Shown here: positions 1-64,000 of the stretch, in pieces
Numbering within the stretch: position 1 is the stretch's first letter
Layout: each line of letters starts with the position of its first letter
Assembly (NCBI RefSeq): GCF_032118995.1
Contig: NC_092653.1
Coordinates: 7,123,031 to 7,187,030 of the forward strand
Length of the DNA stretch: 64,000 nucleotides
Reading direction: 5' to 3'
Origin: Asterias amurensis
Lineage: Eukaryota
Position numbers and translations under genes: made by a program
Notes under the pieces: model-generated
What the model was told of the DNA's origin: nothing
Seen by the model: only the letters and a program-made list of their open reading frames with translations
Database searches by the model: none

Positions 1-99
1 GTACCGAAAGGGTCCAATGGCTTTAAGAGTGATGACCAAATGTATACCTTCCCTATACGCTAGTATGTTGGTACTATTCAAAAGGAGTTTTTCTTCCAT

Positions 100-360
100 T
101 CTTTTTGCACTATTATTACACACTATTAGGACTTGGCACCAGCCAGCCCCCGTTCGCCACCTCCATAAACTGATCCACTAAGCTTCGCCCCATTGCGTAT
201 TGACCAATCACAACGCAACGAAGGTCCGACAAATAAGGTCAGACATGCGTGCGCGTATCTTGGCGCCCGCGGCAGAGTTGTGAAAAAAAGGCATTGGAGA
301 GCCCCACGTGTTCTTGCTCACACGTGCGTCATGGGCGGAGCCTACTGGACCAGTCTATCC
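100..360. repeat. local segmental duplication, copy A (GC-rich block with CCAAT, two CACGTG E-boxes and a GC-box); copy B at 2090-2290
   Basis: 180-360 (aagcttcgccccattgcgtattgaccaatcacaacgcaacgaaggtccgac...cacgtgttcttgctcacacgtgcgtcatgggcggagcctactgg) is ~90% identical to 2115-2290. Confidence 0.8.
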
Positions 361-414
361 CTCAACCAAATAGTTAACAAAATAATTCAAGGTCAAACCA
401 TGCTTTCTCTTTAC

Positions 415-680
415 CTGTAACAAAGCCCAGTCCTCGTTGATCAACCATTCATGACGGTCAGCGGTCTTAGTGTCCGTAGCGGTCGTCCGGTGAACAATGG
501 GTAGAGGCTTGACCACCGGCTTGCCTGCCATGGCACGGAGCTTCTGCTGCTTGGCCTCACGACGCATGCGCAGGAGGGCGGCTGAGGGACGATTGAAGAG
601 TGACTGGGGCGGGGTCATTATGTGAGCCGTGTGGTGTGGTGTCTCACCTGTCTTTGTGTGCGGTTTGATCTTACGAACAC
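415..680 (-). CDS. additional downstream coding exon ending in a SANT/Myb-like motif (candidate EP400/Dom-A-like alternative C-terminal region)
   Basis: Acceptor ctctgttttcccccataacag|GTGTTCG, donor TTACAG|gtaaag, phase 1->0, phase-compatible with exon 1882-2032. Peptide GVRKIKPHTKTGETPHHTAHIMTPPQSLFNRPSAALLRMRREAKQQKLRAMAGKPVVKPLPIVHRTTATDTKTADRHEWLINEDWALLQ. The W-x3-EDWALLQ ending matches the start of a SANT domain helix 1. The open frame continues 5' of the ATG the track uses. Confidence 0.5.
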
Positions 681-1497
681 CTGTTATGGGGGAAAACAGA
701 GTTATACAAATAAAACATACTAAAACTTTACCTATATATGTGATCTACCACGTGTTCTTTTTGTAAATTTTATAGAAGAATTTGATAACAACATCTTTCG
801 TTATACCTTTACTCCTGTTTGAGTCATTACTAATTTGGGAGACACGGTTTGCTGTCTTGTCTAGGCACCCTTCAAAAGTTGCCCATAGATTTAAAGGAAA
901 TGGCTCTTTGCAAAATGAAAGACCTTGCCATCTTAAAGATGAGACAATAATAAATAATAAATTTTCCAAACTTCAGTGTACAACCATCTACATAACACTT
1001 GTATTCCTTGTACAAAAACAATTTTGTTTTATTCCTGTTGATCCGTCTTTATGATCCGAACCTCTAAGCTTTGATTTTAGTAAAACGAACAAATCCACTT
1101 TGCAAATCAATCAAAGGGTAATTTCATTCTCTACAGGATAAAGCAAACTTGTTGAAGACTTGGAAATAATCATTTATGTAAGGATTTCTATGAACAGTGG
1201 ATAATCATGTGAACCTGCCCCATTCAAGGAGTAGTGACTTATTTTGCAGTATTTTTTACCGCGTAAGAAAGTATGTTAACCAAATTTATGTGATGCAAGA
1301 CAAGTAAAACAAACTGGTTTTGCTTTCAGTGTTATTTAAATTATTTATTTAGCCATTGATAAAATATACGAACATACAGGCAGTTGAAATATTGAAAGAT
1401 AAAACTGACACTGTGAGGCGAGGATATTCACTGTAGAAAGCGCTCTGAAGCGGTACAAATTATGGTCAATTGTGCGTAAGCACTAACAGGTTGAAGA

Positions 1498-1847
1498 CAG
1501 TGGACACTATTGGTAATTGTCAAAGACCAGTCTTCTCTCTTGGTGTATCTCAACATATCGTAAAATAACAATCCTGTGAAAATTTGAGCTCAATTGGTCG
1601 TCGAAGTTGCGAGATAATAATGAAAGAAAAAACACCCTTGTCACACGAAGTTGTGTGCTTTCAGATGCTTGACTTCGACACCTCAAATTCTAAATCTGAG
1701 GTCTCGAAATCAAATTCATAGAAAATTACTTCTTTCTCGAAAACTATGTTACTTCAGAGGGAGCCATTTCTCACGGTGTTTTATACTATCAACAAATAAG
1801 GTTTTATTCTAATAATTATTTTGAGTTATTACCAATAGTGTCCACTG
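1498..1847 (+). mobile_element. MITE family A (TIR CAGTGGACACTATTGGTAAT), copy 1
   Basis: Terminal inverted repeats cagtggacactattggtaat ... attaccaatagtgtccactg. AT-rich ~350-bp body shared with the copies at 54237-54612 and 57825-58166. Confidence 0.8.
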
Positions 1848-1881
1848 CCTTTAAAGAAGGTTTAACTGAAGAACACCCTAC

Positions 1882-2032
1882 CTTGATCCACCTTGGCCTT
1901 CTTGTGTTCCTTCTTGACGTAGACCTGAGGTAGTTGAGATTCCATCATGATGGAAGACTCGTACATGAGGCTGGCCGAGTAATCCACATACACATCATTC
2001 TCATCCTGAGGCGGTGTAGGTGGAGCCCACAT
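1882..2032 (-). CDS. additional downstream coding exon (candidate alternative 3' exon of the Domino-type gene)
   Basis: Acceptor ttggtacag|ATGTGGGC, donor GATCAAG|gtaggg, phase 0->1. Peptide MWAPPTPPQDENDVYVDYSASLMYESSIMMESQLPQVYVKKEHKKAKVDQ has non-random composition. It lies 4.7 kb 3' of the stop of the big exon on the same strand. Confidence 0.5.
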
Positions 2033-2339
2033 CTGTACCAATCAAATGAAGTGGGAGGTGCTTGTTATATACATATTCATGAGAGAGTACTATTCTCTAA
2101 TAGACCAATCCATTAAGCTCCGCCCCATTGCGTATTGACCAATCACAACACAACGAAGGTCCGACACTAAGGTCCGACATGCCTGCGCGTATGCTTGGCG
2201 TGCGCAGGCAGAGTTGAGCAGAAAGGCATTGGAGAGCCCAGGTTCTTGCTCACACGTGCGTCGTGGGCAGAACCTACTGGATCAGTCTATTGGTTGAGCT
2301 ATAAGTGCTTCTTAAACACCCAGATTCTTACATATTAAT

Positions 2340-2412
2340 GAGGGAATACTATAACTGGTTGAGTAATCCACGTACACACCATTCTCATCCTGAGGGGTTG
2401 TGGGTGGAGCCC
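2340..2412 (-). pseudogene. truncated duplicate of the 5' part of exon 1882-2032 with the acceptor AG destroyed (CAG to CTG)
   Basis: gagtaatccacgtacacaccattctcatcctgaggggttgtgggtggagcccacatcagtac vs exon gagtaatccacatacacatcattctcatcctgaggcggtgtaggtggagcccacatctgtac. It would encode MWAPPTTPQDENGVYVDYS and then diverges. Confidence 0.55.
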
Positions 2413-2596
2413 ACATCAGTACTCGGTCAATGGGAGGTGCTTATTATATACCCTGCATACATGCCAATCATGTACGAGAACTTCAAGTGGATTTAATTAC
2501 CCTGTCAAAATATTACCATTGAATATTACCAATACTTTCAGGTAATAGCACCATGTGTAAATCTCTGTTGAGCAGAGTTGGTTTTGAAAAGGACTA

Positions 2597-2855
2597 GGCC
2601 CAATTACATAGCGCTGCTTAGCGGCCGATTTTGTGCTTACTGTGCGATTTTTATTGCATAACGCTGCTAACCGTAAGCACACGAAACACCGCACGAAAAT
2701 AAATGACGTCACAATGCAAATCCACGGTAAAAACGCATGTGGCCGCCCAACTTTTCTGCTAACCTGTAAAATACGCTAAGGCCTTAGCAAATTTTTCTGC
2801 TACAGTAAGCACGCAAATTTGCTTACCGTTAAGCAGCGCCATGAAATTGGGCCCT
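2597..2855. mobile_element. MITE family B (TIR GGCCCAATT.CAT.GCGCTGCTTAGCGG), copy 1
   Basis: aggcccaattacatagcgctgcttagcgg ... ccgttaagcagcgccatgaaattgggccctgg. Confidence 0.75.
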
Positions 2856-3051
2856 GGTGGTTGACAACTCATTGTTAACTATTACCTTATCTCTACAAAT
2901 ACAAGCTAATCCTGATGATAGGTCATCACAGCGTGCGTATCTGTTACATGTCCAAAGTTTTTGCTACATAACATTCATTGCACCAGAAGGGAACCAGACT
3001 ATTTGTCCTTCCAAATCATGATGGCCTCTGCACGATAATAATACAGCCTAA

Positions 3052-3256
3052 CTTCATGGCTCTGCTTACCGCCAAATTCTGCACTTACGATTATCATTTC
3101 TTGGCTAACTCTGTAAGCAAAGAATGCCTAGTATTGTGGAGTATGCACAAGGCAAACTTCCCCGCTAACCCATGAAATATGCTTGCAGTAGGCATACAAT
3201 TCCCTGCTTCGGCAAGCGCCGATTCTACGGTAAGCAGCCATGAATTTGGGCCCAGG
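3052..3256. mobile_element. MITE family B, copy 2
   Basis: cttcatggctctgcttaccg ... cggtaagcagccatgaatttgggcccagg. Solo termini of the same type occur at about 15239, 32370, 53095 and 58715. Confidence 0.65.
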
Positions 3257-6200
3257 TCTATACATCGAATAAACTTCTGTTGTACTTACCGGCATGGTCT
3301 CATTTGTGTTGGATATGTACACCTAGATGGAGAGAATAAACAAGGAACTTGCAATAATTTGACATTGAAGAAACTGCAGGTCAGGAAAAGAGGCGGGATT
3401 TCGACTCAAAGATTAGTAGTGGCAAACTTCCGTCTCTGTTGTAATCCTCATAGAAACAATCAATTTATTGGAAGGGGGATTTGGAACACTATTTTGTCCG
3501 TCTTGTTACAGGCAAAAAATTTGAATGAAACAAATGTTCTTCAGATGAAAGCTTGTTAAGAACGCAGAAATAATTGGGGGTTTCTTTATTTTATCACTTA
3601 CACTGAAATTGCGCCTATTTGCTTGCAACTCTTAAGTGTTTTGGAGGATACCAAGCAGTTTTAACTGGTCACTGCTGATTCATTTCACCTTTTTTGCTGA
3701 TTGTATTTGGATCCATTTGTATTTTTCTTTAAATTAGCACATTCTTTGATTTACAATCTTCCGTTGCCACCGTTGCTGGTGATCTCCAAGCAATTAGCCC
3801 AAAATAAGATTGTAAAATAAGAGGGGTTGGTAATTGACTGAATACCTTTGCCATAGACCGTGGTAAAATCACTTCAGTCTTATTTAAGGGTATTTTCCTT
3901 GAAAACCTACTTTAATGTGAAAATGTTCTGATGACTGAGAAAGATTTTTCCAGGAAGGATTTTGGCAGATACATGGTCTTTTAAAGAAAGGAAATGCGAC
4001 TTTGTTTCCTTTGCGTGTCTAGAACTTAAATATAACATTGATTCCCCCTTTTTGTGTTCAAAAGCTGTTTTTGATGTACAAAATGTTTTTCCTTAAAAAT
4101 TTACATCAAAGGAAAGATCTTTGGTTTTCTTTTTGTGTCTGATTACAGTATATATCGTTCTAGATGGAATACTATTTTGTTTTTAGAGTAAGAGTCAACT
4201 CATCAATTTCTCATTAATTTTACACTTTGACTCATCGTCTGTGTTTGAGAAGAAAGGACTTGGCCATAAAGATAATTTTGAAAACATAAAATCTTCACTG
4301 AAACTGTCTCTAATGGATTATTACACAAGCTGGTTTTTTACCTAAAACAAAACAAATTCTTGCATAAACTTGTTATGAAATTAACCACCAACATTCTTCT
4401 AGAAGTCTGCATTTGAAACCTTGCATTAGGTTGATTTTGAACGTTTGCTCTAGAAGTATTAGTTACCACTGTAGTGACTTATCTTTTGTATCAGCATGTC
4501 TTGAAACTTGTTAAGCACCATTTATAAAAGAGAGCAATCCTTTCATAGCTCATGCTCTGATTGTGCAATTTGTGTGAGATGGTCAAGGAAAATTGTTCAC
4601 AAGAAGCAAAGAGTGCGAGGGGAAAAAATAGAAAAAATAAAACAAAAAATCTGACAACTTCTGTAAATGTTTTAAAGGGTTTGGGTACTTTTTACACAAA
4701 ACACAATGTCCCCAGATTTACATTAAACTTACACAGTTTGAAGATAATGATGGTAGAAAGCTTCCCTTAAAATATTACTTGCTGAGGTGCTGTATTTTTT
4801 TAATAAATGGGTAAAACAATTTACACAAATAATTTTCATCTCAGTCAGACAAAAATTATTTTCGCATGTAAAAACTTACTAACATTTATGGTAAAATACC
4901 ATAGCTGGTAAATATGTTTTACATGCTAAAACTGAGACGAAAATTATTTTTGTGACATTGTTTTACTCAATGCACAGCACCTCAGCAAGTAAATTGTTAA
5001 GGTACGCTTTCTACCATCATCATCTTCAAACTGTGCAAGTTATTGTAAATCTGTTGACATTGTGTTTTGAGTCCTAAAAAAAGTACCTGAACTCTTTAAA
5101 GGTACATGCAGTTATCAAGACATCGTCTCAAAGCTTTGTAATCTGGAATCGTATCAATCAATGCCCACTAAACCAAACCGCCCCTGGCCCACCGTTTGTA
5201 TCTCCACCTCCAATGGTTTTTAGCTCAGATTGGCACAGGCAATATAAATTTGATTTCCTCAGAAAAATAAGCCAGAAAACGTAATAAGAATTATAGTGAA
5301 GAGATTGATTCAAGTGACATGCGCATTTGGCATTTCTGGATCTTTTATTGTTACCAGCCAAACCACATCCACTGAACTTTTTATACCATCAAATTGGAGA
5401 GAGATAGTGTATGGGCCAGGACAGATGTAAAATTAGAAGGCGACCATTGTATTGCGAAAAACTTGGCAGAGCCAAGCGTTTTTAAAAACAACAGTAAAGT
5501 TCACAACAAATTGTGTTTACAGTTTTGTCTGAAATCAACGTGTACTTTCTGGGACTGATAAAGAGATATTGTAACCTTCTTTGTTTGGCAAGAAATTTGG
5601 TGTAACTTTCTCATTAATACCATTCCACTACCAAGCCTGGCCGAACTCAGAGCATTAAAAAAACCAACAGAAGTAAAGACACAAACAGTTTTCTTTAGTT
5701 TTTATCTTCTCAAGCTTTATATTTGTTGTTTTTATTAATCCCATTTTTCTCTTCTTCCGTCTCGCTATATCAATACAAAAATACTGGGAACACATTATGC
5801 AGAATAAACATTTTTTGGCTTTTTTTAAGGTTTAAATAATCCTTCAAATTAATAAAGTTTTAAGATTTCTATAAGAGTCAACTCAGAATGGGATGTCGGG
5901 CACGATTTACTGCAGAATACCTCTAGATATCAATATTCGAGACTGTATAGTGATTTCATAATACATTTTAAAAACCTAATCACTACAGAATCTTTTGAGC
6001 AGTCTTCGTTATCAATACAGCTTTGCCTGTTAGTTTTCAACACATTTTTTTCATAGGGTAACCCTTTTTTTGAGCTTGGTCTTTCTACGGGTAATAAAAA
6101 CCCACCCAAATCTGTCATGAACCCCAGATCTTTTTTGGGGATCAAAACTGTCTGGACAATCGTGTCTACTTTGTCACCCAAAGAGCATAATAAAGAGACA

Positions 6201-6773
6201 TTATGACCACTTACATTTGTTATGTTCATGGTCCCTGATATAAAGAACAAATCAAAACAACTAGTGCAAAATTTTAAGCATTTTTTTGCCATGAATGCCA
6301 GCCAACTGAATACTTTTAGGTATAAAACAAGCTATCAAAAGACCAGAAATAAAAATGTTAAGCTATTCCTTGATTGAATGGTTGAATTGACTGCATTATT
6401 CCAAACATTTGTAACGGTCAGACTGTCTATTTTTTTTATAACGCAGTTTACTTTCTTTTGACAAATACTCCTTTTTCTTTACATCTAAACACCAACGGTT
6501 ATCCTTTAGTACATTACGATATCAGGGAAAATAGCTTTCAAAGTGTCAAAAAAACAACGCTAGATAAAGAGCTTTTTCAACACAGAATCAATTTCAACAC
6601 AAAGAAATGCATGTGATTCTTGATTCGTTAACATCAATACCCAAACATCCACTTCTCAGTTATATATCTCCTTCCCCCCTTTCATACAAACATTTTTACA
6701 CAGATTGAAATCCAGCTTCCCTGCATGCCTTTTGTCACTTTAAATAAATAACCTAAAAATATCGACCTTAATG

Positions 6774-9700
6774 TCAACTGGGTACCGGATGTTTACGAGG
6801 GCGCCCCCTACCTCGCTTAACTTTGGGAGTGTTATCAGTTTGACTGGGAGTTCCTCCTCCCCTAGCGGGGGAGACATCCCTTGAATTCGCCCTTGAACTG
6901 CTCCTAGAACTACCCCTTGATAAGTTGATTAAATCTCGAACAGATAATGAAGGGCTGGCCGAGTGGTGCCGGCCTCGAGATCGAGTCCGTATCAAACTAT
7001 CCGCTAGCTCAGCGCCGCTTTTTGCGCGGGTTCGAGGGCCTGCGGTTTTATCTACTACAGGGAGCTGATGTATTTTGGCAAGTTTTTGCTTGAGGGCGGT
7101 CTTTGCGAGCTGCTGAGGGGTGGGGACCTTTGTACTTTCTGATGTAGCCCCGTCTGAGCTAGAGGCATCAGTGTAATTCTCAACAGGGGTTAGTGGCTGG
7201 ACTGGACCGTCGGTGGCAGCAGGTACAACAACCAGGTTAGAGTTACTCTTGGAGTTTTCAGGCGTTTGGCTTGGGATGGTTAATGATTTTGAGATGGCCA
7301 GATCCAAAGCAGTTGGTGATGATGGTACCAAGACATTGGATGGTAAGGGTTCAGATGGTGGGGATGCTGTGGGACTCGTTGATTTTGGACCCGGTGATTT
7401 CATCATGGAAGAGAACAACTTGAAGATGTTGCGCTGTTCGGGACTACTACTGCCTGGTTTAGTGGAGCTCTGTGCAGAATATTCAGAGCTAGTATTGCCC
7501 TGTGGCTGGTTGGTATTTGTCAATACATCATTGATACTTCGTTCCACCATCACTGCTTGTGGTGTTTTATACTCGGGAGCAGCAAGCAATGGGCTTTGGA
7601 GATTTTCAAACAAGTTGCGTTGTCCATTGTTTTCTGATTTGGGTGCCGAGTTAACCAGTGGTATCGACTCTGCTGTCGTGTTCACTGGATCCAAGTGTAG
7701 TCCTTGGTTCGTCGTGACTAGAGAGTTCTTTTGTTGAAGTGTTGGTGAAAGATCCAGTGGCTCAGGAGAATCGGAAAGAGCAGGCAGAGGTGGAGACTGA
7801 GTGTTAGGGGAGGATTGCGTGGAAGGAGGCGAATGTGTTGGATTTGGGGAACGCTTGGTTGGGTAGGACTGGGGACTGGAATAGATCAATGGTATGGACG
7901 ACTCATTTGGTGCTTGTTCTCCTAAGAATGGCTTGGGAATCTCAGTTTGGGTTGAAGGTGTAGTCCCTTTTTCTAAAATAAGTTTAAGATCTTCCAAAGC
8001 ATTTTTTTCTGATTCCGGGTTAGATGTGACTTGTATTTGCATTGGCTCAGTATGTCCATGGAATTTGGATTCAGCTTGTAGTATCGGAGCCTGTGGCGAC
8101 ACCTGTGATAGTGTGTGGGCTCCTCCTGCCTGTGTCTTAATCACACTCGTGGTCTGAAGATTTAGAAGCAATTCCACCTGCATTTCAGGAGACATTTGCT
8201 CTGATAAAGACTGACTGGGTAATCGGACCGGTGTTTTCTCCTGTTGAACAGGCTGGGCATTGAGACTAAGCACAGGGTTTGCTTCCCTTGGAACACCTGC
8301 AGCGTCAATGCGCACCTTCCCAGCTACCAAGGCTCGAACAGCAGTTTCAGAACGTTGAACATCCATTGCAATCTGTGGCTCGACTTGATCCGAGGGTTTA
8401 TCGACTACCAATCTATGAGACACATCGTGAGCCAGCTCTAATAGTGGTATCGGTCGAATCTCTTTATGTTCAACAAGTGGCTCTGATACTGTTGTGGGAG
8501 GGGGCCTGACGGCAGCCTGGGACAGTATTGGCATCTGTAGTTTTGGTGACAAGGAGACTGTGAAAGGAATCTCGGAGGAAGAATGCCCAATAGGCTGGGA
8601 TGGGGCATTGAACCTTTGTGAGGGTGATAGACTTGTATGTACAACACGAGGTGGAAGGGAAATGTGTGATCCAGCCGATTGCGGGTGATGGGCTACTAAC
8701 GATCCCGGAACAGGAGGTCGCAAAATGCCTGATCCAGAAACTTGTGGTTGTGACGTAACTGTCTGTGGTATTTGTCTTGATACTTGTGGTTGATTGCCAA
8801 CTGTTGAAGCCACTTGTGCTCTGGTTGGCTGTGAAGGGACAAGAGATCCTATCACTTGGGAAGGAGCCGATGCTCTGGGAACGGAGACACTCTTGGCCAA
8901 GGCTTGTGCTATGGTTTGTGGCTTTCCAGCAGTCTGCCGAACAGCTTGCTTCAGAGACTGCAACTGTAACAGAGCTTGGGCGTTAATCGTTGGTGCACGT
9001 AGTGGATGTCTGTGCACTGGAAGCTGTGGCTGAGCTGGATGTCTGTGAGGGACAGTGTGTAGCTGTAACTGGGGTATGACCTGGGTGTTGAATCTGTTGC
9101 GTGGTTGGGATGGGCCTGCTGGCAACAACTCAAATCGTGCCAGTATCGGCTGACCCTTCTGTCTAGGTTGGCCTTGTGCACCCAGCAGCTGAGCTGATCC
9201 AAGGGGCTGTTGATGCACCAAACCCTGACCTTGAGTTGGATGTGTGGCCAAGGAAAGGCGAAGTGCAGGTTGTTGTGATTGAGGACCGAGGCCTGGCCGG
9301 GTCAGCATCTGCAGTCTTGCTAGGATCGGCATCTGGGACTGACTTTGAGTTTGGTTAGGTGAACCCTGCTGTAATGATGCTTGCGAACCACTTTGTAACT
9401 TCAACAGAGTCTGTTCGTTTTGGTAGTACTGAGACTGTAAGTTTTGCATATGGGATGCCACTTGGGGCCGTGACTGACCCTTCAGCTGATAGTGTTGCTG
9501 AAGCAGTGCTGCCTGTGTTGAGATGGGCTGCGGATGCCTCTGAAATTGCGTTGACTGTAGGGGAGGTGGGTTAGGTAGAGTTTGGGATTGGTTTGGCATT
9601 CTTGGTCTTGGAGATGACACCCCTTGAATGCCTTGCTGCAACAGATGTCTGGGAGCTACGTTTGGTTGCGCTCTGTTCAGGGCCAGAAGTTGAGCTGTGG

Positions 9701-10772
9701 TTAGGGGTCTTAGACTGGCTGATGATAAAGACGGATGCTGCTTACGAAGAGCCTCCAAGTTGCTTTGAACAACGGATGTTATTTGGTTCGTTGGATTTGG
9801 GGGTGGAGACGTCGTGGAATAAATAGACGACATAGGATGTCCAGGTATTAACAGAGGAACAGCAGGAAGCTTTGGTGTCTGGAGATGTGAGGAATGAACG
9901 TCGGCTGCAAGGCGAGACACCAAATCAGGGACTGGAGGCAAGTCAGCCTGTCTAAGAAGCAGTGGTTGATTCCCTCGAGGAGATAAGTTCAGCGGCTGGA
10001 CACTGTCATTATTCCCAACAGATGAATGGGCAACGGAAATATTTATTGTAGGAGACATGGCACCCGACGGATGGACGTTCATCAACACCCCTTGAGGGTT
10101 ACACACAACTCTGGAGTGAGAGGAAACGGGTAGTCTTGAAGAGGGTCCCGTCAAGGATAAATCCATTGGGGAGTTGCAGCTTCGCTCTACACCATCTACA
10201 ATCACCTCTTGGAGCTGATTCTCAACAGCAGCAGCTGCAGCTTCTGCTTTCCTTTTCGGCGCCTTACTCGTCTTCGGCTCTTTGGCTTTACCTCCCTCTT
10301 TCGCAGATGACTTCTTGGACTTGGGGGTCTTCTCTGCCCTCTTAGACGGCAACTTTGCTGGGGCCAACCGAGCCAGAGGGGACTTAGGGGAGAGTGATGC
10401 AGTTGGAGGGATAGGAGGTGGGGATTTTGTACCCACCGACCTCGTCACCGGGGACCTAGGGCCAGAATCATCTATGGCATCTGCCTTTGGATTGCGCCGC
10501 GTGCTGCGCCCCGGTGCTGTCTGGGATTGTCGCGCGGTTCTTTCTTTACTATTGGACCTACTGTTTGCCCTACTGCTCTTTTGACTATTACTCTTAGACT
10601 TATTACCACCACCCTGTTTAGATCTACTCTTATGCACCTTATTTTTAGACTCCTCATTGGTGTAGGTGAAAAAGATCTCGTCCTCTTCGAGCTCAGCCTT
10701 TCTCTCCTCGGCCTCCTTCAGAGCTTGCAGGCGCTCCAGTTCCCACTCTTTCTTGGCCAACTCTACTTGTTC
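6774..10772 (-). CDS. SRCAP: Domino-type ATPase, 4-kb terminal exon (SRCAP-like C-terminus): P/Q/S/T-rich low complexity ending in an AT-hook and stop
   Basis: Acceptor ttttgttggtattag|GAACAAG at 10772 with an in-frame TAG just upstream. 3999 bp stop-free to the TAA at 6776-6774. It starts EQVELAKKEWELERLQALKEAEERKAELEEDE and ends ...TPKVKRGRGRPRKHPVPS*. The GRP core flanked by K/R is an AT-hook, as at the SRCAP C-terminus. The supplied track starts this ORF at an internal TTG (10760). Confidence 0.85.
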   Translation of the reverse strand, partial: EQVELAKKEWELERLQALKEAEERKAELEEDEIFFTYTNEESKNKVHKSRSKQGGGNKSKSNSQKSSRANSRSNSKERTARQSQTAPGRSTRRNPKADAIDDSGPRSPVTRSVGTKSPPPIPPTASLSPKSPLARLAPAKLPSKRAEKTPKSKKSSAKEGGKAKEPKTSKAPKRKAEAAAAAVENQLQEVIVDGVERSCNSPMDLSLTGPSSRLPVSSHSRVVCNPQGVLMNVHPSGAMSPTINISVAHSSVGNNDSVQPLNLSPRGNQPLLLRQADLPPVPDLVSRLAADVHSSHLQTPKLPAVPLLIPGHPMSSIYSTTSPPPNPTNQITSVVQSNLEALRKQHPSLSSASLRPLTTAQLLALNRAQPNVAPRHLLQQGIQGVSSPRPRMPNQSQTLPNPPPLQSTQFQRHPQPISTQAALLQQHYQLKGQSRPQVASHMQNLQSQYYQNEQTLLKLQSGSQASLQQGSPNQTQSQSQMPILARLQMLTRPGLGPQSQQPALRLSLATHPTQGQGLVHQQPLGSAQLLGAQGQPRQKGQPILARFELLPAGPSQPRNRFNTQVIPQLQLHTVPHRHPAQPQLPVHRHPLRAPTINAQALLQLQSLKQAVRQTAGKPQTIAQALAKSVSVPRASAPSQVIGSLVPSQPTRAQVASTVGNQPQVSRQIPQTVTSQPQVSGSGILRPPVPGSLVAHHPQSAGSHISLPPRVVHTSLSPSQRFNAPSQPIGHSSSEIPFTVSLSPKLQMPILSQAAVRPPPTTVSEPLVEHKEIRPIPLLELAHDVSHRLVVDKPSDQVEPQIAMDVQRSETAVRALVAGKVRIDAAGVPREANPVLSLNAQPVQQEKTPVRLPSQSLSEQMSPEMQVELLLNLQTTSVIKTQAGGAHTLSQVSPQAPILQAESKFHGHTEPMQIQVTSNPESEKNALEDLKLILEKGTTPSTQTEIPKPFLGEQAPNESSIPLIYSSPQSYPTKRSPNPTHSPPSTQSSPNTQSPPLPALSDSPEPLDLSPTLQQKNSLVTTNQGLHLDPVNTTAESIPLVNSAPKSENNGQRNLFENLQSPLLAAPEYKTPQAVMVERSINDVLTNTNQPQGNTSSEYSAQSSTKPGSSSPEQRNIFKLFSSMMKSPGPKSTSPTASPPSEPLPSNVLVPSSPTALDLAISKSLTIPSQTPENSKSNSNLVVVPAATDGPVQPLTPVENYTDASSSDGATSESTKVPTPQQLAKTALKQKLAKIHQLPVVDKTAGPRTRAKSGAELADSLIRTRSRGRHHSASPSLSVRDLINLSRGSSRSSSRANSRDVSPARGGGTPSQTDNTPKVKRGRGRPRKHPVPS

Positions 10773-11987
10773 CTAATACCAACAAAATGGTAAAAGATCA
10801 AAACAATCAGTGTTGAATATATTTTCTAAAATAACTTGCTCAAGTATAAGGGAGTGAAGAAAATTTAGCAATAACAAGAAAGACACTAGCAGAGAAGTTT
10901 CCAGTTAAACTAAATTTTCTAAATAAAGAACAGGAATTTTTTTAAATTAATTTTGGAGAAAAAAAAATGAAAATAGTACGCAAAATTCTTCGGAAAAATT
11001 ATTAAAAAGTTGTGATTTACTTTAAATTGAGAATTTTATTCTTCCACAAAAAAAATTCTAACTATTGTTTTTCCTTTTGTAAGGTTGTGTGACTATCAAA
11101 CATGAAAACAATTTGAGGTGAATGTTGGCATATCAGAAACAGTTGTCGTCTCTTCACATTATTATTCAGAGACCTCAACTTAAGGTCATCACAATGCCGA
11201 TAAATTGCACCACAAAATTTTCATATACCCCTTTGTTTACAAAAGAAATTGAATTTACAAATCCTTGGCATTTCCCGGGAGGCAGGATCATACACTGGTC
11301 ATGTGGGAAAAAGATTTCATTTTGTATCATTACATCCACAAAAAATCAAGAAGTATACAAATTGTACATAAGCATTTTCAGTAAAATGTATAGTTTTCTT
11401 CAATGTGGCTGTGTACAAATCATTCCTGCAGTAAGTCCAGGCTCTTGTGATGATATAAGATACATACCATGTCACATGTACCATCTTGCTACTGGTATTC
11501 TACTAATCTTTGCTTAGCACAAAATTGTCTGCTTATAATTAATAATTAATAATTTGGGGGGGGGGGGCTGATCATCCTTACTCGCAGCTAAGAGCTGAAT
11601 TGCGAAGGACGCAGCTACATCGTGTTCGAGAAGCAGGCATGCAAGGGCGCATTCAGCTGCCAGCCACATCAACCCATTATGACCACGGAGCACAGCCAAG
11701 ATCGAAAGTGTTTGATTTTTTCCTGAGGGAGGAAAACCGGATAGTCTGGAAAACCCTCGTGGCACAGCAGAGAACCAACGCACAACTCAGCTCACATATG
11801 GCCCCGCACAAGCCAACCATAAGTGGCTCTATGAATTGTTTTAGACAATTATGAATAGATCAGCTAAAACCCTTCACATGTCAGATTCTGTACACAGTGT
11901 TTCCAACTCGCATGGCACCGTAGACTGTACACAAGTAACACCAAAGACTGCACCCAACAATAACTGCCAAAAGATAACTCAACCTAC

Positions 11988-12071
11988 CTCTGCTTCCAGC
12001 ATCTCATCCATAGCAATCGGTTCAAGCGTAGACTCCAGATACTTCATGGCGTACTTCTCAATGTTGGTCAA
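11988..12071 (-). CDS. SRCAP: Domino-type ATPase exon (post-ATPase)
   Basis: Acceptor tccctctgtag|TTGACC, donor GCAGAG|gtaggt. Peptide LTNIEKYAMKYLESTLEPIAMDEMLEAE matches SRCAP LTPIERYAMKFLEASLEEVS. Confidence 0.85.
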
Positions 12072-12595
12072 CTACAGAGGGACAATTTCATAGAGACATG
12101 ATAAATATTTAACCCACAATTTCAGTGGACCCTTCCCATGAAATATGCTAATCACATCCATGCATTCGTACAGACGCTATTGGTTGACAAACGCCATAGA
12201 GTTGTGCACTAAACACAAACGCCATAGAGTTGTGCACTATAACCACAAATTTCACACCTCACCAGCCCTGTCAAAAGAGCGCGATGTCCCCATTTTGCCA
12301 ACCGGTACCAATACGCAAGCGTGATGTGCAAGTTAAAATATTTCATGGAAAGGGTCTATTGAAAGCAAACTTTTGCCAGGAACAGATGAGCAACTTTAGT
12401 TAGTTCAGCAAAAGTGGAAATGACCACAATGGGTTTTTCTCTACAGAGGATTCAACAGATTGGTCACCTACGTGAATTAAATTTTTCTTATACTAAAAGT
12501 AATCGTATTTACATGAAGAATCCGAGGATTTCTAGTCCATCCTGAACATCTCTGGATGGACACAAATTTGATTGTCCTGTTGCCTTGAACGATTA

Positions 12596-12722
12596 GCTCA
12601 GATAAATATGAGACTGTCTCAACACCGTCTTTAGACTCAGAGACTCTAGTCTGAAAAATCTCACATGTCATCATCGCAAAATCCCCCAAAACAGGATTGA
12701 TAATTTATGCACAAGGATGTGA
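12596..12722 (+). repeat. interspersed ~110-bp repeat (family G), copy 1 of 3
   Basis: gataaatatgagactgtctcaaca.cgtctttagactcagagactctagtctgaaaaatctcacatgtcatcatcgcaaaatccccc. Also at 13427-13550 and 15076-15172. The track ORFs 12477-12689 and 13284-13523 are translations of this repeat. Confidence 0.75.
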
Positions 12723-12965
12723 TAGGCTATTGAGGAAAAAAAAGCACTGAACTCTAAAAGCTTTGTTTTTAAAAGCCCTACTCTGCAAGCCCTAGGTGCA
12801 TTATTTTATGGCTTTATCTGAATTTTTTTTATGAATTTGATCTTACAAAAAAAACCCCCATAAACGAACAGAATTCCGGTTGGAGGAAAATGTATGGAGG
12901 AAAATGCCTCAAGATTGTCATGTAAAGTACAAAAGACAACAGAAAAACCATGACTGATTGATTAC

Positions 12966-13142
12966 TTGATTATCCAGCTGTGCCAGCTCAATCTCCACCT
13001 TCGAGACGTCGTCTTTGGATTTGGTCCCCTCTTCTCCCTCATAGGGTATCGTCTCATCGAACTCAGCCAGATCAGCATCTTGCTCGGCAAGAGCCTTGGA
13101 GGTTGCCTTGACGTCCGTCTCATCTTCAGTCTTAGCCAAAGC
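12966..13142 (-). CDS. SRCAP: Domino-type ATPase exon (post-ATPase)
   Basis: Acceptor tattatcttttag|GCTTTGG, donor GATAATCAA|gtaatt. Peptide ALAKTEDETDVKATSKALAEQDADLAEFDETIPYEGEEGTKSKDDVSKVEIELAQLDNQ (compare SRCAP ...AEQVAELAEFNEN...). Confidence 0.8.
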
Positions 13143-13932
13143 CTAAAAGATAATAATAAATTGATAATAATTCAATAGTATGGGATTTGAGGCATTGCAT
13201 GGTGAGGTAGTAATAATATTTCGGCCGTGTTACGAATTGACGACTACAGCTACGGCTGTTGCCAAGGGTGTTCCTCAGGCATCCTAAATCTCAATGCATG
13301 ATGACGCAGAAATGTAGCCGTAGCCATAGCTGTTGTCGCCAATTCGGACTCGGCCGAAGGATTTCTGGTCCACCCTGATCACCTCTGATCGAAAAAAAAT
13401 TTGATCCCCCCTGTTGCAGTGAATGGTTAGCTCAGATAAATATGAGATCGTCTCAACACCGTCTTTAGACTCAGAGACTCTAGTCTGAAAAATCTCACAT
13501 GTCATCATCGCAAAATCCCCCAAAACAGGAATGATAATTTATGGAGGTCATTGCCTTGGTGCCCCTTGCATTTCTCTCATCCTGGTGCCTGTTACTAAGG
13601 CAGGGACGATATTTGGACCTTTGGAAAAAAGTAGAAATATTTTATCAAGTACAAGAGTTCACCTACATAAACAAGGGTAATAGGGTTTTAAAAACTTTTC
13701 AGGCTATTCAATCAACAAATTCCTGATTTTTTTTTAAGAGCAAACAAATCTGAAATCAGACGAAAATCACGACTGTTGTCTTGTCCTCACAAGAATGCAG
13801 TACCTTTTCAACGATTGTTTGCATAGTGCACCAACCTCCCCCCAAAGTAACACGTAACAAGCTGATTTAATTTCCTAGTTTTGTGGGGAGAGCTTTTAAT
13901 CTCCTCGAAACATGAGACATCGAGAACCTTAC

Positions 13933-14124
13933 CTGTTCTAGCTGATTCTGCGTCATGACAGCCTTTGCCTCAGCGGCAGCTGCTTGCTCAGGCTTGTCTG
14001 CCTTCTCAGGCTCGACAGCCTTGGCTACCTTAGGCTCCTTCCCTGTTGGGATGTCCATCTCCTCGATGAGGACAGGCTCAGCTTCTCGTCTGTTGCTCAG
14101 ATTGAAGATGTCCGTAATGGTGTT
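13933..14124 (-). CDS. SRCAP: Domino-type ATPase exon (post-ATPase acidic region)
   Basis: Acceptor tttctctttgcag|AACACC, donor GAACAG|gtaagg. Peptide NTITDIFNLSNRREAEPVLIEEMDIPTGKEPKVAKAVEPEKADKPEQAAAAEAKAVMTQNQLEQ (compare SRCAP QTIRELFDMPLEEPSS...ILEQ). Confidence 0.8.
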
Positions 14125-14660
14125 CTGCAAAGAGAAATGGGATCAAGTTTGGTTTGATTACTAATTCTTGGGTACACTCACAGTAAAAAAGAGAAAAAAG
14201 AAGACAAAAAAGTGGTACACCAAAATGCAAGGGGCTTTACAGCTTTACAGATTTGCTGGACGAGTTTAAATAAAAACAAAAACCTCTATCTTGCAACAGG
14301 CATGACATATGGACCCTGGAAAAAAGTAGGAATACGTAAATATACTCATGATATAGGCTCTATTAATCACAGTCTAACGGATTGTTTTCAAAGAAGGGCA
14401 AAACAAAGCAGAAAACAGACTTATGTAGGAAGAATATCATGCCTGCTGCAATCAGGGAGATGTTTAGAAATACATTCAACGTAGTAGAGAAAAGTTTCCA
14501 TAATCAAGGATATTTTCAAAGTTGGTCATCAGAGCATGGAAAGATTGCTCTAGTTTCAGGGAACTTTCTGTGGAATCAGGGCAAGTTGGCTGCATCCTTG
14601 AGAATCAAATGTCAGGATTGTGATTCTCCTCCTTGGGCAAGAGGACGGAGCACTACTTAC

Positions 14661-14775
14661 CGTTTTGAAAAATGCTGTGGTGAAGTTACCTCCCTCGATG
14701 GACACATCAACCAAGAGTCTCTTCTGATTGGCCTTCTTTAAGATGTTCTCCTCTACGGTCATTTCACTGATCAAC
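14661..14775 (-). CDS. SRCAP: Domino-type ATPase exon, end of helicase C
   Basis: Acceptor ttgtgttgtag|GTTGATC, donor AAAACG|gtaagt, phase 2->0. Peptide RLISEMTVEENILKKANQKRLLVDVSIEGGNFTTAFFKT matches SRCAP RLISERTVEENILKKANQKRMLGDMAIEGGNFTTAYFKQ. Confidence 0.95.
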
Positions 14776-15869
14776 CTACAACACAAATAAATATTTAAAA
14801 AACAAAAACTTTGAATTTTGAATAAATCTGATGTAGAACTCAACCAGGATGAGCTTTTTTATATTGTTTGCATTGGTCAAACAATCCAAGAGAAAATGTA
14901 TAAAACATCATTCTGTATTCTTTGAACAAGTGCCAACCAGCATTGTCAACCATGTATTGTCATTATTTATTCAAATCCTTTCCCCATGATCCGACTTTCA
15001 CACAAAATCTACAATATTGGTGTAAACATTTTCAACAACGATAGCAATTTCAAAATCAAGTAATTTCACTGTGAAAACGTGGCTCAGAAAGATATGAGAC
15101 TGTCTCAACAACGCCTGTTAGACTCAGAGACTCTAGTCTGAAAAATCTCACTTGTCATCATTGCACACGGCAACAATCCTCTGGAAATCAGAAGACTTAT
15201 GGTCACTTGGAAATGGGTTTCTTTCTCCTCTTAACCAGGGCTCAACTTCACAGAGCTGCTTGAGCACACAATGGTGCTGCTAAGCAAAAATAAGCAGGAT
15301 ACCAGTCACAAATGTTAAATGTGACATTGTGTATTGGCTGGTAACCATATTGTGCTAAGCATGATTGTGATGGGCTGAGCTACTTTTAATGCGAACGTAG
15401 CTCTAGGAAATCAGGCCCAATTAAGAATGGAGGTTGGACACACATTGGGACACACTATCAGAAGTCGTTTAAACCTGCTTTTGTATACACCCAGAATACC
15501 GGAGTATTAACAGGCCTGGATATTCCATTGTGAAGCATGCACAGGCATGAACTAATTGTGCAATGTTTAACTGTAGACAGATGAAATTAATACTCAAAGA
15601 CGCCCCTTCTCAAGGTTTTGGGGGCAATTCCTAATCACAACGCTTTACAGAAACTCAACCTGTTTTTAAAACACAGGCAAGATCTTTTGTGGAAATATTG
15701 AATGCAACCCTAATTTTACAGCATCTTTGCATGGAGAGGAACCGTGGTGTAAATTGGTAAAACTGGAGGTGCGAACAAAGATGACTGCGTGGTCTTCCTT
15801 TTCTCAAAAGGAACAAATTTCACGAACTAAAATAAGGCACTACGGGAAACTGCATCTGAATCTACACAC

Positions 15870-16066
15870 CTGTAAATGTGAACGTCTCGTGTCTGTCCGA
15901 TCCTGTGGCAGCGATCTTGTGCCTGGGCGTCCATGGTAGGGTTCCAGTCACTGTCGTAGAAGACAACGGTATCGGCACCGGTCAAGTTGATGCCAAGACC
16001 ACCGCTACGGGTGGACAGGATGAAACAGAAGATGCGCTTGTCCATGTTGAATCGGTCCATTAGAAC
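15870..16066 (-). CDS. SRCAP: Domino-type ATPase exon, helicase C motifs V-VI
   Basis: Acceptor cgcccgacag|GTTCTAATG, donor ATTTACAG|gtgtgt, phase 0->2. Peptide [65 protein letters not shown] is nearly identical to SRCAP. Confidence 0.95.
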
Positions 16067-16392
16067 CTGTCGGGCGAAACGGTCATACTTGTGAAAAGAA
16101 AACGTCCGTACTTTCAATAATGTTACTTGGTATCAAACATCTCAACAACAAAAAGAAATATTAATTTGTGTCTCAGAAATGAATTCTGTTTGGCATGATA
16201 ATCAGCCAGCAGAACAGACTCTGAGACCCCGAGGTTTCAGGTTGATATAGAGCCACAGGATCGTGCCACATGAAGCATAGATATTCATCTGGCTAATTTA
16301 ACATGTGGCCCAATGCACGTTATTGGTATTTTAAAATTTTAATTGCTGTTTTAGTTTGCTAATGTATACATGTATATATCATAGACTGATCT

Positions 16393-16755
16393 TAAAGCCA
16401 TTGGACCCTTTCGGTACAAAAAAAAAAGTTCACAGATTTACAAATAACTTACAGGGTTTACAGAAGGTAGTGGTGAAATACTTCTCTTGCAATATTATTC
16501 CATGAAATGCTTTACTATTTGAGAAAACAGTAAAACAATATCAATTCTCGTTAACGAGAATTACGGATTTATTTTAAACGTATGTCATGACACGGAGAAA
16601 CGCGCGGATACAAGGGTGGGTTTTCCCGTTATTTTCTCCCGACTCCGATGACTGATTAAGCCCAAATTTTCACAGGTTTGTTATTTGATATAGAAGTTGT
16701 GATACAGTGTGGGCCTTGGACAATACTGTTTACCGAAAGGGTCCAATGGCTTTAT
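16393..16755. mobile_element. MITE family C (TIR TAAAGCCATTGGACCCTTTCGGTA)
   Basis: aaagccattggaccctttcggtac ... taccgaaagggtccaatggcttta. A truncated copy end sits at window positions 1-30. Confidence 0.75.
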
Positions 16756-17194
16756 TACTGTGGACAAATAATTTAACTTGAGTCACCAAAGGCACCCTGC
16801 TACACCTAAACCACAAATGCTGTCGATTGTTTTAGATATGAATAACAGTATTAGTGTAAATTGTAATCAAGCATAATTTTGTTTAGCCTTTGAGAAAGAC
16901 TCTGCTGGGGTCGAAACGTCAGGCCATTTACTATTTTAGGCAAGTATAATCAACATCAGGGATGGAGAATATTAATTTGTGTTTTACCCACCTCCCGTTT
17001 AGCATAACAAAATATGGCAGTTCCTGCTGCTTCATTGTTGGTGTCGAACTGCTTCTAGCTAATAGGCAAGTTGGGTGATCTAGTGGTCAATTTCATGGCC
17101 TTGCTTACCTCTTAAACCATATCATGGAAGCATTTGTCTAATTCCATGTAACCCTTTTTATGATCATTGCATGGTTCAATCTGACAATATTTAC

Positions 17195-17364
17195 CTGTCT
17201 CTGTTCCACTTTGGTGGTTCCATCCAGCCTGACGTAGATGTGGCCGTGATAGTTAAGGAAGCTTTCTAGTACATCCAGCATACGTGTCATCTGGGTGAAG
17301 ATCAGAACACGATGACTGCCCAGCTTTAGTTTCCGCAGTAGGAAATCTAGACTTTGAAGTTTGC
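17195..17364 (-). CDS. SRCAP: Domino-type ATPase exon, helicase C (motif IV region)
   Basis: Acceptor tgtggatttacag|GCAAAC, donor AGACAG|gtaaat, phase 1->0. Peptide GKLQSLDFLLRKLKLGSHRVLIFTQMTRMLDVLESFLNYHGHIYVRLDGTTKVEQRQ matches SRCAP GKLQTLAVLLRQLKAEGHRVLIFTQMTRMLDVLEQFLTYHGHLYLRLDGSTRVEQRQ. Confidence 0.95.
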
Positions 17365-17667
17365 CTGTAAATCCACAAGTTAAAAAAAAAAAAAACAATG
17401 AAGTAATTTGGCTTTCAAACTCTTTTCAGAATGAACACCTTTTAAAGTTGTTTAAAGCTTTTTTATTTTGTTAGATTAGATTTGGTTAACTGTTATTTAT
17501 AGTATACAATAAAATAAATAAAATAAAAACATCTCAAGACGATTGATCATATTTTGCCACAAATTTTTCACTCATTTTTACAAAAACGAACCTCATTTGA
17601 GTAAATTATATACTTTTTTATTTCATCGCAAATGAAAAAGTGGTGGCAGGATGCAATTCTATCTTAC

Positions 17668-17870
17668 CGCAGTCATACTGGATCAGTCTCAGCTCAGGGA
17701 AGTGCATGACCATTCCAGACTGGATGGGATGCAGGCACGATAGCCTGGGCGTCAACTCCTTACGCATTGTCTCGCTGAGCACCTTCTGCTGGTGGAGTAC
17801 CGAGGGCGCGGGGTGAGACACGTGCATGGTGATGGGGGGCGAGGTGGCCATGGGCACCATCATCACATAC
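17668..17870 (-). CDS. SRCAP: Domino-type ATPase exon leading into the C-lobe
   Basis: Acceptor tatttttgtag|GTATGTG, donor GACTGCG|gtaaga, phase 2->1. Peptide RYVMMMVPMATSPPITMHVSHPAPSVLHQQKVLSETMRKELTPRLSCLHPIQSGMVMHFPELRLIQYDC matches SRCAP ...FPDLRLIQYDCGKLQ. Confidence 0.9.
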
Positions 17871-18000
17871 CTACAAAAATACAGTCAGTGAAACTAAAAT
17901 CACACCAAACTCCAAGGATTATTAAACACACAATATTTTATTTGGTATGTTGCCTAATCACCATCAACAAAGAAGTGAAATAACCAAACACGGAATGAGA

Positions 18001-18112
18001 GAAAAATCAAATGGTCATCATTGGGATTTGAACCCAATTAGACCCCCCCCCCCCCCCCCCCGACACTCCAGGCAGATGCTCTACCAACTGAGCTATGACG
18101 CACAGCGGTATA
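18001..18112 (-). ncRNA. tRNA-derived SINE fragment or tRNA pseudogene interrupted by a poly-G(20) tract
   Basis: The - strand reads gcgtcatagctcagttggtagagcatctgcctggagtgtcg-G20-tctaattgggttcaaatcccaatgatgacca, with an A-box (TAGCTCAGTTGGTAGAGC) and B-box (GGTTCAAATCC). No intact acceptor stem. Similar fragments at 48480-48590 (poly-C14) and 37440-37530. Confidence 0.4.
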
Positions 18113-18941
18113 CTCCATCAGGTTTTCCCCAAGGACCACATTTTTTCTATCAGTGTTGCATGGATTATAAGAAAGAGACAAAATATCAAGAGACAATGTT
18201 GGAAATGTGTAATTCGGGTTGTGTTGGAAATGTGTAATTCGGGTTGCACATAGGAAAACGGCGCAACCCGAGAATGAGTCATTTCACATTTGTTTTTCGA
18301 AGTAACATACGGGCCGGAAAATGGGAGGTAAACATAAGCAGACCCCTGCCAAGCACTTCGGTAGAATTTATTAATAATAGTATAAAATAACTTTGAATTT
18401 TTATTGATACTTGAGTCACAATGTACTTTGTTACTAAAATTGTTTTCCAAATGTCAAATACAATGTTTAGCACAGGAAAATCTTGCTTATAAAAAAAAAG
18501 GTTACCAGCCAACATTCCATAAGGATCACATCGTTGCAAATGGTGTCCTACTCATTTATTGCTGAGCTAAGAAATTTGTTAGCAGTATAGACCGTATTGA
18601 ATATGACGTCTCTGTTCAAATATCTGTCCTACAAGTTGGCATCTGTGTGAATTTGCGTGGGTGTGTGCGTGCATGTGCTGTAGAAATCTAACGGGGAATG
18701 CTGCGTGCTTCATTGATGTAGGCGTTTGGACGCGCATAGTTTGACCTACAAGATAGCGACTTTCGTAGCAAAAAAAGGTTTATTCAATACGGTCTGTTGG
18801 TAGCAGTAGTTTCTGCTAACCAGCTTCATGAAATGGGCCAAGCCTTTATTATAATGGGGCCCTGTTGCATAATAACAATACCACGGTAGCTCAGACAAGG
18901 GTAAATTAGTTCTGTTTTCAGACAAAAAAATAAACACCCAC

Positions 18942-19258
18942 CTCTTAATGATCTCCTTCAAATCATCAATGATAACCTCCGGCGTCTTCACCAGACTCCT
19001 TAACGTACTTGTTTGGGAAATCCGTGCCTCCGTATTGTATGGAAAGGGAAGGCCGTGAATCCCCTGGCAATGGAACAGCCCCGTGCAGCTAGCAAAGGGC
19101 CGCTCTTCTCCTGCCGGGTGGGAACTGTTGAAGATTGAAACAGCCGAGCGGAGGTCGCTGCCGTAGGCTGGTTTGGTGTTACAGCGGATGTGGTTCAGAT
19201 TGGCTAGTCTGGCCAGTGTGGACTTGCGCTCCTTGATGCCATCCTGGTGTAAAGATTC
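18942..19258 (-). CDS. SRCAP: Domino-type ATPase exon (between insertion and C-lobe)
   Basis: Acceptor ctctgtttacag|GAATCT, donor ATTAAGAG|gtgggt, phase 0->2. Peptide ESLHQDGIKERKSTLARLANLNHIRCNTKPAYGSDL...LVKTPEVIIDDLKEIIK resembles SRCAP YLDSLEEKRKRQRSERLERIFQLSEAHGALAPVYGTEVL...LFPQQRLDQLSEIIER. Confidence 0.8.
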
Positions 19259-20147
19259 CTGTAAACAGAGAGAGGTAAATTTTGTGATTAGTTTTCGGTT
19301 ACCACACTGGTATGAAAATTAACAAAATTTCTACAAACAAAACTAACACAAGGAATAATTTCATTGAGCACTAAATGTTAATATTTATCAGCAATTGATG
19401 ATTTCTGAGTAGCATCTGACACATTTTGCTTAGTATTTTGCTATGCTATACAAGGGAAATTGCTCACTGAAAGACCAAGTTAAAAGCAAATTCATAAAAA
19501 CATTTTAGAAAAAATATATAAAATCACAAGTAGCCTGTTTGATGAAATACTTATGATAGGAGTACTTTGGGAAGAAGTACTGGCTCTGAAAAGAGCTTTT
19601 TGGGTCTGGACATTTCAACAATAAACTCCACTTGTCTTCAAAAGAAGAATTCCTTCCTAAAATCAAGCAAAGTAAAACTGTTTGAGACATAAGAGATTAA
19701 CACATGGATTCTCTGTATCCGCAAGTTGACTTGTAATAGCTACTTTTTATTATCCACACCACGCACAGCCTCAGACAAAGTTTGTGCAATTGTGATTTTA
19801 GAATGTCTCCGTCGTTTGGGGACCAGCATGATATCAAGTAAAACCATGATGGCTCGTGCTAAGGAGTTTTATTTCTGGCTTAGACCTTTAAACCAAAGCA
19901 GTATTGATGACCACTTGATAGAAAATAGGTCTAGCCTGTTTGTTAATACACTTAAAAAATCTTCCTTAGAAAATTTCAAAGTTGAACAGAAAATTGTCAC
20001 TCAAAACAATGCAAACTACATGGATTTCGACTTGCATAGCTGTTTTTTGCATTCAGGAAATTTTTGTTAAACTAAACTTTACTTACTAAGAAAAACGGTG
20101 AGTCTTTATCCTTTTGTGCCTTTTTCCTCAGATTCGATGCCTTTACC

Positions 20148-20179
20148 GCTGGCCGGCTTCCTGCTGTCGTCACAGAAAC
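20148..20179 (-). CDS. SRCAP: candidate 32-bp micro-exon that restores phase
   Basis: Acceptor gatttttcag|TTTCTGTG, donor CCAGCG|gtaaag. It converts phase 1 to phase 0 between the two flanking exons. Peptide VSVTTAGSRPA. No homology support. Confidence 0.3.
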
Positions 20180-21511
20180 TGAAAAATCACAAGAATGAAA
20201 TTGGTACAGTAAAACTCACCAATTCCATGTGTAGCTTTTGGCGAGTGTCAAATTCTGGAATACACACTCAGTAACATAGACTTCTAATATTAGAAAATTG
20301 AAAGTTGTTATGTTTAATATACATTTATTAACAAATGATATCTTCCACTAGATCTTTATGTTAAAGTTTTAAAAAGTTTTTCTGGATGTAATGTGTAAAA
20401 TGACTGTATTCTTAACATGGAAGACACAAGTTTTGTTGGGGTTAGTCCAGCTGCATTATAACCTTAATAGTAAATTATTACTATGAGAATTACTCACATC
20501 TTCAATGAGAGTTTAAATATTTCTGCTGCAATATACAGGGGTGAGAGTCGTTGCCGACAAAAACATGTCCGAAATTGGGATCTACATCTAAGAAGGCATG
20601 TGGAAACGATGATACTCGCACCTTTTGATCAACCCCTGGACTTATAGATTCCAAGGAGCTTTTGGGAACAGAAACCTCACAGTTAGAGAGGTAAATCAAA
20701 GAGTATGACTTATTTTATTTGGAGAAAAATACAGCATTTGTTTGTGTGTATCAGTCAGAAAAAAAGTGCTGAATTCAGATAATCATCTGAAATTTCTCAT
20801 CCCTGAATATATTATCATTTACACTACAACAATTTGGGATAATCCTTTATTTTATTTTCCGTTAGACTTTTAACGATGTAAGTTCATCATCTTGTTCTAA
20901 CTAATACAAATTCTGGTTAACTTAATTAATAATAAATATAAAAAAGATATATGACAACATTTTGATCCCAGTAAGTACCATTCAATTAAATATATTTTAA
21001 CATGTGCATTAGTAAGTTAGATGCATCGTGCTCAAAACAACATAACAAATTAAGATTATCAAAAATATGTTAATATTCAAGCAAGTTAGTTTCACTACAG
21101 TGACGCAATGCTAATTACTATCCAGTGGTTTTTTATTTATTTAAACATTCACTTGTTTTACTTTGTTATTTCATTTAAGAAATGTATAATAATTTTGTTT
21201 AAAGGAAGAAAAAAAATGTTAGACAGCGACCACATTGCTTTCCAGAAACAGAAACTTGTGTGAAGAAAACAAAAATCCGGGATTACAACAATTCAAACAA
21301 ACAAAACCAGAAAGACAAAAAGTATCTAAAAACCATTCACAACACAAAAACCCCACAAATGAGTACAGTTATTTCAGGCAGGGAAAGGGGCGTTAGTCTA
21401 AACAAGTCAAATATAGTATGGATTAATAAGGTTGCGATGGGAAGGTGGTGTTTTCGAAAATTCCATCTAACAGCAGAGGAACTTTCCATTACTGGAAATC
21501 AAGTGGTCTAC

Positions 21512-21706
21512 CTTTGGGCCCTCCTGTCGCCTTTGCTATGCTAACGTTGCTCAGGGGGCGGATTTTTAAGACCGGCTGCATAGTGGGAGTGCTACCCCCA
21601 ACAACCCCCGGACTGGGAATGGCCTTTGGATTGACCTGTGGGGCGGAGTAGTGGGGACGGATCGCTACGAGTGGAGGCGGAGAGGTCACTGCTGAACAGG
21701 GCACTG
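21512..21706 (-). CDS. SRCAP: Domino-type ATPase exon (P-rich insertion)
   Basis: Acceptor caatccag|CAGTGCC (an alternative in-frame acceptor lies at 21691), donor CCCAAAG|gtagac, phase 1->1. Peptide AVPCSAVTSPPPLVAIRPHYSAPQVNPKAIPSPGVVGGSTPTMQPVLKIRPLSNVRRQEGPK. Confidence 0.5.
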
Positions 21707-22765
21707 CTGGATTGGTAGATTGGAAGGAATAAGTTTTGAAGTCTTCAATAACGTTTGAATCAATTCAGTTTTGCTCTCTCAGAGGACAGGGGTTATTCAG
21801 AGACTGAAGAGAGATGGCACTCTGATGCTTGGTTAGTTGGTTTTTATCAGAATGTTAGCGTGACGTCAGTATCTGATGGAAATTTTAATCTGCTGTCAAA
21901 ACATTAGCTTCCTTCGGAGATTGGAAAAGTTAGATGCATCAAGGAGATACAGGAAGAAGTATAAAGATTTGAGAAAGAAACACTGGATGGCAAGACTGGA
22001 AACTTCATCTTTGAGAGGGCAAGGCCAATTTCATTTTACAAAGGGCACATCCACTGCAAAACCTTCAAGTCTATGGGATATAATGTTAATGGGGCACCAA
22101 GGCCAGGACCAGGGAAACAAGGGCTATGGCGTAATTCCAAGCCTGTGATAGAAAAATCCCACACATTATTCTACAGAGGTTAGTTAAGGCAGACTTTGAA
22201 GACTTATGGGACATTTGCAGTGCTATTGATTTATGAACAGTAAAAAAAGCTAGAGGGACCCCCCCTAACAGGCCCTGAAAGTAGTCCAGTGTTACCATAA
22301 GATGGAATATAGCAGGGCATTCAGGCAGTATAAACACACTTGCACAAGAGAAAACCGTTCATTTAGTTGTTACTGAAGTGGTTTTTTATTAAAACCTTAA
22401 CGAATCTTCAAAGAGTATTGTTTTACCGAAGAACACATGCAAACTCTACGATGTGCAGTGCTGTCTCATGCAAGGTTATAAGAACTACAGCCGAGACACA
22501 CAAGTTTGCACTCATTAAGGATGAATTGCCACATGGTTTTTCCTTCCCTTTGTTTTATTTTAAGAAAAATAAAAAATAAAACAGTTTTGTGAACAACAGG
22601 GCCGTAGGAAATTCAGCCACCAATCAAAACGAGGCAACATTTCTGGTAGAAAATAAATTACTCAAAATGAAAAACTACTTTAGGACAAAGCATCAGACTG
22701 CATAACTGGTCACGTACTTTTCAATCTCAAATCGGGATAATATGACATTATTTTTAAACCCATAC

Positions 22766-23434
22766 CTGTAGTGGTTTTAGCTATGCCTTCCTGAATCCTT
22801 TCTTTGGGTGTATCTGGTTTCTGAGGTGTAGGCATCTGCAGGCTGGGCGTCTGTGGTTTAGGTTGTACTACAGTCGGGGCCAACACGGGCTTGATACCTC
22901 CCACTTGTGAAAGGGTAACGTTCACCATCGGCGCCACAGACGCAATGGGTTTGGTGATCTGCTGTGGAGTCAGTCTGATCGACTGGGTCGTGGACGACAT
23001 GGTAGCTGTGCTTGTGGCCTGCGACTGCACAGCCTGCTGCTGCTGCTGCTGCTGCTGCTGGAGTTTCCGTTGCTGTTGCTGCAGCTGCTGTCGCTGCAGC
23101 TGTGCGAGTACTGATTGAAGCTGCTGGGAGGAGAATGTTGAGGTGGCCTGGCCTGCCGATGACGCCTGCGTCACTGCTTGCGCCAGGGCCTGTATGACAG
23201 TCTGTGCCTGGCTCTGGGCCAAGCTAGTCTGGCTTGTTGTCACTGACCCTTGGTTGAGGATGCTACCGGGTATCTGCGGGGAGGTGGCCTGCAGGGTCAT
23301 TTGGATGGGTACGGGACTGGAGCGAGATGGATTCTGCTGCTGCTGTTGTTGGGTTGTACTGGGTGATGTAAACCGAACAGCTGGTCGCAAGATTTGATGA
23401 CCGCTTGGCGTCTGAACAATTTGCACAATACCAC
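22766..23434 (-). CDS. SRCAP: Domino-type ATPase exon, Q-rich low-complexity insertion with a pure poly-Q run
   Basis: Acceptor tatctctgtttag|GTGGTATT, donor ACTACAG|gtatgg, phase 1->1, 669 bp stop-free. Peptide ...TTQQQQQQNPS...LQRQQLQQQQRKLQQQQQQQQQAVQSQ...KPQTPSLQMPTPQKPDTPKERIQEG. The (CTG)n run at 23030-23075 on + equals (CAG)n in the coding sense. Confidence 0.8.
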
Positions 23435-23869
23435 CTAAACAGAGATAACCACAAAAAACTGTTAACAATGTCAGGCATGATATTTGGCTCTTTGAAAAGG
23501 AAAGTAGAAACATTTTATCTAGTACAAGGGCTGACCTACATGAACACATGATGTAGGCATAAATAGACATTTCAGGCTACATAGTCACAACTTTTCTGAT
23601 TTTTCCCCCAAGGGCAAATCCAAATGGGAAAACATACTCAAGTAGGAAGACTATTATGCCCGTTGTATTAATTTATAATTATTATTTACTCAATAATTTA
23701 ATACAACGGGCATGACAGTCTTCCTACTAAAATGCTATTACACAACAAGTCTGTTAAGCAATACCAAAAACTTTTAAACTCTCATCAAGGGTAGTTTAAG
23801 GTTTGCAAGGAGAAAAAAAACGCAACCAAGTTTTTTTTTAAGCGGTACAATCTTTCCCTTTTAACTTAC

Positions 23870-23996
23870 TCTGAGACATCTGTCTGATCTGGCTCGCAGG
23901 TAGTGCTATCTTTGTAGTTTGGGTACCAGACCCACCTTGGAGCTGAACAGTTATTGGCTGGGTGGTAACAAACTGTCCCCGCCCTGCGCCAGATGT
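23870..23996 (-). CDS. SRCAP: Domino-type ATPase exon (insertion region)
   Basis: Acceptor cttctttttag|ACATCTGG, donor TCTCAGA|gtaagt, phase 0->1. Peptide TSGAGRGQFVTTQPITVQLQGGSGTQTTKIALPASQIRQMSQ. Confidence 0.6.
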
Positions 23997-24753
23997 CTAA
24001 AAAGAAGAGGAAAGTTGGAAAACCACATGAAATAGCAGAACACTTTTCCTACGAAAAAGACAACCAAACAACCAATCGTTCAAATGAAACCTGGTGCACA
24101 CTTTTCCTTACTTAGCCGGGTAAATGCCTAACAAGACCGCTAGGACTGGCCATATTAGGCACCTTGTCAAAACTATCCCCGGGAATATTCAGGGATGTCT
24201 GTCCCGGTCGTGGTTTTATAGGCGGGATGAATTGTTATTTAGTTTCTCTCCCGGTCGGCTGTCTCCCGGTGGTGGGCCACTCTGTCCCGGTCTTTGTTTA
24301 TACTCCCCTGCTGAGCTTTCTGCGGTTTGGCGCTGACAAGATCTCACACCCTCCAGGGCTTTTCAGCAGCGCAGGGCTTGAAATCTATCAACTGTGATTT
24401 TTAAATAACCTTTGCCAAAACAATAATGTTCCAAACATCAATCTGTGCTACTAGTTTTTGGTATGCTAGGATGGTGTTTAAATAACTTATATTACAATTG
24501 ATCCCTTATTGTGAAAAAACCCATCATGAATAAAGTTGTTTGATTAGGCATCATCGTGGCACAATATTTTTTACTCACGTGAAGGTTTTTTTTTTACCCA
24601 TCATGGAAGAAGACTGCATGGAAAACCTTTGTTAGGACAACCTACCTCCATGGAACAAAATATGAACTACACTTTGATTGTTTTTGAACCTATGATATTT
24701 AGTTTGAGAGGGAGGGTTACGTACTATGATCGTCGCAAAAGTTGTGCAGCATT

Positions 24754-26407
24754 ACCGTATTTTCCTGCGGATAAGACGCTCGGCGGACAAGGCGCAGGAC
24801 GCTAAAATGACCAAAAAAAATTCAAACGTCAGCAGACAAGGCGCACCGCCGCACAAGGCGCACGTTTAACCGCAAACAAAAGAACACCTGGCGCCACCCG
24901 GTGTCGGTACATTGACACAAAGACGTAACTTGTTGCCTTTGAGAACCTACGTATACCGACCTTTATCCAATCAGCCAACGCTGTATATTGTAAATAACAT
25001 AAAGTTCGGCCCAATCAGCGGGCAGAAACCATGGTCCACGCACTGTCTGAAATTAATTTTATTTGCAACATGAACACAATGCCTCCCTGGACACATCCGA
25101 CGTCCCCACAAACTACGAGGATCCTTGCTGATACAGATACATTGCAACGACAGACGGACGTAGCGTGTGGGTGTAGTAATGTATCCTCCGGCCGGGATGT
25201 CGCTGCATGCACATTAATATGCACATGTACACAGTGGATTGCACTGCTCAATCTCGAGATTGCACAACAGATGTTGGAGACCATGTGGGCACCGTATTGA
25301 ACGATGTTCGCCGACGGGTTGCGCTAAGCCGTCACATTTGCGCTGCCTGGAAATGCGCCAAAATTCCCACGTGACTGTGCGGATCCCAAGCATGCCCAGA
25401 CATAGCCTGAACGTATACATACGCAGTCAAATTCCATTGCGGACTTGAGAGCAGTGACTCTTGGGCATCTATATCACTGCACGTTCATTGTATCCAAAGG
25501 GAATCACTGGATCTAGCGGCAGGGACCTTCCGGATAAAGACAGGGGCGCAGTCTAGCCCAGACACGTCGAGTCTTGTCTCAATGTGTTTATTACTGGTTC
25601 ACGTAATTTTTACCAATAGAAGGCATTTAACCACACGCTATTACAAAGTTTCAAAACGCCCTGTAGCGTTCAATGTTTCTTGTATTTATTGTCACACTCA
25701 CAGTAACAACGACTATAGGCGTGATATCTGCTTTTGTGTTGCGTGATTAAATTTACAGACCTCGGAACGGTTGCGTTTTGGGGCTAATTTTCTGTGTCGT
25801 TTTGAGAGATTTTCGAGTCTTAACTTGGACATCGTTGATTTTACAGGCAAGTTTCATGCAAGGGCAACCATGATTTTAACAACCGTTCCTACCCGAAGTT
25901 TTGAAGCAATAAAATAAAATAAACCCTCAAAGTTTACCACACAATAGCGGTTGGGTGAATGACGTTTGTATGAAGTTATTGACTGTCCATCGTTTTCGGA
26001 ACGAATACCCAGCCACACAGAAAAACGTTTGTACACTGCCGACGTCTGTTGGACCGAAAGCTAGACGCATTGCGGCATTAATGGAATGAAAGCACGGTCA
26101 TGGGGAATAAACACGTTGCAGCATTGTTGGAATAATTGGACCGTCTGGGGGATTGCGGCATTGTTCGAACGAAAATACGGTCACAGTGTCTGAATAGCCT
26201 TGTTCGACCGCATTATTGAGTAAGGATTCTTCACACAAAGATCGTTGATTTGAACTGGACATGAAGGTATTTTTTATTTCACGTAGTGATCATAAAAAAA
26301 AATCAATCGTCAGCAGACAAGGCGCACCGAAAGATAAGACGCATCGATGTTTTTGGGGTCTAAAAAGTCAGATAAGACGCGTCTTATCCGCAGGAAAATA
26401 CGGTAAT
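24754..26407. mobile_element. 1.65-kb non-autonomous TIR DNA-transposon-like element in an intron
   Basis: 27-bp terminal inverted repeats ccgtattttcctgcggataagacgc ... gcgtcttatccgcaggaaaatacgg. Subterminal direct repeats cagcagacaaggcgcaccg. Internal ORFs are short and not transposase-like. Confidence 0.7.
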
Positions 26408-28114
26408 AGCAGGACTCAATAGTGTAGTGATATTTTTTCACACGATTAAAACAATAGGTCAAAGTTCTTGCATTTCTCCAGTTCATATGCCAAAAAGCAA
26501 CAGTTTAAATGATTTCTTAACATAAATAAACAACTGTTTGTTCTTACTTTTCAAGTAGAAAAAAAAAGAGTTTAAATCCCAAGTCACCGTCCATGCTCAG
26601 AATAAACAGGGAGTGTGACAACTTTACACGTGTGTGACACTGACAACTTTACATGTACATGTACATGTCACCATGCAGTTCGTCCACACCAGTTGTGTAC
26701 ATAGGCCTACAATGCGTGTGTGTCTGTGTGGGAGAAGCCACAGTCCCAGAGACGAGTGTTTCCATAGGCTGATGAATGTCCGCAAAGCGCGTAAGAATTG
26801 TTTTCATTGGTCGATTTTGCCCTACTGCCAGAGCGGTGTAAACAATTATATGAAATCGCGGAAGAAAGCGTTAGTCGTCGCCGGTGATTTTTTATTAATT
26901 TAGCGTCGTTTTTCTTGGGGGAAAAACTAATCAGTCCCTGCTAGAATACACTAGAGTTGCTTTTGAAAAATACTAGTATTGCAGACCGGTCTGAAATAGT
27001 TGCATGCTCATTGGAAGCATAACTGTTCGATTTATATGTTTATATTAGAGAAGCATTTAATAGTATTAAAAAAATGTTTGAAGTTGCTTTCATTCAACAC
27101 TGTTAAATGATTGATAGGGCGTCTAAATCATTGAAGGGTGGCAGGGTGTGGGGAGGTTGCGTTCGTTTTTAGGGGCGGCTGACTTTTCAAAATAAATGGA
27201 AAGAAAACCACAGTAAAATCAAGTACAATGGATATAAAAAGGTACAGTACCACAACAACAAAAATGTAATGATGTTTGAAGTACTGTGAGGTAAAAATAT
27301 GTGAGACTATTACTTATGTTGGAATTTGTTTTGTTAAATGGTTAGAAATGTGAACTGTGTATGAAGTGTGTAGGATTATAAACAAAACAAAAACGCTGCA
27401 AATGAAACTCAAAGTTGAATCCAAGTTAGTTAATGTTTACACGTAACAAATCAGTAACAAAAAAAGTACAAAACAAACCAACTCTGCAAATTATTAAAGT
27501 GTTTTCATCACGCATATAGTTCTTATACAATATTTTGAGAGAATAGTTTTCATGATGTCAACCAGGATTTACCAAAGTGCTAAATGATAGCTGCATAAAA
27601 ACTACTTGTGTAGATCCCAGTTCATATCCCAGTGTTGGCTTTATCTGGTTGAGAAAACCACAAACCACAAGCAGGTGACCTCGCTCAGTGGTGACCACAA
27701 ACAAGGCTTCCAGTAGAAAACGATCTGAGTGCTTGGGGCTAATCTTAAAGAATGTTAACATACAGCTCAGCTGTCAGTGAAGTGTCCCGGAATAATCCCG
27801 CTATGAATTTGAAAGCTATACTAAATGGACCGGGAGGAAAAACGTCCCCGGGTTAGAATATCCCTGTGTTTTCCCGGGGATAGTTTTGACAAGGTGCCTT
27901 ACCTCTTCAACACAGGAGCGTCGTCATAAGAGATTTGGGACTGAAAGCTCTGTATCAAAGCAAAACGAATATAACAGTGCTTTTCATAACCAGGGTCGAC
28001 TATCAGACTTTATTGTTCCTTCAAAAGTCATTTGGATTACATAAACCTGAACAAGTTTCCCCTCGTGTTAAATTTACTCCCCGATTTTCATCCTATCAAC
28101 CAAACTTGACCAAC

Positions 28115-28305
28115 CTGCTGCTGCAGATAGAATCGTTGCTGACCCGGTGAGGTACCTGCAGACGACACGATCCCAGTGAACCCCGGTAGCTGCTGCAGAG
28201 AGGTGGTACTGGGCACCGGGTGAGACACCAACGTCAACGAGGGCATACCCGTAGAGGAGGGGGTGGAGTTGACCACAGCCAAGGAGACACTGGGTGAACT
28301 TCGAC
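28115..28305 (-). CDS. SRCAP: Domino-type ATPase exon (S/T/P-rich insertion); donor uncertain
   Basis: Acceptor atcatctgcag|GTCGAAG. The donor CAGCAG|gttggt at 28115 keeps phase with the next exon. An alternative donor TCTGCAG|gtacct at 28156 would break phase unless an undetected exon lies in the 4-kb intron. Peptide GRSSPSVSLAVVNSTPSSTGMPSLTLVSHPVPSTTSLQQLPGFTGIVSS... Confidence 0.5.
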
Positions 28306-28854
28306 CTGCAGATGATATTCAAAACAGACAATGTCAACAGGGAACGGATTCATTCGGCAATTTTGCACAGCAAAATATTTTGACTGAACAGATTTTGTTC
28401 ACAGTGAATGCTGATAATGAGTAACGAATGATGATTATTGAGTAGCAACTGACACATTTTGCAGAGCATTTTGCTCTGCTATACAAGGGAAACCGTTCAC
28501 TGGTCAACACTTAAAAAATATCATTGCAATGCCTTTAATCGTCATGCACTGTAAAGCCAGGGTATATTTCCTGCAAATGCGAAGCAATTTGTTTGGCATC
28601 ACAATCGGAAGGGGAATGCTATCAGATTAATGGGCCACAGAAATTCGCTTCACATTTGCAGGAAGTATGAAACAGGCATAAATTACAGAAACAGTACAAA
28701 TTATACAGTACCTGAAAATTTTTTCAGTTAATTTTTTTAATCATTTGGTTGTTGAAAACGACTAGAAAAAACGAAAGCCAACTTTAAAGTAGAAGGTCTC
28801 TCTCTCTAATGGTTTCCGGATGCGCCCCTCATAGAAGCTTAGACCTTATCTCAC

Positions 28855-29272
28855 CCTGTGTTGGCGTACTTGTTGTTCTCAGCATTTGAATTCCCGCAGC
28901 CGACCTAACCAGCACGTGGCTGACAGTCGGCGTGGACTGACCTGCTGTGGTAGTGACTGCAGTCTTCATCGGCTGACTGACGACGACCGGCGAGGCTTTA
29001 GTCTGCTCAGCAGGCACAGGGGATACTCGGTCCGTGGGGACGATTGCCACCGAGTCTTTCTGTGCCTGACTCACAGCAGATGCCGGTGGTGGGAACAGCT
29101 TCCCCGGCTTGAACTTCATGGGCTGGGGACGAGGTGGCAGGTCGGGGGCAGAGTCGATCTCCTCGATGAGTGGGCGGGGCGTCTGTAGCTGTTTGATGCG
29201 GTGAGCAGCGTAGGCAGGTAGGATCATCTCCAGGTTGGCTATGCACATTCTGAGAGCATTCAGGCTGACATT
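28855..29272 (-). CDS. SRCAP: Domino-type ATPase exon, start of the inter-lobe insertion
   Basis: Acceptor gtgttcctgtag|AATGTC, donor CACAGG|gtgaga, phase 0->1. Peptide NVSLNALRMCIANLEMILPAYAAHRIKQLQTPRPLIEEIDSAPDLPPRPQPMKFKPGKL... (compare SRCAP ...APDPPPRPKPVKMKV). Confidence 0.8.
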
Positions 29273-29440
29273 CTACAGGAACACAAAACATAAAAGTTTT
29301 CTTATGGAATTCCCATTTAATTACTATTCCTAGTTTAGTTTACATTAGAAACACCAAAATATGATTCAATCCCTCATTTAAATTCATGCACCCGTCCAAA
29401 AAAAAAACACACAAAAACATGTTTACTATTTTTGTCAAAC

Positions 29441-29580
29441 AAAAATGTCTACCCCGACAGGAACCATGGGACAGGGGGCTTCCATCCCATGGGTTTTATG
29501 AGGTACTTTTGATCTATCCCTTACTGTAATAAACCAAGATGATAGTGAGATAGCTATCATCATGGGCGTTGAAGGGAAAC
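29441..29580 (+). repeat. interspersed ~140-bp repeat (family E), copy 1 of 3
   Basis: aaaatgtctaccccgacaggaaccatgggacagggggcttccatcccatgggttttatgaggtacttttgatctatcccttactgtaataaaccaagatgatagtgag..agctatcatcatgggcgttgaagggaaa. Also at 30238-30380 and 35471-35608. Confidence 0.8.
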
Positions 29581-29768
29581 ATGAGTAATGCTGTAGCTGC
29601 TATGAAAAAAGGACGCATTAAGACTAAATTCTGTGAGGACTCTTAAAACATGTATCAAATTGATAAGGGTGAAATTTATTTCTAATTTTGTCAATTCAAA
29701 TAAAAGTCTGAAATCACCCAACCCTGAAAACAAGATATCCAACCACCAAGTGGTGGGACGATAGTTAC

Positions 29769-29955
29769 CTTGTGAGGGTCGTGCTCCAGAGCCTTGGTAA
29801 TCAGAGAGGCCGTGTAGTAACGGATGCCTTCCATCTTGAAGGGGGACTGGATCGGCCGAGACTCAAACAAGTCGGGGTGGTTGCACACCTTACGCAACTG
29901 CATCAGGACGTTGATGACACTCATGAAATGGCCCGATGAAAGTGTCTCTCTGGTT
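29769..29955 (-). CDS. SRCAP: Domino-type ATPase exon, end of N-lobe
   Basis: Acceptor taatttcatcag|AACCAG, donor CACAAG|gtaact, phase 2->0. Peptide KTRETLSSGHFMSVINVLMQLRKVCNHPDLFESRPIQSPFKMEG... matches SRCAP TKETLATGHFMSVINILMQLRKVCNHPNLFDPRPVTSPF. Confidence 0.95.
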
Positions 29956-30532
29956 CTGATGAAATTAAAGTGGACTATTTTGTTTAGATTTACAGTGTCA
30001 ATGTCTGAATCATTGCAACCCAACACATGTCAGAAAAAAATTAACCCATTTTTAGGTTAGATCAGAATCTAGAATTTGAGGTGTGGTTGTATCTGGCAGA
30101 ATCACTCAAGTTTAAGTAAACACAACATCTGTTTCCAAATCTCAAAATAAGTAAATAGCTGCTCAATCCCCCCCCCTACACATTCAAATTCATGCTCCAG
30201 TCAATAAAAGCAAACCATGTTTAATATGTTTCTGAAATAAAAATGTCTACCCCGACAGGAACCATGGGACAGGGGGCTTCCATCCCATGGGTTTTATGAG
30301 GTACTTTTGATCTATCCCTTACTGTAATAAACCAAGATGATAGTGAGAAAGCTATCATCATGGGCGTTGAAGGGAAACACGAGTACTACTGCTATGTAGT
30401 ACTGCTATGAAATTGACCATTGTTCTCTCTTGATCTTGCAAGTCTCGTCGAACAAGCAGTGGCAATAAAATTGATGAAAAGCTAACAAAAATAACAACTA
30501 AGTTTAAGTCGAAGAGTAAAATGTGGACTTAC

Positions 30533-30669
30533 TTGGCTTGCGACATGAAGTCATCGTATAAGAAACGTTGCCTCTTAGACAGTCGACATCTCACAACGTG
30601 TTCATACTTCTGGGGAAGTTGTTTCTCCACTTCGCACTTCAGACGCCGCAGAAGGAATGGTCTTAATAC
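30533..30669 (-). CDS. SRCAP: Domino-type ATPase exon
   Basis: Acceptor tttctctccag|GTATTAAG, donor GCCAA|gtaagt, phase 0->2. Peptide [45 protein letters not shown] matches [49 protein letters not shown]. Confidence 0.95.
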
Positions 30670-31109
30670 CTGGAGAGAAATCCAAACCACGCTTTTTAAA
30701 CTGATGTCTAAACTTAAGTTTATCTTTCATTCAGGATTCTGTTCAACCATGTTACCAAAGCATTTCACAATTATTCAGCTGGACCAATTTCATAAAGATG
30801 TTTAGCAAGCCATATTTTTTTAACAGGGCACCAGTTGCAACAATGTTAACATTTTTGGGGGCTAAGCAGGTTTTTTGTGCTTCAAGACTTTACAAAGTTA
30901 GGCCCAAGGCATACCTTTAAAAAACGTGTTTCATAAATGGGTCTCAAAATTCAAAAACATGAGTTAAGCGCTTTGAGATGCTCATAGATTAAGCAACGTA
31001 TCAAAACTAGTTAGGTGTTCGGCCACAAGCCGAACAACTATTGTTATTGTTCTGTTTTTTTTTGTTTTTTTTCTGCGTGTTCTTCTCCTCGAACGTTCTC
31101 GCGCGATTT

Positions 31110-32090
31110 TCGCAAAAACTAAAGCTTGTATGAACCTGAAACTTACCATATATATTGATCTTAATGAGTAGACGAAACAGCAACATTTTTGGAATGATGA
31201 CGTCATTGATGACGTCATTACGTTCAAAAAAACGCTAAAAATTGGAGAGTTCATATCTTGAGAACTACAAATGCCACACACAAGATATTTGGTGCATATA
31301 AAAGGTCTTGTAATTAGCTACAAAAGTCGTGCACAACGTGACCTCATGTGACTTTTACTTCCGGTTGAAACCGGAAGTACAAAATTTCAAAAGTTCATAT
31401 CTCAAGAACTATATATCATATTCGCAAAATTTGAATATCAGTTTGAAGATCAGTTATCCTGCTCAAACTTTTGCACAAACATAATGCCAGTTGAATTTTG
31501 CCTTCTGGTCGTAAAAGCGCGCGTTTGTGTTGACCTCCATTCATTACGCGTAGAAACCAGATAGTATCGCCATTCATGTATGTGAATGCTACTATTGTAT
31601 TGTGGGTGTGTGGGTGTGTGTGCATGTAGTTCATGTAGGCCTACATTGTATCCATGCTCTACGACAAAACAGCACTGCGTGGCTGTGGGCATTACGGGTT
31701 GTGTATACACATGCAGACTCCGTTGAAGGTGCGCGTAATTCAAATTCCACTACGCTGGCATTCGCCTCATCTTCGTGCGATTTTGAACAAAATGTTAAAC
31801 TACTATGAACTTGTTGAACAAAACTAACGCTTGTATGAACTTGAAACTTACCATGAACATAAACCTTAGTGTGCAGACGAAACCAAAACTTTTTTGGAAT
31901 GATGACATCATCGATGACGTCATTACGTTAAATAAACGGTAAATAATTGAAAAATTCATATCTTGAGAACCACAAACGCTACGTACAAGATTCTTTCACT
32001 ACATGAAACCTCTTGTAATGTTCTACAAACGTTGTACACAACGTGACCTCATTTGACCATTCACCCGAACACCCTGAGTTTGTACACAAA
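31110..32090. repeat. two ~330-bp intronic duplicate blocks each carrying paired palindromic TGACGTCA (CRE-type) sites
   Basis: 31110-31440 and 31790-32090 share ...ttttggaatgatgacgtcattgatgacgtcattacgtt... / ...ttttggaatgatgacatcatcgatgacgtcattacgtt..., followed by ...catatcttgagaac.acaaa.gc.ac..acaagat...gtgcacaacgtgacctcat.tgac. Confidence 0.7.
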
Positions 32091-32120
32091 CTCTCAATTT
32101 CTAGTTATTATTATTATTAC

Positions 32121-32340
32121 CTTATGAAGACGTCTGATGAGGCCCTCGTTGTACTCCTGCGTCCCTTCAATCATCCCACTCAGCGGATTAGAGAACCACT
32201 CTCGGAACTCCCGATGTGAGGCAAAGACATGGGGCATCAGGAAGTGCATCAGGGACCAGAGCTCCATCAGGTTGTTCTGAAGGGGGGTACCGGTCAGGAG
32301 GAGGCGACGCTGGCTGTTGAAGTTGAGTAACGTCTGCCAC
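32121..32340 (-). CDS. SRCAP: Domino-type ATPase exon, motif III region
   Basis: Acceptor tatatcaccag|GTGGCAG, donor CATAAG|gtaata, phase 2->0. Peptide RWQTLLNFNSQRRLLLTGTPLQNNLMELWSLMHFLMPHVFASHREFREWFSNPLSGMIEGTQEYNEGLIRRLHK matches SRCAP. Confidence 0.95.
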
Positions 32341-32434
32341 CTGGTGATATAGGAAGACATTAATCAGGACCCAATTTCATGGCTCTGCTTAGTGTATAGC
32401 AGGTAATTTGGGCTAATATGTGCATGTACTAGTG

Positions 32435-33079
32435 CTGGGCGAATAGTGAAATTTTGTTATTCAGATACCGCTGGCCAACTATCCGAAATTAACCGGATAT
32501 TCGAATAGTTTTTTTCGCCGCTAGAGGGCGCTATAAAAAAAATAAAAATAAAAAAATATTTAGAAAAATATTTTTTTTGTCGCTAGAGGGCGCTGTTCGT
32601 TTGTGAATGAGATCTTCTGGGCGGATTGATATTAGTTTTAGACAGTGTCACTCGGTTCATTCATAAAAATGACCGGATCTAATTTAAAGATGGCGATTTG
32701 CTTTTTCTTTTGATCGTGGATGACTCTACGTGAAGGAAAACTTTTGTAATCTTTGAACAAATTACGTCAGAAATGTCATTGTTTTGACTCTTCACGGAGG
32801 TGAGCATAGTTAAATACTTAATTTATGCTGTTTTATGCTGTCTTAATAGAAGTTTCATTAGGATTCAGACAAAACATTCATGTCAGTTGTCGCCCGACGT
32901 CCGCGGATATTCGGATATTAAAGAATATCCGGTTACTTGGTTGTAATTACAGAACTATCCGGTTTATAAATAGCTATTCGCGCCCTATGCGGATATCCGG
33001 TTAAGAAAAAAAAGGCATTCGCGGTTACGGATAGGAAAACCTATTCGCCATTAACCGGATATTCGAATAATTCGCCCAG
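32435..33079. mobile_element. ~650-bp foldback/TIR element in an intron
   Basis: Termini gggcgaatag...ccggatattcgaata // tattcgaataattcgccc are inverted. Internal duplicated cgctagagggcgct blocks and poly-A/T. Confidence 0.6.
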
Positions 33080-33340
33080 GCCTAGCATGTACGCCCTGTC
33101 ACTAGGCATTCTATGCTTACACAGCTAGCGCAGAAATTTGGCGCTTGCAAGAAAGTGGAGAATGGTGATAGTAAGCGGAGAATGGTGATAGTCAGCACAG
33201 AATTCAGCGGTCAGTTGAGCAATGAAATTAGAGCCCAGGACTTCAAGTGGAAATTTGTGGCCTATTCAAACAGAAAAATTTCAACATTTGTGCAAGCACT
33301 TGGAATTCTTTGGGAATATTCAAGTATCAAACTTCCGAAC

Positions 33341-33497
33341 AGATATTTGATGATGTATCTAGCAAATAAATGCTCATGTGTCACTGAACGACAAAAGAAC
33401 ACTGGTGGCTAGACGATTGCTTTAATCTTCGAGGAGGATAGCACCATTCACCCACTGATTTGAATGAATGGTGCGCGATCCTCGTTCATAAATAAAG
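33341..33497 (+). repeat. SINE-like ~150-bp interspersed repeat (family D), copy 1 of 5, all intronic in the Domino-type gene
   Basis: Consensus ctatctagcaaataaatgctcatgtgtcactgaa.gacaaaagaacactggtggctagacgattg.tttaatcttcgagg.ggatagcac.attcacccactgat.tgaatgaatggtgcgcgatcctcgtt. Other copies at 34371-34522, 37087-37220, 41512-41655 and 43876-44012, all in the same orientation. Confidence 0.8.
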
Positions 33498-33831
33498 ATC
33501 TCCCAAGTATCAATAGGTTGGTCCACACTATATTTCAACTGAATCAACATGAAAAGAGTTTGTTTTCCACTGACATTTATCATCCCTGACCTTTGTGAGT
33601 GAACTCATGAGTCAACAAGAGTGGTCCCAGTCCTGATACTTCGTGGAGGCAACAAGGCCATTGCCTCCATGCCCCATTGCCCCTGAAATGCTCAAGTACA
33701 AATTTACAATTTCCTCATAGGGTGCCCTTTACCAAGGAGGAAATGCCTTGGTGCCCTTGCCCTTCCAAAAAAAAAGCATACCAGCCTGTGGTCAACTTTC
33801 TTTTGGGATAAATTCCAACCTTCCCGCTTAC

Positions 33832-33974
33832 CTCTGCGATTTGAAGTTCTTGATGTTCTGAGCCTCGTCCAGGACGAGGTACTTCCATTTTTTCCTGCGG
33901 AAGGATTGATGGTCCTGGATGACCAGCTTGTAGGATGTGATGCAAACGTGGAATGCATTACTCTTGGTCCAACC
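33832..33974 (-). CDS. SRCAP: Domino-type ATPase exon, motif II (DEAQ box)
   Basis: Acceptor ccttgcttcag|GGTTGG, donor TCGCAGAG|gtaagc, phase 0->2. Peptide GWTKSNAFHVCITSYKLVIQDHQSFRRKKWKYLVLDEAQNIKNFKSQ matches SRCAP. Confidence 0.95.
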
Positions 33975-34887
33975 CTGAAGCAAGGAGACAAGTACAAGTA
34001 CAGTGAATAGATAGTTCCCACATGACGTAAATCGGCCATCTTTACGGGCAATTTGGAACACAAAGCCATGTGTTTTGCGCGAGAACAGCGTGCAACACGC
34101 GCAGAATTCACAAAACTTGTTGCCTGATTGGTTAGTAAATAGCGTGGTTGCATTAATAAACTGAGCGCTTGACGCGCCTGCAAGCTTAAATGCAATTTGC
34201 CCGTAAAGATGGCGTCTATTGCAACTTATCTATAGGTGGGAATTTAATGTGGTACAACCTATGCTGACGGAACGTCAATGTAACTAAATAATAAATGTGC
34301 ACATTAACACCTACATGGTTGTACCCGCGAGTTTACTATTATTTATAGTTTATTCTTAAAGAGATATTTGTCTGATAATGTATCTAGCAAATAAATGCTC
34401 ATGTGTCACTGAAAGACAAAAGAACACTGGTGGCTAGACGATTGCTTTAATCTTCGAGGAGGATAGCACCATTCACCCACTGATTAGAATGAATGGTGCG
34501 CGATCCTCGTTTATAAATAAAGATGTTTACTGAGTATCGGTAGGTTGGTTCACACTTCATACAAAAATATTTGTCAACTACAGAAGACATTCGTCTTAAT
34601 TGTTTGCTTTCAAAATTACTTTTGATTTTAATTTAAGACAACAACCAGAGTCAACCAGAGTCAAATTATTTCTAAAGAGTCTGGTCTGGCATTTATTTCA
34701 AGGAGTCTATGAAGGCCACGGCACCCTCTGCCCCGGTCTTGGCCTTGGTGCCCATTCAAAAATTTTCCATAGACTTTAAGATTTTCCAAGGGAAGTGGCC
34801 TTTTCAAAAAGAAAATGGCTTACCCCTCTCAAAGATGAAATTTGAGGCCAGTAAAATGGCACATCTATAAGATGTATTTGACATTAC

Positions 34888-35024
34888 CTGTCTCTTCAGT
34901 TTACGTTCTTTCTGCGAGCCAAAGTACGTTAGGATCTTGAAGCCAGGACACCATTTCTTGAACTCTAGCTCCCAGTTCAGCATTACGCTGGTGGGTACCA
35001 CAATCAGATGAGGACCCCAGTTAC
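34888..35024 (-). CDS. SRCAP: Domino-type ATPase exon, SNF2 N-lobe
   Basis: Acceptor gttgtgtttag|GTAACTGG, donor AGACAG|gtaatg, phase 1->0. Peptide [46 protein letters not shown] matches SRCAP [46 protein letters not shown]. Confidence 0.95.
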
Positions 35025-36212
35025 CTAAACACAACAAAGAAATCAGTAAAAAAAAAAATAGCAAGATATTAATTAGAATCAAGAGGATATCACAGGGATG
35101 AGATTCTGAAAAAGTTTGTCACAGGAGGTGAACATAGATAAACAAAGGTTTCCCTTACTTCTTTTTTCTCACTCGTTGAACAAGCAAACCAAAATTTTGG
35201 GAAATACGAAATGAAGTTTGAAAAATTGTCAAAAGACAAACGTACTAAAGTCAATTTGCCAAAGTCAGAGAATTTTAAGAAGCCTGAACTGAAAAAGGGG
35301 AAATTATTCTCAGAAAGCCAAGGGGGAAAAATCTCAGCCCTGATAACAGCTATGACTATGATAAGGACAGTTTTGTTGATTTAACGTTTTTTTTTATAAA
35401 TACAACTTTCTTGCAAGAATGCAAAGGATTTAGGAAGGAGTTTCAGCTTTAAAAGACTAAGTAAACACACAAAAATGTCTACCCCGACAGGAACCATGGG
35501 ACAGGGGGCTTCCATCCCATGGGTTTTATGAGGTACTTTTGATCTATCCCTTACTGTAATAAACCAAGATGACAGTGAGGAAGCTATCATCATGGGCGTT
35601 GAAGGGAAAAATATGTCAACAAAGAAGTACTAAAACTGTTACAAGCCACGAAACTGTAGGTTGTTCTTTGTTAATGTTGTCGGTCCAACACAAGATGACT
35701 AAGCACAACATATCAGAATGAGGTTACCAGCTATAATACCATGTCACATGTTCAGTATCCGACTAGTATCCTGCTACATAGCAGAATATTGATAAGGATC
35801 ATTCACTGCTTAAGCATCTCTATGAAACTGGGCCCTGGATGTACGTTTACGTTGATAACTCGCCAGGACCCTAAAGGCCTTGTCACACGAGGCAACTTTT
35901 GCAGGCAACTTGGTGGCAACCAACTGCAGTGCATACTACAGGACCACTTTGGTAGATTACGGGTCAATTTGCAAACATTGTCTTACGATCCACAAGAGAA
36001 ATAGGTGTACATTCAAAGGTGAATGCCTTTTCTTCATGGAGATTGCCTGGAACTGGTTGCCCGTAAATTGCCTCGTGTGACATGGCCCTTAGGTGAGAAC
36101 CTTAAGTCAAGGGTGCTTGATTGTTGATTGAGTGCAGATCGGACACCAAAGTGCTACCAATAAAAAAACTGTGAAAACTGAAAGTGTAAGGATGACTTCA
36201 TTCTCCTCTTAC

Positions 36213-36390
36213 CTAGTCCACAGGCCATGTGGGCCAGTAACGCGATGGTCTGTATTGTCTTCCCCAGTCCCATCTCGTCGGCAAGGATCCCGTTTAATCT
36301 CTTATCGTGCATGGTCACCAGCCAGTCAAGACCGATGTGTTGGTACTCGCGCAGCTTGTGACGGAGAAGGAATGGCACAGGCGTCTTCAC
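36213..36390 (-). CDS. SRCAP: Domino-type ATPase exon, SNF2 N-lobe motif I (Walker A GLGKT)
   Basis: Acceptor tgattatctcag|GTGAAG, donor GGACTAG|gtaaga. Peptide [59 protein letters not shown] is nearly identical to human SRCAP ...[49 protein letters not shown]. Confidence 0.95.
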
Positions 36391-36522
36391 CTGAGATAAT
36401 CAAAACATTAAAACCACTCATGAGATAAGAAGATCTGTGCTCATTAACGGTAGCTTTTAGAGACCAAGGACAAAATAGAATTGGGTAAACAAAAGGACTC
36501 TATTGGGGAATTCTAATGACTG

Positions 36523-36920
36523 GGGGGTGCTAAGCTTGGGCGATATCACGATATTATCGAATATCGCGATATAAATTTGGAAACGATTTCGATATCGGAT
36601 GGATTTGGTTTTAATCGAAATATCGATATATCGCGATATATCGCGATATATCGCGATATATCGCGATATCGATTAAATATCGCGATGTATTTGCTAGCTT
36701 AGACATCTTGCACCCCATGGGTTTGGAGTAAAACCAGAAGAATAGGTCATTAGAACACCTCTCTTATGCTATGACTGTCTCTTCTACAACTTTCACTTGG
36801 AGTTTGAAGACTGATGATGTCAAATTTAATTAATCGCGATTATATCGAATATCGCGATATATTGTCGGCGATATATCGTGAATAAAATAAATCGATATCG
36901 CCCAAGCTTAGGGGGTGCTC
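36523..36920. mobile_element. MITE with an internal (ATATCGCG)n palindromic microsatellite
   Basis: TIRs ggtgctaagcttgggcgatatc ... gatatcgcccaagcttagggggtgct. The tandem run cgatatatcgcgatatatcgcg... lies at 36630-36680. Confidence 0.7.
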
Positions 36921-37626
36921 TACATAGAAATTAGTGTACAAAGTCTATGGGAAACTGTTTAGTGAAGGGACAAAGGAAGGGTGTTTTAGAACCATGTACC
37001 ACTAAATATTTGTCTAACATTGTCTTCTTTTAATAAAGGAAATGATCTTTCCCGATGCATTTGTTGTAAAGTAATTTTAAAATATGTACCTAGCAAATAA
37101 ATGCTCATGTGTCACTGAAAGACAAAAGAACACTGGTGGCTAGACGATTGTTTTAATCTTCGAGGTGGATAGCACTATTCACCCACTGATTTGAATGAAT
37201 GGTGCGCGATCCTCGTTAATACATGAGAGTAATGTCACATACATTAAATCATTGTAAGTAACTTTAACAGACTTTACTGACTATTAAATCCAAATTGTCT
37301 GATTTTGTTTAGGGAATATACCAAAAACCAGAACAAGGTGAGAAGTATATCATGCCTGGCAAGCAAATTTCAAATTTCAAACAAAAATAAAAACAATAAA
37401 AACCTACAAATACCAACAAATCCCCCCAAAAACCAACCTGCCTCTAGCTACTGGGCAATCTCGGTGATCTAGTTGGTAAGACACTGCTCTAGAATTGCAA
37501 ATGTCAAGGGATCAAATCCCACCCGAGTAGTATGCCTGAGATTTTGTTCACTGAACTCGGGAAAGTATCAAGTATAGAGTGGGAACACAAATCTGTGTAA
37601 GGTTAAAACCCAAATTATAAACCTAC

Positions 37627-37856
37627 CTGTGTTGTAGACAGTGTATACCCAGTAGGCTGTAGGCTCTGTGCAGCCGCTGCTATATCAGTGATCTCCTTGT
37701 TGGGCCCAGGGTCCTGTGGCTTAGCCTGGGAGGCGGCAGCTGGGGTTACGGCCCCAGCTGACTTTTCGTTCTCCTTGTCCGGATTGATGAGGTATTCCAT
37801 CCCGATATCAGTCAGCTCAGATTCCTCGTCGTCTGTACCAAGATCCTCTTCCTCTT
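37627..37856 (-). CDS. SRCAP: Domino-type ATPase exon preceding the ATPase
   Basis: Acceptor ttttttcttcag|AAGAGG, donor ACACAG|gtaggt, phase 1->0. Peptide EEEEDLGTDDEESELTDIGMEYLINPDKENEKSAGAVTPAAASQAKPQDPGPNKEITDIAAAAQSLQPTGYTLSTTQ. Confidence 0.75.
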
Positions 37857-38289
37857 CTGAAGAAAAAAACCCAGTGTATTCAAAGTAACTATCACCAAGG
37901 TAGTAAGGAGGTACATTGAAATTATGACATTTCCACCTTTTGATAAACACTGGAGTTACAGATTCCACGGGGCTTTTAAGAACAGTATTCTCAGTGCTAA
38001 GGAAGTAGATCAAAGAGGTTGACTTAATTTTATTTGGAGAACAAAAAATTAAGACGAAAGTTTTGAATTTCTTATCCCTTTGACATTCTCAAGTTTTAAT
38101 ATTTGGTTTTTCAAATTGTACCTTCTCAGTGCAAGAGAAGTAGATCAAAGACATTGACTTATTTTCATTTAAAAAAAAAATACAGCCTTTTCTGTTTACC
38201 AGGCAAATCTTTGAAAGTTTGAATTCAGAGCAAAGTCTGGAATTTGTTACATTCTCAAATCTTCATATTATTTGGTTTTCCAATCTTAC

Positions 38290-38511
38290 CTTCCGTTTCT
38301 TCATCTTCTTGTTCCCCTTCATCTTCATCTTCCTCCTCCTCTTCCTCAGACAGCGGCATCTCAAAGTCGTCATCGTACGCCCCGCTGTACTTCTTGAGGA
38401 GTTCCTCCATGGTCATCTCTCCCTCAGCCTGTAGCTCAGCGACCTCAGCAGTGTGGTCTGTAGTACCCTCGGTATCCTCTTGCTCTTGCAACGTTTCCTC
38501 ATCATCCGGCA
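38290..38511 (-). CDS. SRCAP: Domino-type ATPase exon (acidic)
   Basis: Acceptor gctttttctcag|TGCCGG, donor ACGGAAG|gtaaga, phase 1->1. Peptide MPDDEETLQEQEDTEGTTDHTAEVAELQAEGEMTMEELLKKYSGAYDDDFEMPLSEEEEEEDEDEGEQEDEETE. Confidence 0.75.
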
Positions 38512-39218
38512 CTGAGAAAAAGCAAGCAAATATTTCAATCAGTTTTTACTGTTTACTGACGCTCTTGAAAAAAAAATTGTTTTAAAAATATTTCTAGCTT
38601 TATTTCACACTGTTTTTTTTTTTTCAAGAAGTTTTCATAATCTTCATATCAACAACTGTTTTTCACTGCCTACTGACACTCTTAAAAAGTCAGACTGTTA
38701 GAGTTTCCCTTATTTTTGTCACCCACTGGCCATGGCCGGACAAGTCAACTAGACATTTAGAGTAGCTAATTTTGAACCCTGACAGCAATTTCCTTTACCA
38801 GTGTAGACACAACAATACTGAACTTAGAAAAACAAGTAGGAATTTCTCAAATAACAGTCCTATTATTTCACATTTGAATGGACAATGCCAATTTTATCTT
38901 TTGCAGGGTACCTCCAATAAAAATGAATGGGAATATTTTGATGAGACATTGGACAGAATGTTGGAAATGTCTAACATCGGGAGGCACATAGACAGAGGCA
39001 CAACCCAAGAACGTGTCATTTCACTTTGTTTTTCGAAGTAACATACGGGCCGGAAAATGGGAGGTAAACATAAGCAGACCCCTGCCAAGCACTTCGGACC
39101 AAAAAAGGAAAATCCATCACAAACTCAAAGAAATATATTTCCCAAAACTACCTCTAGCAGGAATTTGAAACACTTCTTCCTTTGATTTATAATTTCTTTT
39201 CCAAGTTTGGGAACTCAC

Positions 39219-39306
39219 TTTCTTCATCCTCATCGTCTGTAGATGGCACAAATTCTTCATCTGCCGAGGACGACTTCTCTTTGCTTTCCTCTTCCACTTC
39301 TTTGGT
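39219..39306 (-). CDS. SRCAP: Domino-type ATPase exon (acidic)
   Basis: Acceptor tgtctgctag|ACCAAAG, donor GAAGAAA|gtgagt, phase 0->1. Peptide TKEVEEESKEKSSSADEEFVPSTDDEDEE. Confidence 0.65.
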
Positions 39307-39738
39307 CTAGCAGACAAAAAGCCAAATTGAATTTTGTTTTACTTCATTGTGAATCTCTTTAAAATCAGTTTTAATCAAATATTGTCCTTGAATAATTGTA
39401 CGTTTCTAAATAAGCAGGGGTTGATTTCACAAAGATAGTCCTAATTTAGGACTAGTCTTATCACTCTTAAGGAGTATTAACGCTAGTCCTAAGATAACTC
39501 ATCTTAACGTGAAATAAGACTTGTCTTGACTCTTTGTGAAATTAACCCTGATATCATAGTTTCCAAGTTGAGTTGAATGGTCAGACAGTCAATGTGAGAC
39601 TTTTTAAGATGATAGATGGCAGCTCTTTAAAATTGGGCCCAGGTTACTTACTACCAATTCCTGCTACATCACCATGAGGGACTCCCGCTTCTCGCCAGCC
39701 AGCCTTCTTATTTAGAGAAGATAGGAACAATAACTCAC

Positions 39739-40013
39739 CACTTCACTTAAGCCCGGCTCTTCCTCCTCCTGTTTCTTCACCTTCTCCTCCGTCTTCTCTC
39801 CATCTTTTGACTCCTCTTTCTTCTCCTCTTTACCATCTTCAAGGATCTCCGGAGGAAGGCTGCCAATGAGATCTTCAAGGGGGACTTCACTCTCCTTCTG
39901 GAGGAGTTCTAACTCCTTCTTGTGAGCATCTTGGTCATCCTCTGCCTCCCTCTCTTCGACGTCGATGGTTTCTTCATCGTCAGATTCATCACCCTCTGGC
40001 TGGAAGTCCACAT
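39739..40013 (-). CDS. SRCAP: Domino-type ATPase exon (acidic E/D/K stretch)
   Basis: Acceptor ttataatgcag|ATGTGG, donor GAAGTG|gtgagt, phase 1->0. Peptide DVDFQPEGDESDDEETIDVEEREAEDDQDAHKKELELLQKESEVPLEDLIGSLPPEILEDGKEEKKEE... Confidence 0.75.
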
Positions 40014-41131
40014 CTGCATTATAAGAATGTTTTTAGAGAGCCCAATTATTAGACCAAAAGCCCTCTCAACGAACTGTTTAAAGCAGCTTATACTGAGAAT
40101 CGGTCTTTGTCAGACTCCTATATTAATCTGCCCAAAGAGCATCCAAAAAATAGGAAAGAACTCCGCTCATTTCGTTGTCAAAATCCATACATAGCAATTT
40201 ATTAAAATCAAACTTTCAGGCCTTAAACTTTGCTCTTGAAGAGGCACAGAAATCTCCCTCTGATAAGGGGCACCTCTTTTTGGGAAAGTATACACTTGTA
40301 TTGAAACTTTGCACAGGCCACCAGAGTAAAACCCCAGGGCACCGCGGCAATTGCTGTGTTTTCCTTTCCAAGATGGCATACCGCCAATGCAAGAATCGTT
40401 TTCAATTGCCGTTTCTAACCTACACCTCCTTCCTCTAAAACAAATATCTCTGCCCTGGGAGTTAGTATGTAGGAAATGGGTAATTCAGCTTGCACATAGA
40501 GCGCAACCCGAGAATGAGTCATTTCACGTTGCTTTTCGAAGTAACATACGGGCCGGGAAGTGGGAGATAAACACTAGACGACCCCTGCCTAGCACTTCGG
40601 TTGTTTAGAATTGTGTTTTAATTTTGACATGATATTTTGTCCTTGGGGATAAAAAGGAGGAGTATTTAATCAATTGAGACTGACCTACATGAATAAAAGT
40701 GTTGTCTTATCATGCTATTTATACATTTTTCCCAAAGGGGGGAAAAAAACACAATAAATAAATATTCAGAAATCAGACTTCAGTTATAAAATTGTGGCGA
40801 GATTTTGTGGTGAGATTTTTTCTAAGAAACTAAACAAATTCTTTTAAATACCATCATGCATGCACCAACAAAAAAAATCAAAACATCGTTACCGCACACA
40901 GACAAAATTATGGACTATCGACCCAATCTGGTTTAACTAGGAGTCATTTTAGAAACAATCTCACAAACAGGATTTACACAATACAGTCAGAGTATTAAAG
41001 GCTCTTGAGCCAAAACCTTTAATCTGACTGTTGCTGTTAAACAGAATTGTGAAGTGCATTGAGAGCTCCTTTGAAATGCACTAAATAACGTTGTTTTATC
41101 TTTATTGTTATTCAATCTTAGATCAACATAC

Positions 41132-41333
41132 CGTCTCCTGGTGTTGCAACACTAGGATCTGATCTCGGACTCGAGGCCACAGAGCCTTGTGCAGACCCTG
41201 CTGCGTTCAGATTGAGTCCCTCCGTCAGCCAGGAAGAGTACTTCTCGGTCTGGCCGACGATGTAATCAAGCTGCATGTCCATTGCTTTCCTTCTCCTGTC
41301 GTCAAGCCGACTCTGCTGCTTGTATTGCACTAC
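41132..41333 (-). CDS. SRCAP: Domino-type ATPase exon (post-HSA)
   Basis: Acceptor gtcctcgcag|GTAGTG, donor GGAGACG|gtatgt, phase 0->1. Peptide VVQYKQQSRLDDRRRKAMDMQLDYIVGQTEKYSSWLTEGLNL... Confidence 0.8.
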
Positions 41334-42520
41334 CTGCGAGGACACGGAAGGAATTATCAAATCTTATTCGCACCTACCCTTCTTGGCACCATTTTCCCAG
41401 CCAGGGCCCGATTTCTTACAGCTGCCTAATAAGCAGCAAATACTGCTTAGAAATAGGTCGCATTTTTGAGGTTTCTTTTGATATATTGAAATTTGTGTCA
41501 AAATAACAAAAGTGTATCTAGAAAATAAATGCTCATGTGTCACTGAACGACAAAAGAACACTGGTGGCTAGACGATTGTTTTTAATCTTCGAGGTGGATA
41601 GCACTATTCACCCACTGATATGAATGAATGGTGCGCGAACCTCGTTTATAAAATAGTGGTACAATGCGTAGTATAAAACCAATGAATTTTTACCAATTCA
41701 AAGCAAGATTGAAAAACCATAATATACATCAACTGATATTAAACAAATAAAATACTTGCAAGTCAGAACTTAGTCTGTGTCAGTTATACAATGTAAAACA
41801 GATGGGAAAAAGTCAGTTGAATTATGCAATGAAACTCACTGACTATGTCAATGCATGTTTGTTAAGCAAAGAAAGGCTGCAGGACCTTGTCAAAACACAA
41901 GCTCTGGACTCGATTTTAACAAAGCACCAAGATTCGTCTTAAGACAAGTTGTAAAAATCGCCACAGGGATTAGAATTGTGACATCACACTTAGCGATTAA
42001 GATTGAAACCAGCTAAGATCCACCTCAGCTCTTTGTGAAAACGGCCCCATGTAACAGATTACTATTTTTGTATTTTTTTATTTGTTACTAAATATGCAAT
42101 ATAAATAACTGTCTACGCTAAACAATGAGCAAGTTCGAGTGCGCACATTTAGTCTACCAGTGGTCGACCACAAACTAGCAACGCACATGCGCAGTGACGT
42201 ACTCGCCCGAACGACTCTTTTGCTAGTCTAGTCAACCTTCCACCTTTTCGCTAAAGTGTCACTGGTTCCCCTCTGTGCTCAACACATGTTAGAATGGAAC
42301 ATGCTGTTGGGACCAGTGAAGAAACCATGGGCTCGAGGCTGGTTTCAAATGGTCGACCACAGTAGTCAACCAATGGTCGACCAGCCTGGGTTCGAGTAAA
42401 AATGGTCAACCTTTAGTTAACTATTGTGCACACTCGAACTTGCTCACTGCTTTATTCCAAACTTGTGTGAATGACCCTGTTTGGTACAGCTGTTTGGATC
42501 GACAGACAACCAAAACTAAC

Positions 42521-42661
42521 CTTTTCAATGTTTGACCAGAAGGTCTTGATCTCCTTTGCGATGTTCCCAGCGATCCTCCTCAGTTTCTGGGTCTCTTCTC
42601 TCTCTGCCTTCACTTCCTTGGTGTGCTTCTCCTGGTGAAATCTTGCTACGGCACGCACCAA
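42521..42661 (-). CDS. SRCAP: Domino-type ATPase exon, HSA domain part 2
   Basis: Acceptor ctctctgatgcag|TTGGTG, donor GAAAAG|gttagt. Peptide LVRAVARFHQEKHTKEVKAEREETQKLRRIAGNIAKEIKTFWSNIEK matches SRCAP/EP400 ...LRRIAS.IAKEVKQFWSNVEK. Confidence 0.9.
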
Positions 42662-42889
42662 CTGCATCAGAGAGAGTCAAAATATTCATGATTAAAACAT
42701 TCTCCATAAATTCAAATTGGAGATGACCAGACTAAAACCTGGTTCATACTCCCTGAAAATGCAGTTTTTGTTTCGCAGGAATCTAACACTGTCAACTGTT
42801 GTGAGTTATTTGTTGCAAATTTGTGACTTCAAAATTCGTATCGCATTCGCAGGAAGTATAAACCGGGCTTGATAAGTCCTACATTTCAC

Positions 42890-43115
42890 CTCTAAATGGA
42901 CAATGGCAACTCTTTATCTTTTGCAGTGAACTTCCATTTTAGGTCACTGGGGATATTTGATGAGACACCAAGACCAGAATGTTGGAAATGTCTAACATCG
43001 GAATGCACATAGACTGCACAACCCAAGAACGTGTCATTTCACATTATTTTTCGAAGTGGCATACGGGCCGGAAAATGGAAGGTAAACATAAGCAGACCCC
43101 TGCCAAGCACTTCGG
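42890..43115 (+). repeat. interspersed ~200-bp repeat (family F), copy 4 of 5
   Basis: ...ccattttaggtcactggggatattt.ga...agaatgttggaaatgtctaacatcgg.atgcacatagac.gcacaacccaagaacgtgtcatttcac.ttgttttt.cgaagtaacatacgggccggaaaatgg.aggtaaacataagcagacccctgccaagcacttcgg. Other copies at 18195-18361, 38885-39098, 40471-40600 and 44463-44655. Confidence 0.8.
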
Positions 43116-43463
43116 TCTGAAAGGCAAAAATATTGCAAACTATAGGTATATATTTCCAAAGGCCAGCAGGTTTTTGAAATGCTTCTTTTGGGGTTTTCAA
43201 GTTTTCCTTTCCAGATTTGCCGTAGCACCATGTGAAAGCCTCTTTTGAGTAGTGTTGGTACTAAAAAGAACCAGTGGTTGGCAGCTCAACGTTTCGATCA
43301 GTATGCTCTGATCGTCCTCAAGAGAAACATCGAGTTGTCAACCACCGGTTCTTTCCTGAACCAATGCTACTCAAAAGAGATATTTACATGGTGCTACTGC
43401 AAACCTAACCTAGTTATTCACCCACCGTGCAAAGTTTGTAATCTTACTTATGATTATTTTTAC

Positions 43464-43649
43464 CTTTCGGGCAGCAGCTTTCTTCCACCGCCTCTCCTGG
43501 ATGAAGTCAGTCGCCAGCCACTGTGCCTCCTCCAGGAGGTACTCCCAGTGGGTCTTATGCCTGGGAGGCTCCTGAACCTTAGGAAGACGTCTGGCCGACC
43601 AAAGGCCTTCCTTCCGCAGTTCAGCTATCCTCTGCATCACTTGGGCTTC
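43464..43649 (-). CDS. SRCAP: Domino-type ATPase exon, HSA domain part 1
   Basis: Acceptor tgtgatcatag|GAAGCC, donor CGAAAG|gtaaaa. Peptide EAQVMQRIAELRKEGLWSARRLPKVQEPPRHKTHWEYLLEEAQWLATDFIQERRWKKAAARK closely matches the HSA domains of EP400 ([36 protein letters not shown]) and SRCAP. Confidence 0.9.
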
Positions 43650-44084
43650 CTATGATCACAGATGGGAGAAACAGGAGTGATAATTGTCCTTGGGAAAAAA
43701 AGTAGAAGCATTATAGAGTACAAGGGCTGACCTACATGTACACATGGAGTAGGCTATAATAAATTGATCATGCTATTTAATCACATTTTTTGCAAATTTG
43801 TCCAGCCAGATAGCAAACTATTTTAAAATGTTCCAACTACACTGGTTGCGCGTGGTGGTACAACCTAGAAACGACTGTATCTAGCAAATAAAGCTCATGT
43901 GTCACTGAAAGACAAAAGAACACTGGTGGCTAGACAATTGTTTTAATCTTCGAGGAGGATAGCACTATTCACCCACTGATATGAATGAATGGTGCGCGAT
44001 CCTCGTTTATGAAAAAGCGGTACAAGGCGAAGCTAACATTTCACTACATAATCACCAAATAAAAGATCATTTTCAAAACCATAC

Positions 44085-44368
44085 CTGTTTGGCACGCTCA
44101 ACAATCATCTCCTGAGATCCGATGGTGTAATCATACACAGCAGATAGCGAGTGCTGCCTGGTGGCCAACCGCTGGTGTGCGTTCGGCGAGATGGGCGACT
44201 TCGGCAGCTTGATTGGCGGTGTCCCGGTGGCCGAGCCACTGGAGTGGCGCCGGGGCGACAAGCTGCCTCCGACTGGTGCTGTGCTGGTGACTTCAGTGCT
44301 TGCTGTTGTATTAACTGTGAGGGGTTTGTTGGTTGGCGCCTTCAGTTGGTGTAATGAGTGCTTCGCTG
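44085..44368 (-). CDS. SRCAP: Domino-type ATPase exon (S/T/P-rich linker)
   Basis: Acceptor tgcatcttttag|CAGCG, donor AAACAG|gtatgg, phase 1->0. Peptide ...SPRRHSSGSATGTPPIKLPKSPISP...YDYTIGSQEMIVERAKQ. Confidence 0.6.
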
Positions 44369-44803
44369 CTAAAAGATGCAAACAAATTATAAAGGGATTG
44401 TTTTTTTTAAGTTTTTTTTTACCATCATTAGCTTTCCAACTGCAGAACCCTTGAGCATAGAGGCTCCATTTTAGGTCACTGGGGATATTTTGACAACAAG
44501 GCCCAGACCAAGATCAGAATGTTGGAAATGTCTAACATCAGGATGCACATAGACTGCACAACCCAAGAACGTGTCATTTCACATTGTTTTACGAAGTAAC
44601 ATACGGGCCGGAAAATGGAAGGTAAACATAAGCAGACCCCTGCCAAGCACTTCGGTCCAAAAGGCAGAACTGGAAATTCAAGAAATACATTTTCCAATTC
44701 TTACTCAAGCAGGTTTTTGAAATACTTTTCAGACCATTTAAGGAGGGGCAACAAAATCAGAAAAATAAGACTCAAGTAGGAAGAATATCCTGCCTGGACT
44801 TAC

Positions 44804-44983
44804 TAGGAGGTGACTTTGGCTCCCGTCGTACATGAGGAACGCCGAGCGACGTCCGCATGGTAGACGAGGATGCAACCGCTGCAGCAATCTGACTGCGGTT
44901 TGACGTACCGTGGTGCTGGTGCTGGCCTGCTGCAAGCTGCTTGTGCTGTTTGTATAGTGGTGATGGTTGACTCCCTGGTAAGG
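44804..44983 (-). CDS. SRCAP: Domino-type ATPase exon (Q/H/S-rich)
   Basis: Acceptor gacatttgcag|CCTTACC, donor CCTCCTA|gtaagt, phase 1->1. Peptide ALPGSQPSPLYKQHKQLAAGQHQHHGTSNRSQ... Confidence 0.55.
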
Positions 44984-45235
44984 CTGCAAATGTCAAACAA
45001 TTATTAGTGATTAGATTTTAAAATGATTCAGGCCTGGAATTTGTGAGAAGACTAAGGCCATTTTCACTTTGCGAAGTACACTTCCATTGGAATTTTTTTT
45101 CAGTCTATGGGAGACTTCTGGTGGAGCACCAAGGCCAAAACCAGGGACAAGGGAGAGGCCATGGCCTGTGTGGCCTTTTAGTATTTCCAGGCCTGTGATT
45201 GGATATTGTGTAATTATTCAGAAAATTACGAACCA

Positions 45236-47940
45236 GGGCCCAACTTCACAGAGCTGTGCTTAAAGGGATACATTGCCTTGGATTGGTCGAGTTGGTCTTT
45301 GAAAAGCGTTTGTAACCGTTTTTTATAAAATGCATATGGGTAGAAAGATGTTGTAAAAGTAGAATACAATGATCCACACAAACATGCCTCGAAATTGCGT
45401 GGTTTTCCTTTTACCTCGACGACCAACACGTCGGCCATTTATGGGGGTCAAAATTTTGACTCCCATAAATGGCTGATCGTGTTAGTTCGCAGAGTAGAAG
45501 AAAAACCACGCAATTTCGAGGCAAACTTGTGTGGATCATTGTATTCTACTTGGGTCATTCCGTGTCAATTCAACACGCTTTTGGACCTGACCTTCACGGA
45601 TTTAAATAAAATTCGGTGTGCTGATTGGACTCCCTGAGAAATGCCTAAATCCCAAATTTTATGTAATTCGGATCATTATTTTGAGAGATACGGCTTAACG
45701 AACTTTTGACTAATTAGCATGACCTGCTATGTTTGGACAATCATATCTCCAAAAGTAAAATACCTACAAAGATAATATTTATATCATTTTGAAGCTCTTA
45801 ACATGGCCCACATTTGATAACATAAAATCAAAAAATTTCCACGCACCACCGAAAAAATACATAAAAATTTGACCTTTGACCTTGATTTGCAAAAATGCGC
45901 AATTCTTTTTTAAATGCAAGTTTAAGATGTAAGCAACATTATTCTGAAAAATTGTGATGGGCACTCGTACAGTTTTTTGTTATGATTTTTTGAACATTGG
46001 CTATCAAGGCCTAAACCATAAAAACGCATTGTATACACAATGTACAGTGTACAGAGTATTGTGTGGTAGTGTGTACAGAGTATTGTGTGGTAGTGTGTAC
46101 ACACACATTAAAAACCATGTCACCCTGGTAATAATATGGAGTACAAAAGTATATTTTATGACATGACTTAATGAGCTAATTCGTTTCATCCCCTTAATTT
46201 AATAGGAGACACTGTGTATCCAACATACTGTATACATGTTATACAATGTACAGTGTACAGAGTATTCACATTTAGTGCTTTAAAAGCTTTATTTAGTCCT
46301 TTAAAGTCAAGTCATGATCATAGACACTGTGACCCATTTAAATCACAAAGCAAGAAAAAAAAGCAGGCTTAAGGCAGGTATCATTTAGGTTTATACTGGA
46401 GCATCCAAGTCTTTATTTCCCTCAAGCACACAGCACCGGCTGTCGCAAGTAGATATCTGAACTGTTGCCTGAGAAAATACTCTCCACAACTGAAAGATTT
46501 AGCAGTGATCCAGAAGTTCAGGGACCATCAATGTCATCTGCACATCAGGATGTTTTTGTGCAGCCAAATACCGACATTAACATTATCAATGAGGCTATGA
46601 CAATTATTGGTGTATCTCCAATCATAAGTAAGAAGAAAGCTCATGGAAGTTACATGGAAAACAATTTAAAAGCAGAAACTGGAAACTGCTACAGGAAAAT
46701 ATTTCGGTGACGATGAAAGTGAGATGATAACTCAGTGGAAACGAAAGTTTCATTCCTTGACCAAGAAAAGTGAAAAAGTTCATGTCTTGAGTGTCTTAGC
46801 AGTGAGTTGGAGGGTAAAAAGAATAGCAGATGAATTGGGAGCATCAAACTACATGCCAAGAAAATCAAAGAAACTGGTGAATTAGCAGGGAATGCTTTCC
46901 ATTCCAAATCTCTTTCATTAAAAATGGTGCAACTTGTGAGAGACTTTTACTTGTTCGAGTCTGTCAGCAGACAAATGCCAGGGATGAAAGACTTTGTATC
47001 GGTTACTGTTGATGGTGAGAAGAAACATCTCCAGAATCATTTTGATCTTTGTATCTGAAAGAAGTGTTTGAACTTTTCAAGGAACATCCTCCTGAAAGTT
47101 TTGCTGAAAATTTGCTGAACTTGGGCTGAAGCAGTGCATCCTTGCCGGATCTAGTGAAATGCATTTAGTTTGTGGTTGCACTATACATCAAAATGTGAAA
47201 CTCAAAATGTGAATGATTATCTTTGATTTTCTAGTGTACATGTATCATGTACACATTACTACACATTACACTGTATACATGTACATGTATGTACATGTAT
47301 GTATAATGTACATGTACAATGCGTTTTTATGGTTTTGGCCTTGTTAAAAAAAATCATAACAAAAAAGCTGTACGAGTGCCCATCACAATTTTTCAGAATA
47401 TTGTTGCTTACATTTTAAACTTGCATAAAAAAAAATTACGCATTTTGAAAATTACGCATTTTCGCAGGTCAAGGTCAAAGGTCAAATTTTTGCATATTTT
47501 TTCGGTGGTGTGTTGAAATTTTTTGATTTTATGTTATCAAATGTGGGCCATGTCAAGAGCTTCAAAATGGTGTATATATTATCTCGGTAGGTGTTTTACT
47601 TTTGGAGATATGATTGTCCAAACGTAGCAGAACATGCTAATTAGTCAAAAGTTCGTTAAGCCGTATCTCCCAAAATAATGATCCGAATTTCATAAAATTT
47701 GGGATTTGGGCATTTCTCAGGGAGTCCAATCAGCACACCGAATTTTATTAAATTCAGGGAAGGTCAGGTCCAAAAGCATGTTGAATTGACACGGAATGAC
47801 CCCCAGTTTTTAAAACATCTTTCCAACCATATGCATTATATAAAAAACGGTTACAAACGCTTTTGTTTTGACCAACTCGTCCGATCCAAGGCAACGTGTT
47901 CCTTTAAAAGCACAAACAGTAGCTAAGCATGTTACCAGCC
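45236..47940. mobile_element. large 2.7-kb foldback element with ~500-700-bp inverted arms, in an intron
   Basis: Arm 45236-45770 is the reverse complement of arm 47580-47940 (e.g. ccaaattttatgtaattcggatcattattttgagagatacggcttaacgaac vs its complement at 47640-47700). Each arm carries an inner hairpin. The internal region has a 2x24-bp tandem (46050-46110) and only short ORFs. Confidence 0.75.
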
Positions 47941-48025
47941 AAAATACCAATAGTTTTGGGTGTTCATGATTGAAGGGGGGCATCGTTTCCTACTATTCTC
48001 AATACATATAAAAACCCATTCTCAC

Positions 48026-48127
48026 CTGGAATTGGAGTGATGGTCTTGTGACTAAGAGTGACGTTGGGCTCATGTGAAGATGGAAACCCGAGGGGTTTTC
48101 TCTCAGGTGTAATACTGCTATCTAGAC
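48026..48127 (-). CDS. SRCAP: Domino-type ATPase exon
   Basis: Acceptor ctcttttctgcag|GTCTAG, donor ATTCCAG|gtgaga, phase 1->1. Peptide LDSSITPERKPLGFPSSHEPNVTLSHKTITPIP. Confidence 0.6.
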
Positions 48128-48660
48128 CTGCAGAAAAGAGAAAAGGGAAAAACAAAAATTTCCATAGATATCATTATTGGCCGTGTTCTGTTTCTTGGAA
48201 AAGTCTTTTAAAATCTTGTATCACCATGCTGGGCTGATATAATCTAATATTCAAAAGGGAAACCGCCACAAAAATAAGTTTTTCCATTTTTTAAAGCACT
48301 TTAAAAAAAAAGTCGAAATCAGGTGAGATGTTACATGCCTGTGGGAAAAAAAGGTTAAAATTTAAACGGTATCAAATAATTTACTATAAGGAAAACTGGG
48401 ATCCCCTGGCTGATGCTTCCCAGTTGGTTTCATAAGATTAGTTGTGATTCCTGGATACACAACATCGATTGTGTGATTTCTGACTTGCACCATCCAACAA
48501 AAATGTTGACAAAATAGGGAGAACCCCCCCCCCCCCCCAATCAGTTGGTAGAGCACAATACTCCGAAAGTCATTGGTTCAAATCCTGCTCTATTTAATAT
48601 TTCTTTGTTAAACACACACAAAATTAAATGGTGATGACTTTTAATTCTTTTAACATTTAC

Positions 48661-48850
48661 CTGCTTGGCTGTATGTCCTCTTCCTGTCCATGTCGGGACT
48701 AGCAGTTGGCAGGGCACCAGGGAAGCTTTTGCGTAGCTCCTTGGCCTTTATCTGTGATGATAATGCTGATACTGCAGGAGGAAGCTGTGTTGAGATGGCC
48801 ACAGGTGTGCTCAGTGGGCGGGTGCTACCACTGTTGGTAATGACTTTTAC
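48661..48850 (-). CDS. SRCAP: Domino-type ATPase exon (EP400_N-like continuation)
   Basis: Acceptor ccctccatag|GTAAAAG, donor CAAGCAG|gtaaat, phase 0->1. Peptide VKVITNSGSTRPLSTPVAISTQLPPAVSALSSQ resembles EP400 VKVVTGKDGQTGTPVAIATQLPPKVSAA. Confidence 0.7.
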
Positions 48851-49044
48851 CTATGGAGGGAAATTAGAAACTGATTAATTGACCATTAGGGAAAGACTTG
48901 CACAGCTTGAGTGTCCTTCAACAAAATGTTGATTTTTCCATCACAGCTTGGAATTCAGTACAACAATAATAAAATAAATGGGATTTTGAATCCATAGCTA
49001 GGGTTAGGAATAGCTGGAAAACAAAATACTTAAAGATTGTTTAC

Positions 49045-50163
49045 CTCATCATTGATTGTTATCTCTTCTTCACGGCCTTCCAGTTTCTGATTCATCATGT
49101 AGTTATGCAGAGTTGGACATGGCCGTTTCTTCCACGCTATGAAATCCATCATGTTGTGTCCATTCTCCAAGAAGAACAGCTCTATTAATCTCTCCTTGTA
49201 ACCTTCTTGCAAGTCATGCAAGGTTTCAAGTTTGTGCTCGAGTAAACGAGTTCTCAGTTCAGCCACCTCATTGGTGGCGGGGGGATGGTCTGTTTCAGAG
49301 GCCATCAGTGGGGATTTGCGCATTCGCGATGGACTGGACGGTATAGGGTTTGTCCGTGCTGGGCTGCTCAGACTTCTGTGGTAGGCACCGCCACCGGCTG
49401 TGGGGCTCTTCCGGTCTGGTGCACCTCGTGTGGGACTGTGGCTGCTCATTCTCCGTGCTGCGCCAAAGTTGAGTCCGGAACTTGACAATGGTGGCATGGT
49501 AGATCTGGGCGAGCCTTGACCATGGTGGTGTATGGTTCCCACTGGTTGATGGTGGCTGGGCAGCAGCAAGGACTGTAGTTGAATTTGCTCTTGCGATATC
49601 TGGGGCTCCTCTCCTAATGAAAATAGCTTCGGGGTGTTGTGAAAAACATACGGGTTTGTGGTCCCGATGCTAGTTGGTGGAGTATTGACACTCATCTGCT
49701 GCATAGAAAGCCCAGTGCTTGGATCCACAAAGCCAGGACTCAGCTGCAGATTGATCACCTGATTCGAAGTGCCTGCAATGAGCTGGGTCCGCAGGCTTGC
49801 CAGTTGCATGAAGGCTTGTTGCCTGGCGACATCCTGATGATTCTGCTGTTGCTGCTGCTGCTGCAGGACAACTGCTGAAGGTGACACCTGTGCATGCTGA
49901 GCTGGCACCCGTATGGGCGACGTTTGAATCGGGCGACTTGAGGCAACAACCTGTGCCCCTTGTACACCTGCAACTGGGTTGATGAGGTACTGTTGGAGGG
50001 TATGCTGTGGGACAACATATCCCGATGAGTGCGAAGGGAGACCTTGTGACAGGTCTATCGATCGCTGAGTGGTTTGTTGTTGCTGTGGTTGAGGTTGTTG
50101 TGGCGGAGACCCCAGCTTGTGGTAGACCCCGCTTTGACTGTCGTCACTGCTTCCCCTCTGCAT
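49045..50163 (-). CDS. SRCAP: Domino-type ATPase, first coding exon (exon extends to acceptor at 50187); Q-rich N-terminus with EP400_N-like segment
   Basis: Acceptor tcttttttag|GAC at 50187 with an in-frame TAG just upstream. ATG at 50163-50161 in context gtaaccATGc. Donor GATGAG|gtaaac. The peptide ...YKERLIELFFLENGHNMMDFIAWKKRP...EEEITINDE resembles the human EP400 N-terminal region (...[27 protein letters not shown]...EVINDE). Confidence 0.7.
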
Positions 50164-51961
50164 GGTTACCACAAGCTCCTTGGGGTCCTAAAAAAGACCA
50201 GACAAAAAAACAAACAAAAATTAAGATGTTTCAAAAGACAAACAAAACCTTTCTGAACAAACAGAGGACAGAAACAAATAAAAAATTAAGACATTTAAGA
50301 AGATTCTTTCTTAACCTTCAAGATCAAAATAAAAGTTGTCATTACAAGGATAGCAGCTAATCAATACAACATCATTTTGCAGGATGATTGCAACCACCCT
50401 TACACCCTTCTTTTGTCAAACGTAATTTTTCTATCCAAACACAGTGATCATTATCTAGGAGGATAATGTTGACTGTTTTGCAATGAGTGCAGATCATTGA
50501 GTAGTAGAAGACTAGCTAGCCATGCTTTTGTATTTACGCAATGTCCAAATTGGCAACTTTATGTAGGTTTAGCACTGATGGAGAGGACCACCTAGGAAAA
50601 TATATAATTGAAAAAATTAATAAATTTTGACACATTTTTTGTTTCGCTTATTGGGACATTTCCCTCAAAATTTTGATTTGATCCTTCTAAGGATGACTTT
50701 ATTCCCTTGTGAAAAAAAGGAAACTGTTTGCCACAATTGCATAAAACCTTTTGTGATCATAAAAATTTATTATCTAAGTGTGAAAAAATTTGCATTGGAA
50801 GAAGAAGGACAACTTTACAAATAATGTCAAAAGTGAAGTATCAAAAGTTTCACTCGCTGATTAATTGTGGGTCACATTGATGTTTGTTTATCTTGCATAT
50901 TGCACACTCTGCCATTTTTTGAGCCCTACAGCTTGCATTTAATCTGTTTAATGTTTAGGCTACCAGCAATACCATACTCATTAAATTAGTTTTACAGAAG
51001 ACAAACATTAATAGTTTTGCTTCCAATGTCAAGAAGACCTATTGTGTTTTAACATAAAGTTGACAAAACAGATTTTGAAAAAGTGTTCATATGGCGCCAC
51101 CACAATTGGAATTTGTTACTTAATTTCGCAAAGGAAGGATAACTTTCCGTATGGCACCACCACTTTTTCACTCATTTTTACAAAAAGGGATATCTCATTG
51201 AGGTAAATTAGATACTTTATTATTTCATATCAAATAAAAAAGTGGTGGCGCCATACGGAAACTTTTCCCAAAGGAATTCAATAAGTCTCAGTTTCTTACC
51301 ATTCATGCCATTGGCTTTGTTGAACTATTAAAATCCATAGGAAATTTGCAAAGTTTTTTTTGCGGTTGGTTTTCGACCCTAAAAATATCTATCTGACTGC
51401 TCCTTTTTTACTCATTCAAGTTGCTACCCAAATCAATATCTAATAATACACATCATAATTGCACAAGCAGCAATTTAATAAATATATCTACAAGGTAAAC
51501 GAGTACGTAGATGACTCTATTCTTAGATTTAGAAATAGAGCAGGAATTTAAAAGGGGGAAAATCAGTCAAACGAAAATTGAAGAAAGCTGCCATTATTTC
51601 TTACACTTTTTGGGCCAAAATTTCTATCAATCCCCAAAACCAAGGTAAAGTTGCAAACAATGTTAATTATAAAACCTCAAAACTGTACTAAAATCTAATA
51701 TTACTGGTGGAAGAAAGCGCCTGCACAGGTAGCAGACTACGGAGTGCGGGACAATTTCCCTGCGCCATGATGATCCAGCTACCTTCCCGGCCAACGTGTC
51801 ACGAGTATGCAGTGCAAATGTGCCGCACAATCCATTACATTGCCCTTGCGTTATCACAATGCACGGCACACAGTGTTTGGCATACAATCGCATGACATCA
51901 CGAGGCCGGCGAACGTCCATATTCCACCAACGAACACAACACAGAGACAAAATACACTTAC

Positions 51962-52060
51962 ATTTTATCGGAGATATCGCAGCGAATTACAGCCCATCGG
52001 CGGGCTTGAACCCTCCATCCAGGTCGCTTGCACAACTAGGGACACAATTCTGCCATTTTG
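51962..52060 (-). other. candidate 5' non-coding first exon (TSS position unknown)
   Basis: The donor AAAAT|GTAAGT lies immediately 3' of the promoter-like motifs. The 5' end is not determinable from sequence. Confidence 0.25.
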
Positions 52061-52300
52061 GGCAGCCAATGTGACGTCTTAAATATAAAAATGGTAAAAT
52101 GTTCCTGTTTTTGTACGTTCTTCTTTTGACGAAACGGCCTCCAGGATAATGGCGGATCCGTTCATAGCAATCTCATCGTACATGCACAAAATCTGAATAA
52201 ATTATGTAAAATAACCTCGCCCGGTGACGTATATCTGTGCTGATTGGTTGTTGAGCTAAAGGCTCACCCATTGCGTAGATAAGAGGCGGGAAATTTGGGA
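51962..52300 (-). promoter_or_regulatory. putative TATA-less promoter and TSS region of the Domino-type gene
   Basis: E2F-like GGCGGGAAA at 52285-52293 (reads TTTCCCGCC on the - strand). CCAAT boxes in both orientations (ccaat 52066-52070; tgattgg 52240-52246). CRE-like TGACGTC (52072-52078) and GTGACGTA (52224-52231). On the - strand this is followed by a GTAAGT donor (51961-51956). The first coding-exon acceptor lies 1.8 kb downstream at 50187. Confidence 0.35.
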
Positions 52301-54236
52301 TGCAATGGGAGATAGCATTTTCATTCATGGTGATATTCTATGCCTAAAAAGATTCAACAAGTGTTGATTACATTTGTTTCATTATTTTCTTATATTGAAA
52401 GATTCTATACTAAAAGTTTCTTTTTCCTAAAGCTTGTTCTGGTTACAATAAAAGAAAATAATTTAATGAATAAAGACTTCAAAATAATATAATCAAAAGA
52501 AAAAGAAAATTTGTCAAGACCATAATTTGTCTGACTTGTCAATAGATGCCACACATATTGATTTTCAATGATAAATAAATTAAATATTCATGAAACTAAT
52601 TTTATTGATTTCAACTATTTTCAAGGTTTGTCTCTTTTCAACAAGAGTGAATATACAAATAAAGAATAACACCCGATTTGTCAAAAAGGCAGAATGTTAT
52701 ATACAAACTTAATGTATAACAAAAAGTTATATACAAACTTAATCGTAAATACCTTTCCCAAACAAATGGAATTTCGTAAATCAAAAATACTAAGCACTTC
52801 TCTTAGCAATTTCATGAATATAATATGATAGTATAGATCAATAACATGATACTTATTTGAAGTAATAATAAGGCACATGAAACTTGGCAAAATATAATGA
52901 GACATATTTCTGACTGTGAAAAAGACAACATTATGTGATAACAAGTTGAACTTTTTTTCACAATAAATGTAGGCAACTTGGTGATTTACAATTGTTCCAA
53001 TACTAATTTTTCAATTAAACTAAAACAATATCTCGTTCTTTTATCAGAATTATCAATTAGAAATTAGAAACACGAATGACATTGCGCATACAGGGCCCAG
53101 TTTCATAAAGCTGGATATAAGCATAAAAAATAATAAGAAGAATATTTATATGGCGCCAAAATCCACCAAAATGAGGTGCTCAAGGCACACAGGAGGGGAA
53201 ACCAGACACAGCAAGGAAAATAAGACAAATAGACCAGTTACATATATGCGAGATTAAACAATGTGGTTTTCAACTTAACCTTGAAAGTATTGATGTTAGA
53301 AATATTGCGGATTTCCAGAGGCAAGTCATTCCAGGGTGTGGGTCCAGCATGGGAAAAAGACCTATCGCCCCATGACTTGCTACTCTTAGTAATCTGTAGC
53401 ATGCATGTATTGGAGGATCGGAGAGATCGCACAGGAGTATAAGCTTTAACCAAAGAAAAAGGTGATAAGCTCAACAAAAACTTATCAGAATATGTTTATA
53501 ACCCAAAATGACATGTTAAATGTACAAACTGTAACTGGTTATCCTGCTAAGTTTTGCTTAGCAGAAAAATGATAAGCAATATTTTCTGCTTAAACACCCC
53601 TTAATGAAATTGGGCTAAGAAGTTACACAAGATGCTATGGTCTTAAGCCGTTTTTGAGATTTGGTGGGCACATATATTACTGTAGGCTTTGGGTAAGTCT
53701 CTCTGTTAATACCCACTGGGCCAATTTTATAAAAACCTGTAAGCACAAAAACCTGCTTGTGAAATGAAATAATGTTTTCAAATATTTTCACAAATCCTTT
53801 GATTCAAAAACAAGTTATAGTGACAATTTTCACACATGATTTGAATACTTTAGATTTTAAACGAGGTTACAAAGAACTCTTGTTTTGATCCAAGGAAAGT
53901 TCAGTATTTTTTTTATGGATAATCAATAAAACAACCATTAAACCACTTAAAATATTTTACTTCATGAGTTAACCGTAAATTTTGCAATGTAACAAGTCAA
54001 AACTGCTGGTAACAAGTCAATTTGAAAAAGCAGCCCTTTGTTGTGGAGCAATTATTTTGTTTATTTGGGTTTTTCCCCGTCCAATCAATGCCAAAATGAA
54101 GGATGGATATTATAGAATGATAAAATATTTAAAGCTTTGCATGTAGATAATAGGAAGGAACTACAACTAGAAAACTTCTGGGAATTCTAAAAACTGGAGT
54201 TTTGTACAAAGTGTATGTAAGGTTAATTCTCAAAGG

Positions 54237-54612
54237 CAGTGGACACTATTGGTAATGTCAAAGACTAGCCTTCACAGTTGGTGTATCTCAAAATAAGCAT
54301 AAAATAACAAACCTGTGAAAATAAATTTGAGCTCAATCGGTCATCGAACTTGCGAGATAATAATGAAAGAAAAAAATACCCTCGTCACACGAAGTTGTGT
54401 GTGTTTAGATGGTTGATTTCGAGACCTCAAGTTCTAAATCTGAGGTTTCGAAATCAAATTCGTGGAAAATTACGTCATTCTCTAAAACTATGGTACTTCA
54501 GAGGGAGCCGTTTCTCACAACGTTTTATACTATCAACCTCTCGCCATTACTCGTCACCAAGTAAGGTTTTATGCCAATAATTATTTTGAGTAATTACCAA
54601 TAGTGTCCACTG
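54237..54612 (+). mobile_element. MITE family A, copy 2
   Basis: Same TIRs and same internal sequence (gagctcaat.ggtcatcgaa.ttgcgagataataatgaaagaaaaa...). Confidence 0.8.
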
Positions 54613-55246
54613 CCTTTAACTACAGGAACATGAGGAAAGAACAAAAGCGGTCTCCACAGGGATAAGACAAAAATGTATGGTCTTCGACGCTCCAAACAGT
54701 ATTACTTAGCTCACCTTAAGTTACTTCCTAGTATTGAAAATGATCGCTGGAGGAGAAACAACAGAATACAAAGATGGGTGCTGTAAATAATAGTTCATGA
54801 GTTGACAGCAAATAGACAATCAGAAATATAAGCATTTCTGGCAGCATTAAGAAAAATAAACATCTGAATTTGGCTCTGAAACTTTTTGTATTGATCAGCA
54901 TACATACAAAACACAGCACATTATCTTATGAAGGCATCCATTATTGTCCTTCATCCAATGTTTATAGCACCCTCAGGGAAACAAACAAAATGTTGTAAAC
55001 AATTTTTTGAGATTCAGTACTAATTAAAGTACTGAAGTACTCAGTGTTGTAATTACATTGATCTAAATATAAATCTCCAAACTTAATTTTGTTGCTTGAT
55101 TGCTCGAAAAAGGTATTGTTGAAACAACACCCAAAAAGGCATTTCAAATACAAATTTCAAACACCAATTAAACGACCAACGAACATTCCTTTGAAAAACA
55201 GCACCATGGTAAATATTATTGAACATTATACGATTGTTGCACGGTG

Positions 55247-55350
55247 TGCCGGGGTCCATGGAGTTTTGTACACCCGAGGGGGAAAATGGAACCCAAGGCG
55301 AAGCCAAGGGTGCCATTTTCCCTCGAGGGTGTACAAAACCCATGGACCCC
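55247..55350. repeat. near-perfect ~40-bp-arm palindrome (hairpin) in the intergenic region
   Basis: ggtccatggagttttgtacacccgagggggaaaatgg ... ccattttccctcgagggtgtacaaaacccatggacc. Confidence 0.7.
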
Positions 55351-56479
55351 AATCACAGCGTCCAACAATTGATTTGTTATACTTTGGTAACATTAATATT
55401 CCTCTTCTCGAAGTTTTGTTGTTATCTTCAAACATTATTACGGAGTATTAACTTTTTTAATAAGCAGACGAACAAGAAAAAATTCTTGACTGTTCCCTCG
55501 AACCCGCAGGTGTTTCGTACACAGCACTGGAAATCGACCAACGCTGGGAACAATCAAGGTAATGTACACCGGTGTACATCACTTTTCATGCTACCCGGCC
55601 CGTCGAGCCATGTAACATGCGTTTTTGTTGCGAGTCACATGATTGGTTCTCGACCAATCAAACTTCACAGTTTGTTACCGAGGTATAACAATTTTAGTTG
55701 TAAACCTGATAGGCCCCAACTCCCCTGAAACTCTTTACCTGAATATCTTTACAGACACAGGACAATTCCAAATTCCAAAAATCTCTTAAAACACAACATA
55801 TCAGATCGGCGTTCGAACACATGTGAGAATTTAGAGTAACCTTGACCGATGCCTCTGAGGGTTTAAAGTAAAAGTGCACCTTACAAATGCTGTGTTGAAA
55901 CCATTGTTATTATAAGACCCACTTCACATACATGTATTGTAGCAGCCATATTGGGGAGGTAGTGCTTTTTGCTCTACCGGCCAGGCTTCGAATTGATGAT
56001 ACCCAAGCCTACATTCGTATGGACTGTGAAAGGGGTAACCCTGTTTCAGCCCTAGGAGTAGGTTGGCAACGGCCTCTGGAAAATATAATTGTAGCCCACA
56101 CCTTGAAGTGGCCTTCAGGCCTTGTGTGTCAGGCGACTTGCATAAAAAAAAAAATAATAATTAGCATCACCTAGCCAGGAGTGCGGTCGAGCAAAAGCCC
56201 CCCTCCCATTTAAACAGTGCAGCAACATTTTAAAATACTCATCTTAAATTAGTTATCAAAAGATCTGGAAAATCACTATTTACAAGGGTAAACAGTTCTT
56301 ATTCACTCCATTTCCATACAAAAATAATGGACGAATAATATTTTTGTTGGAAATAAATAATGGGTGAACAGTGAACTTTTACAACACACAAGTCTCACAC
56401 AAAAAGTTGACTGTTGCCAAATCAGCTCTATCTAGTCTGGGATCATGCATTTGACCTGACTTGGGTAATGTCAAGGAGT

Positions 56480-56757
56480 TTAAAGGAACACGTTGCCTTA
56501 GATCGGACGAGTTGGTCTATAAAAAGTGGTTTACCTTTTACTGTGCTAATTAACACGGTCGGCCATTTATGGTAAGCAAAAATTTAAATGGCCGACAGTG
56601 TTAGTCGACGAGGTAAAAGGAAAACCATGCAATTTGGAGGCATGTTTGTGTGGATCATTGTATTCTACTTTTACAACATCTTTCTACCCTTATGCATTTT
56701 ATAACAAATGCTTTTCAAAGACCAACTCGACCGATCCAAGGCAGCTTGTTCCTTTAA
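56480..56757. mobile_element. small hairpin MITE related to the arms of the 45.2-47.9 kb foldback
   Basis: TIRs ttaaaggaacacgttgccttagatcggacgagttggtc ... gaccaactcgaccgatccaaggcagcttgttcctttaa. Confidence 0.7.
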
Positions 56758-57215
56758 TGAAACACGGTCCACGGCCCTGTCTGAATTGGCGGCTATTGCT
56801 AGGGCTATTGCTGGATCAGTGCATCATCATGCATTAGAGTATAGAGAGTCCTTAGCAACACACTTAGCAACAGACACAGCCGTAGCTGTAGTCACCTCTT
56901 TGAATACAGCCTGAGGGTAGACCGGAAAAAAAGTATTGTGTACTCTTTATATAATAATAATAATAATAATAATATATCTGCTGATTACCAGGGATCGTTA
57001 CTGTCATAGACCCTTTTGGAAACCACTGCTTCAGCTTTGGATTCGGCTCAGGCTAGCTTAGCCCCGCGGTTGTTTGACAGTTGCATATGCTTTGTGCATG
57101 CGCACAGGGATTCATACGAGAAGACGGAGCGTGAAGCCGAATCCAAAGCTGAGGGTTCGAAAAGGGCCATCGAGTTCCAGGAACCAGACGAAGATGGCAG
57201 CAACTTGACAAAGGT

Positions 57216-57327
57216 CTACTTGATCGCCTTGATGAAGACTGTCTCATCTGTCTCTGGGTAGACTGCTGGCAGCATGTCGTACTCTATCCAACCATCAGAC
57301 TTGACCTCGGCCTCCAATTTCTTTAAC
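57216..57327 (-). CDS. terminal coding exon of the tandem-repeat protein gene
   Basis: Acceptor ctgtcttctttctcacatacag|GTTAAAG at 57327 is exactly phase-compatible (phase 2) with the donor at 58960. Peptide (R)LKKLEAEVKSDGWIEYDMLPAVYPETDETVFIKAIK, then TAG at 57218-57216. Confidence 0.6.
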
Positions 57328-57824
57328 CTGTATGTGAGAAAGAAGACAGAGTTGACTTCTACCTATATAATCCTTTATCACGCTGTCTCCATCTTGGTCA
57401 TGTTCCCCGTTTCCAATAACAGTAATGAATGCTAACATTCAGTGCGCATGGCACCAGACTATTATTTCGTACAGCCTCAGTTTGGTTACAATGAGTTGGA
57501 ATGGAGTAAAATCATGATGGCCACACCGTGATAAAGGTCTATAGCCCAAGAGCTGTTCGGATTTGGAACAGGCTACCAGTGGCTACAGTCACTGCAACAA
57601 ATCTGCAAGGGTTCCAACAAGAAGCACTGTCAGCTATACGAGGGATGGAGGTTCCAATCTCTCTCAGGACAAACTGACAATACCACAACTTATAAAGAAC
57701 AATGTTGACAGCATATAAGCACAGAGCACAAATGGAGTTTGCAACCCACCCTCTCCAGGACAGCAGCAATGCTTTATAACAACTCAAGATTCAAGACATA
57801 GTTCGAATGTCAGCTTTTAAAGGC

Positions 57825-58166
57825 ACTGGACACTATTGGTAACTACTCAAAATATTTGTTAGTATAAAAACTTACTTGGTCACGAGTAATGGAGAGCTGT
57901 TGATAGTGAGAAACATCTCCCTCTGAAATAATGTAGTTATTGAGAAAGAAGTAAATTCTCACTAAAATATTTGAATTTGATTTCGAGATCTCAGAATTAG
58001 ATTTTGAGGTCCCGAAATCAAGCATCTGAAAGCACACAACTTTGTGTGACAAGAGTGTTTTTTCTTCCATTATTATCTCGCAACTTTCGACGACCAATTG
58101 AGCTCAAATTTTCACAGGTTTGTTATTTTGTGCATATGTTGAGACAATTACCAAAGGTGTCCAGTG
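57825..58166 (-). mobile_element. MITE family A, copy 3 (inverted), in the last intron of the repeat-protein gene
   Basis: TIRs cactggacactattggtaac ... attaccaaaggtgtccagtg. Confidence 0.75.
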
Positions 58167-58959
58167 TCTTTAAAGAGTTCAAACATATACCTCCTTTTCT
58201 CTGCAGTGTTGGCTTTCTTGAGTTCCTTAATCGTCGGGCGTCTGTTAAGCTTCACATTTCCCGATCGACGTCGTGCGGCAATTCTGTTCTTTCTTCCCCT
58301 CTTGAGCAACGTATCGTAGAAAATGCTGCGAAGGGCACTCTGGTGATCCTCCCTGTCCTTACTAGAGATCAAAGGCTCTTCCCATTCCAGTGGCATTGGG
58401 GTAATCAGGCCCTCACAAATGGCTCCTGTGGAAGTGAAATGTTCAAATAATTGTCACTTTCACAAGAAAATATTAAAAGATTTGTCAGACTGTAAATTAA
58501 CTATTAAAAATAGTTTATTCTTGTGTTTTAACACTTCAAGGCAATATAATAAAAGAATAAATCACTATTTCCAAATTCGAAAGCGATTCAGAGAGACATA
58601 TTCTTTCACCCAACTGAACCTGGTTATCTTTTACATACTGATTCAATTTGGATATATCAATTTTTTGATAATGACAAAATATTGACAACAAAAATCTTTA
58701 AAAGTGCTGTAACTGGGGCTCAATTTCATAGAGCTGCTGTAAAAGCAGTAAACGTAGCTCAATACAAAATATGAATGCTTACCAGACTACGATCAACAGC
58801 CATAACACCATGTCACATGTACTATTCATGACTGGTAACCTGCATCTTTTTGCTAAGCAGAAATGTTAAGCAAAAGTTCCTGCTACAGCAGCTCTATGAA
58901 ATTGGGCACAGGTAAACTGGCCTATAAACTAGGCAACAAGACCACTGACTTCAACTTAC

Positions 58960-61900
58960 TGTTAGTATCAGACTTGATGGTGTACATGATAGGGTCGTAA
59001 TTCTTGTCGCGGATCTCTCCAAAGTTGCAGCTGGCTTTCCAAGCATCTGGTTTCGCATCAGTGGCTGGAACATTCTCCATCATTTTTCTTGCTACCTCCT
59101 GTTTGAAAACCCCCAGAAGTTTACCCTTTTCCTTTAACAATCCATGGATTGGTGGATTTCTCAATCTCGTTTCGGTGACGATCTGTCCGCCATGACCAAC
59201 ATCATCACAATGACTGCCATCTCTCATATCATCAGCTTCCCTGAGATTTTTATCTCCATTACCAGTAGAGTTCCCTTCTCTATCTTTGTCTTCATCATCC
59301 ATGAGTTTGGCACCAAGGCTTTCGACATCATTGGAGCAATCATCGTACGAATCACTTTCTTCTTCGTCTTGATCTTTCACGCTTAAAACCAAATCTACAG
59401 CGTCAAAGTAACAATCACTATCGACGCTGTCTTTAGCGCTCTTTGAGCTGCTCTTACCCGATGACACAGTACTGTTTATCAAATTTGTCCATGCAAGATT
59501 TTTCTTTGATTTTGTTAATTTCAAGGTTTTCTTTTCTTTTGGTTGTCCTCCTTTGGTGTCTTCCTTTGTTTTTAATTTGGTAAACTTTGTGGATTGCGCC
59601 AAACTAGAAGTGCCTCCTTGCTCTTTATCTTCAGACTTCCCACCGGATGACAGTTGTTTATTCTTCTTTGTTGATTTTCTATCATTCATTAATTCTGCAA
59701 CAACTTCTGTTGCTTCCATTGTCTTTAAGGATCTTCTAAAATCACTCTTCTTCGGTGCATTTTTTATTTCTCCTTTGAGGGCTTTCTCTTGTTTTGCTGT
59801 TTTACTCTTTGTAGATTTTTTCAAACTACTGGCTTTGCCAATGATGCCTAGATCACCTTGATGGTCAGTGCCGACAGCATCTTCACCGGTATTATCAATT
59901 CTTGATTCTCCACAGTTGTCTTCAGAAGTTTTCTCAATGGGACTATTTTGAACATCCACTTGTTTAGTCTTCCTTGCCAGTTTAGTCTTTACCTTTTTAC
60001 TCTCTGTCTGCGTCTCTGTCTTCTCCAACAGTGTTTTGTTTTTCAACTTCTTAAGCGGTCTGCTCTTGTCTGGTTCACCTTCCTTCCTTTTTCTTAAATC
60101 ACAACTGTTTTTAACTTGTTTACTCTTTGGTGAATTTCTTTCTTTCCGTTCTCCTTCTTGGGCATTTGTCTTTGTCAATGTCTTCTTTTTGGATTGTCTC
60201 GGGCTCTCTATCAGTTTACCATTGTCCACTCTTTCATTGCAGTTGTCCAAACTAAGGTTCTTTTCCATGCTTTCTGTCAGGACAGATTTTATCTTGGATT
60301 TGCCCATGTCAGCCATTTCAGGTAGAGTTTTTTGTGTCAACTTTTTATGTGATTTGCTCTTGTACAATAATCCATCGTAATTTCGGGGGTAATCTTGTTC
60401 CCTGTCCGATCTATCTTTGTCTTCATCATCCATGAGTTTGCCACCAAGGCTTTCGACATCATTGGAGCAATCATCGTACGAATCACTTTCTTCTTCGTCT
60501 TGATCTTTCACGCTTAAAACCAAATCTACAGAGTCAAAGTAACAATCACCATCGTCGCTGTCTTTAGCGCTCTTTGAGCTGCTCTTACCCGATGACACAG
60601 TACTGTTCATCAATTTTGTCTTGTACAAAAATCCATCGTAATTTCGGGGGTAATCTTGTTCCCTGTCCGTTCGATCAAGACTCTTTTTGATATTTTTCCT
60701 CTGAGGTGGTTTTCCTTTTTTCAAATGTCCATCTTTGGTTTGTTTGTCTGTCGTTAATAGTGTCACCTTTCCGGACTGTTTCAAAGAGCTTGTTTGACTC
60801 TTATCATCATGACTACCTTCATCTGATGTCATTATTGCATCATCCCCGTTTTCATTTTCGTCATCACCAAGGCCCTCATCACAGCCATTTAAGCTTTGCT
60901 CACTTAAACTCCTTGACTCTCCATGTTGCTCCCCAGATGTCGATTGCTGATGGTTGTTTTTTCCATCTTCTTTTGTGTTCCTCGGTTTTGTCTTTTCCCG
61001 AGTAGAAACCCCTCTGTTTTTTACTGTATCCGCTTCAGACAACAATCCGGTCAGTTTCTGTAGATTTTTCCTCTGAGGTGGTTTTCCTTTTTTCAAAAGT
61101 CCATCTTTGGTTTGTTTGTCTGTCGTTAATTGTGTCACCTTTCTGGACTGTTTCAAAGAGCTGGTTTGACTCTTATCATCATGACTACCTTCATCTGATG
61201 ATGTCATTATTGCATCATCCCCGTTTTCATTTTCGTCATCACCAAGGCCCTCATCACAGCCATTTAAGCTTTGCTCACCTAAACTCCTTGACTCTCCATG
61301 TTGCTCCCCAGACGTCGATTGCTGATGGTCGTTTTTTCCATCTTCTTTAGTGTTCCTCGATTTTGTCTTTTCCCGAGTAGAAACCCCTCTGTTTTTTACT
61401 GTTTCCGCTTCAGACAACAATCCGGTCAGTTTCTGTAGATTTTTCCTCTGAGGTGGTTTTCCTTTTTTCAAAAGTCCATCTTTGGTTTGTTTGTCTGTCG
61501 TTAATTGTGTCACCTTTCCGGACTGTTTCAAAGAGCTGGTTTGACTCTTATCATCATGACTACCTTCATTTGATGATGTCATTATTGCATCATCCCTGTT
61601 TTCATTTTCGTCATCACCAAGGCCCTCATCACAGCCATTTAAGCTTTGCTCACCTAAACTCCTTGACTCTCCATGTTGCTCCCCAGATGTCGATTGCTGA
61701 TGGTCGTTTTTTCCATCTTCTTTAGTGTTCCTCGATTTTGTCTTTTCCCGAGTAGAAACCCCTCTGTTTTTTACTGTTTCCGCTTCAGACAACAATCCGG
61801 TCAGTTTCTGTAGATTTTTCCTCTGAGGTGGTTTTCCTTTTTTCAAAAGTCCATCTTTGGTTTGTTTGTCTGTCGTTAATTGTGTCACCTTTCCGGACTG

Positions 61901-64000
61901 TTTCAAAGAGCTGGTTTGACTCTTATCATCATGACTACCTTCATCTGATGATGTCATTATTGCATCATCCCCGTTTTCATTTTCGTCATCACCAAGGCCC
62001 TCATCACAGCCATTTAAGCTTTGCTCACCTAAACTCCTTGACTCTCCATGTTGCTCCCCAGACGTCGATTGCTGATGGTCGTTTTTTCCATCTTCTTTAG
62101 TGTTCCTCGATTTTGTCTTTTCCCGAGTAGAAACCCCTCTGTTTTTTACTGTTTCCGCTTCAGACAACAATCCGGTCAGTTTCTGTAGATTTTTCCTCTG
62201 AGGTGGTTTTCCTTTTTTCAAAAGTCCATCTTTGGTTTGTTTGTCTGTCGTTAATTGTGTCACCTTTCCGGACTGTTTCAAAGAGCTGGTTTGACTCTTA
62301 TCATCATGACTACCTTCATCTGATGATGTCATTATTGCATCATCCCCGTTTTCATTTTCGTCATCACCAAGGCCCTCATCACAGCCATTTAAGCTTTGCT
62401 CACCTAAACTCCTTGACTCTCCATGTTGCTCCCCAGACGTCGATTGCTGATGGTCGTTTTTTCCATCTTCTTTAGTGTTCCTCGATTTTGTCTTTTCCCG
62501 AGTAGAAACCCCTTTGTTTTTTACTGTTTCCGCTTCAGACAACAATCCGGTCAGTTTCTGTAGATTTTTCCTCTGAGGTGGTTTTCCTTTTTTCAAAAGT
62601 CCATCTTTGGTTTGTTTGTCTGTCGTTAATTGTGTCACCTTTCCGGACTGTTTCAAAGAGCTGGTTTGACTCTTATCATCATGACTACCTTCATCTGATG
62701 ATGTCATTATTGCATCATCCCCGTTTTCATTTTCGTCATCACCAAGGCCCTCATCACAGCCATTTAAGCTTTGCTCACCTAAACTCCTTGACTCTCCATG
62801 TTGCTCCCCAGACGTTGATTGCTGATGGTCGTTTTTTCCATCTTCTTTAGTGTTCCTCGATTTTGTCTTTTCCCGAGTAGAAACCCCTCTGTTTTTTACT
62901 GTTTCCGCTTCAGACAACAATCCGGTCAGTTTCTGTAGATTTTTCCTCTGAGGTGGTTTTCCTTTTTTCAAAAGTCCATCTTTGGTTTGTTTGTCTGTCG
63001 TTAATTGTGTCACCTTTCCGGACTGTTTCAAAGAGCTGGTTTGACTCTTATCATCATGACTACCTTCATTTGATGATGTCATTATTGCATCATCCCTGTT
63101 TTCATTTTCGTCATCACCAAGGCCCTCATCACAGCCATTTAAGCTTTGCTCACCTAAACTCCTTGACTCTCCATGTTGCTCCCCAGATGTCGATTGCTGA
63201 TGGTCGTTTTTTCCATCTTCTTTAGTGTTCCTCGATTTTGTCTTTTCCCGAGTAGAAACCCCTCTGTTTTTTACTGTTTCCGCTTCAGACAACAATCCGG
63301 TCAGTTTCTGTAGATTTTTCCTCTGAGGTGGTTTTCCTTTTTTCAAAAGTCCATCTTTGGTTTGTTTGTCTGTCGTTAATTGTGTCACCTTTCCGGACTG
63401 TTTCAAAGAGCTGGTTTGACTCTTATCATCATGACTACCTTCATTTGATGATGTCATTATTGCATCATCCCTGTTTTCATTTTCGTCATCACCAAGGCCC
63501 TCATCACAGCCATTTAAGCTTTGCTCACCTAAACTCCTTGACTCTCCATGTTGCTCCCCAGATGTCGATTGCTGATGGTCGTTTTTTCCATCTTCTTTAG
63601 TGTTCCTCGATTTTGTCTTTTCCCCAGTAGACACCCCTCTGTTTTTTACTGTTTCCGCTTCAGACAACAATCCGGTCAGTTTCTGTAGATTTTTCGCTTT
63701 TCTCTTCACCAATAGTCCACTGTTGTCTGGATCATATTCCAAACTTTCTGTCCGACTAAGACTCTTCTTTGTTTTTGGTCCCTTCGCTGATTTTCTTCCT
63801 CTCCGTAATCCAGCTTCGGTGACTTCTTTTGACTGTGTTGCTGTTGTAGTTTTTTGGATGATGCTACATTCACCTGAAACTCCTCTATTTTCATCATCTG
63901 TCGAATTCACAATAGTATCATCACTATCTGAGCCACCAATGTCCTCTTCAATGTCCTTGATACCATCTTGCTCAGTTCTGTCAATGTTTGTTTGGCCATC
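58960..64000 (-). CDS. large exon of a tandem-repeat protein gene (5' partial; runs off the window); K/E/D/S/T-rich, predicted disordered
   Basis: Open frame continuous from the window edge (64000) to the donor ACTAACAG|gtaagt at 58959-58954. The supplied track starts the ORF at an internal GTG (63910). It contains 8 tandem 125-aa units, a second duplicated acidic module, and a unique C-proximal segment ...ARKMMENVPATDAKPDAWKASCNFGEIRDKNYDPIMYTIKSDTNS. Plus-strand frames are closed every repeat. Confidence 0.7.
59275..59490 (-). repeat. copy 1 of a second duplicated coding module (acidic DSDDGDCYFDSVDLVLSVKDQDEEESDSYDDCSNDVESLG.KLMDDEDKDR)
   Basis: Near-identical nucleotide copy of 60405-60620. 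There is also a 48-bp duplicate at 60362-60410 and 60618-60665 (YDG.LYK.K motif). Confidence 0.8.
60405..60620 (-). repeat. copy 2 of the second duplicated coding module
   Basis: See 59275-59490. Confidence 0.8.
60690..63705 (-). repeat. 375-bp (125-codon) tandem coding repeat, ~8 copies, >95% identical
   Basis: The unit recurs at 375-nt spacing (+ strand landmarks 61078, 61453, 61828, 62203, 62578, 62953, 63328). Unit peptide KNLQKLTGLLSEAETVKNRGVSTREKTKSRNTKEDGKNDHQQSTSGEQHGESRSLGEQSLNGCDEGLGDDENENRDDAIMTSSNEGSHDDKSQTSSLKQSGKVTQLTTDKQTKDGLLKKGKPPQR. Only a few substitutions separate copies (R/G, N/D, G/R). Confidence 0.9.

What the first reader, a model, noticed from the sequence alone, without database searches (positions are those of the whole stretch)
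415..52300. Single Domino-type gene combining an EP400-like N-terminus with an SRCAP-like ATPase and C-terminus
A chain of at least 33 phase-consistent exons on the - strand encodes about 3,770 aa. Its parts match the human paralogues differently. (i) A segment in the first coding exon (YKERLIELFFLENGHNMMDFIAWKKRP ... EITINDE | VKVITNSG...AISTQLPPAVSA) parallels the human EP400 N-terminal region. (ii) The HSA domain matches both paralogues. (iii) The split SNF2 ATPase is near-identical to SRCAP: GLGKT, DEAQ, the RWQTLLNFNSQRRLLLTGTPLQN and [29 protein letters not shown] motifs, and a long Q/P-rich insertion between the lobes. (iv) The 4-kb last exon ends in an AT-hook, like SRCAP. Vertebrates split these functions between SRCAP (SWR1-type, H2A.Z exchange) and EP400 (TIP60 complex). 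The mosaic is what an unduplicated Domino-type ancestor would look like. It also gives a complete exon model for a large and hard-to-annotate gene.
Basis: partly seen in the sequence, partly recalled or inferred. Interest (0 to 1): 0.6.

Follow-up and report, generated by a model that had tools for sequence, protein, structure and literature searches.

The report
Echinoderm-type Domino gene, two alternative tails
This is an ordinary invertebrate Domino chromatin-remodeller gene, closest to the sea-urchin one, but the sequence suggests it can end in two ways, one SRCAP-like and one EP400-like, which would mean that vertebrates later split one two-product gene into two genes.

Summary
A spliced gene on the minus strand has 33 coding exons, all with GT-AG introns. 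It runs from the ATG at 50163 to the stop at 6774 and encodes 3,779 aa. Pfam finds EP400_N (1e-27), HSA, SNF2 and Helicase_C. The N-terminus aligns to human EP400 and not to SRCAP. The ATPase is 82-84% identical to SRCAP and 52-54% identical to EP400.

- The 4-kb exon is not the only end of the gene. An internal donor at 10638 is phase-compatible with two downstream exons (2032-1882 and 680-415). These align to the pre-SANT region of human EP400 and then leave the window. The locus therefore looks like Drosophila domino, with a read-through B (SRCAP/SWR1-type) tail and a spliced A (EP400/NuA4-type) tail.
- The B tail is real coding sequence. In a related contig dN/dS is 0.27 and all 21 indels are multiples of three. 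It has no detectable similarity to the SRCAP tail beyond one AT-hook.
- The same architecture is already annotated as "helicase domino(-like)" in sea urchin, crinoid, oyster and insects.

It is a new member of a known kind. The modest interest is that A/B tails in a deuterostome invertebrate suggest the two-isoform design predates the SRCAP/EP400 duplication.

The parts
49045..50163 (-). Coding exon 1 (aa 1-373). ATG at 50163, Q/P/S-rich N-terminus, and most of the EP400_N match (49332-49045).
   Evidence: The 'MQRG' start is shared with the Lytechinus and Antedon domino-like proteins. The exon is 83% identical to related contig L001.
48661..48850 (-). Exon 2 (aa 374-436): VKVITNSG...AISTQLPPAVSA, the end of the EP400_N match (48850-48749).
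   Evidence: Human EP400 isoform 2 stops aligning at the residue corresponding to the exon 1/2 boundary, which is consistent with a conserved exon boundary.
48026..48127 (-). Exon 3 (aa 437-470).
   Evidence: Strong splice sites. Conserved in L001. Fused with exon 2 in L002 and L003, which confirms the junction.
44804..44974 (-). Exon 4 (aa 471-527), low-complexity. The least certain exon of the model.
   Evidence: Supported only by coding potential and phase. There is no cross-species support.
44085..44368 (-). Exon 5 (aa 528-622), ending ...SQEMIVERAKQ.
   Evidence: tblastn matches from Lytechinus and contig L003.
43464..43649 (-). Exon 6 (aa 623-684), first half of the HSA domain (43574-43464).
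   Evidence: Pfam HSA 2.5e-22. 75-78% identity to echinoderm proteins.
42521..42661 (-). Exon 7 (aa 685-731), second half of the HSA domain (42661-42569).
41132..41333 (-). Exon 8 (aa 732-798), post-HSA VVQYKQQSRL...GQTEKYSSWL.
   Evidence: 80% identity to Lytechinus.
39739..40013 (-). Exon 9 (aa 799-890), acidic region.
39219..39306 (-). Exon 10 (aa 891-919), acidic region.
   Evidence: 'EEFVPSTDDEDEE' resembles Antedon 'NEFVPTDDEEE'.
38290..38511 (-). Exon 11 (aa 920-993), acidic region.
37627..37856 (-). Exon 12 (aa 994-1070), ending ...ITDIAAAAQSLQPTGYTLSTTQ.
36213..36390 (-). Exon 13 (aa 1071-1129), start of ATPase lobe 1 with Walker A GLGKT (about 36270).
34888..35024 (-). Exon 14 (aa 1130-1175), lobe 1.
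33832..33974 (-). Exon 15 (aa 1176-1222), lobe 1 with DEAQ (about 33869).
32121..32340 (-). Exon 16 (aa 1223-1296), lobe 1: RWQTLLNFNSQRRLLLTGTPLQN.
   Evidence: 92% identity to Lytechinus.
30533..30669 (-). Exon 17 (aa 1297-1341), lobe 1.
29769..29955 (-). Exon 18 (aa 1342-1404), end of lobe 1.
28855..29272 (-). Exon 19 (aa 1405-1543), start of the inter-lobe insertion.
28115..28305 (-). Exon 20 (aa 1544-1607), insertion.
23870..23996 (-). Exon 21 (aa 1608-1649), insertion (TTQPITVQLQ motif).
22766..23434 (-). Exon 22 (aa 1650-1872), Q-rich insertion.
21512..21688 (-). Exon 23 (aa 1873-1931), insertion. Its acceptor could instead be 21664.
   Evidence: 'PVLKIRPLSN' matches the RPV(M/V)(R/K)VSPL motif of Antedon, oyster and bee proteins.
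20087..20178 (-). Exon 24 (aa 1932-1962), ending ...DSPFFL|gtaagt. It was missed by the first DP pass.
   Evidence: SP[LF][YF]L|ESL is conserved in the Lytechinus and Antedon proteins.
18942..19258 (-). Exon 25 (aa 1963-2067), pre-lobe-2 region.
17668..17870 (-). Exon 26 (aa 2068-2135), ending ...FPELRLIQYDC.
17195..17364 (-). Exon 27 (aa 2136-2192), ATPase lobe 2 (Helicase_C).
15870..16066 (-). Exon 28 (aa 2193-2257), lobe 2: [29 protein letters not shown].
14661..14775 (-). Exon 29 (aa 2258-2296), end of lobe 2.
   Evidence: 89% identity.
13933..14124 (-). Exon 30 (aa 2297-2360).
   Evidence: (strong splice sites) and the alignment to SRCAP.
12966..13142 (-). Exon 31 (aa 2361-2419).
11988..12071 (-). 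Exon 32 (aa 2420-2447): LTNIEKYAMKYLE...
10638..10772 (-). Shared 5' part of exon 33 (45 codons, EQVELAKKEW...TNEESKNK), ending at the internal donor AATAAG|gtgcat (GT at 10637-10636, phase 0).
   Evidence: A-type and B-type proteins of molluscs and arthropods diverge at the same residue.
6774..10637 (-). B-specific read-through part of exon 33: 1,287 codons, S/P/Q-rich, stop at 6776-6774.
   Evidence: Open frame. The orthologous ORF in L004 is 80% identical at the amino-acid level. dN/dS is 0.27 (CI 0.23-0.33) and 21 of 21 indels are multiples of three.
6792..6812 (-). AT-hook core GRGRPRK, 5 residues before the stop.
   Evidence: Identical in L004. The last 27 codons have dN/dS 0.04.
1882..2032 (-). 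A-type exon 1: MWAPPTPPQDENDVYVDY...QVYVKKEHKKAKVDQ. Acceptor cag| at phase 0, donor AAG|gtaggg.
   Evidence: Aligns to human EP400 but not to SRCAP. 56-58% identity to Lytechinus and Antedon.
415..680 (-). A-type exon 2: ...TPPQSLFNRPSAALLRMRREAKQQ...HEWLINEDWALLQ|gtaaag. This is the lead-in to, and the first residues of, the SANT region. The gene continues beyond position 1.
   Evidence: 61% identity to Lytechinus.
2355..2451 (-). Degenerate partial duplicate of A-type exon 1 without an AG acceptor (pseudo-exon).
   Evidence: 83% identity over 103 nt.
5349..5741 (-). Two AATAAA signals (starting at 5736 and 5349 on the minus strand). They are candidate poly(A) signals for the B-type mRNA.
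   Evidence: A motif match only.

Best explanation
The locus is the Domino (SWR1/EP400-type) gene of an echinoderm-like invertebrate. All products share a body of 32 exons plus 45 codons. This body contains an EP400_N region, an HSA domain, an acidic stretch, a SWR1-type Snf2 ATPase split by a roughly 660-aa Q/P/S/T-rich insertion, and a post-ATPase helix region.

The 3' end is most likely made in two ways, as in Drosophila domino.
(B) The 5' splice site at 10638/10637 is ignored. Translation then reads on for 1,287 codons of disordered S/P/Q-rich tail that ends in an AT-hook, with the stop at 6774. By analogy with DOM-B and SRCAP, this product would scaffold the H2A.Z-exchanging SWR1-type complex.
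(A) The same 5' splice site is joined to exon 2032-1882 and then to exon 680-415. The transcript continues outside the window into a SANT domain and a Q-rich tail. By analogy with DOM-A and EP400, this product would scaffold the TIP60/NuA4 acetyltransferase complex.

Shown here: the exons, their phases, the splice motifs, domain and paralogue-specific similarities, purifying selection on the B tail, and orthology to annotated domino-like genes.
Inferred: that both 3' ends are actually used in this species, and the function of each product.
For: Gene model: 33 GT-AG exons, 3,779 aa. It is collinear with the RefSeq domino-like proteins of Lytechinus and Antedon and with related contigs.

Domains: EP400_N 1e-27, HSA 2.5e-22, SNF2 1.2e-87, Helicase_C 1.6e-25.

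Paralogue comparison against real human sequences:
- The N-terminus matches only EP400.
- HSA plus lobe 1 scores 1057 bits to SRCAP and 584 to EP400.
- Lobe 1 scores 626 bits to SRCAP, 471 to Swr1 and 353 to EP400.
- The spliced A tail aligns to EP400 through ...EWLISEDWALLQ, while the SRCAP alignment ends in the shared exon.

A/B switch: the donor AATAAG|gtgcat at 10638 ends in phase 0, the acceptor at 2032 starts in phase 0, and the 1882->680 junction is phase-compatible. Mollusc and arthropod A and B proteins diverge at the same residue, and B forms continue with V (GTN), as expected for read-through of a donor.

B tail is coding: dN/dS 0.27, 21 of 21 indels in frame against 11 of 35 in the downstream non-coding DNA, and the AT-hook is conserved.

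Public models: A-type domino-like isoforms exist in L. variegatus, Antedon and C. gigas. A B-type form with an AT-hook exists in Biomphalaria. In L. pictus the A tail is annotated as a separate 'EP400-like' gene starting at MPIWAPPTPP. The last point fits an upstream gene model that ends before the A exons, though I did not see that model.

Functional analogy: DOM-A and DOM-B (PMC7239659).
Against: - There are no transcript data for this species, so the use of either 3' end is not shown.
- The A-type acceptor at 2032 is weak (score 0.4).
- An in-frame TGA lies just upstream of that acceptor, where Lytechinus encodes about 11 more residues (VYISQTEEIMP). The A exon is therefore 5'-shortened here or partly degenerate.
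- The SANT domain itself lies outside the window.
- The B tail has no detectable similarity to the SRCAP tail. It shares only short motifs (AT-hook, PRTR[SA][RK]) with protostome B tails.
Confidence: 0.8

Rival explanations
1. There is one product only, ending in the 4-kb AT-hook exon. The EP400-like exons downstream (2032-1882, 680-415 and beyond) belong to a separate downstream gene that encodes just the SANT/Q-rich part.
For: RefSeq annotates exactly such a separate 'E1A-binding protein p400-like' gene, starting MPIWAPPTPP, in Lytechinus pictus. In the window the exon starts with ATG, has an in-frame stop just upstream, and has a weak acceptor.
Against: RefSeq joins these exons to the ATPase body in L. 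variegatus, Antedon, C. gigas and ants. Human EP400 is continuous across this junction. The internal donor and both junctions are phase-compatible. The divergence point is conserved across phyla. A protein with SANT but no HSA would lack the second scaffold element that DOM-A, EP400 and Eaf1 all have (PMC7239659).
Confidence: 0.12
2. Only the spliced EP400-like (A) product is real. The 3.9-kb open frame after the donor is intronic sequence that happens to be open.
For: The RefSeq proteins I saw for L. variegatus and Antedon are all A-type.
Against: 1,287 codons without a stop. dN/dS is 0.27 with an upper confidence bound of 0.33. All 21 indels against L004 are multiples of three. The AT-hook end is nearly invariant. 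B-type proteins are annotated in molluscs and insects.
Confidence: 0.03
3. The N-terminal EP400_N exons (44-50 kb) belong to a different transcript from the ATPase exons, so the 'mosaic' is an artefact of chaining two genes.
For: No direct evidence. Exon 4 is weakly supported, and a 3-kb intron separates exons 3 and 4.
Against: Full-length domino-like proteins of sea urchin, crinoid, oyster and insects have the same order: EP400_N-like region, HSA, SWR1-type ATPase. Contig L003 carries EP400_N and HSA ORFs on the same strand, 4.7 kb apart. Exon 5 ends '...IVERAKQ' and exon 6 begins 'EAQVMQRIAELRKEG', a junction that is continuous in the Lytechinus protein.
Confidence: 0.02

Closest known systems
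Drosophila domino (DOM-A / DOM-B isoforms; Scacchetti et al. 2020, PMC7239659)
   Same: A single gene with a shared HSA plus split SWR1-type ATPase body and alternative C-termini. The A tail carries the SANT lead-in, and the B tail is long and disordered. In insect proteins the divergence point is the same residue as in the window.
   Different: The window's B tail is much longer (1,287 aa) and ends in an AT-hook. No isoform expression data exist for this species. The source organism groups with echinoderms, not arthropods.
RefSeq 'helicase domino-like' of Lytechinus variegatus (XP_041456348.1) and Antedon mediterranea (XP_071946523.1)
   Same: These are the closest full-length relatives. They are collinear over nearly all exons, start with MQRG, have 91% and 86% identity in lobe 1, and have the same A tail.
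   Different: They come from different species: the N-terminal region is only about 46% identical to Lytechinus even in its conserved part. The database proteins I saw are A-type, whereas the window also shows the B-type terminal exon. The window's A exon lacks the 'VYISQTEEIMP' segment.
Human SRCAP
   Same: The ATPase is 84% (lobe 1) and 82% (lobe 2) identical. HSA, the acidic region and the post-ATPase helices align. Both have a very large last exon that carries AT-hook(s) (PMC8206150).
   Different: SRCAP has no EP400_N region and no WxPPTPPQDD/SANT tail. It has three AT-hooks instead of one. The tail sequences are not detectably similar.
Human EP400
   Same: The EP400_N segment aligns (EP400 residues 352-489, E=3e-20). 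The region after the ATPase aligns through WTPPTPPQDD ... EWLISEDWALLQ.
   Different: EP400's ATPase is far more diverged, at 52-54% identity, with DEMQ and STHSRTTG in place of the window's DEAQ and STRSGGLG. EP400 has no read-through AT-hook tail.
Yeast Swr1 (and Eaf1)
   Same: Swr1 lobe 1 scores 471 bits and is 67% identical, which is more than EP400. It has the same HSA plus split ATPase layout.
   Different: Yeast keeps the SANT-bearing NuA4 scaffold (Eaf1) as a separate gene (PMC7239659). It has no EP400_N.

Membership tests
SWR1/Domino-type (INO80-subfamily) Snf2 remodeller ATPases | HSA domain N-terminal to the ATPase | tested here: met
   Pfam HSA 2.5e-22, 79 bits against a cut-off of 23.
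SWR1/Domino-type (INO80-subfamily) Snf2 remodeller ATPases | Intact Snf2 lobe 1 and lobe 2 with catalytic motifs (GLGKT, DEAQ, STRSGG) | tested here: met
   SNF2-rel_dom 1.2e-87 and Helicase_C 1.6e-25. Motifs located.
SWR1/Domino-type (INO80-subfamily) Snf2 remodeller ATPases | Long insertion between the two ATPase lobes | tested here: met
   About 660 aa (aa 1405-2067), containing 45% Q+P+S+T.
SWR1/Domino-type (INO80-subfamily) Snf2 remodeller ATPases | Closer to SRCAP/Swr1 than to INO80 or other Snf2 subfamilies | tested here: met
   SRCAP 1057 bits, EP400 584, Swr1 472, INO80 about 320, BRG1 273.
Domino with A/B alternative 3' ends | Shared exon with an internal 5' splice site at the conserved position. 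Read-through gives the B tail and splicing gives the SANT-type A tail. | tested here: met
   Donor at 10638 in phase 0. Downstream A exons are phase-compatible. The divergence residue is the same as in mollusc and arthropod A/B proteins. This is met at the sequence level only.
Domino with A/B alternative 3' ends | Both isoforms are expressed and assemble distinct complexes | not testable with these tools
   No transcript or protein data for the source organism.
EP400 (vertebrate paralogue) | EP400_N region | tested here: met
   Pfam PF15790 at 1e-27. Human EP400 residues 352-489 at E=3e-20.
EP400 (vertebrate paralogue) | SANT domain C-terminal to the ATPase | tested here: inconclusive
   Only the lead-in and first residues (HEWLINEDWALLQ) lie in the window. 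The rest is beyond position 1.
EP400 (vertebrate paralogue) | Diverged ATPase motifs (DEMQ, STHSRTTG) and high similarity to the EP400 ATPase | tested here: not met
   The window has DEAQ and STRSGGLG. Identity to EP400 is 52-54%, against 82-84% to SRCAP.
SRCAP (vertebrate paralogue) | C-terminal AT-hooks | tested here: met
   One AT-hook, KRGRGRPRK, at aa 3768-3776. Human SRCAP has three (PMC8206150). This is a motif-level match only.
SRCAP (vertebrate paralogue) | Sequence similarity of the C-terminal tail | tested here: not met
   No phmmer hit to full-length SRCAP at E<=10 with the whole tail or with its last 119 aa.
SRCAP (vertebrate paralogue) | Short N-terminus without EP400_N, and no SANT-type tail | tested here: not met
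   The window has EP400_N and A-type exons.

The most novel reading that the evidence does not exclude
The Domino design of two alternative 3' ends is not an arthropod invention that converged with the vertebrate gene pair. In that design, reading through a donor gives an AT-hook 'SRCAP-type' tail, and using the donor gives a SANT 'EP400-type' tail. On this reading the design was already present in the last common ancestor of protostomes and deuterostomes. Vertebrate SRCAP and EP400 would then be the two isoforms of one ancestral gene, partitioned after duplication. SRCAP kept the read-through terminal exon and lost EP400_N and the A exons. EP400 kept EP400_N and the spliced tail and relaxed its ATPase. 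The window would be a deuterostome-side witness of that ancestral state.
Probability: 0.6. Interest if true: 0.5.

Novelty: new member of a known kind. Interest (0 to 1): 0.3.

Why it matters
For annotation, the locus shows why this gene is mis-modelled. One pipeline run (L. pictus) splits off the A tail as a separate 'EP400-like' gene. The Limulus model concatenates B-tail and A-tail sequence.

For chromatin evolution, the published view is that flies separate SWR1 and NuA4/TIP60 functions by alternative splicing while humans do so by gene duplication. This is described as convergent and possibly arthropod-wide (PMC7239659). The window comes from an organism that groups with echinoderms. It shows the same switch point, a selected B tail and EP400-type A exons. 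If transcripts confirm this, the splicing solution would be ancestral to bilaterians and the vertebrate pair a textbook case of isoform partitioning after duplication. That would refine a known story; it is not a new kind of system.

Tried and rejected
- The first DP pass (exon penalty 6) skipped many real exons. Lower penalties added micro-exons of 6-47 nt: 41425-41420, 27949-27903, 26723-26690, 12726-12713, 12551-12513 and 12267-12258. Removing them, individually or as sets, leaves the frame unchanged, and they have no homology support, so I dropped them.
- Exon 21688-21573, with a poor donor, was replaced by 21688-21512 plus the new exon 20178-20087 after I found the conserved SPFFL|ESL motif.
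- One search was an empty script.
- phmmer with the full 622-aa N-terminal region found no EP400 hit in the PDB sequences. Trimming to the 158-aa conserved segment recovered EP400 at 3e-20.
- The word-indexed homologue search returned no protein longer than 764 aa, so it did not identify the organism.
- Contig names and accessions (ERZ26222911, ERZ25070167, GCA_013332995.1, SRR26532981) did not reveal a species to me.
- An NJ tree of the ATPase did not resolve when SRCAP and EP400 split. EP400 sits on a long branch below all bilaterian sequences, and it groups with a degenerate sponge protein. Both placements are likely long-branch attraction.
- Pfam found nothing in the B tail, the A-type exon (680-415) reading frame, or the upstream neighbour.
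- Rfam and ARAGORN gave only a borderline tRNA-like hit in an intron.
- The review by Scacchetti and Becker (2021) is not in the held library.
- I looked for a micro-exon encoding the 'VYISQTEEIMP' segment between 10638 and 2032. I found only an in-frame-stop-containing remnant directly upstream of the 2032 acceptor.

Full report

Yes.

I built an independent gene model with a splice-aware dynamic programme. It used a 3-periodic Markov coding score, generic donor and acceptor matrices, strict phase bookkeeping and a small bonus for tblastn matches. I then curated the result.

The final model has 33 coding exons and only GT-AG introns. It spans 11,340 nt, or 3,779 aa. The ATG is at 50163 and the stop at 6776-6774. 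The 32 donors give a MAG|GTAAGT consensus. Acceptors are preceded by 74% pyrimidines. The median intron is 894 nt.

External support is strong.
- tblastn with the full-length RefSeq proteins of Lytechinus variegatus and Antedon mediterranea gives collinear matches whose ends fall on my exon ends.
- Three related contigs (L001-L003) conserve exons 1, 2, 3, 5 and 6, while the introns do not align.
- In L002 and L003, exons 2 and 3 are one continuous frame, which confirms that junction.

Weak points remain. Exon 4 (44974-44804) has no support beyond coding potential and phase. Nothing supports exons between 50164 and 52300.

**2. What are the parts?**

Pfam finds four domains:
- EP400_N: 1e-27, 97.6 bits against a cut-off of 27.
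- HSA: 2.5e-22.
- SNF2-related domain: 1.2e-87.
- Helicase_C: 1.6e-25.

That test is passed.

I compared the parts with real human sequences, the full-length chains in the PDB sequence file.
- The conserved N-terminal segment aligns to EP400 residues 352-489 (E=3e-20). It finds no SRCAP match even at E<=10.
- HSA plus lobe 1 scores 1057 bits to SRCAP and 584 to EP400.
- Lobe 1 alone scores 626 bits to SRCAP, 471 to yeast Swr1 and 353 to EP400.
- Identities are 84% and 82% to SRCAP for lobes 1 and 2, against 52% and 54% to EP400.

The ATPase is therefore SWR1/SRCAP-type. EP400 is the outlier because it diverged, not because the window is a patchwork. Between the lobes lies a roughly 660-aa insertion containing 45% Q+P+S+T.

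**3.

Downstream of the "last" exon there are two more open frames with coding signal.
- 2032-1882: MWAPPTPPQDENDVYVDY...QVYVKKEHKK.
- 680-415: ...TPPQSLFNRPSAALLRMRREAKQQ...HEWLINEDWALLQ|gtaaag.

The 4-kb exon contains a donor, AATAAG|gtgcat, 45 codons after its start, at 10638 in phase 0. The acceptor at 2032 is also in phase 0, and the 1882->680 junction is phase-compatible.

The spliced product aligns to human EP400 from the lobe-2 region through ...EWLISEDWALLQ, the start of the SANT region. The alignment to SRCAP stops in the shared 45 codons. Lytechinus and Antedon proteins match these two exons at 55-61% identity.

The exon ending at 415 has a good donor, and nothing coding follows in 414-1. 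The gene therefore leaves the window.

**4. Is the 4-kb read-through tail a real coding exon?**

Yes. The frame is open for 1,332 codons.

One homologue was found, a 1,320-aa ORF on a Logan contig from a related species (L004). The DNA is 79.5% identical over 5,960 nt, flanks included. Within the B-specific part:
- Amino-acid identity across the whole exon is 80%.
- dN/dS is 0.27 (bootstrap 95% interval 0.23-0.33).
- All 21 indels are multiples of three, against 11 of 35 in the aligned non-coding DNA downstream.
- The last 27 codons, which contain the AT-hook KRGRGRPRKHP, have dN/dS 0.04.

The tail has no detectable similarity to human SRCAP's tail, whether I query with the whole tail or with its last 119 aa. 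The resemblance to SRCAP is one AT-hook against three in human (PMC8206150), plus a similar gene structure. Human SRCAP has 34 exons with a very large last exon. The published positions of exon-33 and exon-34 variants place its exon 33/34 boundary between residues 2329 and 2748 (PMC8206150), and the window-equivalent boundary (AE|EQVE, SRCAP about 2336/2337) falls within that range. This is an inference, not a test.

**5. Relatives and what is already known**

An exhaustive HMMER search with exon 1 found 159 proteins at E<=0.001 in the representatives library, including full-length gene models. Their public names are as follows.
- Helicase domino-like, Lytechinus variegatus XP_041456348.1 (A-type).
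- Antedon mediterranea XP_071946523.1 (A-type).
- Crassostrea gigas helicase domino X4, XP_034338375.1 (A-type). Pfam finds EP400_N (8e-28), HSA, SNF2 and Helicase_C.
- Biomphalaria helicase domino (B-type, with an AT-hook, KRRGRPRK).
- Xylocopa X7 and Anopheles (B-type).
- Vollenhovia X3 (A-type).
- Limulus, a model that concatenates B-tail and A-tail sequence.

Aligned at the switch point, the A and B proteins of molluscs and arthropods diverge at exactly the residue where the window's donor lies. The B forms continue with V (GTN), as expected when a GT donor is read through.

In L. pictus, RefSeq annotates the A tail as a separate gene, 'E1A-binding protein p400-like', beginning MPIWAPPTPP. 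This shows how the structure confuses annotation pipelines.

The literature describes DOM-A and DOM-B in Drosophila. It notes alternative C-termini in several insects and a spider, suggests the mechanism may be arthropod-wide, and presents the human SRCAP/EP400 pair as a different, convergent solution (PMC7239659). DOM-B is equated with SWR1/SRCAP and DOM-A with NuA4/TIP60.

**6. Source organism**

The source is not identified. In an NJ tree of the two ATPase lobes the window pairs with Lytechinus (85% bootstrap) and then with Antedon (55-63%). The insertion and A-tail regions are much more similar to the two echinoderms than to molluscs. I infer an echinoderm that is not close to Lytechinus, because the N-terminal region is only about 46% identical even in its conserved part.

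The same tree does not date the SRCAP/EP400 split. EP400 sits on a long branch below all bilaterian sequences (68% bootstrap) and attracts a degenerate sponge protein. Both placements are probably long-branch artefacts.

**7. Best explanation and its limits**

The locus is the Domino orthologue of an echinoderm-like invertebrate. It most likely makes two products from one body.
- A B form, made by read-through and ending in an AT-hook.
- An A form, made by splicing 10638->2032->680 and on into SANT exons outside the window.

By analogy with fly DOM-B/SRCAP and DOM-A/EP400, the B form would scaffold H2A.Z exchange and the A form the TIP60 acetyltransferase complex.

Shown here: the exons, phases, motifs, paralogue-specific similarities, selection on the B tail, and orthology. 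Inferred: that both ends are used, and their functions.

Caveats for the A form:
- The acceptor at 2032 is weak.
- Directly upstream, in frame, 'MYITSTSHFI*LVQ' resembles Lytechinus 'VYISQTEEIMPI' but contains a TGA. The exon is therefore 5'-shortened here or partly decayed.
- An 83%-identical partial copy of this exon without an acceptor lies at 2451-2355.

The main rival is that the A exons form a separate downstream gene, as annotated in L. pictus. I give it about 0.12. It is disfavoured by the joined models in four other lineages, by the continuity of human EP400 across the junction, and by phase compatibility.

**8. Verdict**

However, the 'SRCAP-like C-terminus' is a motif-level resemblance. 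The gene has a second EP400-type tail and runs off the window. The architecture is already in public annotation.

Novelty: a new member of a known kind. The one point of wider interest is that a deuterostome invertebrate carries the same A/B switch as arthropods and molluscs. That points to an ancestral two-isoform gene later partitioned into SRCAP and EP400. This reading needs transcript evidence.

Noticed in passing
window 2355-2451 (- strand): A partial duplicate of the 5' part of the EP400-type exon 2032-1882, 83% identical over 103 nt. It lacks the AG acceptor (ACTG instead of ACAG) and breaks off after about 30 codons. It is probably a pseudo-exon left by a local duplication.
   Followed up: partly
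window 2033-2074 (- strand): In frame and directly upstream of the 2032 acceptor, 'MYITSTSHFI*LVQ' resembles the 'VYISQTEEIMPI' that precedes WAPPTPP in the sea-urchin protein, but it contains a TGA. The ancestral 5' part of this exon seems to have been lost or decayed in this species. An assembly error is an alternative explanation.
   Followed up: partly
window 58922-63910 (- strand), repeat 60692-63695: The upstream neighbour is an open frame of more than 1,660 aa that runs off the right edge of the window. It contains 8 tandem copies of a 375-bp (125-aa) unit at 98% identity, rich in K/E/S/D/G. No Pfam match was found in the non-repeat part tested (58925-60400).
   Followed up: partly
window 18016-18100 (- strand), and intronic pairs 44700-44479 / 39124-38897, 43285-43037 / 18453-18121, 34632-34450 / 33604-33425: A borderline Rfam tRNA hit (29.9 bits against a gathering score of 29) that ARAGORN does not call. 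Several intronic sequence pairs give near-identical pseudo-translations. These are probably tRNA-derived SINEs or other interspersed repeats inside the Domino introns.
   Followed up: no
protein P0275 (Sycon ciliatum EP00117_P026248): A calcareous-sponge protein has an EP400_N-like region, HSA and a SANT-type tail, but degenerate ATPase motifs (SLGSRL in place of GLGKT, and no DEAQ). It looks like an EP400-like, probably catalytically dead paralogue outside vertebrates. This hints at an independent or much older split of the two functions.
   Followed up: partly
proteins P0310/P0312 (Lytechinus pictus) and P0194 (Limulus polyphemus): Public gene models handle the dual 3' end inconsistently. 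L. pictus has a separate 'E1A-binding protein p400-like' gene that starts exactly at the A-type exon (MPIWAPPTPP). The Limulus model concatenates B-tail sequence with A-tail exons in one protein.
   Followed up: partly
window 11072-11212 and 5119-6773 versus locus L004: Non-coding DNA (part of the intron before exon 33, and 1.6 kb after the B-type stop) is about 80-83% identical to the related contig L004. That is about as conserved as the coding exon at the nucleotide level. This may simply be the neutral divergence level between the two species, or it may reflect a long conserved 3' UTR.
   Followed up: no

What the first reader, a model, noticed from the sequence alone, without database searches (positions are those of the whole stretch)
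415..10772. Candidate alternative C-termini: an AT-hook terminal exon (SRCAP/Dom-B-like) versus downstream SANT-like exons (EP400/Dom-A-like)
The 4-kb exon 6774-10772 ends with a stop right after the AT-hook. Yet 4.7 kb and 6.1 kb further 3' on the same strand lie two well-formed exons (1882-2032 and 415-680). Both have polypyrimidine-AG acceptors and GT donors and are mutually phase-compatible (0->1, 1->0). The second ends in ...HEWLINEDWALLQ|gtaaag, which reads like the start of a SANT/Myb helix. Entry to the first needs a phase-0 upstream donor. Exons 11988-12071, 12966-13142, 13933-14124 and 14661-14775 all end in phase 0. So skipping the AT-hook exon would give an in-frame EP400/Dom-A-style isoform with a SANT domain, while stopping in the big exon gives the SRCAP/Dom-B-style isoform. 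Drosophila domino uses exactly this alternative 3' splicing, with DOM-A in the TIP60-type complex and DOM-B in the SWR1-type complex. Finding the same logic here would suggest that isoform switching predates the vertebrate split into two genes.
Basis: partly seen in the sequence, partly recalled or inferred. Interest (0 to 1): 0.8.

Follow-up and report, generated by a model that had tools for sequence, protein, structure and literature searches.

The report
Domino gene's two alternative protein tails
This invertebrate (probably echinoderm) chromatin-remodeller gene can end either in a long SRCAP-like tail or in EP400-like exons, and the choice turns on one weak splice site inside an exon; the same switch is known in flies and appears to predate the vertebrate split into two genes.

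Summary
All coordinates, splice sites and phases are as stated. The downstream exons are homologous to human EP400 just before its SANT domain (E 1e-35). The 4-kb exon ends in KRGRGRPRK plus a stop.

- The EP400/DOM-A route most likely keeps the first 45 codons of the big exon.
- It leaves at an internal phase-0 donor, AAG|GTGCAT (10638|10637).
- It passes a missed 33-nt microexon (3322-3290, VYISNTNETMP), then joins 2032 and 680.
- If the donor is not used, translation reads through 1,287 codons (dN/dS 0.27) to the AT-hook and stop. A conserved AATAAA follows at 5736-5731.

The same layout occurs in three unlabelled related loci and in oyster DNA. Among 89 long read-through homologues, 87 begin with Val, which is the GT of the donor.

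Annotated "helicase domino" proteins of sea urchin, crinoid, oyster, mussel, Ciona and arthropods use the core|microexon|WxPPTPP join. Snail, sea slug, arthropod and sponge sequences read through.

This is a new member of the known DOM-A/DOM-B kind. It supports an ancestral rather than a convergent origin. No transcript data exist for this species.

The parts
11988..14775 (-). Last four exons shared by both isoforms (14775-14661, 14124-13933, 13142-12966, 12071-11988). They encode the end of the ATPase C-lobe through LTNIEKYAMKYLE...LEAE.
   Evidence: Canonical AG/GT sites; all end in phase 0. They align to SRCAP 2166-2357 and EP400 2021-2190.
10638..10772 (-). Shared 'core': the first 135 nt (45 codons, EQVELAKKEWELERLQALKEAEERKAELEEDEIFFTYTNEESKNK) of the composite exon, phase 0->0.
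   Evidence: Aligns to EP400 ...AVRAWEFWNLKTLQEREARLRLEQEEAELLTYTREDAYS. dN/dS is 0.05 against L003. The same 45-codon length occurs in L002, L004 and L005. A profile search gives 388 homologues.
10632..10637 (-). Internal, weak, phase-0 5' splice site AAG|GTGCAT. If it is not spliced, it is read as Val-His.
   Evidence: Identical in L003. CAG|GTGAAG sits at the same codon in L002, L004 and L005. An approximate PWM gives 1.25 bits, against -0.3 to 7.5 for the other seven donors scored (six of them 3.7-7.5); it ranks 4th of 83 phase-0 GTs. 87 of 89 long read-through homologues start with V. The residue before is Q in 93 of 103, and the residue after is N, K or S in 84 of 103.
6777..10637 (-). 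Read-through coding sequence of the B (DOM-B/SRCAP-like) tail: 1,287 codons, basic and S/P/Q-rich.
   Evidence: Open frame. Against L003: dS 0.43, dN 0.118, dN/dS 0.27, and all indels are in frame. The orthologous ORF P0010 is 76% identical and has the same stop.
6792..6818 (-). C-terminal AT-hook core, KRGRGRPRK.
   Evidence: Direct reading. The last 50 codons have dN/dS 0.07. Identical in P0010.
6774..6776 (-). Stop codon (TGA) of the B isoform.
   Evidence: Conserved in L003 and L001.
5640..6773 (-). Probable 3' UTR of the B mRNA, with a poly(A) signal AATAAA at 5736-5731 and a GU/U-rich downstream element (tgtttgtgtctttacttctgttggttttttt).
   Evidence: 80% nucleotide identity to L003 over 1.6 kb, against 60% for the upstream intron. 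AATAAA and TGTGTCTTTA are invariant in the window, L003 and L001. The cleavage site itself is inferred.
3290..3322 (-). 33-nt microexon of the A route (VYISNTNETMP), phase 0->0.
   Evidence: ctctccatctag|...|gtaagtac. In L001 the peptide is identical, with one synonymous change. The flanks are 89.5% identical over 76 nt, more than the neighbouring exons. Counterparts: VYISQTEEIMP (Lytechinus), IYISQTNKIMP (Antedon), VFLSDIDQEKMP (oyster), EYVYEDVDGQTEVMP (human EP400).
1882..2032 (-). A-route exon encoding MWAPPTPPQDENDVY...KVDQ, phase 0->1.
   Evidence: The first codon is ATG here but ATC in L001, so it is not a conserved start codon.
415..680 (-). A-route exon ending in the first SANT helix (HEWLINEDWALLQ), phase 1->0. 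The gene continues beyond window position 1.
   Evidence: L001 continues with SANT, NPKH...RAERIAKEKK and poly-Q exons.

Best explanation
The window holds most of a single Domino-type (SRCAP/EP400 pre-duplication) SWR1-family ATPase gene on the minus strand. It has an EP400_N region, an HSA domain and a split ATPase.

The exon 10772-6774 is a composite exon. Its first 45 codons are common to both products. Directly after them lies a weak phase-0 5' splice site (AAG|GTGCAT).

Route A (DOM-A/EP400-like): if the site is spliced, the transcript continues through a 33-nt microexon (3322-3290), then exon 2032-1882 and exon 680-415. Further exons lie beyond the window and encode the SANT domain, Q-rich regions and a ...YAMRxR end.

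Route B (DOM-B/SRCAP-like): if the site is not spliced, the GT is read as Val. Translation continues for 1,287 codons through a basic, low-complexity tail to a terminal AT-hook and stop. The mRNA most likely ends at a conserved AATAAA about 1 kb further on.

The isoform ratio would then be set by competition between U1-dependent use of the weak donor and cleavage/polyadenylation inside the 7.3-kb 'intron'. This is a composite-terminal-exon (intronic polyadenylation) switch.

Shown: the sequence anatomy, purifying selection on both tails, cross-phylum conservation of the layout, and annotated or transcript-derived proteins of both kinds in other species.

Inferred: that both mRNAs are made in this species, the cleavage site, the competition mechanism, and the assignment of A to a TIP60/NuA4-type complex and B to a SWR1-type complex (by analogy with Drosophila, PMC7239659).
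For: (1) Anatomy and phases were verified.

(2) Human EP400 aligns without a break over core + A1 + A2. Its 15 extra residues fall exactly where the microexon sits.

(3) Both tails are under purifying selection.
- B tail: dN/dS 0.27 with only in-frame indels, and 0.07 at the AT-hook end.
- A exons: dN/dS 0.04.
- B tails of a second lineage (L002, L004, L005): 0.14-0.29.

(4) The donor is conserved at the same codon in L003, L002, L004, L005 and oyster L006. Vertebrate EP400 genomic ORFs break at the same place...REDAYSM|V.

(5) Profile search, classified:
- 87 of 89 long read-through tails begin with V.
- The preceding residue is Q in 93 of 103 and the next is N, K or S in 84 of 103. This is the footprint of CAG|GTRA(A/G)N.
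- 18 proteins show core|microexon|WxPPTPP.

(6) Names:
- The A join appears in 'helicase domino(-like)' of Lytechinus variegatus, Antedon mediterranea, Crassostrea gigas and Mytilus, in a Ciona savignyi protein, and in spiders, a tick and insects.
- B read-through appears in Biomphalaria, Plakobranchus, Limulus, a spider and insects, and in a complete transcriptome ORF of the sponge Oscarella pearsei.

(7) The 3' flank of the stop is 80% identical to L003, against 60% for an intron. AATAAA and a GU-rich element are invariant.
Against: No transcript, junction or poly(A)-site data exist for this species; everything is comparative.

The internal donor is weak (1.25 bits by an approximate PWM written from memory). 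Three other phase-0 GTs in the exon score higher.

RefSeq for Lytechinus pictus models the A exons as a separate 1,032-aa gene, 'E1A-binding protein p400-like', starting MPIWAPPTPP.

Apart from the AT-hook and its position, the B tail shows no detectable sequence homology to the SRCAP C-terminus.

The source organism could not be identified with the tools.
Confidence: 0.85

Rival explanations
1. The whole AT-hook exon is an alternative terminal exon. The EP400-like isoform skips it completely by joining a phase-0 donor at 11988 (or 12966, 13933, 14661) straight to the acceptor at 2032.
For: All these donors are phase 0 and the join is in frame. Such a product is not excluded as a minor isoform.
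Against: It would delete the 45-residue core and the microexon. Both are present in human EP400 and in all 18 A-type homologues recovered, including those of sea urchin, crinoid, oyster, Ciona and insects. The internal GT is conserved as a Val codon in 87 of 89 read-through homologues.
Confidence: 0.05
2. Two genes. The upstream gene always ends in the AT-hook exon. The microexon, A1, A2 and following exons form an independent downstream gene with its own promoter, encoding a stand-alone SANT/poly-Q protein.
For: RefSeq annotates exactly such a model in Lytechinus pictus: 'E1A-binding protein p400-like', 1,032 and 943 aa, starting MPIWAPPTPP. The microexon here also ends ATG CCG, and A1 begins with ATG.
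Against: The sister species L. variegatus and other phyla have joined models of about 2,850-3,300 aa.

The microexon has a conserved polypyrimidine-AG acceptor. Its nine codons before the ATG are conserved as protein: identical in L001, and VYIS[NQ]T.. across echinoderms.

The first codon of A1 is ATC in L001.

No GC- or CpG-rich region lies between 6.7 and 2.1 kb, which is weak evidence in an invertebrate.

The peptide is homologous to the middle of EP400 and contiguous with the core.
Confidence: 0.07
3. Only one tail is functional. Either the read-through frame is an unspliced-intron artefact, or the downstream exons are decaying relics.
For: None specific. The B tail is low-complexity and evolves fast (76% amino-acid identity to P0010).
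Against: B tail: a frame of 1,287 open codons, dN/dS 0.27, in-frame indels only, and a conserved stop and AT-hook. A exons: dN/dS 0.04 at dS 0.91, with conserved splice sites. Both forms are annotated or transcribed in other phyla.
Confidence: 0.02

Closest known systems
Drosophila melanogaster domino (DOM-A / DOM-B isoforms; Ruhf 2001; Boerner & Becker 2016, bioRxiv 10.1101/052746; Scacchetti 2020, PMC7239659)
   Same: One gene with a common N-terminus (HSA plus split ATPase). The A tail has a SANT domain and Q-rich regions; the shorter B tail is unstructured.

The junction type appears identical. The tephritid fly Anastrepha has ...NRKDANNQ|IWISDNTMEQMP|MWCPPTPP, and Anopheles has a V-initiated read-through. 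In flies the isoforms define a NuA4/TIP60-type complex and a SWR1-type complex (PMC7239659).
   Different: The B tail here is much longer: 1,287 residues against about 490 (2,497 minus 2,008, my arithmetic from figures I recall). It ends in a canonical AT-hook, which the papers read do not describe for DOM-B. The organism is not an arthropod (probably an echinoderm). The exact Drosophila divergence codon could not be checked with these tools. No functional data exist here.
Human paralogues SRCAP and EP400
   Same: EP400 matches the A route residue for residue: core, microexon-equivalent, WTPPTPP and the SANT helix. It also shares the exon boundary after ...REDAYSM.

SRCAP matches the common exons (LTPIERYAMKFLE...KQAEEQVE) and then runs into basic low-complexity sequence. 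SRCAP carries C-terminal AT-hooks, which are lost in Floating-Harbor truncations (PMC8414691).

The gene here combines an EP400_N region with a SRCAP-like HSA domain.
   Different: Humans have two genes; here there is one locus. Homology of the B tail to the SRCAP C-terminus is not detectable by sequence. In SRCAP the core is shortened and lacks the TYxR(E/D)DAY motif.
Composite terminal exon / intronic polyadenylation switches (for example immunoglobulin mu secreted versus membrane mRNA; own knowledge)
   Same: An internal 5' splice site inside an exon competes with a downstream poly(A) site. Splicing gives one C-terminus; read-through plus cleavage gives the other.
   Different: This is an analogy of mechanism only, with no homology. 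The competition has not been tested here.
Yeast Swr1 and Eaf1 (separate SWR1 and NuA4 scaffolds)
   Same: There is a division of labour between an H2A.Z-exchange ATPase and an HSA...SANT acetyltransferase scaffold (PMC7239659).
   Different: In yeast these are separate genes. Swr1 aligns here only over the ATPase end (E 1.7e-5).

Membership tests
SWR1/Domino-type (INO80-like, split) Snf2 ATPase gene | HSA domain N-terminal to the ATPase | tested here: met
   Pfam HSA, E 1.2e-14, at 43649-43413.
SWR1/Domino-type (INO80-like, split) Snf2 ATPase gene | Snf2 ATPase lobes separated by a long insertion, with overall orthology to annotated domino proteins | tested here: met
   Pfam Helicase_C, E 9.5e-16, at 16132-15830. 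tblastn of the L. variegatus 'helicase domino-like' protein gives 26 collinear HSPs with 63% mean identity. N-lobe exons lie at about 36.4-29.8 kb and C-lobe exons at about 17.9-14.7 kb, with a Q-rich insert between them.
DOM-A / EP400-type C-terminus | Core, then microexon peptide, then WxPPTPP(Q)DDxDxY motif, then basic linker | tested here: met
   EP400 alignment at E 1.4e-35. Microexon at 3322-3290. The same order is seen in 18 homologues.
DOM-A / EP400-type C-terminus | SANT/Myb-like domain | tested here: inconclusive
   Only the first helix (WLINEDWALLQ) lies in the window, and Pfam finds nothing on it. With the next exon of the orthologous locus L001, Myb_DNA-bind_6 reaches E 0.0023 (18.5 bits, cut-off 22.9). 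By eye that exon matches the EP400 SANT, NWDLVSD..CSRIYRS.KQCR.RYE.VIIPREEGK.
DOM-A / EP400-type C-terminus | Q-rich C-terminal region and conserved ...YAMRxR end | not testable with these tools
   These lie beyond window position 1. Q-rich exons are present in L001. The YAMRLR end is seen in L002 and in the sea urchin, crinoid and oyster proteins.
DOM-B / SRCAP-type C-terminus | Read-through of the core's 5' splice site into a basic, unstructured tail with its own stop and poly(A) signal | tested here: met
   The V-initiated tail matches 87 of 89 homologues.
DOM-B / SRCAP-type C-terminus | AT-hook motif(s) (GRP core flanked by R/K) | tested here: met
   KRGRGRPRK at 6818-6792. The motif is too short for Pfam. 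GRP-type cores occur in 22 of 89 homologous tails.
DOM-B / SRCAP-type C-terminus | Sequence homology of the tail to the human SRCAP C-terminus | tested here: not met
   No PDB/SRCAP match for the tail, its last 128 residues, or a profile of the conserved (W/F)SNPNLVIRTRRA motif. The similarity is positional and compositional only.
Alternative-isoform switch (as demonstrated for Drosophila dom) | Both mRNAs and proteins are made from one promoter and reside in distinct complexes | not testable with these tools
   No RNA or protein data exist for this species. Support comes from annotated or transcript-derived proteins of other species.

The most novel reading that the evidence does not exclude
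The DOM-A/DOM-B switch is not an arthropod invention that merely resembles the human SRCAP/EP400 pair. It is an ancestral animal device: a composite exon whose 5' splice site doubles as a Val codon (...CAG|GTR-AAN... = Q-V-[NKS]).

The read-through half of this device is seen from a sponge to molluscs, arthropods and this echinoderm-like genome. The spliced half is seen in molluscs, arthropods, echinoderms, a tunicate and vertebrate EP400.

Vertebrates would then have partitioned the two isoforms between duplicates. EP400 kept the splice route and the exon boundary. SRCAP kept the read-on, AT-hook route. This is a case of subfunctionalisation of splice isoforms.
Probability: 0.7. Interest if true: 0.6.

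Novelty: new member of a known kind. Interest (0 to 1): 0.45.

Why it matters
Flies separate H2A.Z exchange (SWR1-type) from H4 acetylation (NuA4/TIP60-type) by splicing one gene; humans use two genes. The published account presents these as different or convergent solutions, and extends the splice solution at most to arthropods (PMC7239659).

This locus shows the same switch, at the same codon, in a probable invertebrate deuterostome. The cross-phylum survey it prompted shows the same in molluscs, a tunicate and a sponge. That makes ancestry plus later subfunctionalisation the simpler history.

It also identifies a concrete, testable control point: a weak 5' splice site embedded in coding sequence, opposed by a conserved poly(A) site. 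A conserved microexon lies on the EP400 route.

The claim is incremental, not categorically new. Automated annotations already contain both kinds of isoform in many of these species.

Tried and rejected
- Pfam on the 139-aa A1+A2 peptide and on the big exon gave nothing useful.
- PDB sequence searches with the read-through tail (589 aa), with its last 128 aa, and with a profile of the LVIRTRRA motif gave no SRCAP match. 'SRCAP-like' therefore rests on position, composition and the AT-hook only.
- Identifying the organism failed. Searching the papers for SRR26532981, ERZ26222911 and ERZ21939214 gave no hits. Rfam gave only a borderline tRNA-like hit. The window's own proteins are not in the protein collection.
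- The echinoderm assignment rests on 63% and 62% identity to the sea urchin and crinoid domino proteins, against 58.5% to oyster. It also rests on the echinoderm-like microexon VYIS.T..xMP and on my recollection of echinoderm-type repeats. It is an inference.
- A first regex and alignment search for a microexon in L002 failed. Phylogenetic footprinting of L002 against L005 then found it: VFQCDHTADQML and VYQCDHTADHML.
- The near-terminal GT (CCG|GTACCC at 6786) was considered as a donor that would fuse both tails into one protein. It was rejected: PWM -2.5, and all but one recovered protein lack a joined tail. The exception is a Limulus model that reads through and then splices into A exons.
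- Exon-level details of Drosophila dom were sought in three papers. Only 'exon 11 (DOM-B)', 'exon 14 (DOM-A)' and 'identical for the first 2008 aa' were found. The fly divergence codon is inferred from Anastrepha and Anopheles.
- The literature was searched for an ancestral or subfunctionalisation account of SRCAP/EP400. None was found in the held library. The 2021 Scacchetti & Becker review is not held.
Full report
**Observation.**
- Exon 2032-1882 (151 nt, phase 0->1) and exon 680-415 (266 nt, phase 1->0) have polypyrimidine-AG acceptors and GT donors.
- The exon 10772-6774 is a single open frame of 1,332 codons. It ends ...KVKRGRGRPRKHPVPS followed by TGA.

**What the downstream exons are.** Joined to the upstream exons, they match human EP400 (PDB 8qr1_A) over residues 2021-2378 at E 1.4e-35. 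The match includes LWTPPTPPQDDSDIY..., PPRSLFDRATPGLLKIRREGKEQK and PEWLISEDWALLQ, the first SANT helix.
- The window ends inside the SANT domain.
- The orthologous locus L001 (ENA contig, 87% nucleotide identity in this exon) carries the next exon. It reads AVQALQELPLTLQAVVPGHVINWDLVSDIVNGCSRIYRSPKQCRHRYETVIIPREEGK...
- L001 also carries further exons with the NPKH...RAERIAKEKK block and poly-Q runs.
- Pfam's Myb models reach only E 0.0023 on this composite, below threshold.
- Against L001 the microexon plus these two exons have dS 0.91, dN 0.037 and dN/dS 0.04.

**The junction is not the one proposed.** In the EP400 alignment, the residues immediately before WTPPTPP correspond to the first 45 codons of the 'AT-hook exon'. 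EP400 has ...AVRAWEFWNLKTLQEREARLRLEQEEAELLTYTREDAYS; the window has EQVELAKKEWELERLQALKEAEERKAELEEDEIFFTYTNEESKNK.
- Exactly after codon 45 the window has AAG|GTGCAT, in phase 0 (10638|10637).
- The related locus L003 (Logan SRR26532981) has the identical site.
- Three related loci of a distant, unlabelled lineage (L002, L004, L005) each have a 45-codon core followed by CAG|GTGAAG.
- EP400 has 15 extra residues between the core and WTPPTPP (MEYVYEDVDGQTEVMP).

Comparing the window with L001 revealed a 76-nt island of 89.5% identity. It contains a 33-nt exon, ctctccatctag|GTGTACATATCCAACACAAATGAGACCATGCCG|gtaagtac (3322-3290, VYISNTNETMP, phase 0->0). The peptide is identical in L001. The distant lineage has an equivalent 36-nt microexon, VFQCDHTADQML or VYQCDHTADHML.

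The most likely EP400/DOM-A route is therefore 10638->3322, 3290->2032, 1882->680.

**The read-through tail is real coding sequence.** Past the internal donor the frame stays open for 1,287 codons.
- Against L003, dS is 0.43, dN 0.118 and dN/dS 0.27. The value is 0.07 over the last 50 codons, which hold the AT-hook. All 53 gapped codons are in frame.
- The read-through ORFs of L002, L004 and L005 (430-440 codons, with GRPRK and RGRGRPP hooks) have dN/dS 0.14-0.29 at dS of about 1.
- Downstream of the stop, the window is 80% identical to L003 over 1.6 kb, against 60% for the upstream intron.
- An AATAAA at 5736-5731 and a GU/U-rich block about 45-75 nt further on are invariant in the window, L003 and L001.
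- I read this region as the 3' UTR and poly(A) site of the B mRNA. The cleavage site itself is inferred.

**How general the layout is.** A profile of the 45-residue core was searched against 1.84 billion representative proteins. It gave 388 hits at E <= 0.001. The best 150 were classified.
- 18 show core, then an 11-16-residue peptide that in nearly all of them ends in MP, then [MIL]WxPPTPP.
- 89 carry read-through tails of at least 150 residues (median 468, maximum 1,925).
- 87 of those 89 tails begin with Val.
- Among 103 V-initiated tails of at least 20 residues, the residue before is Gln in 93, and the residue after is Asn, Lys or Ser in 84.
- Q-V-[NKS] is CAG|GTR-A(A/G)N read as protein. 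This is the footprint of a conserved 5' splice site that doubles as codons.
- The window's K-V-H (AAG|GTGCAT) is a weaker variant. An approximate PWM gives 1.25 bits, against -0.3 to 7.5 for the other seven donors scored (six of them 3.7-7.5). It ranks 4th of 83 phase-0 GTs in the exon.

**Who these homologues are.**
- The A join is found in 'helicase domino(-like)' of Lytechinus variegatus (VYISQTEEIMP|IWAPPTPP), Antedon mediterranea (IYISQTNKIMP|MWAPPTPP), Crassostrea gigas and Mytilus.
- It is also found in a Ciona savignyi protein, in spiders, a tick, a beetle, flies and an ant, and in lungfish EP400.
- B read-through is found in Biomphalaria and Plakobranchus (molluscs), Limulus, a spider, several insects including Anopheles, and a complete transcriptome ORF of the sponge Oscarella pearsei.
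- Locus L006 matches the C. gigas protein exactly in three exons. It shows the genomic arrangement there: core, then GTG AAG AAA... read-through. The frame is open for 640 residues in the related P0068.
- Vertebrate EP400 genomic ORFs break at ...REDAYSM|V, the same boundary.
- SRCAP aligns through ...KQAEEQVEAARKD and then continues into basic low-complexity sequence.

**Source organism.** No tool names it.
- tblastn gives 63% identity to the sea urchin protein, 62% to the crinoid, 58.5% to the oyster and 48% to lungfish EP400.
- The microexon is of the echinoderm type.
- I infer an echinoderm of another class, with moderate confidence.
- The gene also has EP400_N (E 8.8e-11), HSA (E 1.2e-14) and Helicase_C (E 9.5e-16). 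That fits a single pre-duplication Domino-type orthologue.

**Mechanism (inferred).** This is a composite-exon switch.
- Use of the weak internal donor gives the SANT/poly-Q isoform.
- Failure to use it, followed by cleavage at the conserved poly(A) site, gives the AT-hook isoform.
- By analogy with Drosophila (PMC7239659), the first would scaffold a TIP60/NuA4-type complex and the second a SWR1-type H2A.Z exchanger.

**Rivals.**
- Whole-exon skipping is contradicted by every A-type homologue recovered.
- A separate downstream gene is what RefSeq models in Lytechinus pictus (1,032 aa, starting MPIWAPPTPP). Four points argue against it: the microexon's conserved acceptor, the protein-level conservation of its nine codons before that ATG, the ATC first codon of A1 in L001, and the joined models in the sister species. 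I keep it at about 7%.

**Comparison with the literature.**
- Scacchetti et al. [quoted passage not shown] - The eLife digest calls the fly and human solutions convergent evolution.
- I found no paper in the held library that places the switch outside arthropods or derives SRCAP and EP400 from it.
- Automated annotations already hold both isoform types in many phyla.
- The locus is therefore a new member of a known kind. The added value is the codon-level homology of the switch across phyla.

**Limits.**
- There is no RNA evidence for this species.
- The donor PWM was written from memory.
- The Drosophila divergence codon was not checked directly.
- Homology of the B tail to SRCAP is not detectable by sequence.

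Noticed in passing
window 5180-5700 (minus strand), e.g. about 5245-5195: Several blocks 3' of the predicted poly(A) signal are nearly invariant in the window, L003 and L001. Examples are GATGCTCTGAGTTCGGCCAGGCTT and TTGCCTGTGCCAATCTGAGCTAAAAACCATTGGAGGTGGAGATACA. They are more conserved than the coding exons. They may be a distal 3' UTR or intronic regulators of the splice/poly(A) choice.
   Followed up: partly
window 2355-2422 and 165-358 / 2100-2290: An 88%-identical pseudo-copy of the 5' half of exon A1 plus its upstream intron end lies 384 bp upstream of the real exon. It has tactg|ATG, so it lacks an AG acceptor. The copy and the real exon are separated by a repeat of about 190-260 bp, which recurs just 3' of exon A2 (91-92% identity).
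   Followed up: partly
window 6972-6998; L002, L004, L005; P0087; P0055: B tails of a snail, Limulus and the unlabelled L002 lineage share a motif, (W/F)SNPNLVIRTR(R/K)A. The window has a weaker version, DSLIRTRSRG, in its conserved C-terminal part. No match to SRCAP or any PDB chain was found.
   Followed up: partly
window 58925-64000 (minus strand); tandem array 60692-63695: The upstream neighbour is an open frame of more than 1,692 codons that runs off the window. It is K/E/S/D-rich and contains 8 copies of a 375-bp (125-aa) tandem repeat at 98% identity. It has no Pfam match.
   Followed up: partly
window about 1497-1848: A MITE-like element of about 350 bp lies in the intron between A1 and A2. 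It has terminal inverted repeats GGCAGTGGACACTATTGGTAAT ... ATTACCAATAGTGTCCACTG. From memory, it resembles repeats common in echinoderm genomes.
   Followed up: no
window 18016-18100 (minus strand): A borderline Rfam tRNA hit (29.9 bits, threshold 29) lies inside an intron. It is probably a tRNA-derived SINE rather than a gene.
   Followed up: no
window about 36200-36900 and 32400-32900: These are the highest CpG observed/expected values in the window (1.4-1.9), at only 35-43% GC. They lie inside the gene body, near the ATPase N-lobe exons.
   Followed up: no
P0194/P0196 (Lytechinus pictus) versus P0047/P0195 (L. variegatus): RefSeq splits the locus in L. pictus into a separate 'E1A-binding protein p400-like' gene that starts at the MP of the microexon. 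In L. variegatus the same exons are joined to the ATPase in models of 3,232 and 3,323 aa. This is an annotation inconsistency worth resolving with long reads.
   Followed up: partly
L006 590-760 (oyster, Logan SRR24956786): The oyster read-through frame has a single in-frame TAG 37 codons after the donor, and the same frame then stays open with a KKGRGRPS hook. The related ORF P0068 has a sense codon there. This may be a polymorphism, an assembly error or a species difference.
   Followed up: no
P0055 (Limulus polyphemus XP_022250926): This is the only recovered model that reads through the core donor for about 400 residues and then splices into WCPPTPP and SANT exons, giving one protein with parts of both tails. 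It may be a gene-prediction artefact.
   Followed up: no

What the first reader, a model, noticed from the sequence alone, without database searches (positions are those of the whole stretch)
57216..64000. Undescribed gene built from near-identical 125-aa tandem coding repeats with a nested second duplication
From the window edge to 58960 there is an open minus-strand frame of more than 5 kb. A phase-matched splice to a 36-codon terminal exon (57216-57327) gives a protein of more than 1,700 aa. Residues from about 60.7 to 63.7 kb are 8 head-to-tail copies of a 375-nt unit (125 aa, K/E/D/S/T/Q-rich) that differ by only a handful of substitutions. That points to very recent expansion or ongoing concerted evolution. 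Downstream a second, unrelated acidic module (DSDDGDCYFDSVDLVLSVKDQDEEESDSYDDCSNDVESLG) is duplicated with about 1.1 kb spacing. The unique C-terminal ~90 aa (...DAWKASCNFGEIRDKNYDPIMYTIKSDTNSRLKKLEAEVKSDGWIEYDMLPAVYPETDETVFIKAIK) matches no domain I recognise. One caveat matters. Because 375 is divisible by 3, one stop-free unit automatically keeps every copy open. The real evidence for coding is therefore the stop-free 580-codon non-repeat flank, the strong GTAAGT donor, the phase-exact acceptor 1.6 kb away, and closed frames on the opposite strand. Copy number is likely polymorphic and may be collapsed in assemblies.
Basis: seen in the sequence. Interest (0 to 1): 0.8.

Follow-up and report, generated by a model that had tools for sequence, protein, structure and literature searches.

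The report
Sea-star gene with expanded coding repeat
This is the 3' two-thirds of a real sea-star gene, already predicted in Asterias rubens as "uncharacterized protein LOC117290414", in which one 125-amino-acid stretch of a long, apparently unstructured protein has recently been copied eight times in a row; this is an ordinary kind of change in a protein of unknown function.

Summary
The repeat is real. TRF finds 8.0 copies of a 375-nt unit at 60692-63695 with 98% matches. It lies in a minus-strand frame that stays open from the window edge to 58922. The 577 non-repeat codons have 0 stops against 40.6 expected.

The gene is not unknown. It is the orthologue (97-98% nt identity in exons, downstream EP400 neighbour shared) of Asterias rubens LOC117290414 (XP_033627698.1, 2870 aa, "uncharacterized").

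A 235-nt exon (58425-58191) lies between the giant exon and the terminal exon. Joining 58960 directly to 57327 gives ...SDTNS-stop. The three-exon model gives 1795 aa ending ...FIKAIK.

A. rubens has only one copy of the 375-nt unit. It has its own in-frame duplications instead (1176 nt x2, 174 nt x1.9). Every duplication spacing in both genomes is a multiple of 3.

The giant exon evolves almost neutrally (dN/dS 0.91). Exons 2-3 are conserved (0.9% divergence against 3.4% in introns).

Pfam and PDB give no significant match. One exhaustive phmmer search, run without exon 2, found only the A. rubens protein and one borderline motif hit.

Best reading: a lineage-specific coding minisatellite in a disordered, probably nuclear protein. 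Low to moderate interest.

The parts
58960..64000 (-). Giant coding exon, cut off by the window edge. About 4449 nt (1483 codons) of it lie beyond base 64000, judged from A. rubens.
   Evidence: Open frame. Collinear with A. rubens L002 14450-18266 at 97-98% identity. A. rubens exon 1 is 10001-18266.
63692..64000 (-). Unique coding sequence upstream of the array (103 codons, includes DIGGSDSDDT and an RRGRK basic patch).
   Evidence: Ten nt differences from A. rubens, dN/dS 0.33.
60695..63691 (-). Eight in-frame tandem units of 375 nt (125 aa): U1 63691-63317, U2 63316-62942, U3 62941-62567, U4 62566-62192, U5 62191-61817, U6 61816-61442, U7 61441-61067, U8 61066-60695 (372 nt).
   Evidence: TRF (which gives 60692-63695). 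Register and pairwise differences. One copy only in A. rubens, L002 14759-15133.
60613..60676 (-). First copy of a 64-nt direct repeat (...DREQDYPRNYDG[FL]LYK...). The second copy is at 60352-60415, 92% identical, 261 nt apart.
   Evidence: family D2.
60410..60620 (-). Upstream copy of the 211-nt acidic module (…STVSSGKSSSKSAKDSDDGDCYFDSVDLVLSVKDQDEEESDSYDDCSNDVESLG…).
   Evidence: family D1: 97% identical to 59279-59489, 1131 nt spacing (377 codons).
59279..59489 (-). Downstream copy of the 211-nt acidic module.
   Evidence: family D1. Orthologous to L002 17254-17464.
59163..59171 (-). Site where the window lacks 161 codons relative to A. rubens (9 nt here against L002 17572-18063, 492 nt). 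The difference is in frame.
   Evidence: block ends; the extra segment LGMRKNLQ...SKPLV in P0008.
58426..58959 (-). Intron 1 (534 nt, GTAAGT...CCACAG). It contains a short element with 24-nt inverted ends (58718-58907).
   Evidence: It is 3.5% diverged from the A. rubens intron.
58191..58425 (-). It encodes (R)AICEGLITPMPLEWEEPLISSKDREDHQSALRSIFYDTLLKRGRKNRIAARRRSGNVKLNRRPTIKELKKANTAEKR(R).
   Evidence: Present in the A. rubens protein model. Restores the frame. AF2 predicts two helices, mean pLDDT 77.7.
57328..58190 (-). Intron 2 (863 nt, GTATAT...ATACAG). It contains a MITE-like element at 57816-58174.
57216..57327 (-). Terminal coding exon (...LKKLEAEVKSDGWIEYDMLPAVYPETDETVFIKAIK, stop TAG at 57218-57216).
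   Evidence: Matches the end of the A. rubens protein.

Best explanation
The window comes from an Asterias-type sea star, either a congener or a divergent haplotype of A. rubens. Positions 57216-64000 (minus strand) hold the last about 1795 codons of the orthologue of A. rubens LOC117290414.

Shown:
- The gene has three coding exons: one giant exon, a 235-nt exon and a 112-nt terminal exon.
- The giant exon encodes a highly charged, serine/threonine-rich, low-hydrophobicity polypeptide with no confident predicted fold.
- This exon is repeatedly remodelled by in-frame segmental duplication and deletion.
- The 8 x 375-nt array is the largest such event and is specific to the window's lineage, or has been lost from the A. 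rubens reference.

Inferred:
- The array most likely arose by unequal crossing-over or replication slippage, and is kept homogeneous by the same process. The edge units (U1, U8) retain ancestral states and private changes. The interior units are nearly identical.
- Selection keeps the reading frame open and conserves the short helical C-terminal part (exons 2-3). The amino-acid sequence and length of the disordered part drift almost neutrally.
- The protein is intracellular and probably nuclear. The A. rubens N-terminus shows no hydrophobic signal-peptide-like stretch by eye, and there are many K/R clusters.
- It probably acts as a long flexible scaffold or spacer anchored through its C-terminal helices. 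Each extra unit adds one acidic and two basic patches.
For: Orthology:
- phmmer against 1.84 billion representatives returns a 2870-aa protein at E 1.4e-118. This is XP_033627698.1 of A. rubens.
- Its locus L002 is collinear with the window at 97-98% identity in exons and 91-96% in non-coding DNA. EP400 lies downstream in both.

Gene model:
- The A. rubens exons are 10001-18266, 18784-19018 and 19898-20009, all with GT/AG boundaries.
- The same three-exon model in the window gives a 5388-nt frame with a single terminal stop.

Coding status:
- 0 stops in 577 non-repeat codons against 40.6 expected.
- All duplication spacings are multiples of 3: 375, 1131 and 261 nt in the window; 1176, 174, 159, 258 and 276 nt in A. 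rubens.
- Differences between the two genomes in the exon are in frame where their lengths are defined: the seven extra 375-nt units, a 3-nt deletion in U8, the 1176-nt A. rubens duplication and a net 483-nt difference at 59163-59171. The two genomes also arrange the acidic-module region differently. Only 3 of 10 indels in introns and the 3' flank are multiples of 3.

Recency:
- One unit in A. rubens.
- U2 = U6, and the other interior units differ by 1-6 nt. Seven sites are fixed between all window units and the A. rubens unit. U1 and U8 keep the A. rubens state at columns 67 and 163.

Constraint:
- dN/dS is 0.91 overall.
- Exons 2+3 are 0.87% diverged against 3.4% for introns (p = 0.011). The giant exon is 2.5% diverged (p = 0.15).

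Disorder and charge:
- The unit has K+R 16%, D+E 18%, S+T 22%, hydrophobic residues 13% and GRAVY -1.54.
- AF2 on 180 aa of the giant exon gives pLDDT 38.5.
- Exon 2 alone gives two helices at pLDDT 77.7.
- There are 15-20 K/R clusters.
Against: - No transcript data were available, so the exon junctions rest on the RefSeq model of the sister genome and on phase and GT-AG logic.
- dN/dS near 1 and near-intron divergence would also fit a sequence with little protein-level function. The absence of nonsense changes is only weakly significant (expected 2.9, P(0) = 0.054).
- The single-copy state in A. rubens could be a contraction or an assembly collapse rather than the ancestral state. There is no outgroup.
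- Nuclear localisation and the scaffold role are inferred from composition only.
- SIM-like motifs are not enriched over shuffles.
- AF2 was run without an alignment, so low pLDDT is weak evidence of disorder.
Confidence: 0.8

Rival explanations
1. The array copy number is an assembly artefact. Either it is over-expanded in this assembly, or the true A. rubens array was collapsed to one unit, so that there is no real difference between the genomes.
For: Near-identical 375-nt units are a classic source of mis-assembly. Only one assembly of each genome was seen.
Against: - The units carry an ordered pattern of private and shared variants: type A in U1, U2 and U6, type B in U3, U4, U5 and U7, and a diverged edge unit U8. 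This pattern is expected of a read-spanned array, not of a consensus stutter.
- A 3-kb array is shorter than typical long reads.
- The A. rubens flanks join cleanly across a single unit.
Confidence: 0.1
2. The giant exon is effectively a neutrally drifting sequence, a decaying or barely functional young gene. Its open frame persists only because too little time has passed. The repeat would then be a plain minisatellite that happens to lie in it.
For: - dN/dS is 0.91.
- Giant-exon divergence is not significantly below intron divergence (p = 0.15).
- P(no nonsense change) is only 0.054.
- No homologue was found outside Asterias among 1.84 billion representatives.
Against: - An 8.3-kb ORF in A. 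rubens and more than 5 kb here cannot be open by chance.
- All eight duplication spacings are multiples of 3, as are the exon length differences between the genomes that could be measured.
- The older internal duplicates in A. rubens, at 60-85% identity, are still in frame. The frame has therefore been kept far longer than the split between the two genomes.
- Exons 2-3 are significantly conserved.
Confidence: 0.1
3. The expansion is adaptive. Each 125-aa unit is a docking module, for example a phospho-dependent or SUMO-dependent binding site as in the KNL1 MELT arrays or the Ki-67 repeats, and copy number tunes valency.
For: - Each unit has an acidic, serine-rich patch around a small hydrophobic core (DDAIMTSSDEGSHDD) and two basic patches.
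- Both lineages independently duplicated parts of the same exon.
Against: - No Pfam match to K167R, MELT, Knl1 RWD or any other family.
- The five non-synonymous and three synonymous differences among the units give no sign of selection.
- dN/dS of the unit against A. rubens is 1.03.
- SIM-like motifs are not enriched.
Confidence: 0.1

Closest known systems
Asterias rubens LOC117290414 (XP_033627698.1 / XP_033627699.1, 'uncharacterized protein', 2870 aa; LR699096.1 6.62-6.64 Mb)
   Same: - Same position upstream of EP400.
- Same three coding exons with the same splice sites.
- 97-98% nt identity in the giant exon and about 99% in exons 2-3.
- Same C-terminus ...ETDETVFIKAIK.
   Different: - One 125-aa unit instead of eight.
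- It carries a 1176-nt tandem duplication that the window does not have in this form (the window has a different 1131/261-nt arrangement).
- It has 161 extra codons before the C-terminal region.
- A. rubens also has a 174-nt duplication, but its counterpart would lie beyond the window edge and cannot be compared.
Coding minisatellites (VNTRs) in intrinsically disordered regions. Length variation of coding tandem repeats is reported to correlate with IDRs in yeast (bioRxiv 10.1101/339663, abstract seen). Recently formed tandem repeats that create IDRs are reported in Borg elements (PMC9879509, abstract seen).
   Same: - In-frame tandem units.
- Near-identical copies.
- Copy number differs between close relatives.
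- Located in a charged, low-hydrophobicity segment.
   Different: The unit is long (375 nt, 125 aa). The host gene had no significant homologue outside Asterias in the searches run, and its function is unknown.
Ki-67 (MKI67): 16 repeats of about 122 aa encoded in one giant exon of a large charged nuclear protein (from my own knowledge, not tested against a sequence here)
   Same: - Unit length of about 120-125 aa.
- Repeats confined to one giant exon.
- Highly charged protein with many basic clusters.
   Different: - No Pfam K167R or FHA match in the window protein or in the full A. rubens protein.
- The units here are 97-100% identical and lineage-specific, not ancient.
- This is a resemblance of architecture only.

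Membership tests
Orthologue of A. rubens LOC117290414 | High sequence identity over the whole alignable length | tested here: met
   phmmer E 1.4e-118. Megablast blocks at 95-98% identity from window 64000 to 56973.
Orthologue of A. rubens LOC117290414 | Conserved gene order (next gene downstream is EP400, same strand) | tested here: met
   EP400_N exon at 49030-50172 on the minus strand. L002 has an HSA/SNF2/Helicase_C gene downstream of LOC117290414. The intergenic DNA is collinear. The upstream ERM neighbour lies outside the window.
Orthologue of A. rubens LOC117290414 | Same exon-intron structure and splice phases | tested here: met
   GT/AG sites at equivalent positions in both genomes. 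The three-exon CDS is open to a single terminal stop.
Coding minisatellite / VNTR | Head-to-tail units whose length is a multiple of 3, in frame within a real ORF | tested here: met
   Period 375, 8.0 copies. The frame is open through the array and both flanks.
Coding minisatellite / VNTR | Copy number varies between individuals or close relatives | tested here: met
   Eight units here against one in the A. rubens reference. Variation within a population could not be tested.
Non-coding satellite DNA | No reading-frame constraint, and dispersed or long arrays outside genes | tested here: not met
   The array sits inside a conserved ORF. The unit is found nowhere else in the window.
Ki-67 family | K167R repeat (Pfam PF08065) and an N-terminal FHA domain | tested here: not met
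   No Pfam family at E <= 0.1 in the full A. rubens protein. None at E <= 1 for the unit except an insignificant UPF0524 hit.
KNL1 family | MELT repeat modules and C-terminal RWD domains | tested here: not met
   No Pfam hit. No PDB sequence hit at E <= 10.
RPEL-motif actin-binding proteins (PHACTR/MRTF) | RPEL repeat (PF02755) above the gathering score, usually three or more copies | tested here: not met
   One sub-threshold match in exon 2 (E 0.041, 14 bits against a cut-off of 23). It is not reported when the 194-aa C-terminus is scanned.
Poly-SIM (SUMO-interacting motif) proteins | Several hydrophobic cores ([VIL]x[VIL][VIL] and similar) flanked by acidic or serine runs, more than composition predicts | tested here: inconclusive
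   The duplicated module has FD[SA]VDLVLSVKDQDEEESDS. Counts are not above shuffles: 2 in the window and 6 in A. rubens, against means of 2.4 and 5.3. SUMO binding cannot be tested here.

The most novel reading that the evidence does not exclude
LOC117290414 is a taxonomically restricted sea-star gene, with no significant homologue outside Asterias in the searches run. In it, selection acts on the reading frame and the C-terminal helices only. The more than 8-kb disordered exon is a free-running generator of in-frame segmental duplications. The 1-versus-8 difference in 125-aa units between sister genomes then changes the valency of a nuclear or chromosomal scaffold, in the manner of the Ki-67 or KNL1 repeat arrays, with functional consequences.
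Probability: 0.1. Interest if true: 0.5.

Novelty: new member of a known kind. Interest (0 to 1): 0.25.

Why it matters
The main value is as a corrected annotation and a clean small example.

- Two very close sea-star genomes differ by seven extra 125-aa units, a 392-aa duplication and a 161-aa deletion inside one exon. All of these are in frame, while the amino-acid sequence drifts at dN/dS of about 0.9.
- This illustrates how disordered regions change length quickly under frame-only constraint.
- It also flags a copy-number marker that may be polymorphic in Asterias, some of whose species are invasive.
- It does not open a long-standing question, and the protein's function remains unknown.

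Tried and rejected
1. Rejected: the direct join gives AGT TAA.

2. The search for homologous proteins with the 616-aa C-terminal region and with the correct 184-aa C-terminus. Both returned nothing, not even the 95%-identical A. rubens protein that is in the collection. These negatives are tool misses and carry no weight.

3. Pfam on the unit, the flank, exon 2, the full A. rubens protein, the 194-aa C-terminus and the A. rubens N-terminal 1274 aa. Only sub-threshold noise came back (UPF0524, SLATT_5, RPEL, IFP_35_N).

4. PDB sequence search with the C-terminus and with the full A. rubens protein at E <= 10. No hits. This argues against my leads from memory: INCENP IN-box, shugoshin C-box, a bZIP basic region and RPEL.

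5. AF2 of exon 2 gave two helices and no globular fold. Foldseek against the PDB found nothing better than E = 7.

6. AF2 of the acidic module plus the exon-1 tail gave pLDDT 38.5.

7. The contig L001 comes from an unnamed ENA metagenome assembly and carries an EP400_N exon with 83% aa identity. I found no trace of the target's exons in its 8.7 kb upstream.

8. A JGI metagenome scan with exon 2 found nothing.

9. The poly-SIM hypothesis: motif counts are not above shuffles.

10. A literature search for the locus name found no papers.
Full report
**Observation**

Tandem Repeats Finder reports one array in 55-64 kb: 60692-63695, period 375, 8.0 copies, 98% matches, no indels. Translated on the minus strand from base 64000, the frame is open for 1692 codons down to a TAG at 58922-58924. 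The two other minus frames are littered with stops.

In register the units are U1 63691-63317 through U7 61441-61067, each 375 nt, and U8 61066-60695, 372 nt. U1-U7 differ pairwise by 0-6 nt, and U2 and U6 are identical. Eight sites vary among U1-U7, five non-synonymous and three synonymous. U8 carries seven private substitutions and a 3-nt deletion.

The weight therefore lies on the flanks.
- The 577 non-repeat codons between the array and 58960 have 0 in-frame stops, against 33 and 64 in the other two frames.
- Composition-matched shuffles give 40.6 stops on average, so Poisson P(0) is about 2e-18.

The second duplication is also real. It is 211 nt at 60410-60620 and 59279-59489, 97% identical and 1131 nt apart. 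A further 64-nt repeat lies at 60613-60676 and 60352-60415, 92% identical and 261 nt apart. The 375-nt unit occurs nowhere else in the window.

**What the locus is**

The window is eukaryotic. An exon at 49030-50172 (minus) carries the Pfam EP400_N domain.

Run against 1.84 billion representative proteins, it returned two hits.
- A 2870-aa protein at E 1.4e-118.
- One borderline motif match at E 2.2e-4.

The first hit is XP_033627698.1/XP_033627699.1, 'uncharacterized protein LOC117290414 [Asterias rubens]'. Its locus (L002; LR699096.1 6615728-6645736) lies between an ezrin/radixin/moesin-type gene and EP400.

The window is collinear with this locus from base 64000 through the EP400 exon. Identity is 97-98% in the giant exon and 91-96% in non-coding DNA. 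Intron mismatch divergence is 3.4-3.5%. The window is therefore a congener or a strongly divergent haplotype of A. rubens. Long-read assemblies of A. amurensis exist (PMC10625585 and PMC11090083, listed), but I could not determine which species this is.

**Gene model**

The A. rubens protein maps exactly onto three coding exons with GT/AG borders: 10001-18266, 18784-19018 and 19898-20009. Its C-terminus reads ...YTIKSDTN | RAICEGLITPMPLEWEEPL...ANTAEKR | RLKKLEAEV...FIKAIK.

The middle segment is present in the window at 58425-58191. The acceptor is CCACAG| and the donor is |GTATAT.

The giant exon ends at 58960 with one base of a codon (AAC A|GTAAGT). With exon 2 (235 nt) the phase carries correctly into 57327. 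The concatenated 5388 nt translate to 1795 aa with a single terminal stop.

So the donor and the terminal exon were placed correctly. The 'phase-exact' junction and the quoted C-terminal peptide are wrong. About 1483 codons of the gene lie beyond the window edge, judged from A. rubens.

**Comparison of the two genomes**

A. rubens has a single 375-nt unit at L002 14759-15133. The giant exon also differs in other ways.
- A. rubens has a 1176-nt tandem duplication (99% identical). It runs from the last 31 codons of the unit through the acidic module.
- A. rubens has a 174-nt duplication (x1.9, 98%) and older duplicates at 159, 258 and 276 nt spacing, 78-83% identical.
- The window has the 1131/261-nt arrangement instead.
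- The window lacks 161 codons that A. rubens has at L002 17572-18063.

Every one of these spacings and length differences is a multiple of 3. Only 3 of 10 indels in the two introns and the 3' flank are multiples of 3.

Seven sites separate all eight window units from the A. rubens unit. U1 alone shares the A. rubens base at column 67, and U8 alone shares it at column 163. This is the usual picture of an array homogenised in its interior, with older edge units. It indicates expansion after most of the divergence between the two genomes. Alternatively the array is ancestral, evolved in concert here, and contracted in A. rubens. Without an outgroup I cannot tell these apart.

**Selective constraint**

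Nei-Gojobori estimates over 2472 aligned coding sites give dS 0.025, dN 0.023 and dN/dS 0.91. The unit itself gives 1.03, and the 414-codon block downstream gives 1.18.
- Giant-exon divergence (2.5%) is not significantly below intron divergence (3.4%, p = 0.15).
- Exons 2+3 are clearly conserved: 3 differences in 345 nt, 0.87%, p = 0.011.
- The expected number of nonsense changes among the observed substitutions is 2.9, so their absence is only weak evidence (P = 0.054).

The strong evidence for a maintained protein comes from three observations: the ORF length, the in-frame structural changes, and old internal duplicates that are still in frame.

**What the protein may do**

- No Pfam family reaches significance for the unit, the flank, exon 2, the 194-aa C-terminus, the A. 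rubens N-terminal 1274 aa or the whole A. rubens protein.
- No PDB sequence matches at E <= 10.
- The unit is 16% K+R, 18% D+E, 22% S+T and 13% hydrophobic, with GRAVY -1.54. The whole protein is a near-neutral polyampholyte with 15-20 K/R clusters.
- The A. rubens N-terminus shows no hydrophobic signal-peptide-like stretch and has several S/T-P-x-K/R sites.
- AF2 without an alignment gives pLDDT 38.5 for 180 aa of the giant exon.
- For exon 2, AF2 gives two helices at residues 21-54 and 65-76 with pLDDT 77.7. Foldseek finds no related fold.
- The duplicated acidic module resembles a SUMO-interaction motif (VDLVLSV followed by DQDEEESDS). Such motifs are not more frequent than in shuffled sequence.

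I therefore commit only to this. It is an intracellular, probably nuclear, largely disordered protein. Its conserved, helical C-terminal region of about 150 aa is the likely interaction end. Its disordered body tolerates gain and loss of large in-frame blocks. Each extra unit adds one acidic and two basic patches. The structural statements are shown; localisation and the scaffold role are inferred.

**Comparison with known things**

The gene is a member, by orthology, of an already predicted but uncharacterised RefSeq locus. No paper in the held library names it.

The repeat is an ordinary coding minisatellite in a disordered region. That class is known to vary quickly in length (abstracts of 10.1101/339663 and PMC9879509).

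Ki-67 has the same architecture (about 122-aa repeats in one giant exon), and KNL1 also has lineage-specific repeat arrays. Every testable defining feature of those two families fails.

**Limits**

- No transcript or read data were available.
- The exhaustive protein search was run before I knew of exon 2, so exon 2 has only been searched with tools that gave unreliable or narrow negatives.
- The search for homologous proteins missed the A. rubens protein twice, so its negatives are discounted.

**Verdict**

It is partly wrong: the gene is not undescribed, and the splice and C-terminus are incorrect. Interest is low to moderate.

Noticed in passing
window 6774-50172 (minus strand): The rest of the window is largely one big gene, the EP400/Domino-type chromatin remodeller. 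An EP400_N exon (PF15790) lies at 49030-50172. A 1328-codon Q/P/S-rich exon at 6774-10760 ends in an AT-hook-like KRGRGRPRKHP. A Q-rich ORF lies at 22710-23570.
   Followed up: partly
window 57816-58174 (intron 2); also 1548-1841, 54286-54606, 16610-16686: A MITE-like element of about 360 bp has 27-nt terminal inverted repeats (TTTAAAGGCACTGGACACTATTGGTAA, 89% complementary). Three further copies at 78-81% identity lie elsewhere in the window. A second small element with 24-nt inverted ends lies in intron 1 (58718-58907).
   Followed up: partly
window 18016-18100 (minus strand): Rfam reports a tRNA match just at the gathering score (29.9 against 29 bits, E 0.035). ARAGORN finds no tRNA anywhere in the window. 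It is probably a tRNA-derived repeat or a pseudogene inside an EP400 intron.
   Followed up: partly
window 59080-59160 (minus strand); P0009 residues 530-830: The motif NPPIHGLLKEKGKLLGVFKQEVARK occurs twice in the A. rubens protein. It matches a unit repeated about seven or more times in an unnamed 1172-aa ENA protein: P[IV]H..[LM]KE.GK.LG[IV]FK..VA.K, up to 15/29 identical, phmmer E 2.2e-4 over the whole library. It may be a shared short linear motif. Its meaning is unknown.
   Followed up: partly
window 58191-58425 (exon 2): Exon 2 contains a bZIP-like basic stretch (KRGRKNRIAARRRS) inside a confidently predicted long helix. It also contains an RPEL-like RRPTIKELKKAN (Pfam RPEL E 0.041, below the cut-off). 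Neither reaches significance.
   Followed up: yes
L002 13821-14147 and 15041-17393 (A. rubens): The A. rubens copy of the gene has its own recent in-frame duplications that the window lacks in this form or cannot show. They are 174 nt x1.9 (98%) and 1176 nt x2 (99%). The exon is a recurrent site of segmental duplication in both genomes.
   Followed up: yes
L001 (ENA ERZ26222911 contig, 11840 bp): A contig from a metagenome assembly carries an EP400_N exon 83% identical in protein to the window's. It presumably comes from a related animal. No homologue of the target's last exons lies in the 8.7 kb upstream. A 115-aa ORF there has a Nckap1 Pfam hit.
   Followed up: partly
tool behaviour: The word-indexed protein search returned nothing for queries that are about 95% identical to a protein present in its own collection (XP_033627698.1). 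Its negative results for this locus are not informative.
   Followed up: yes
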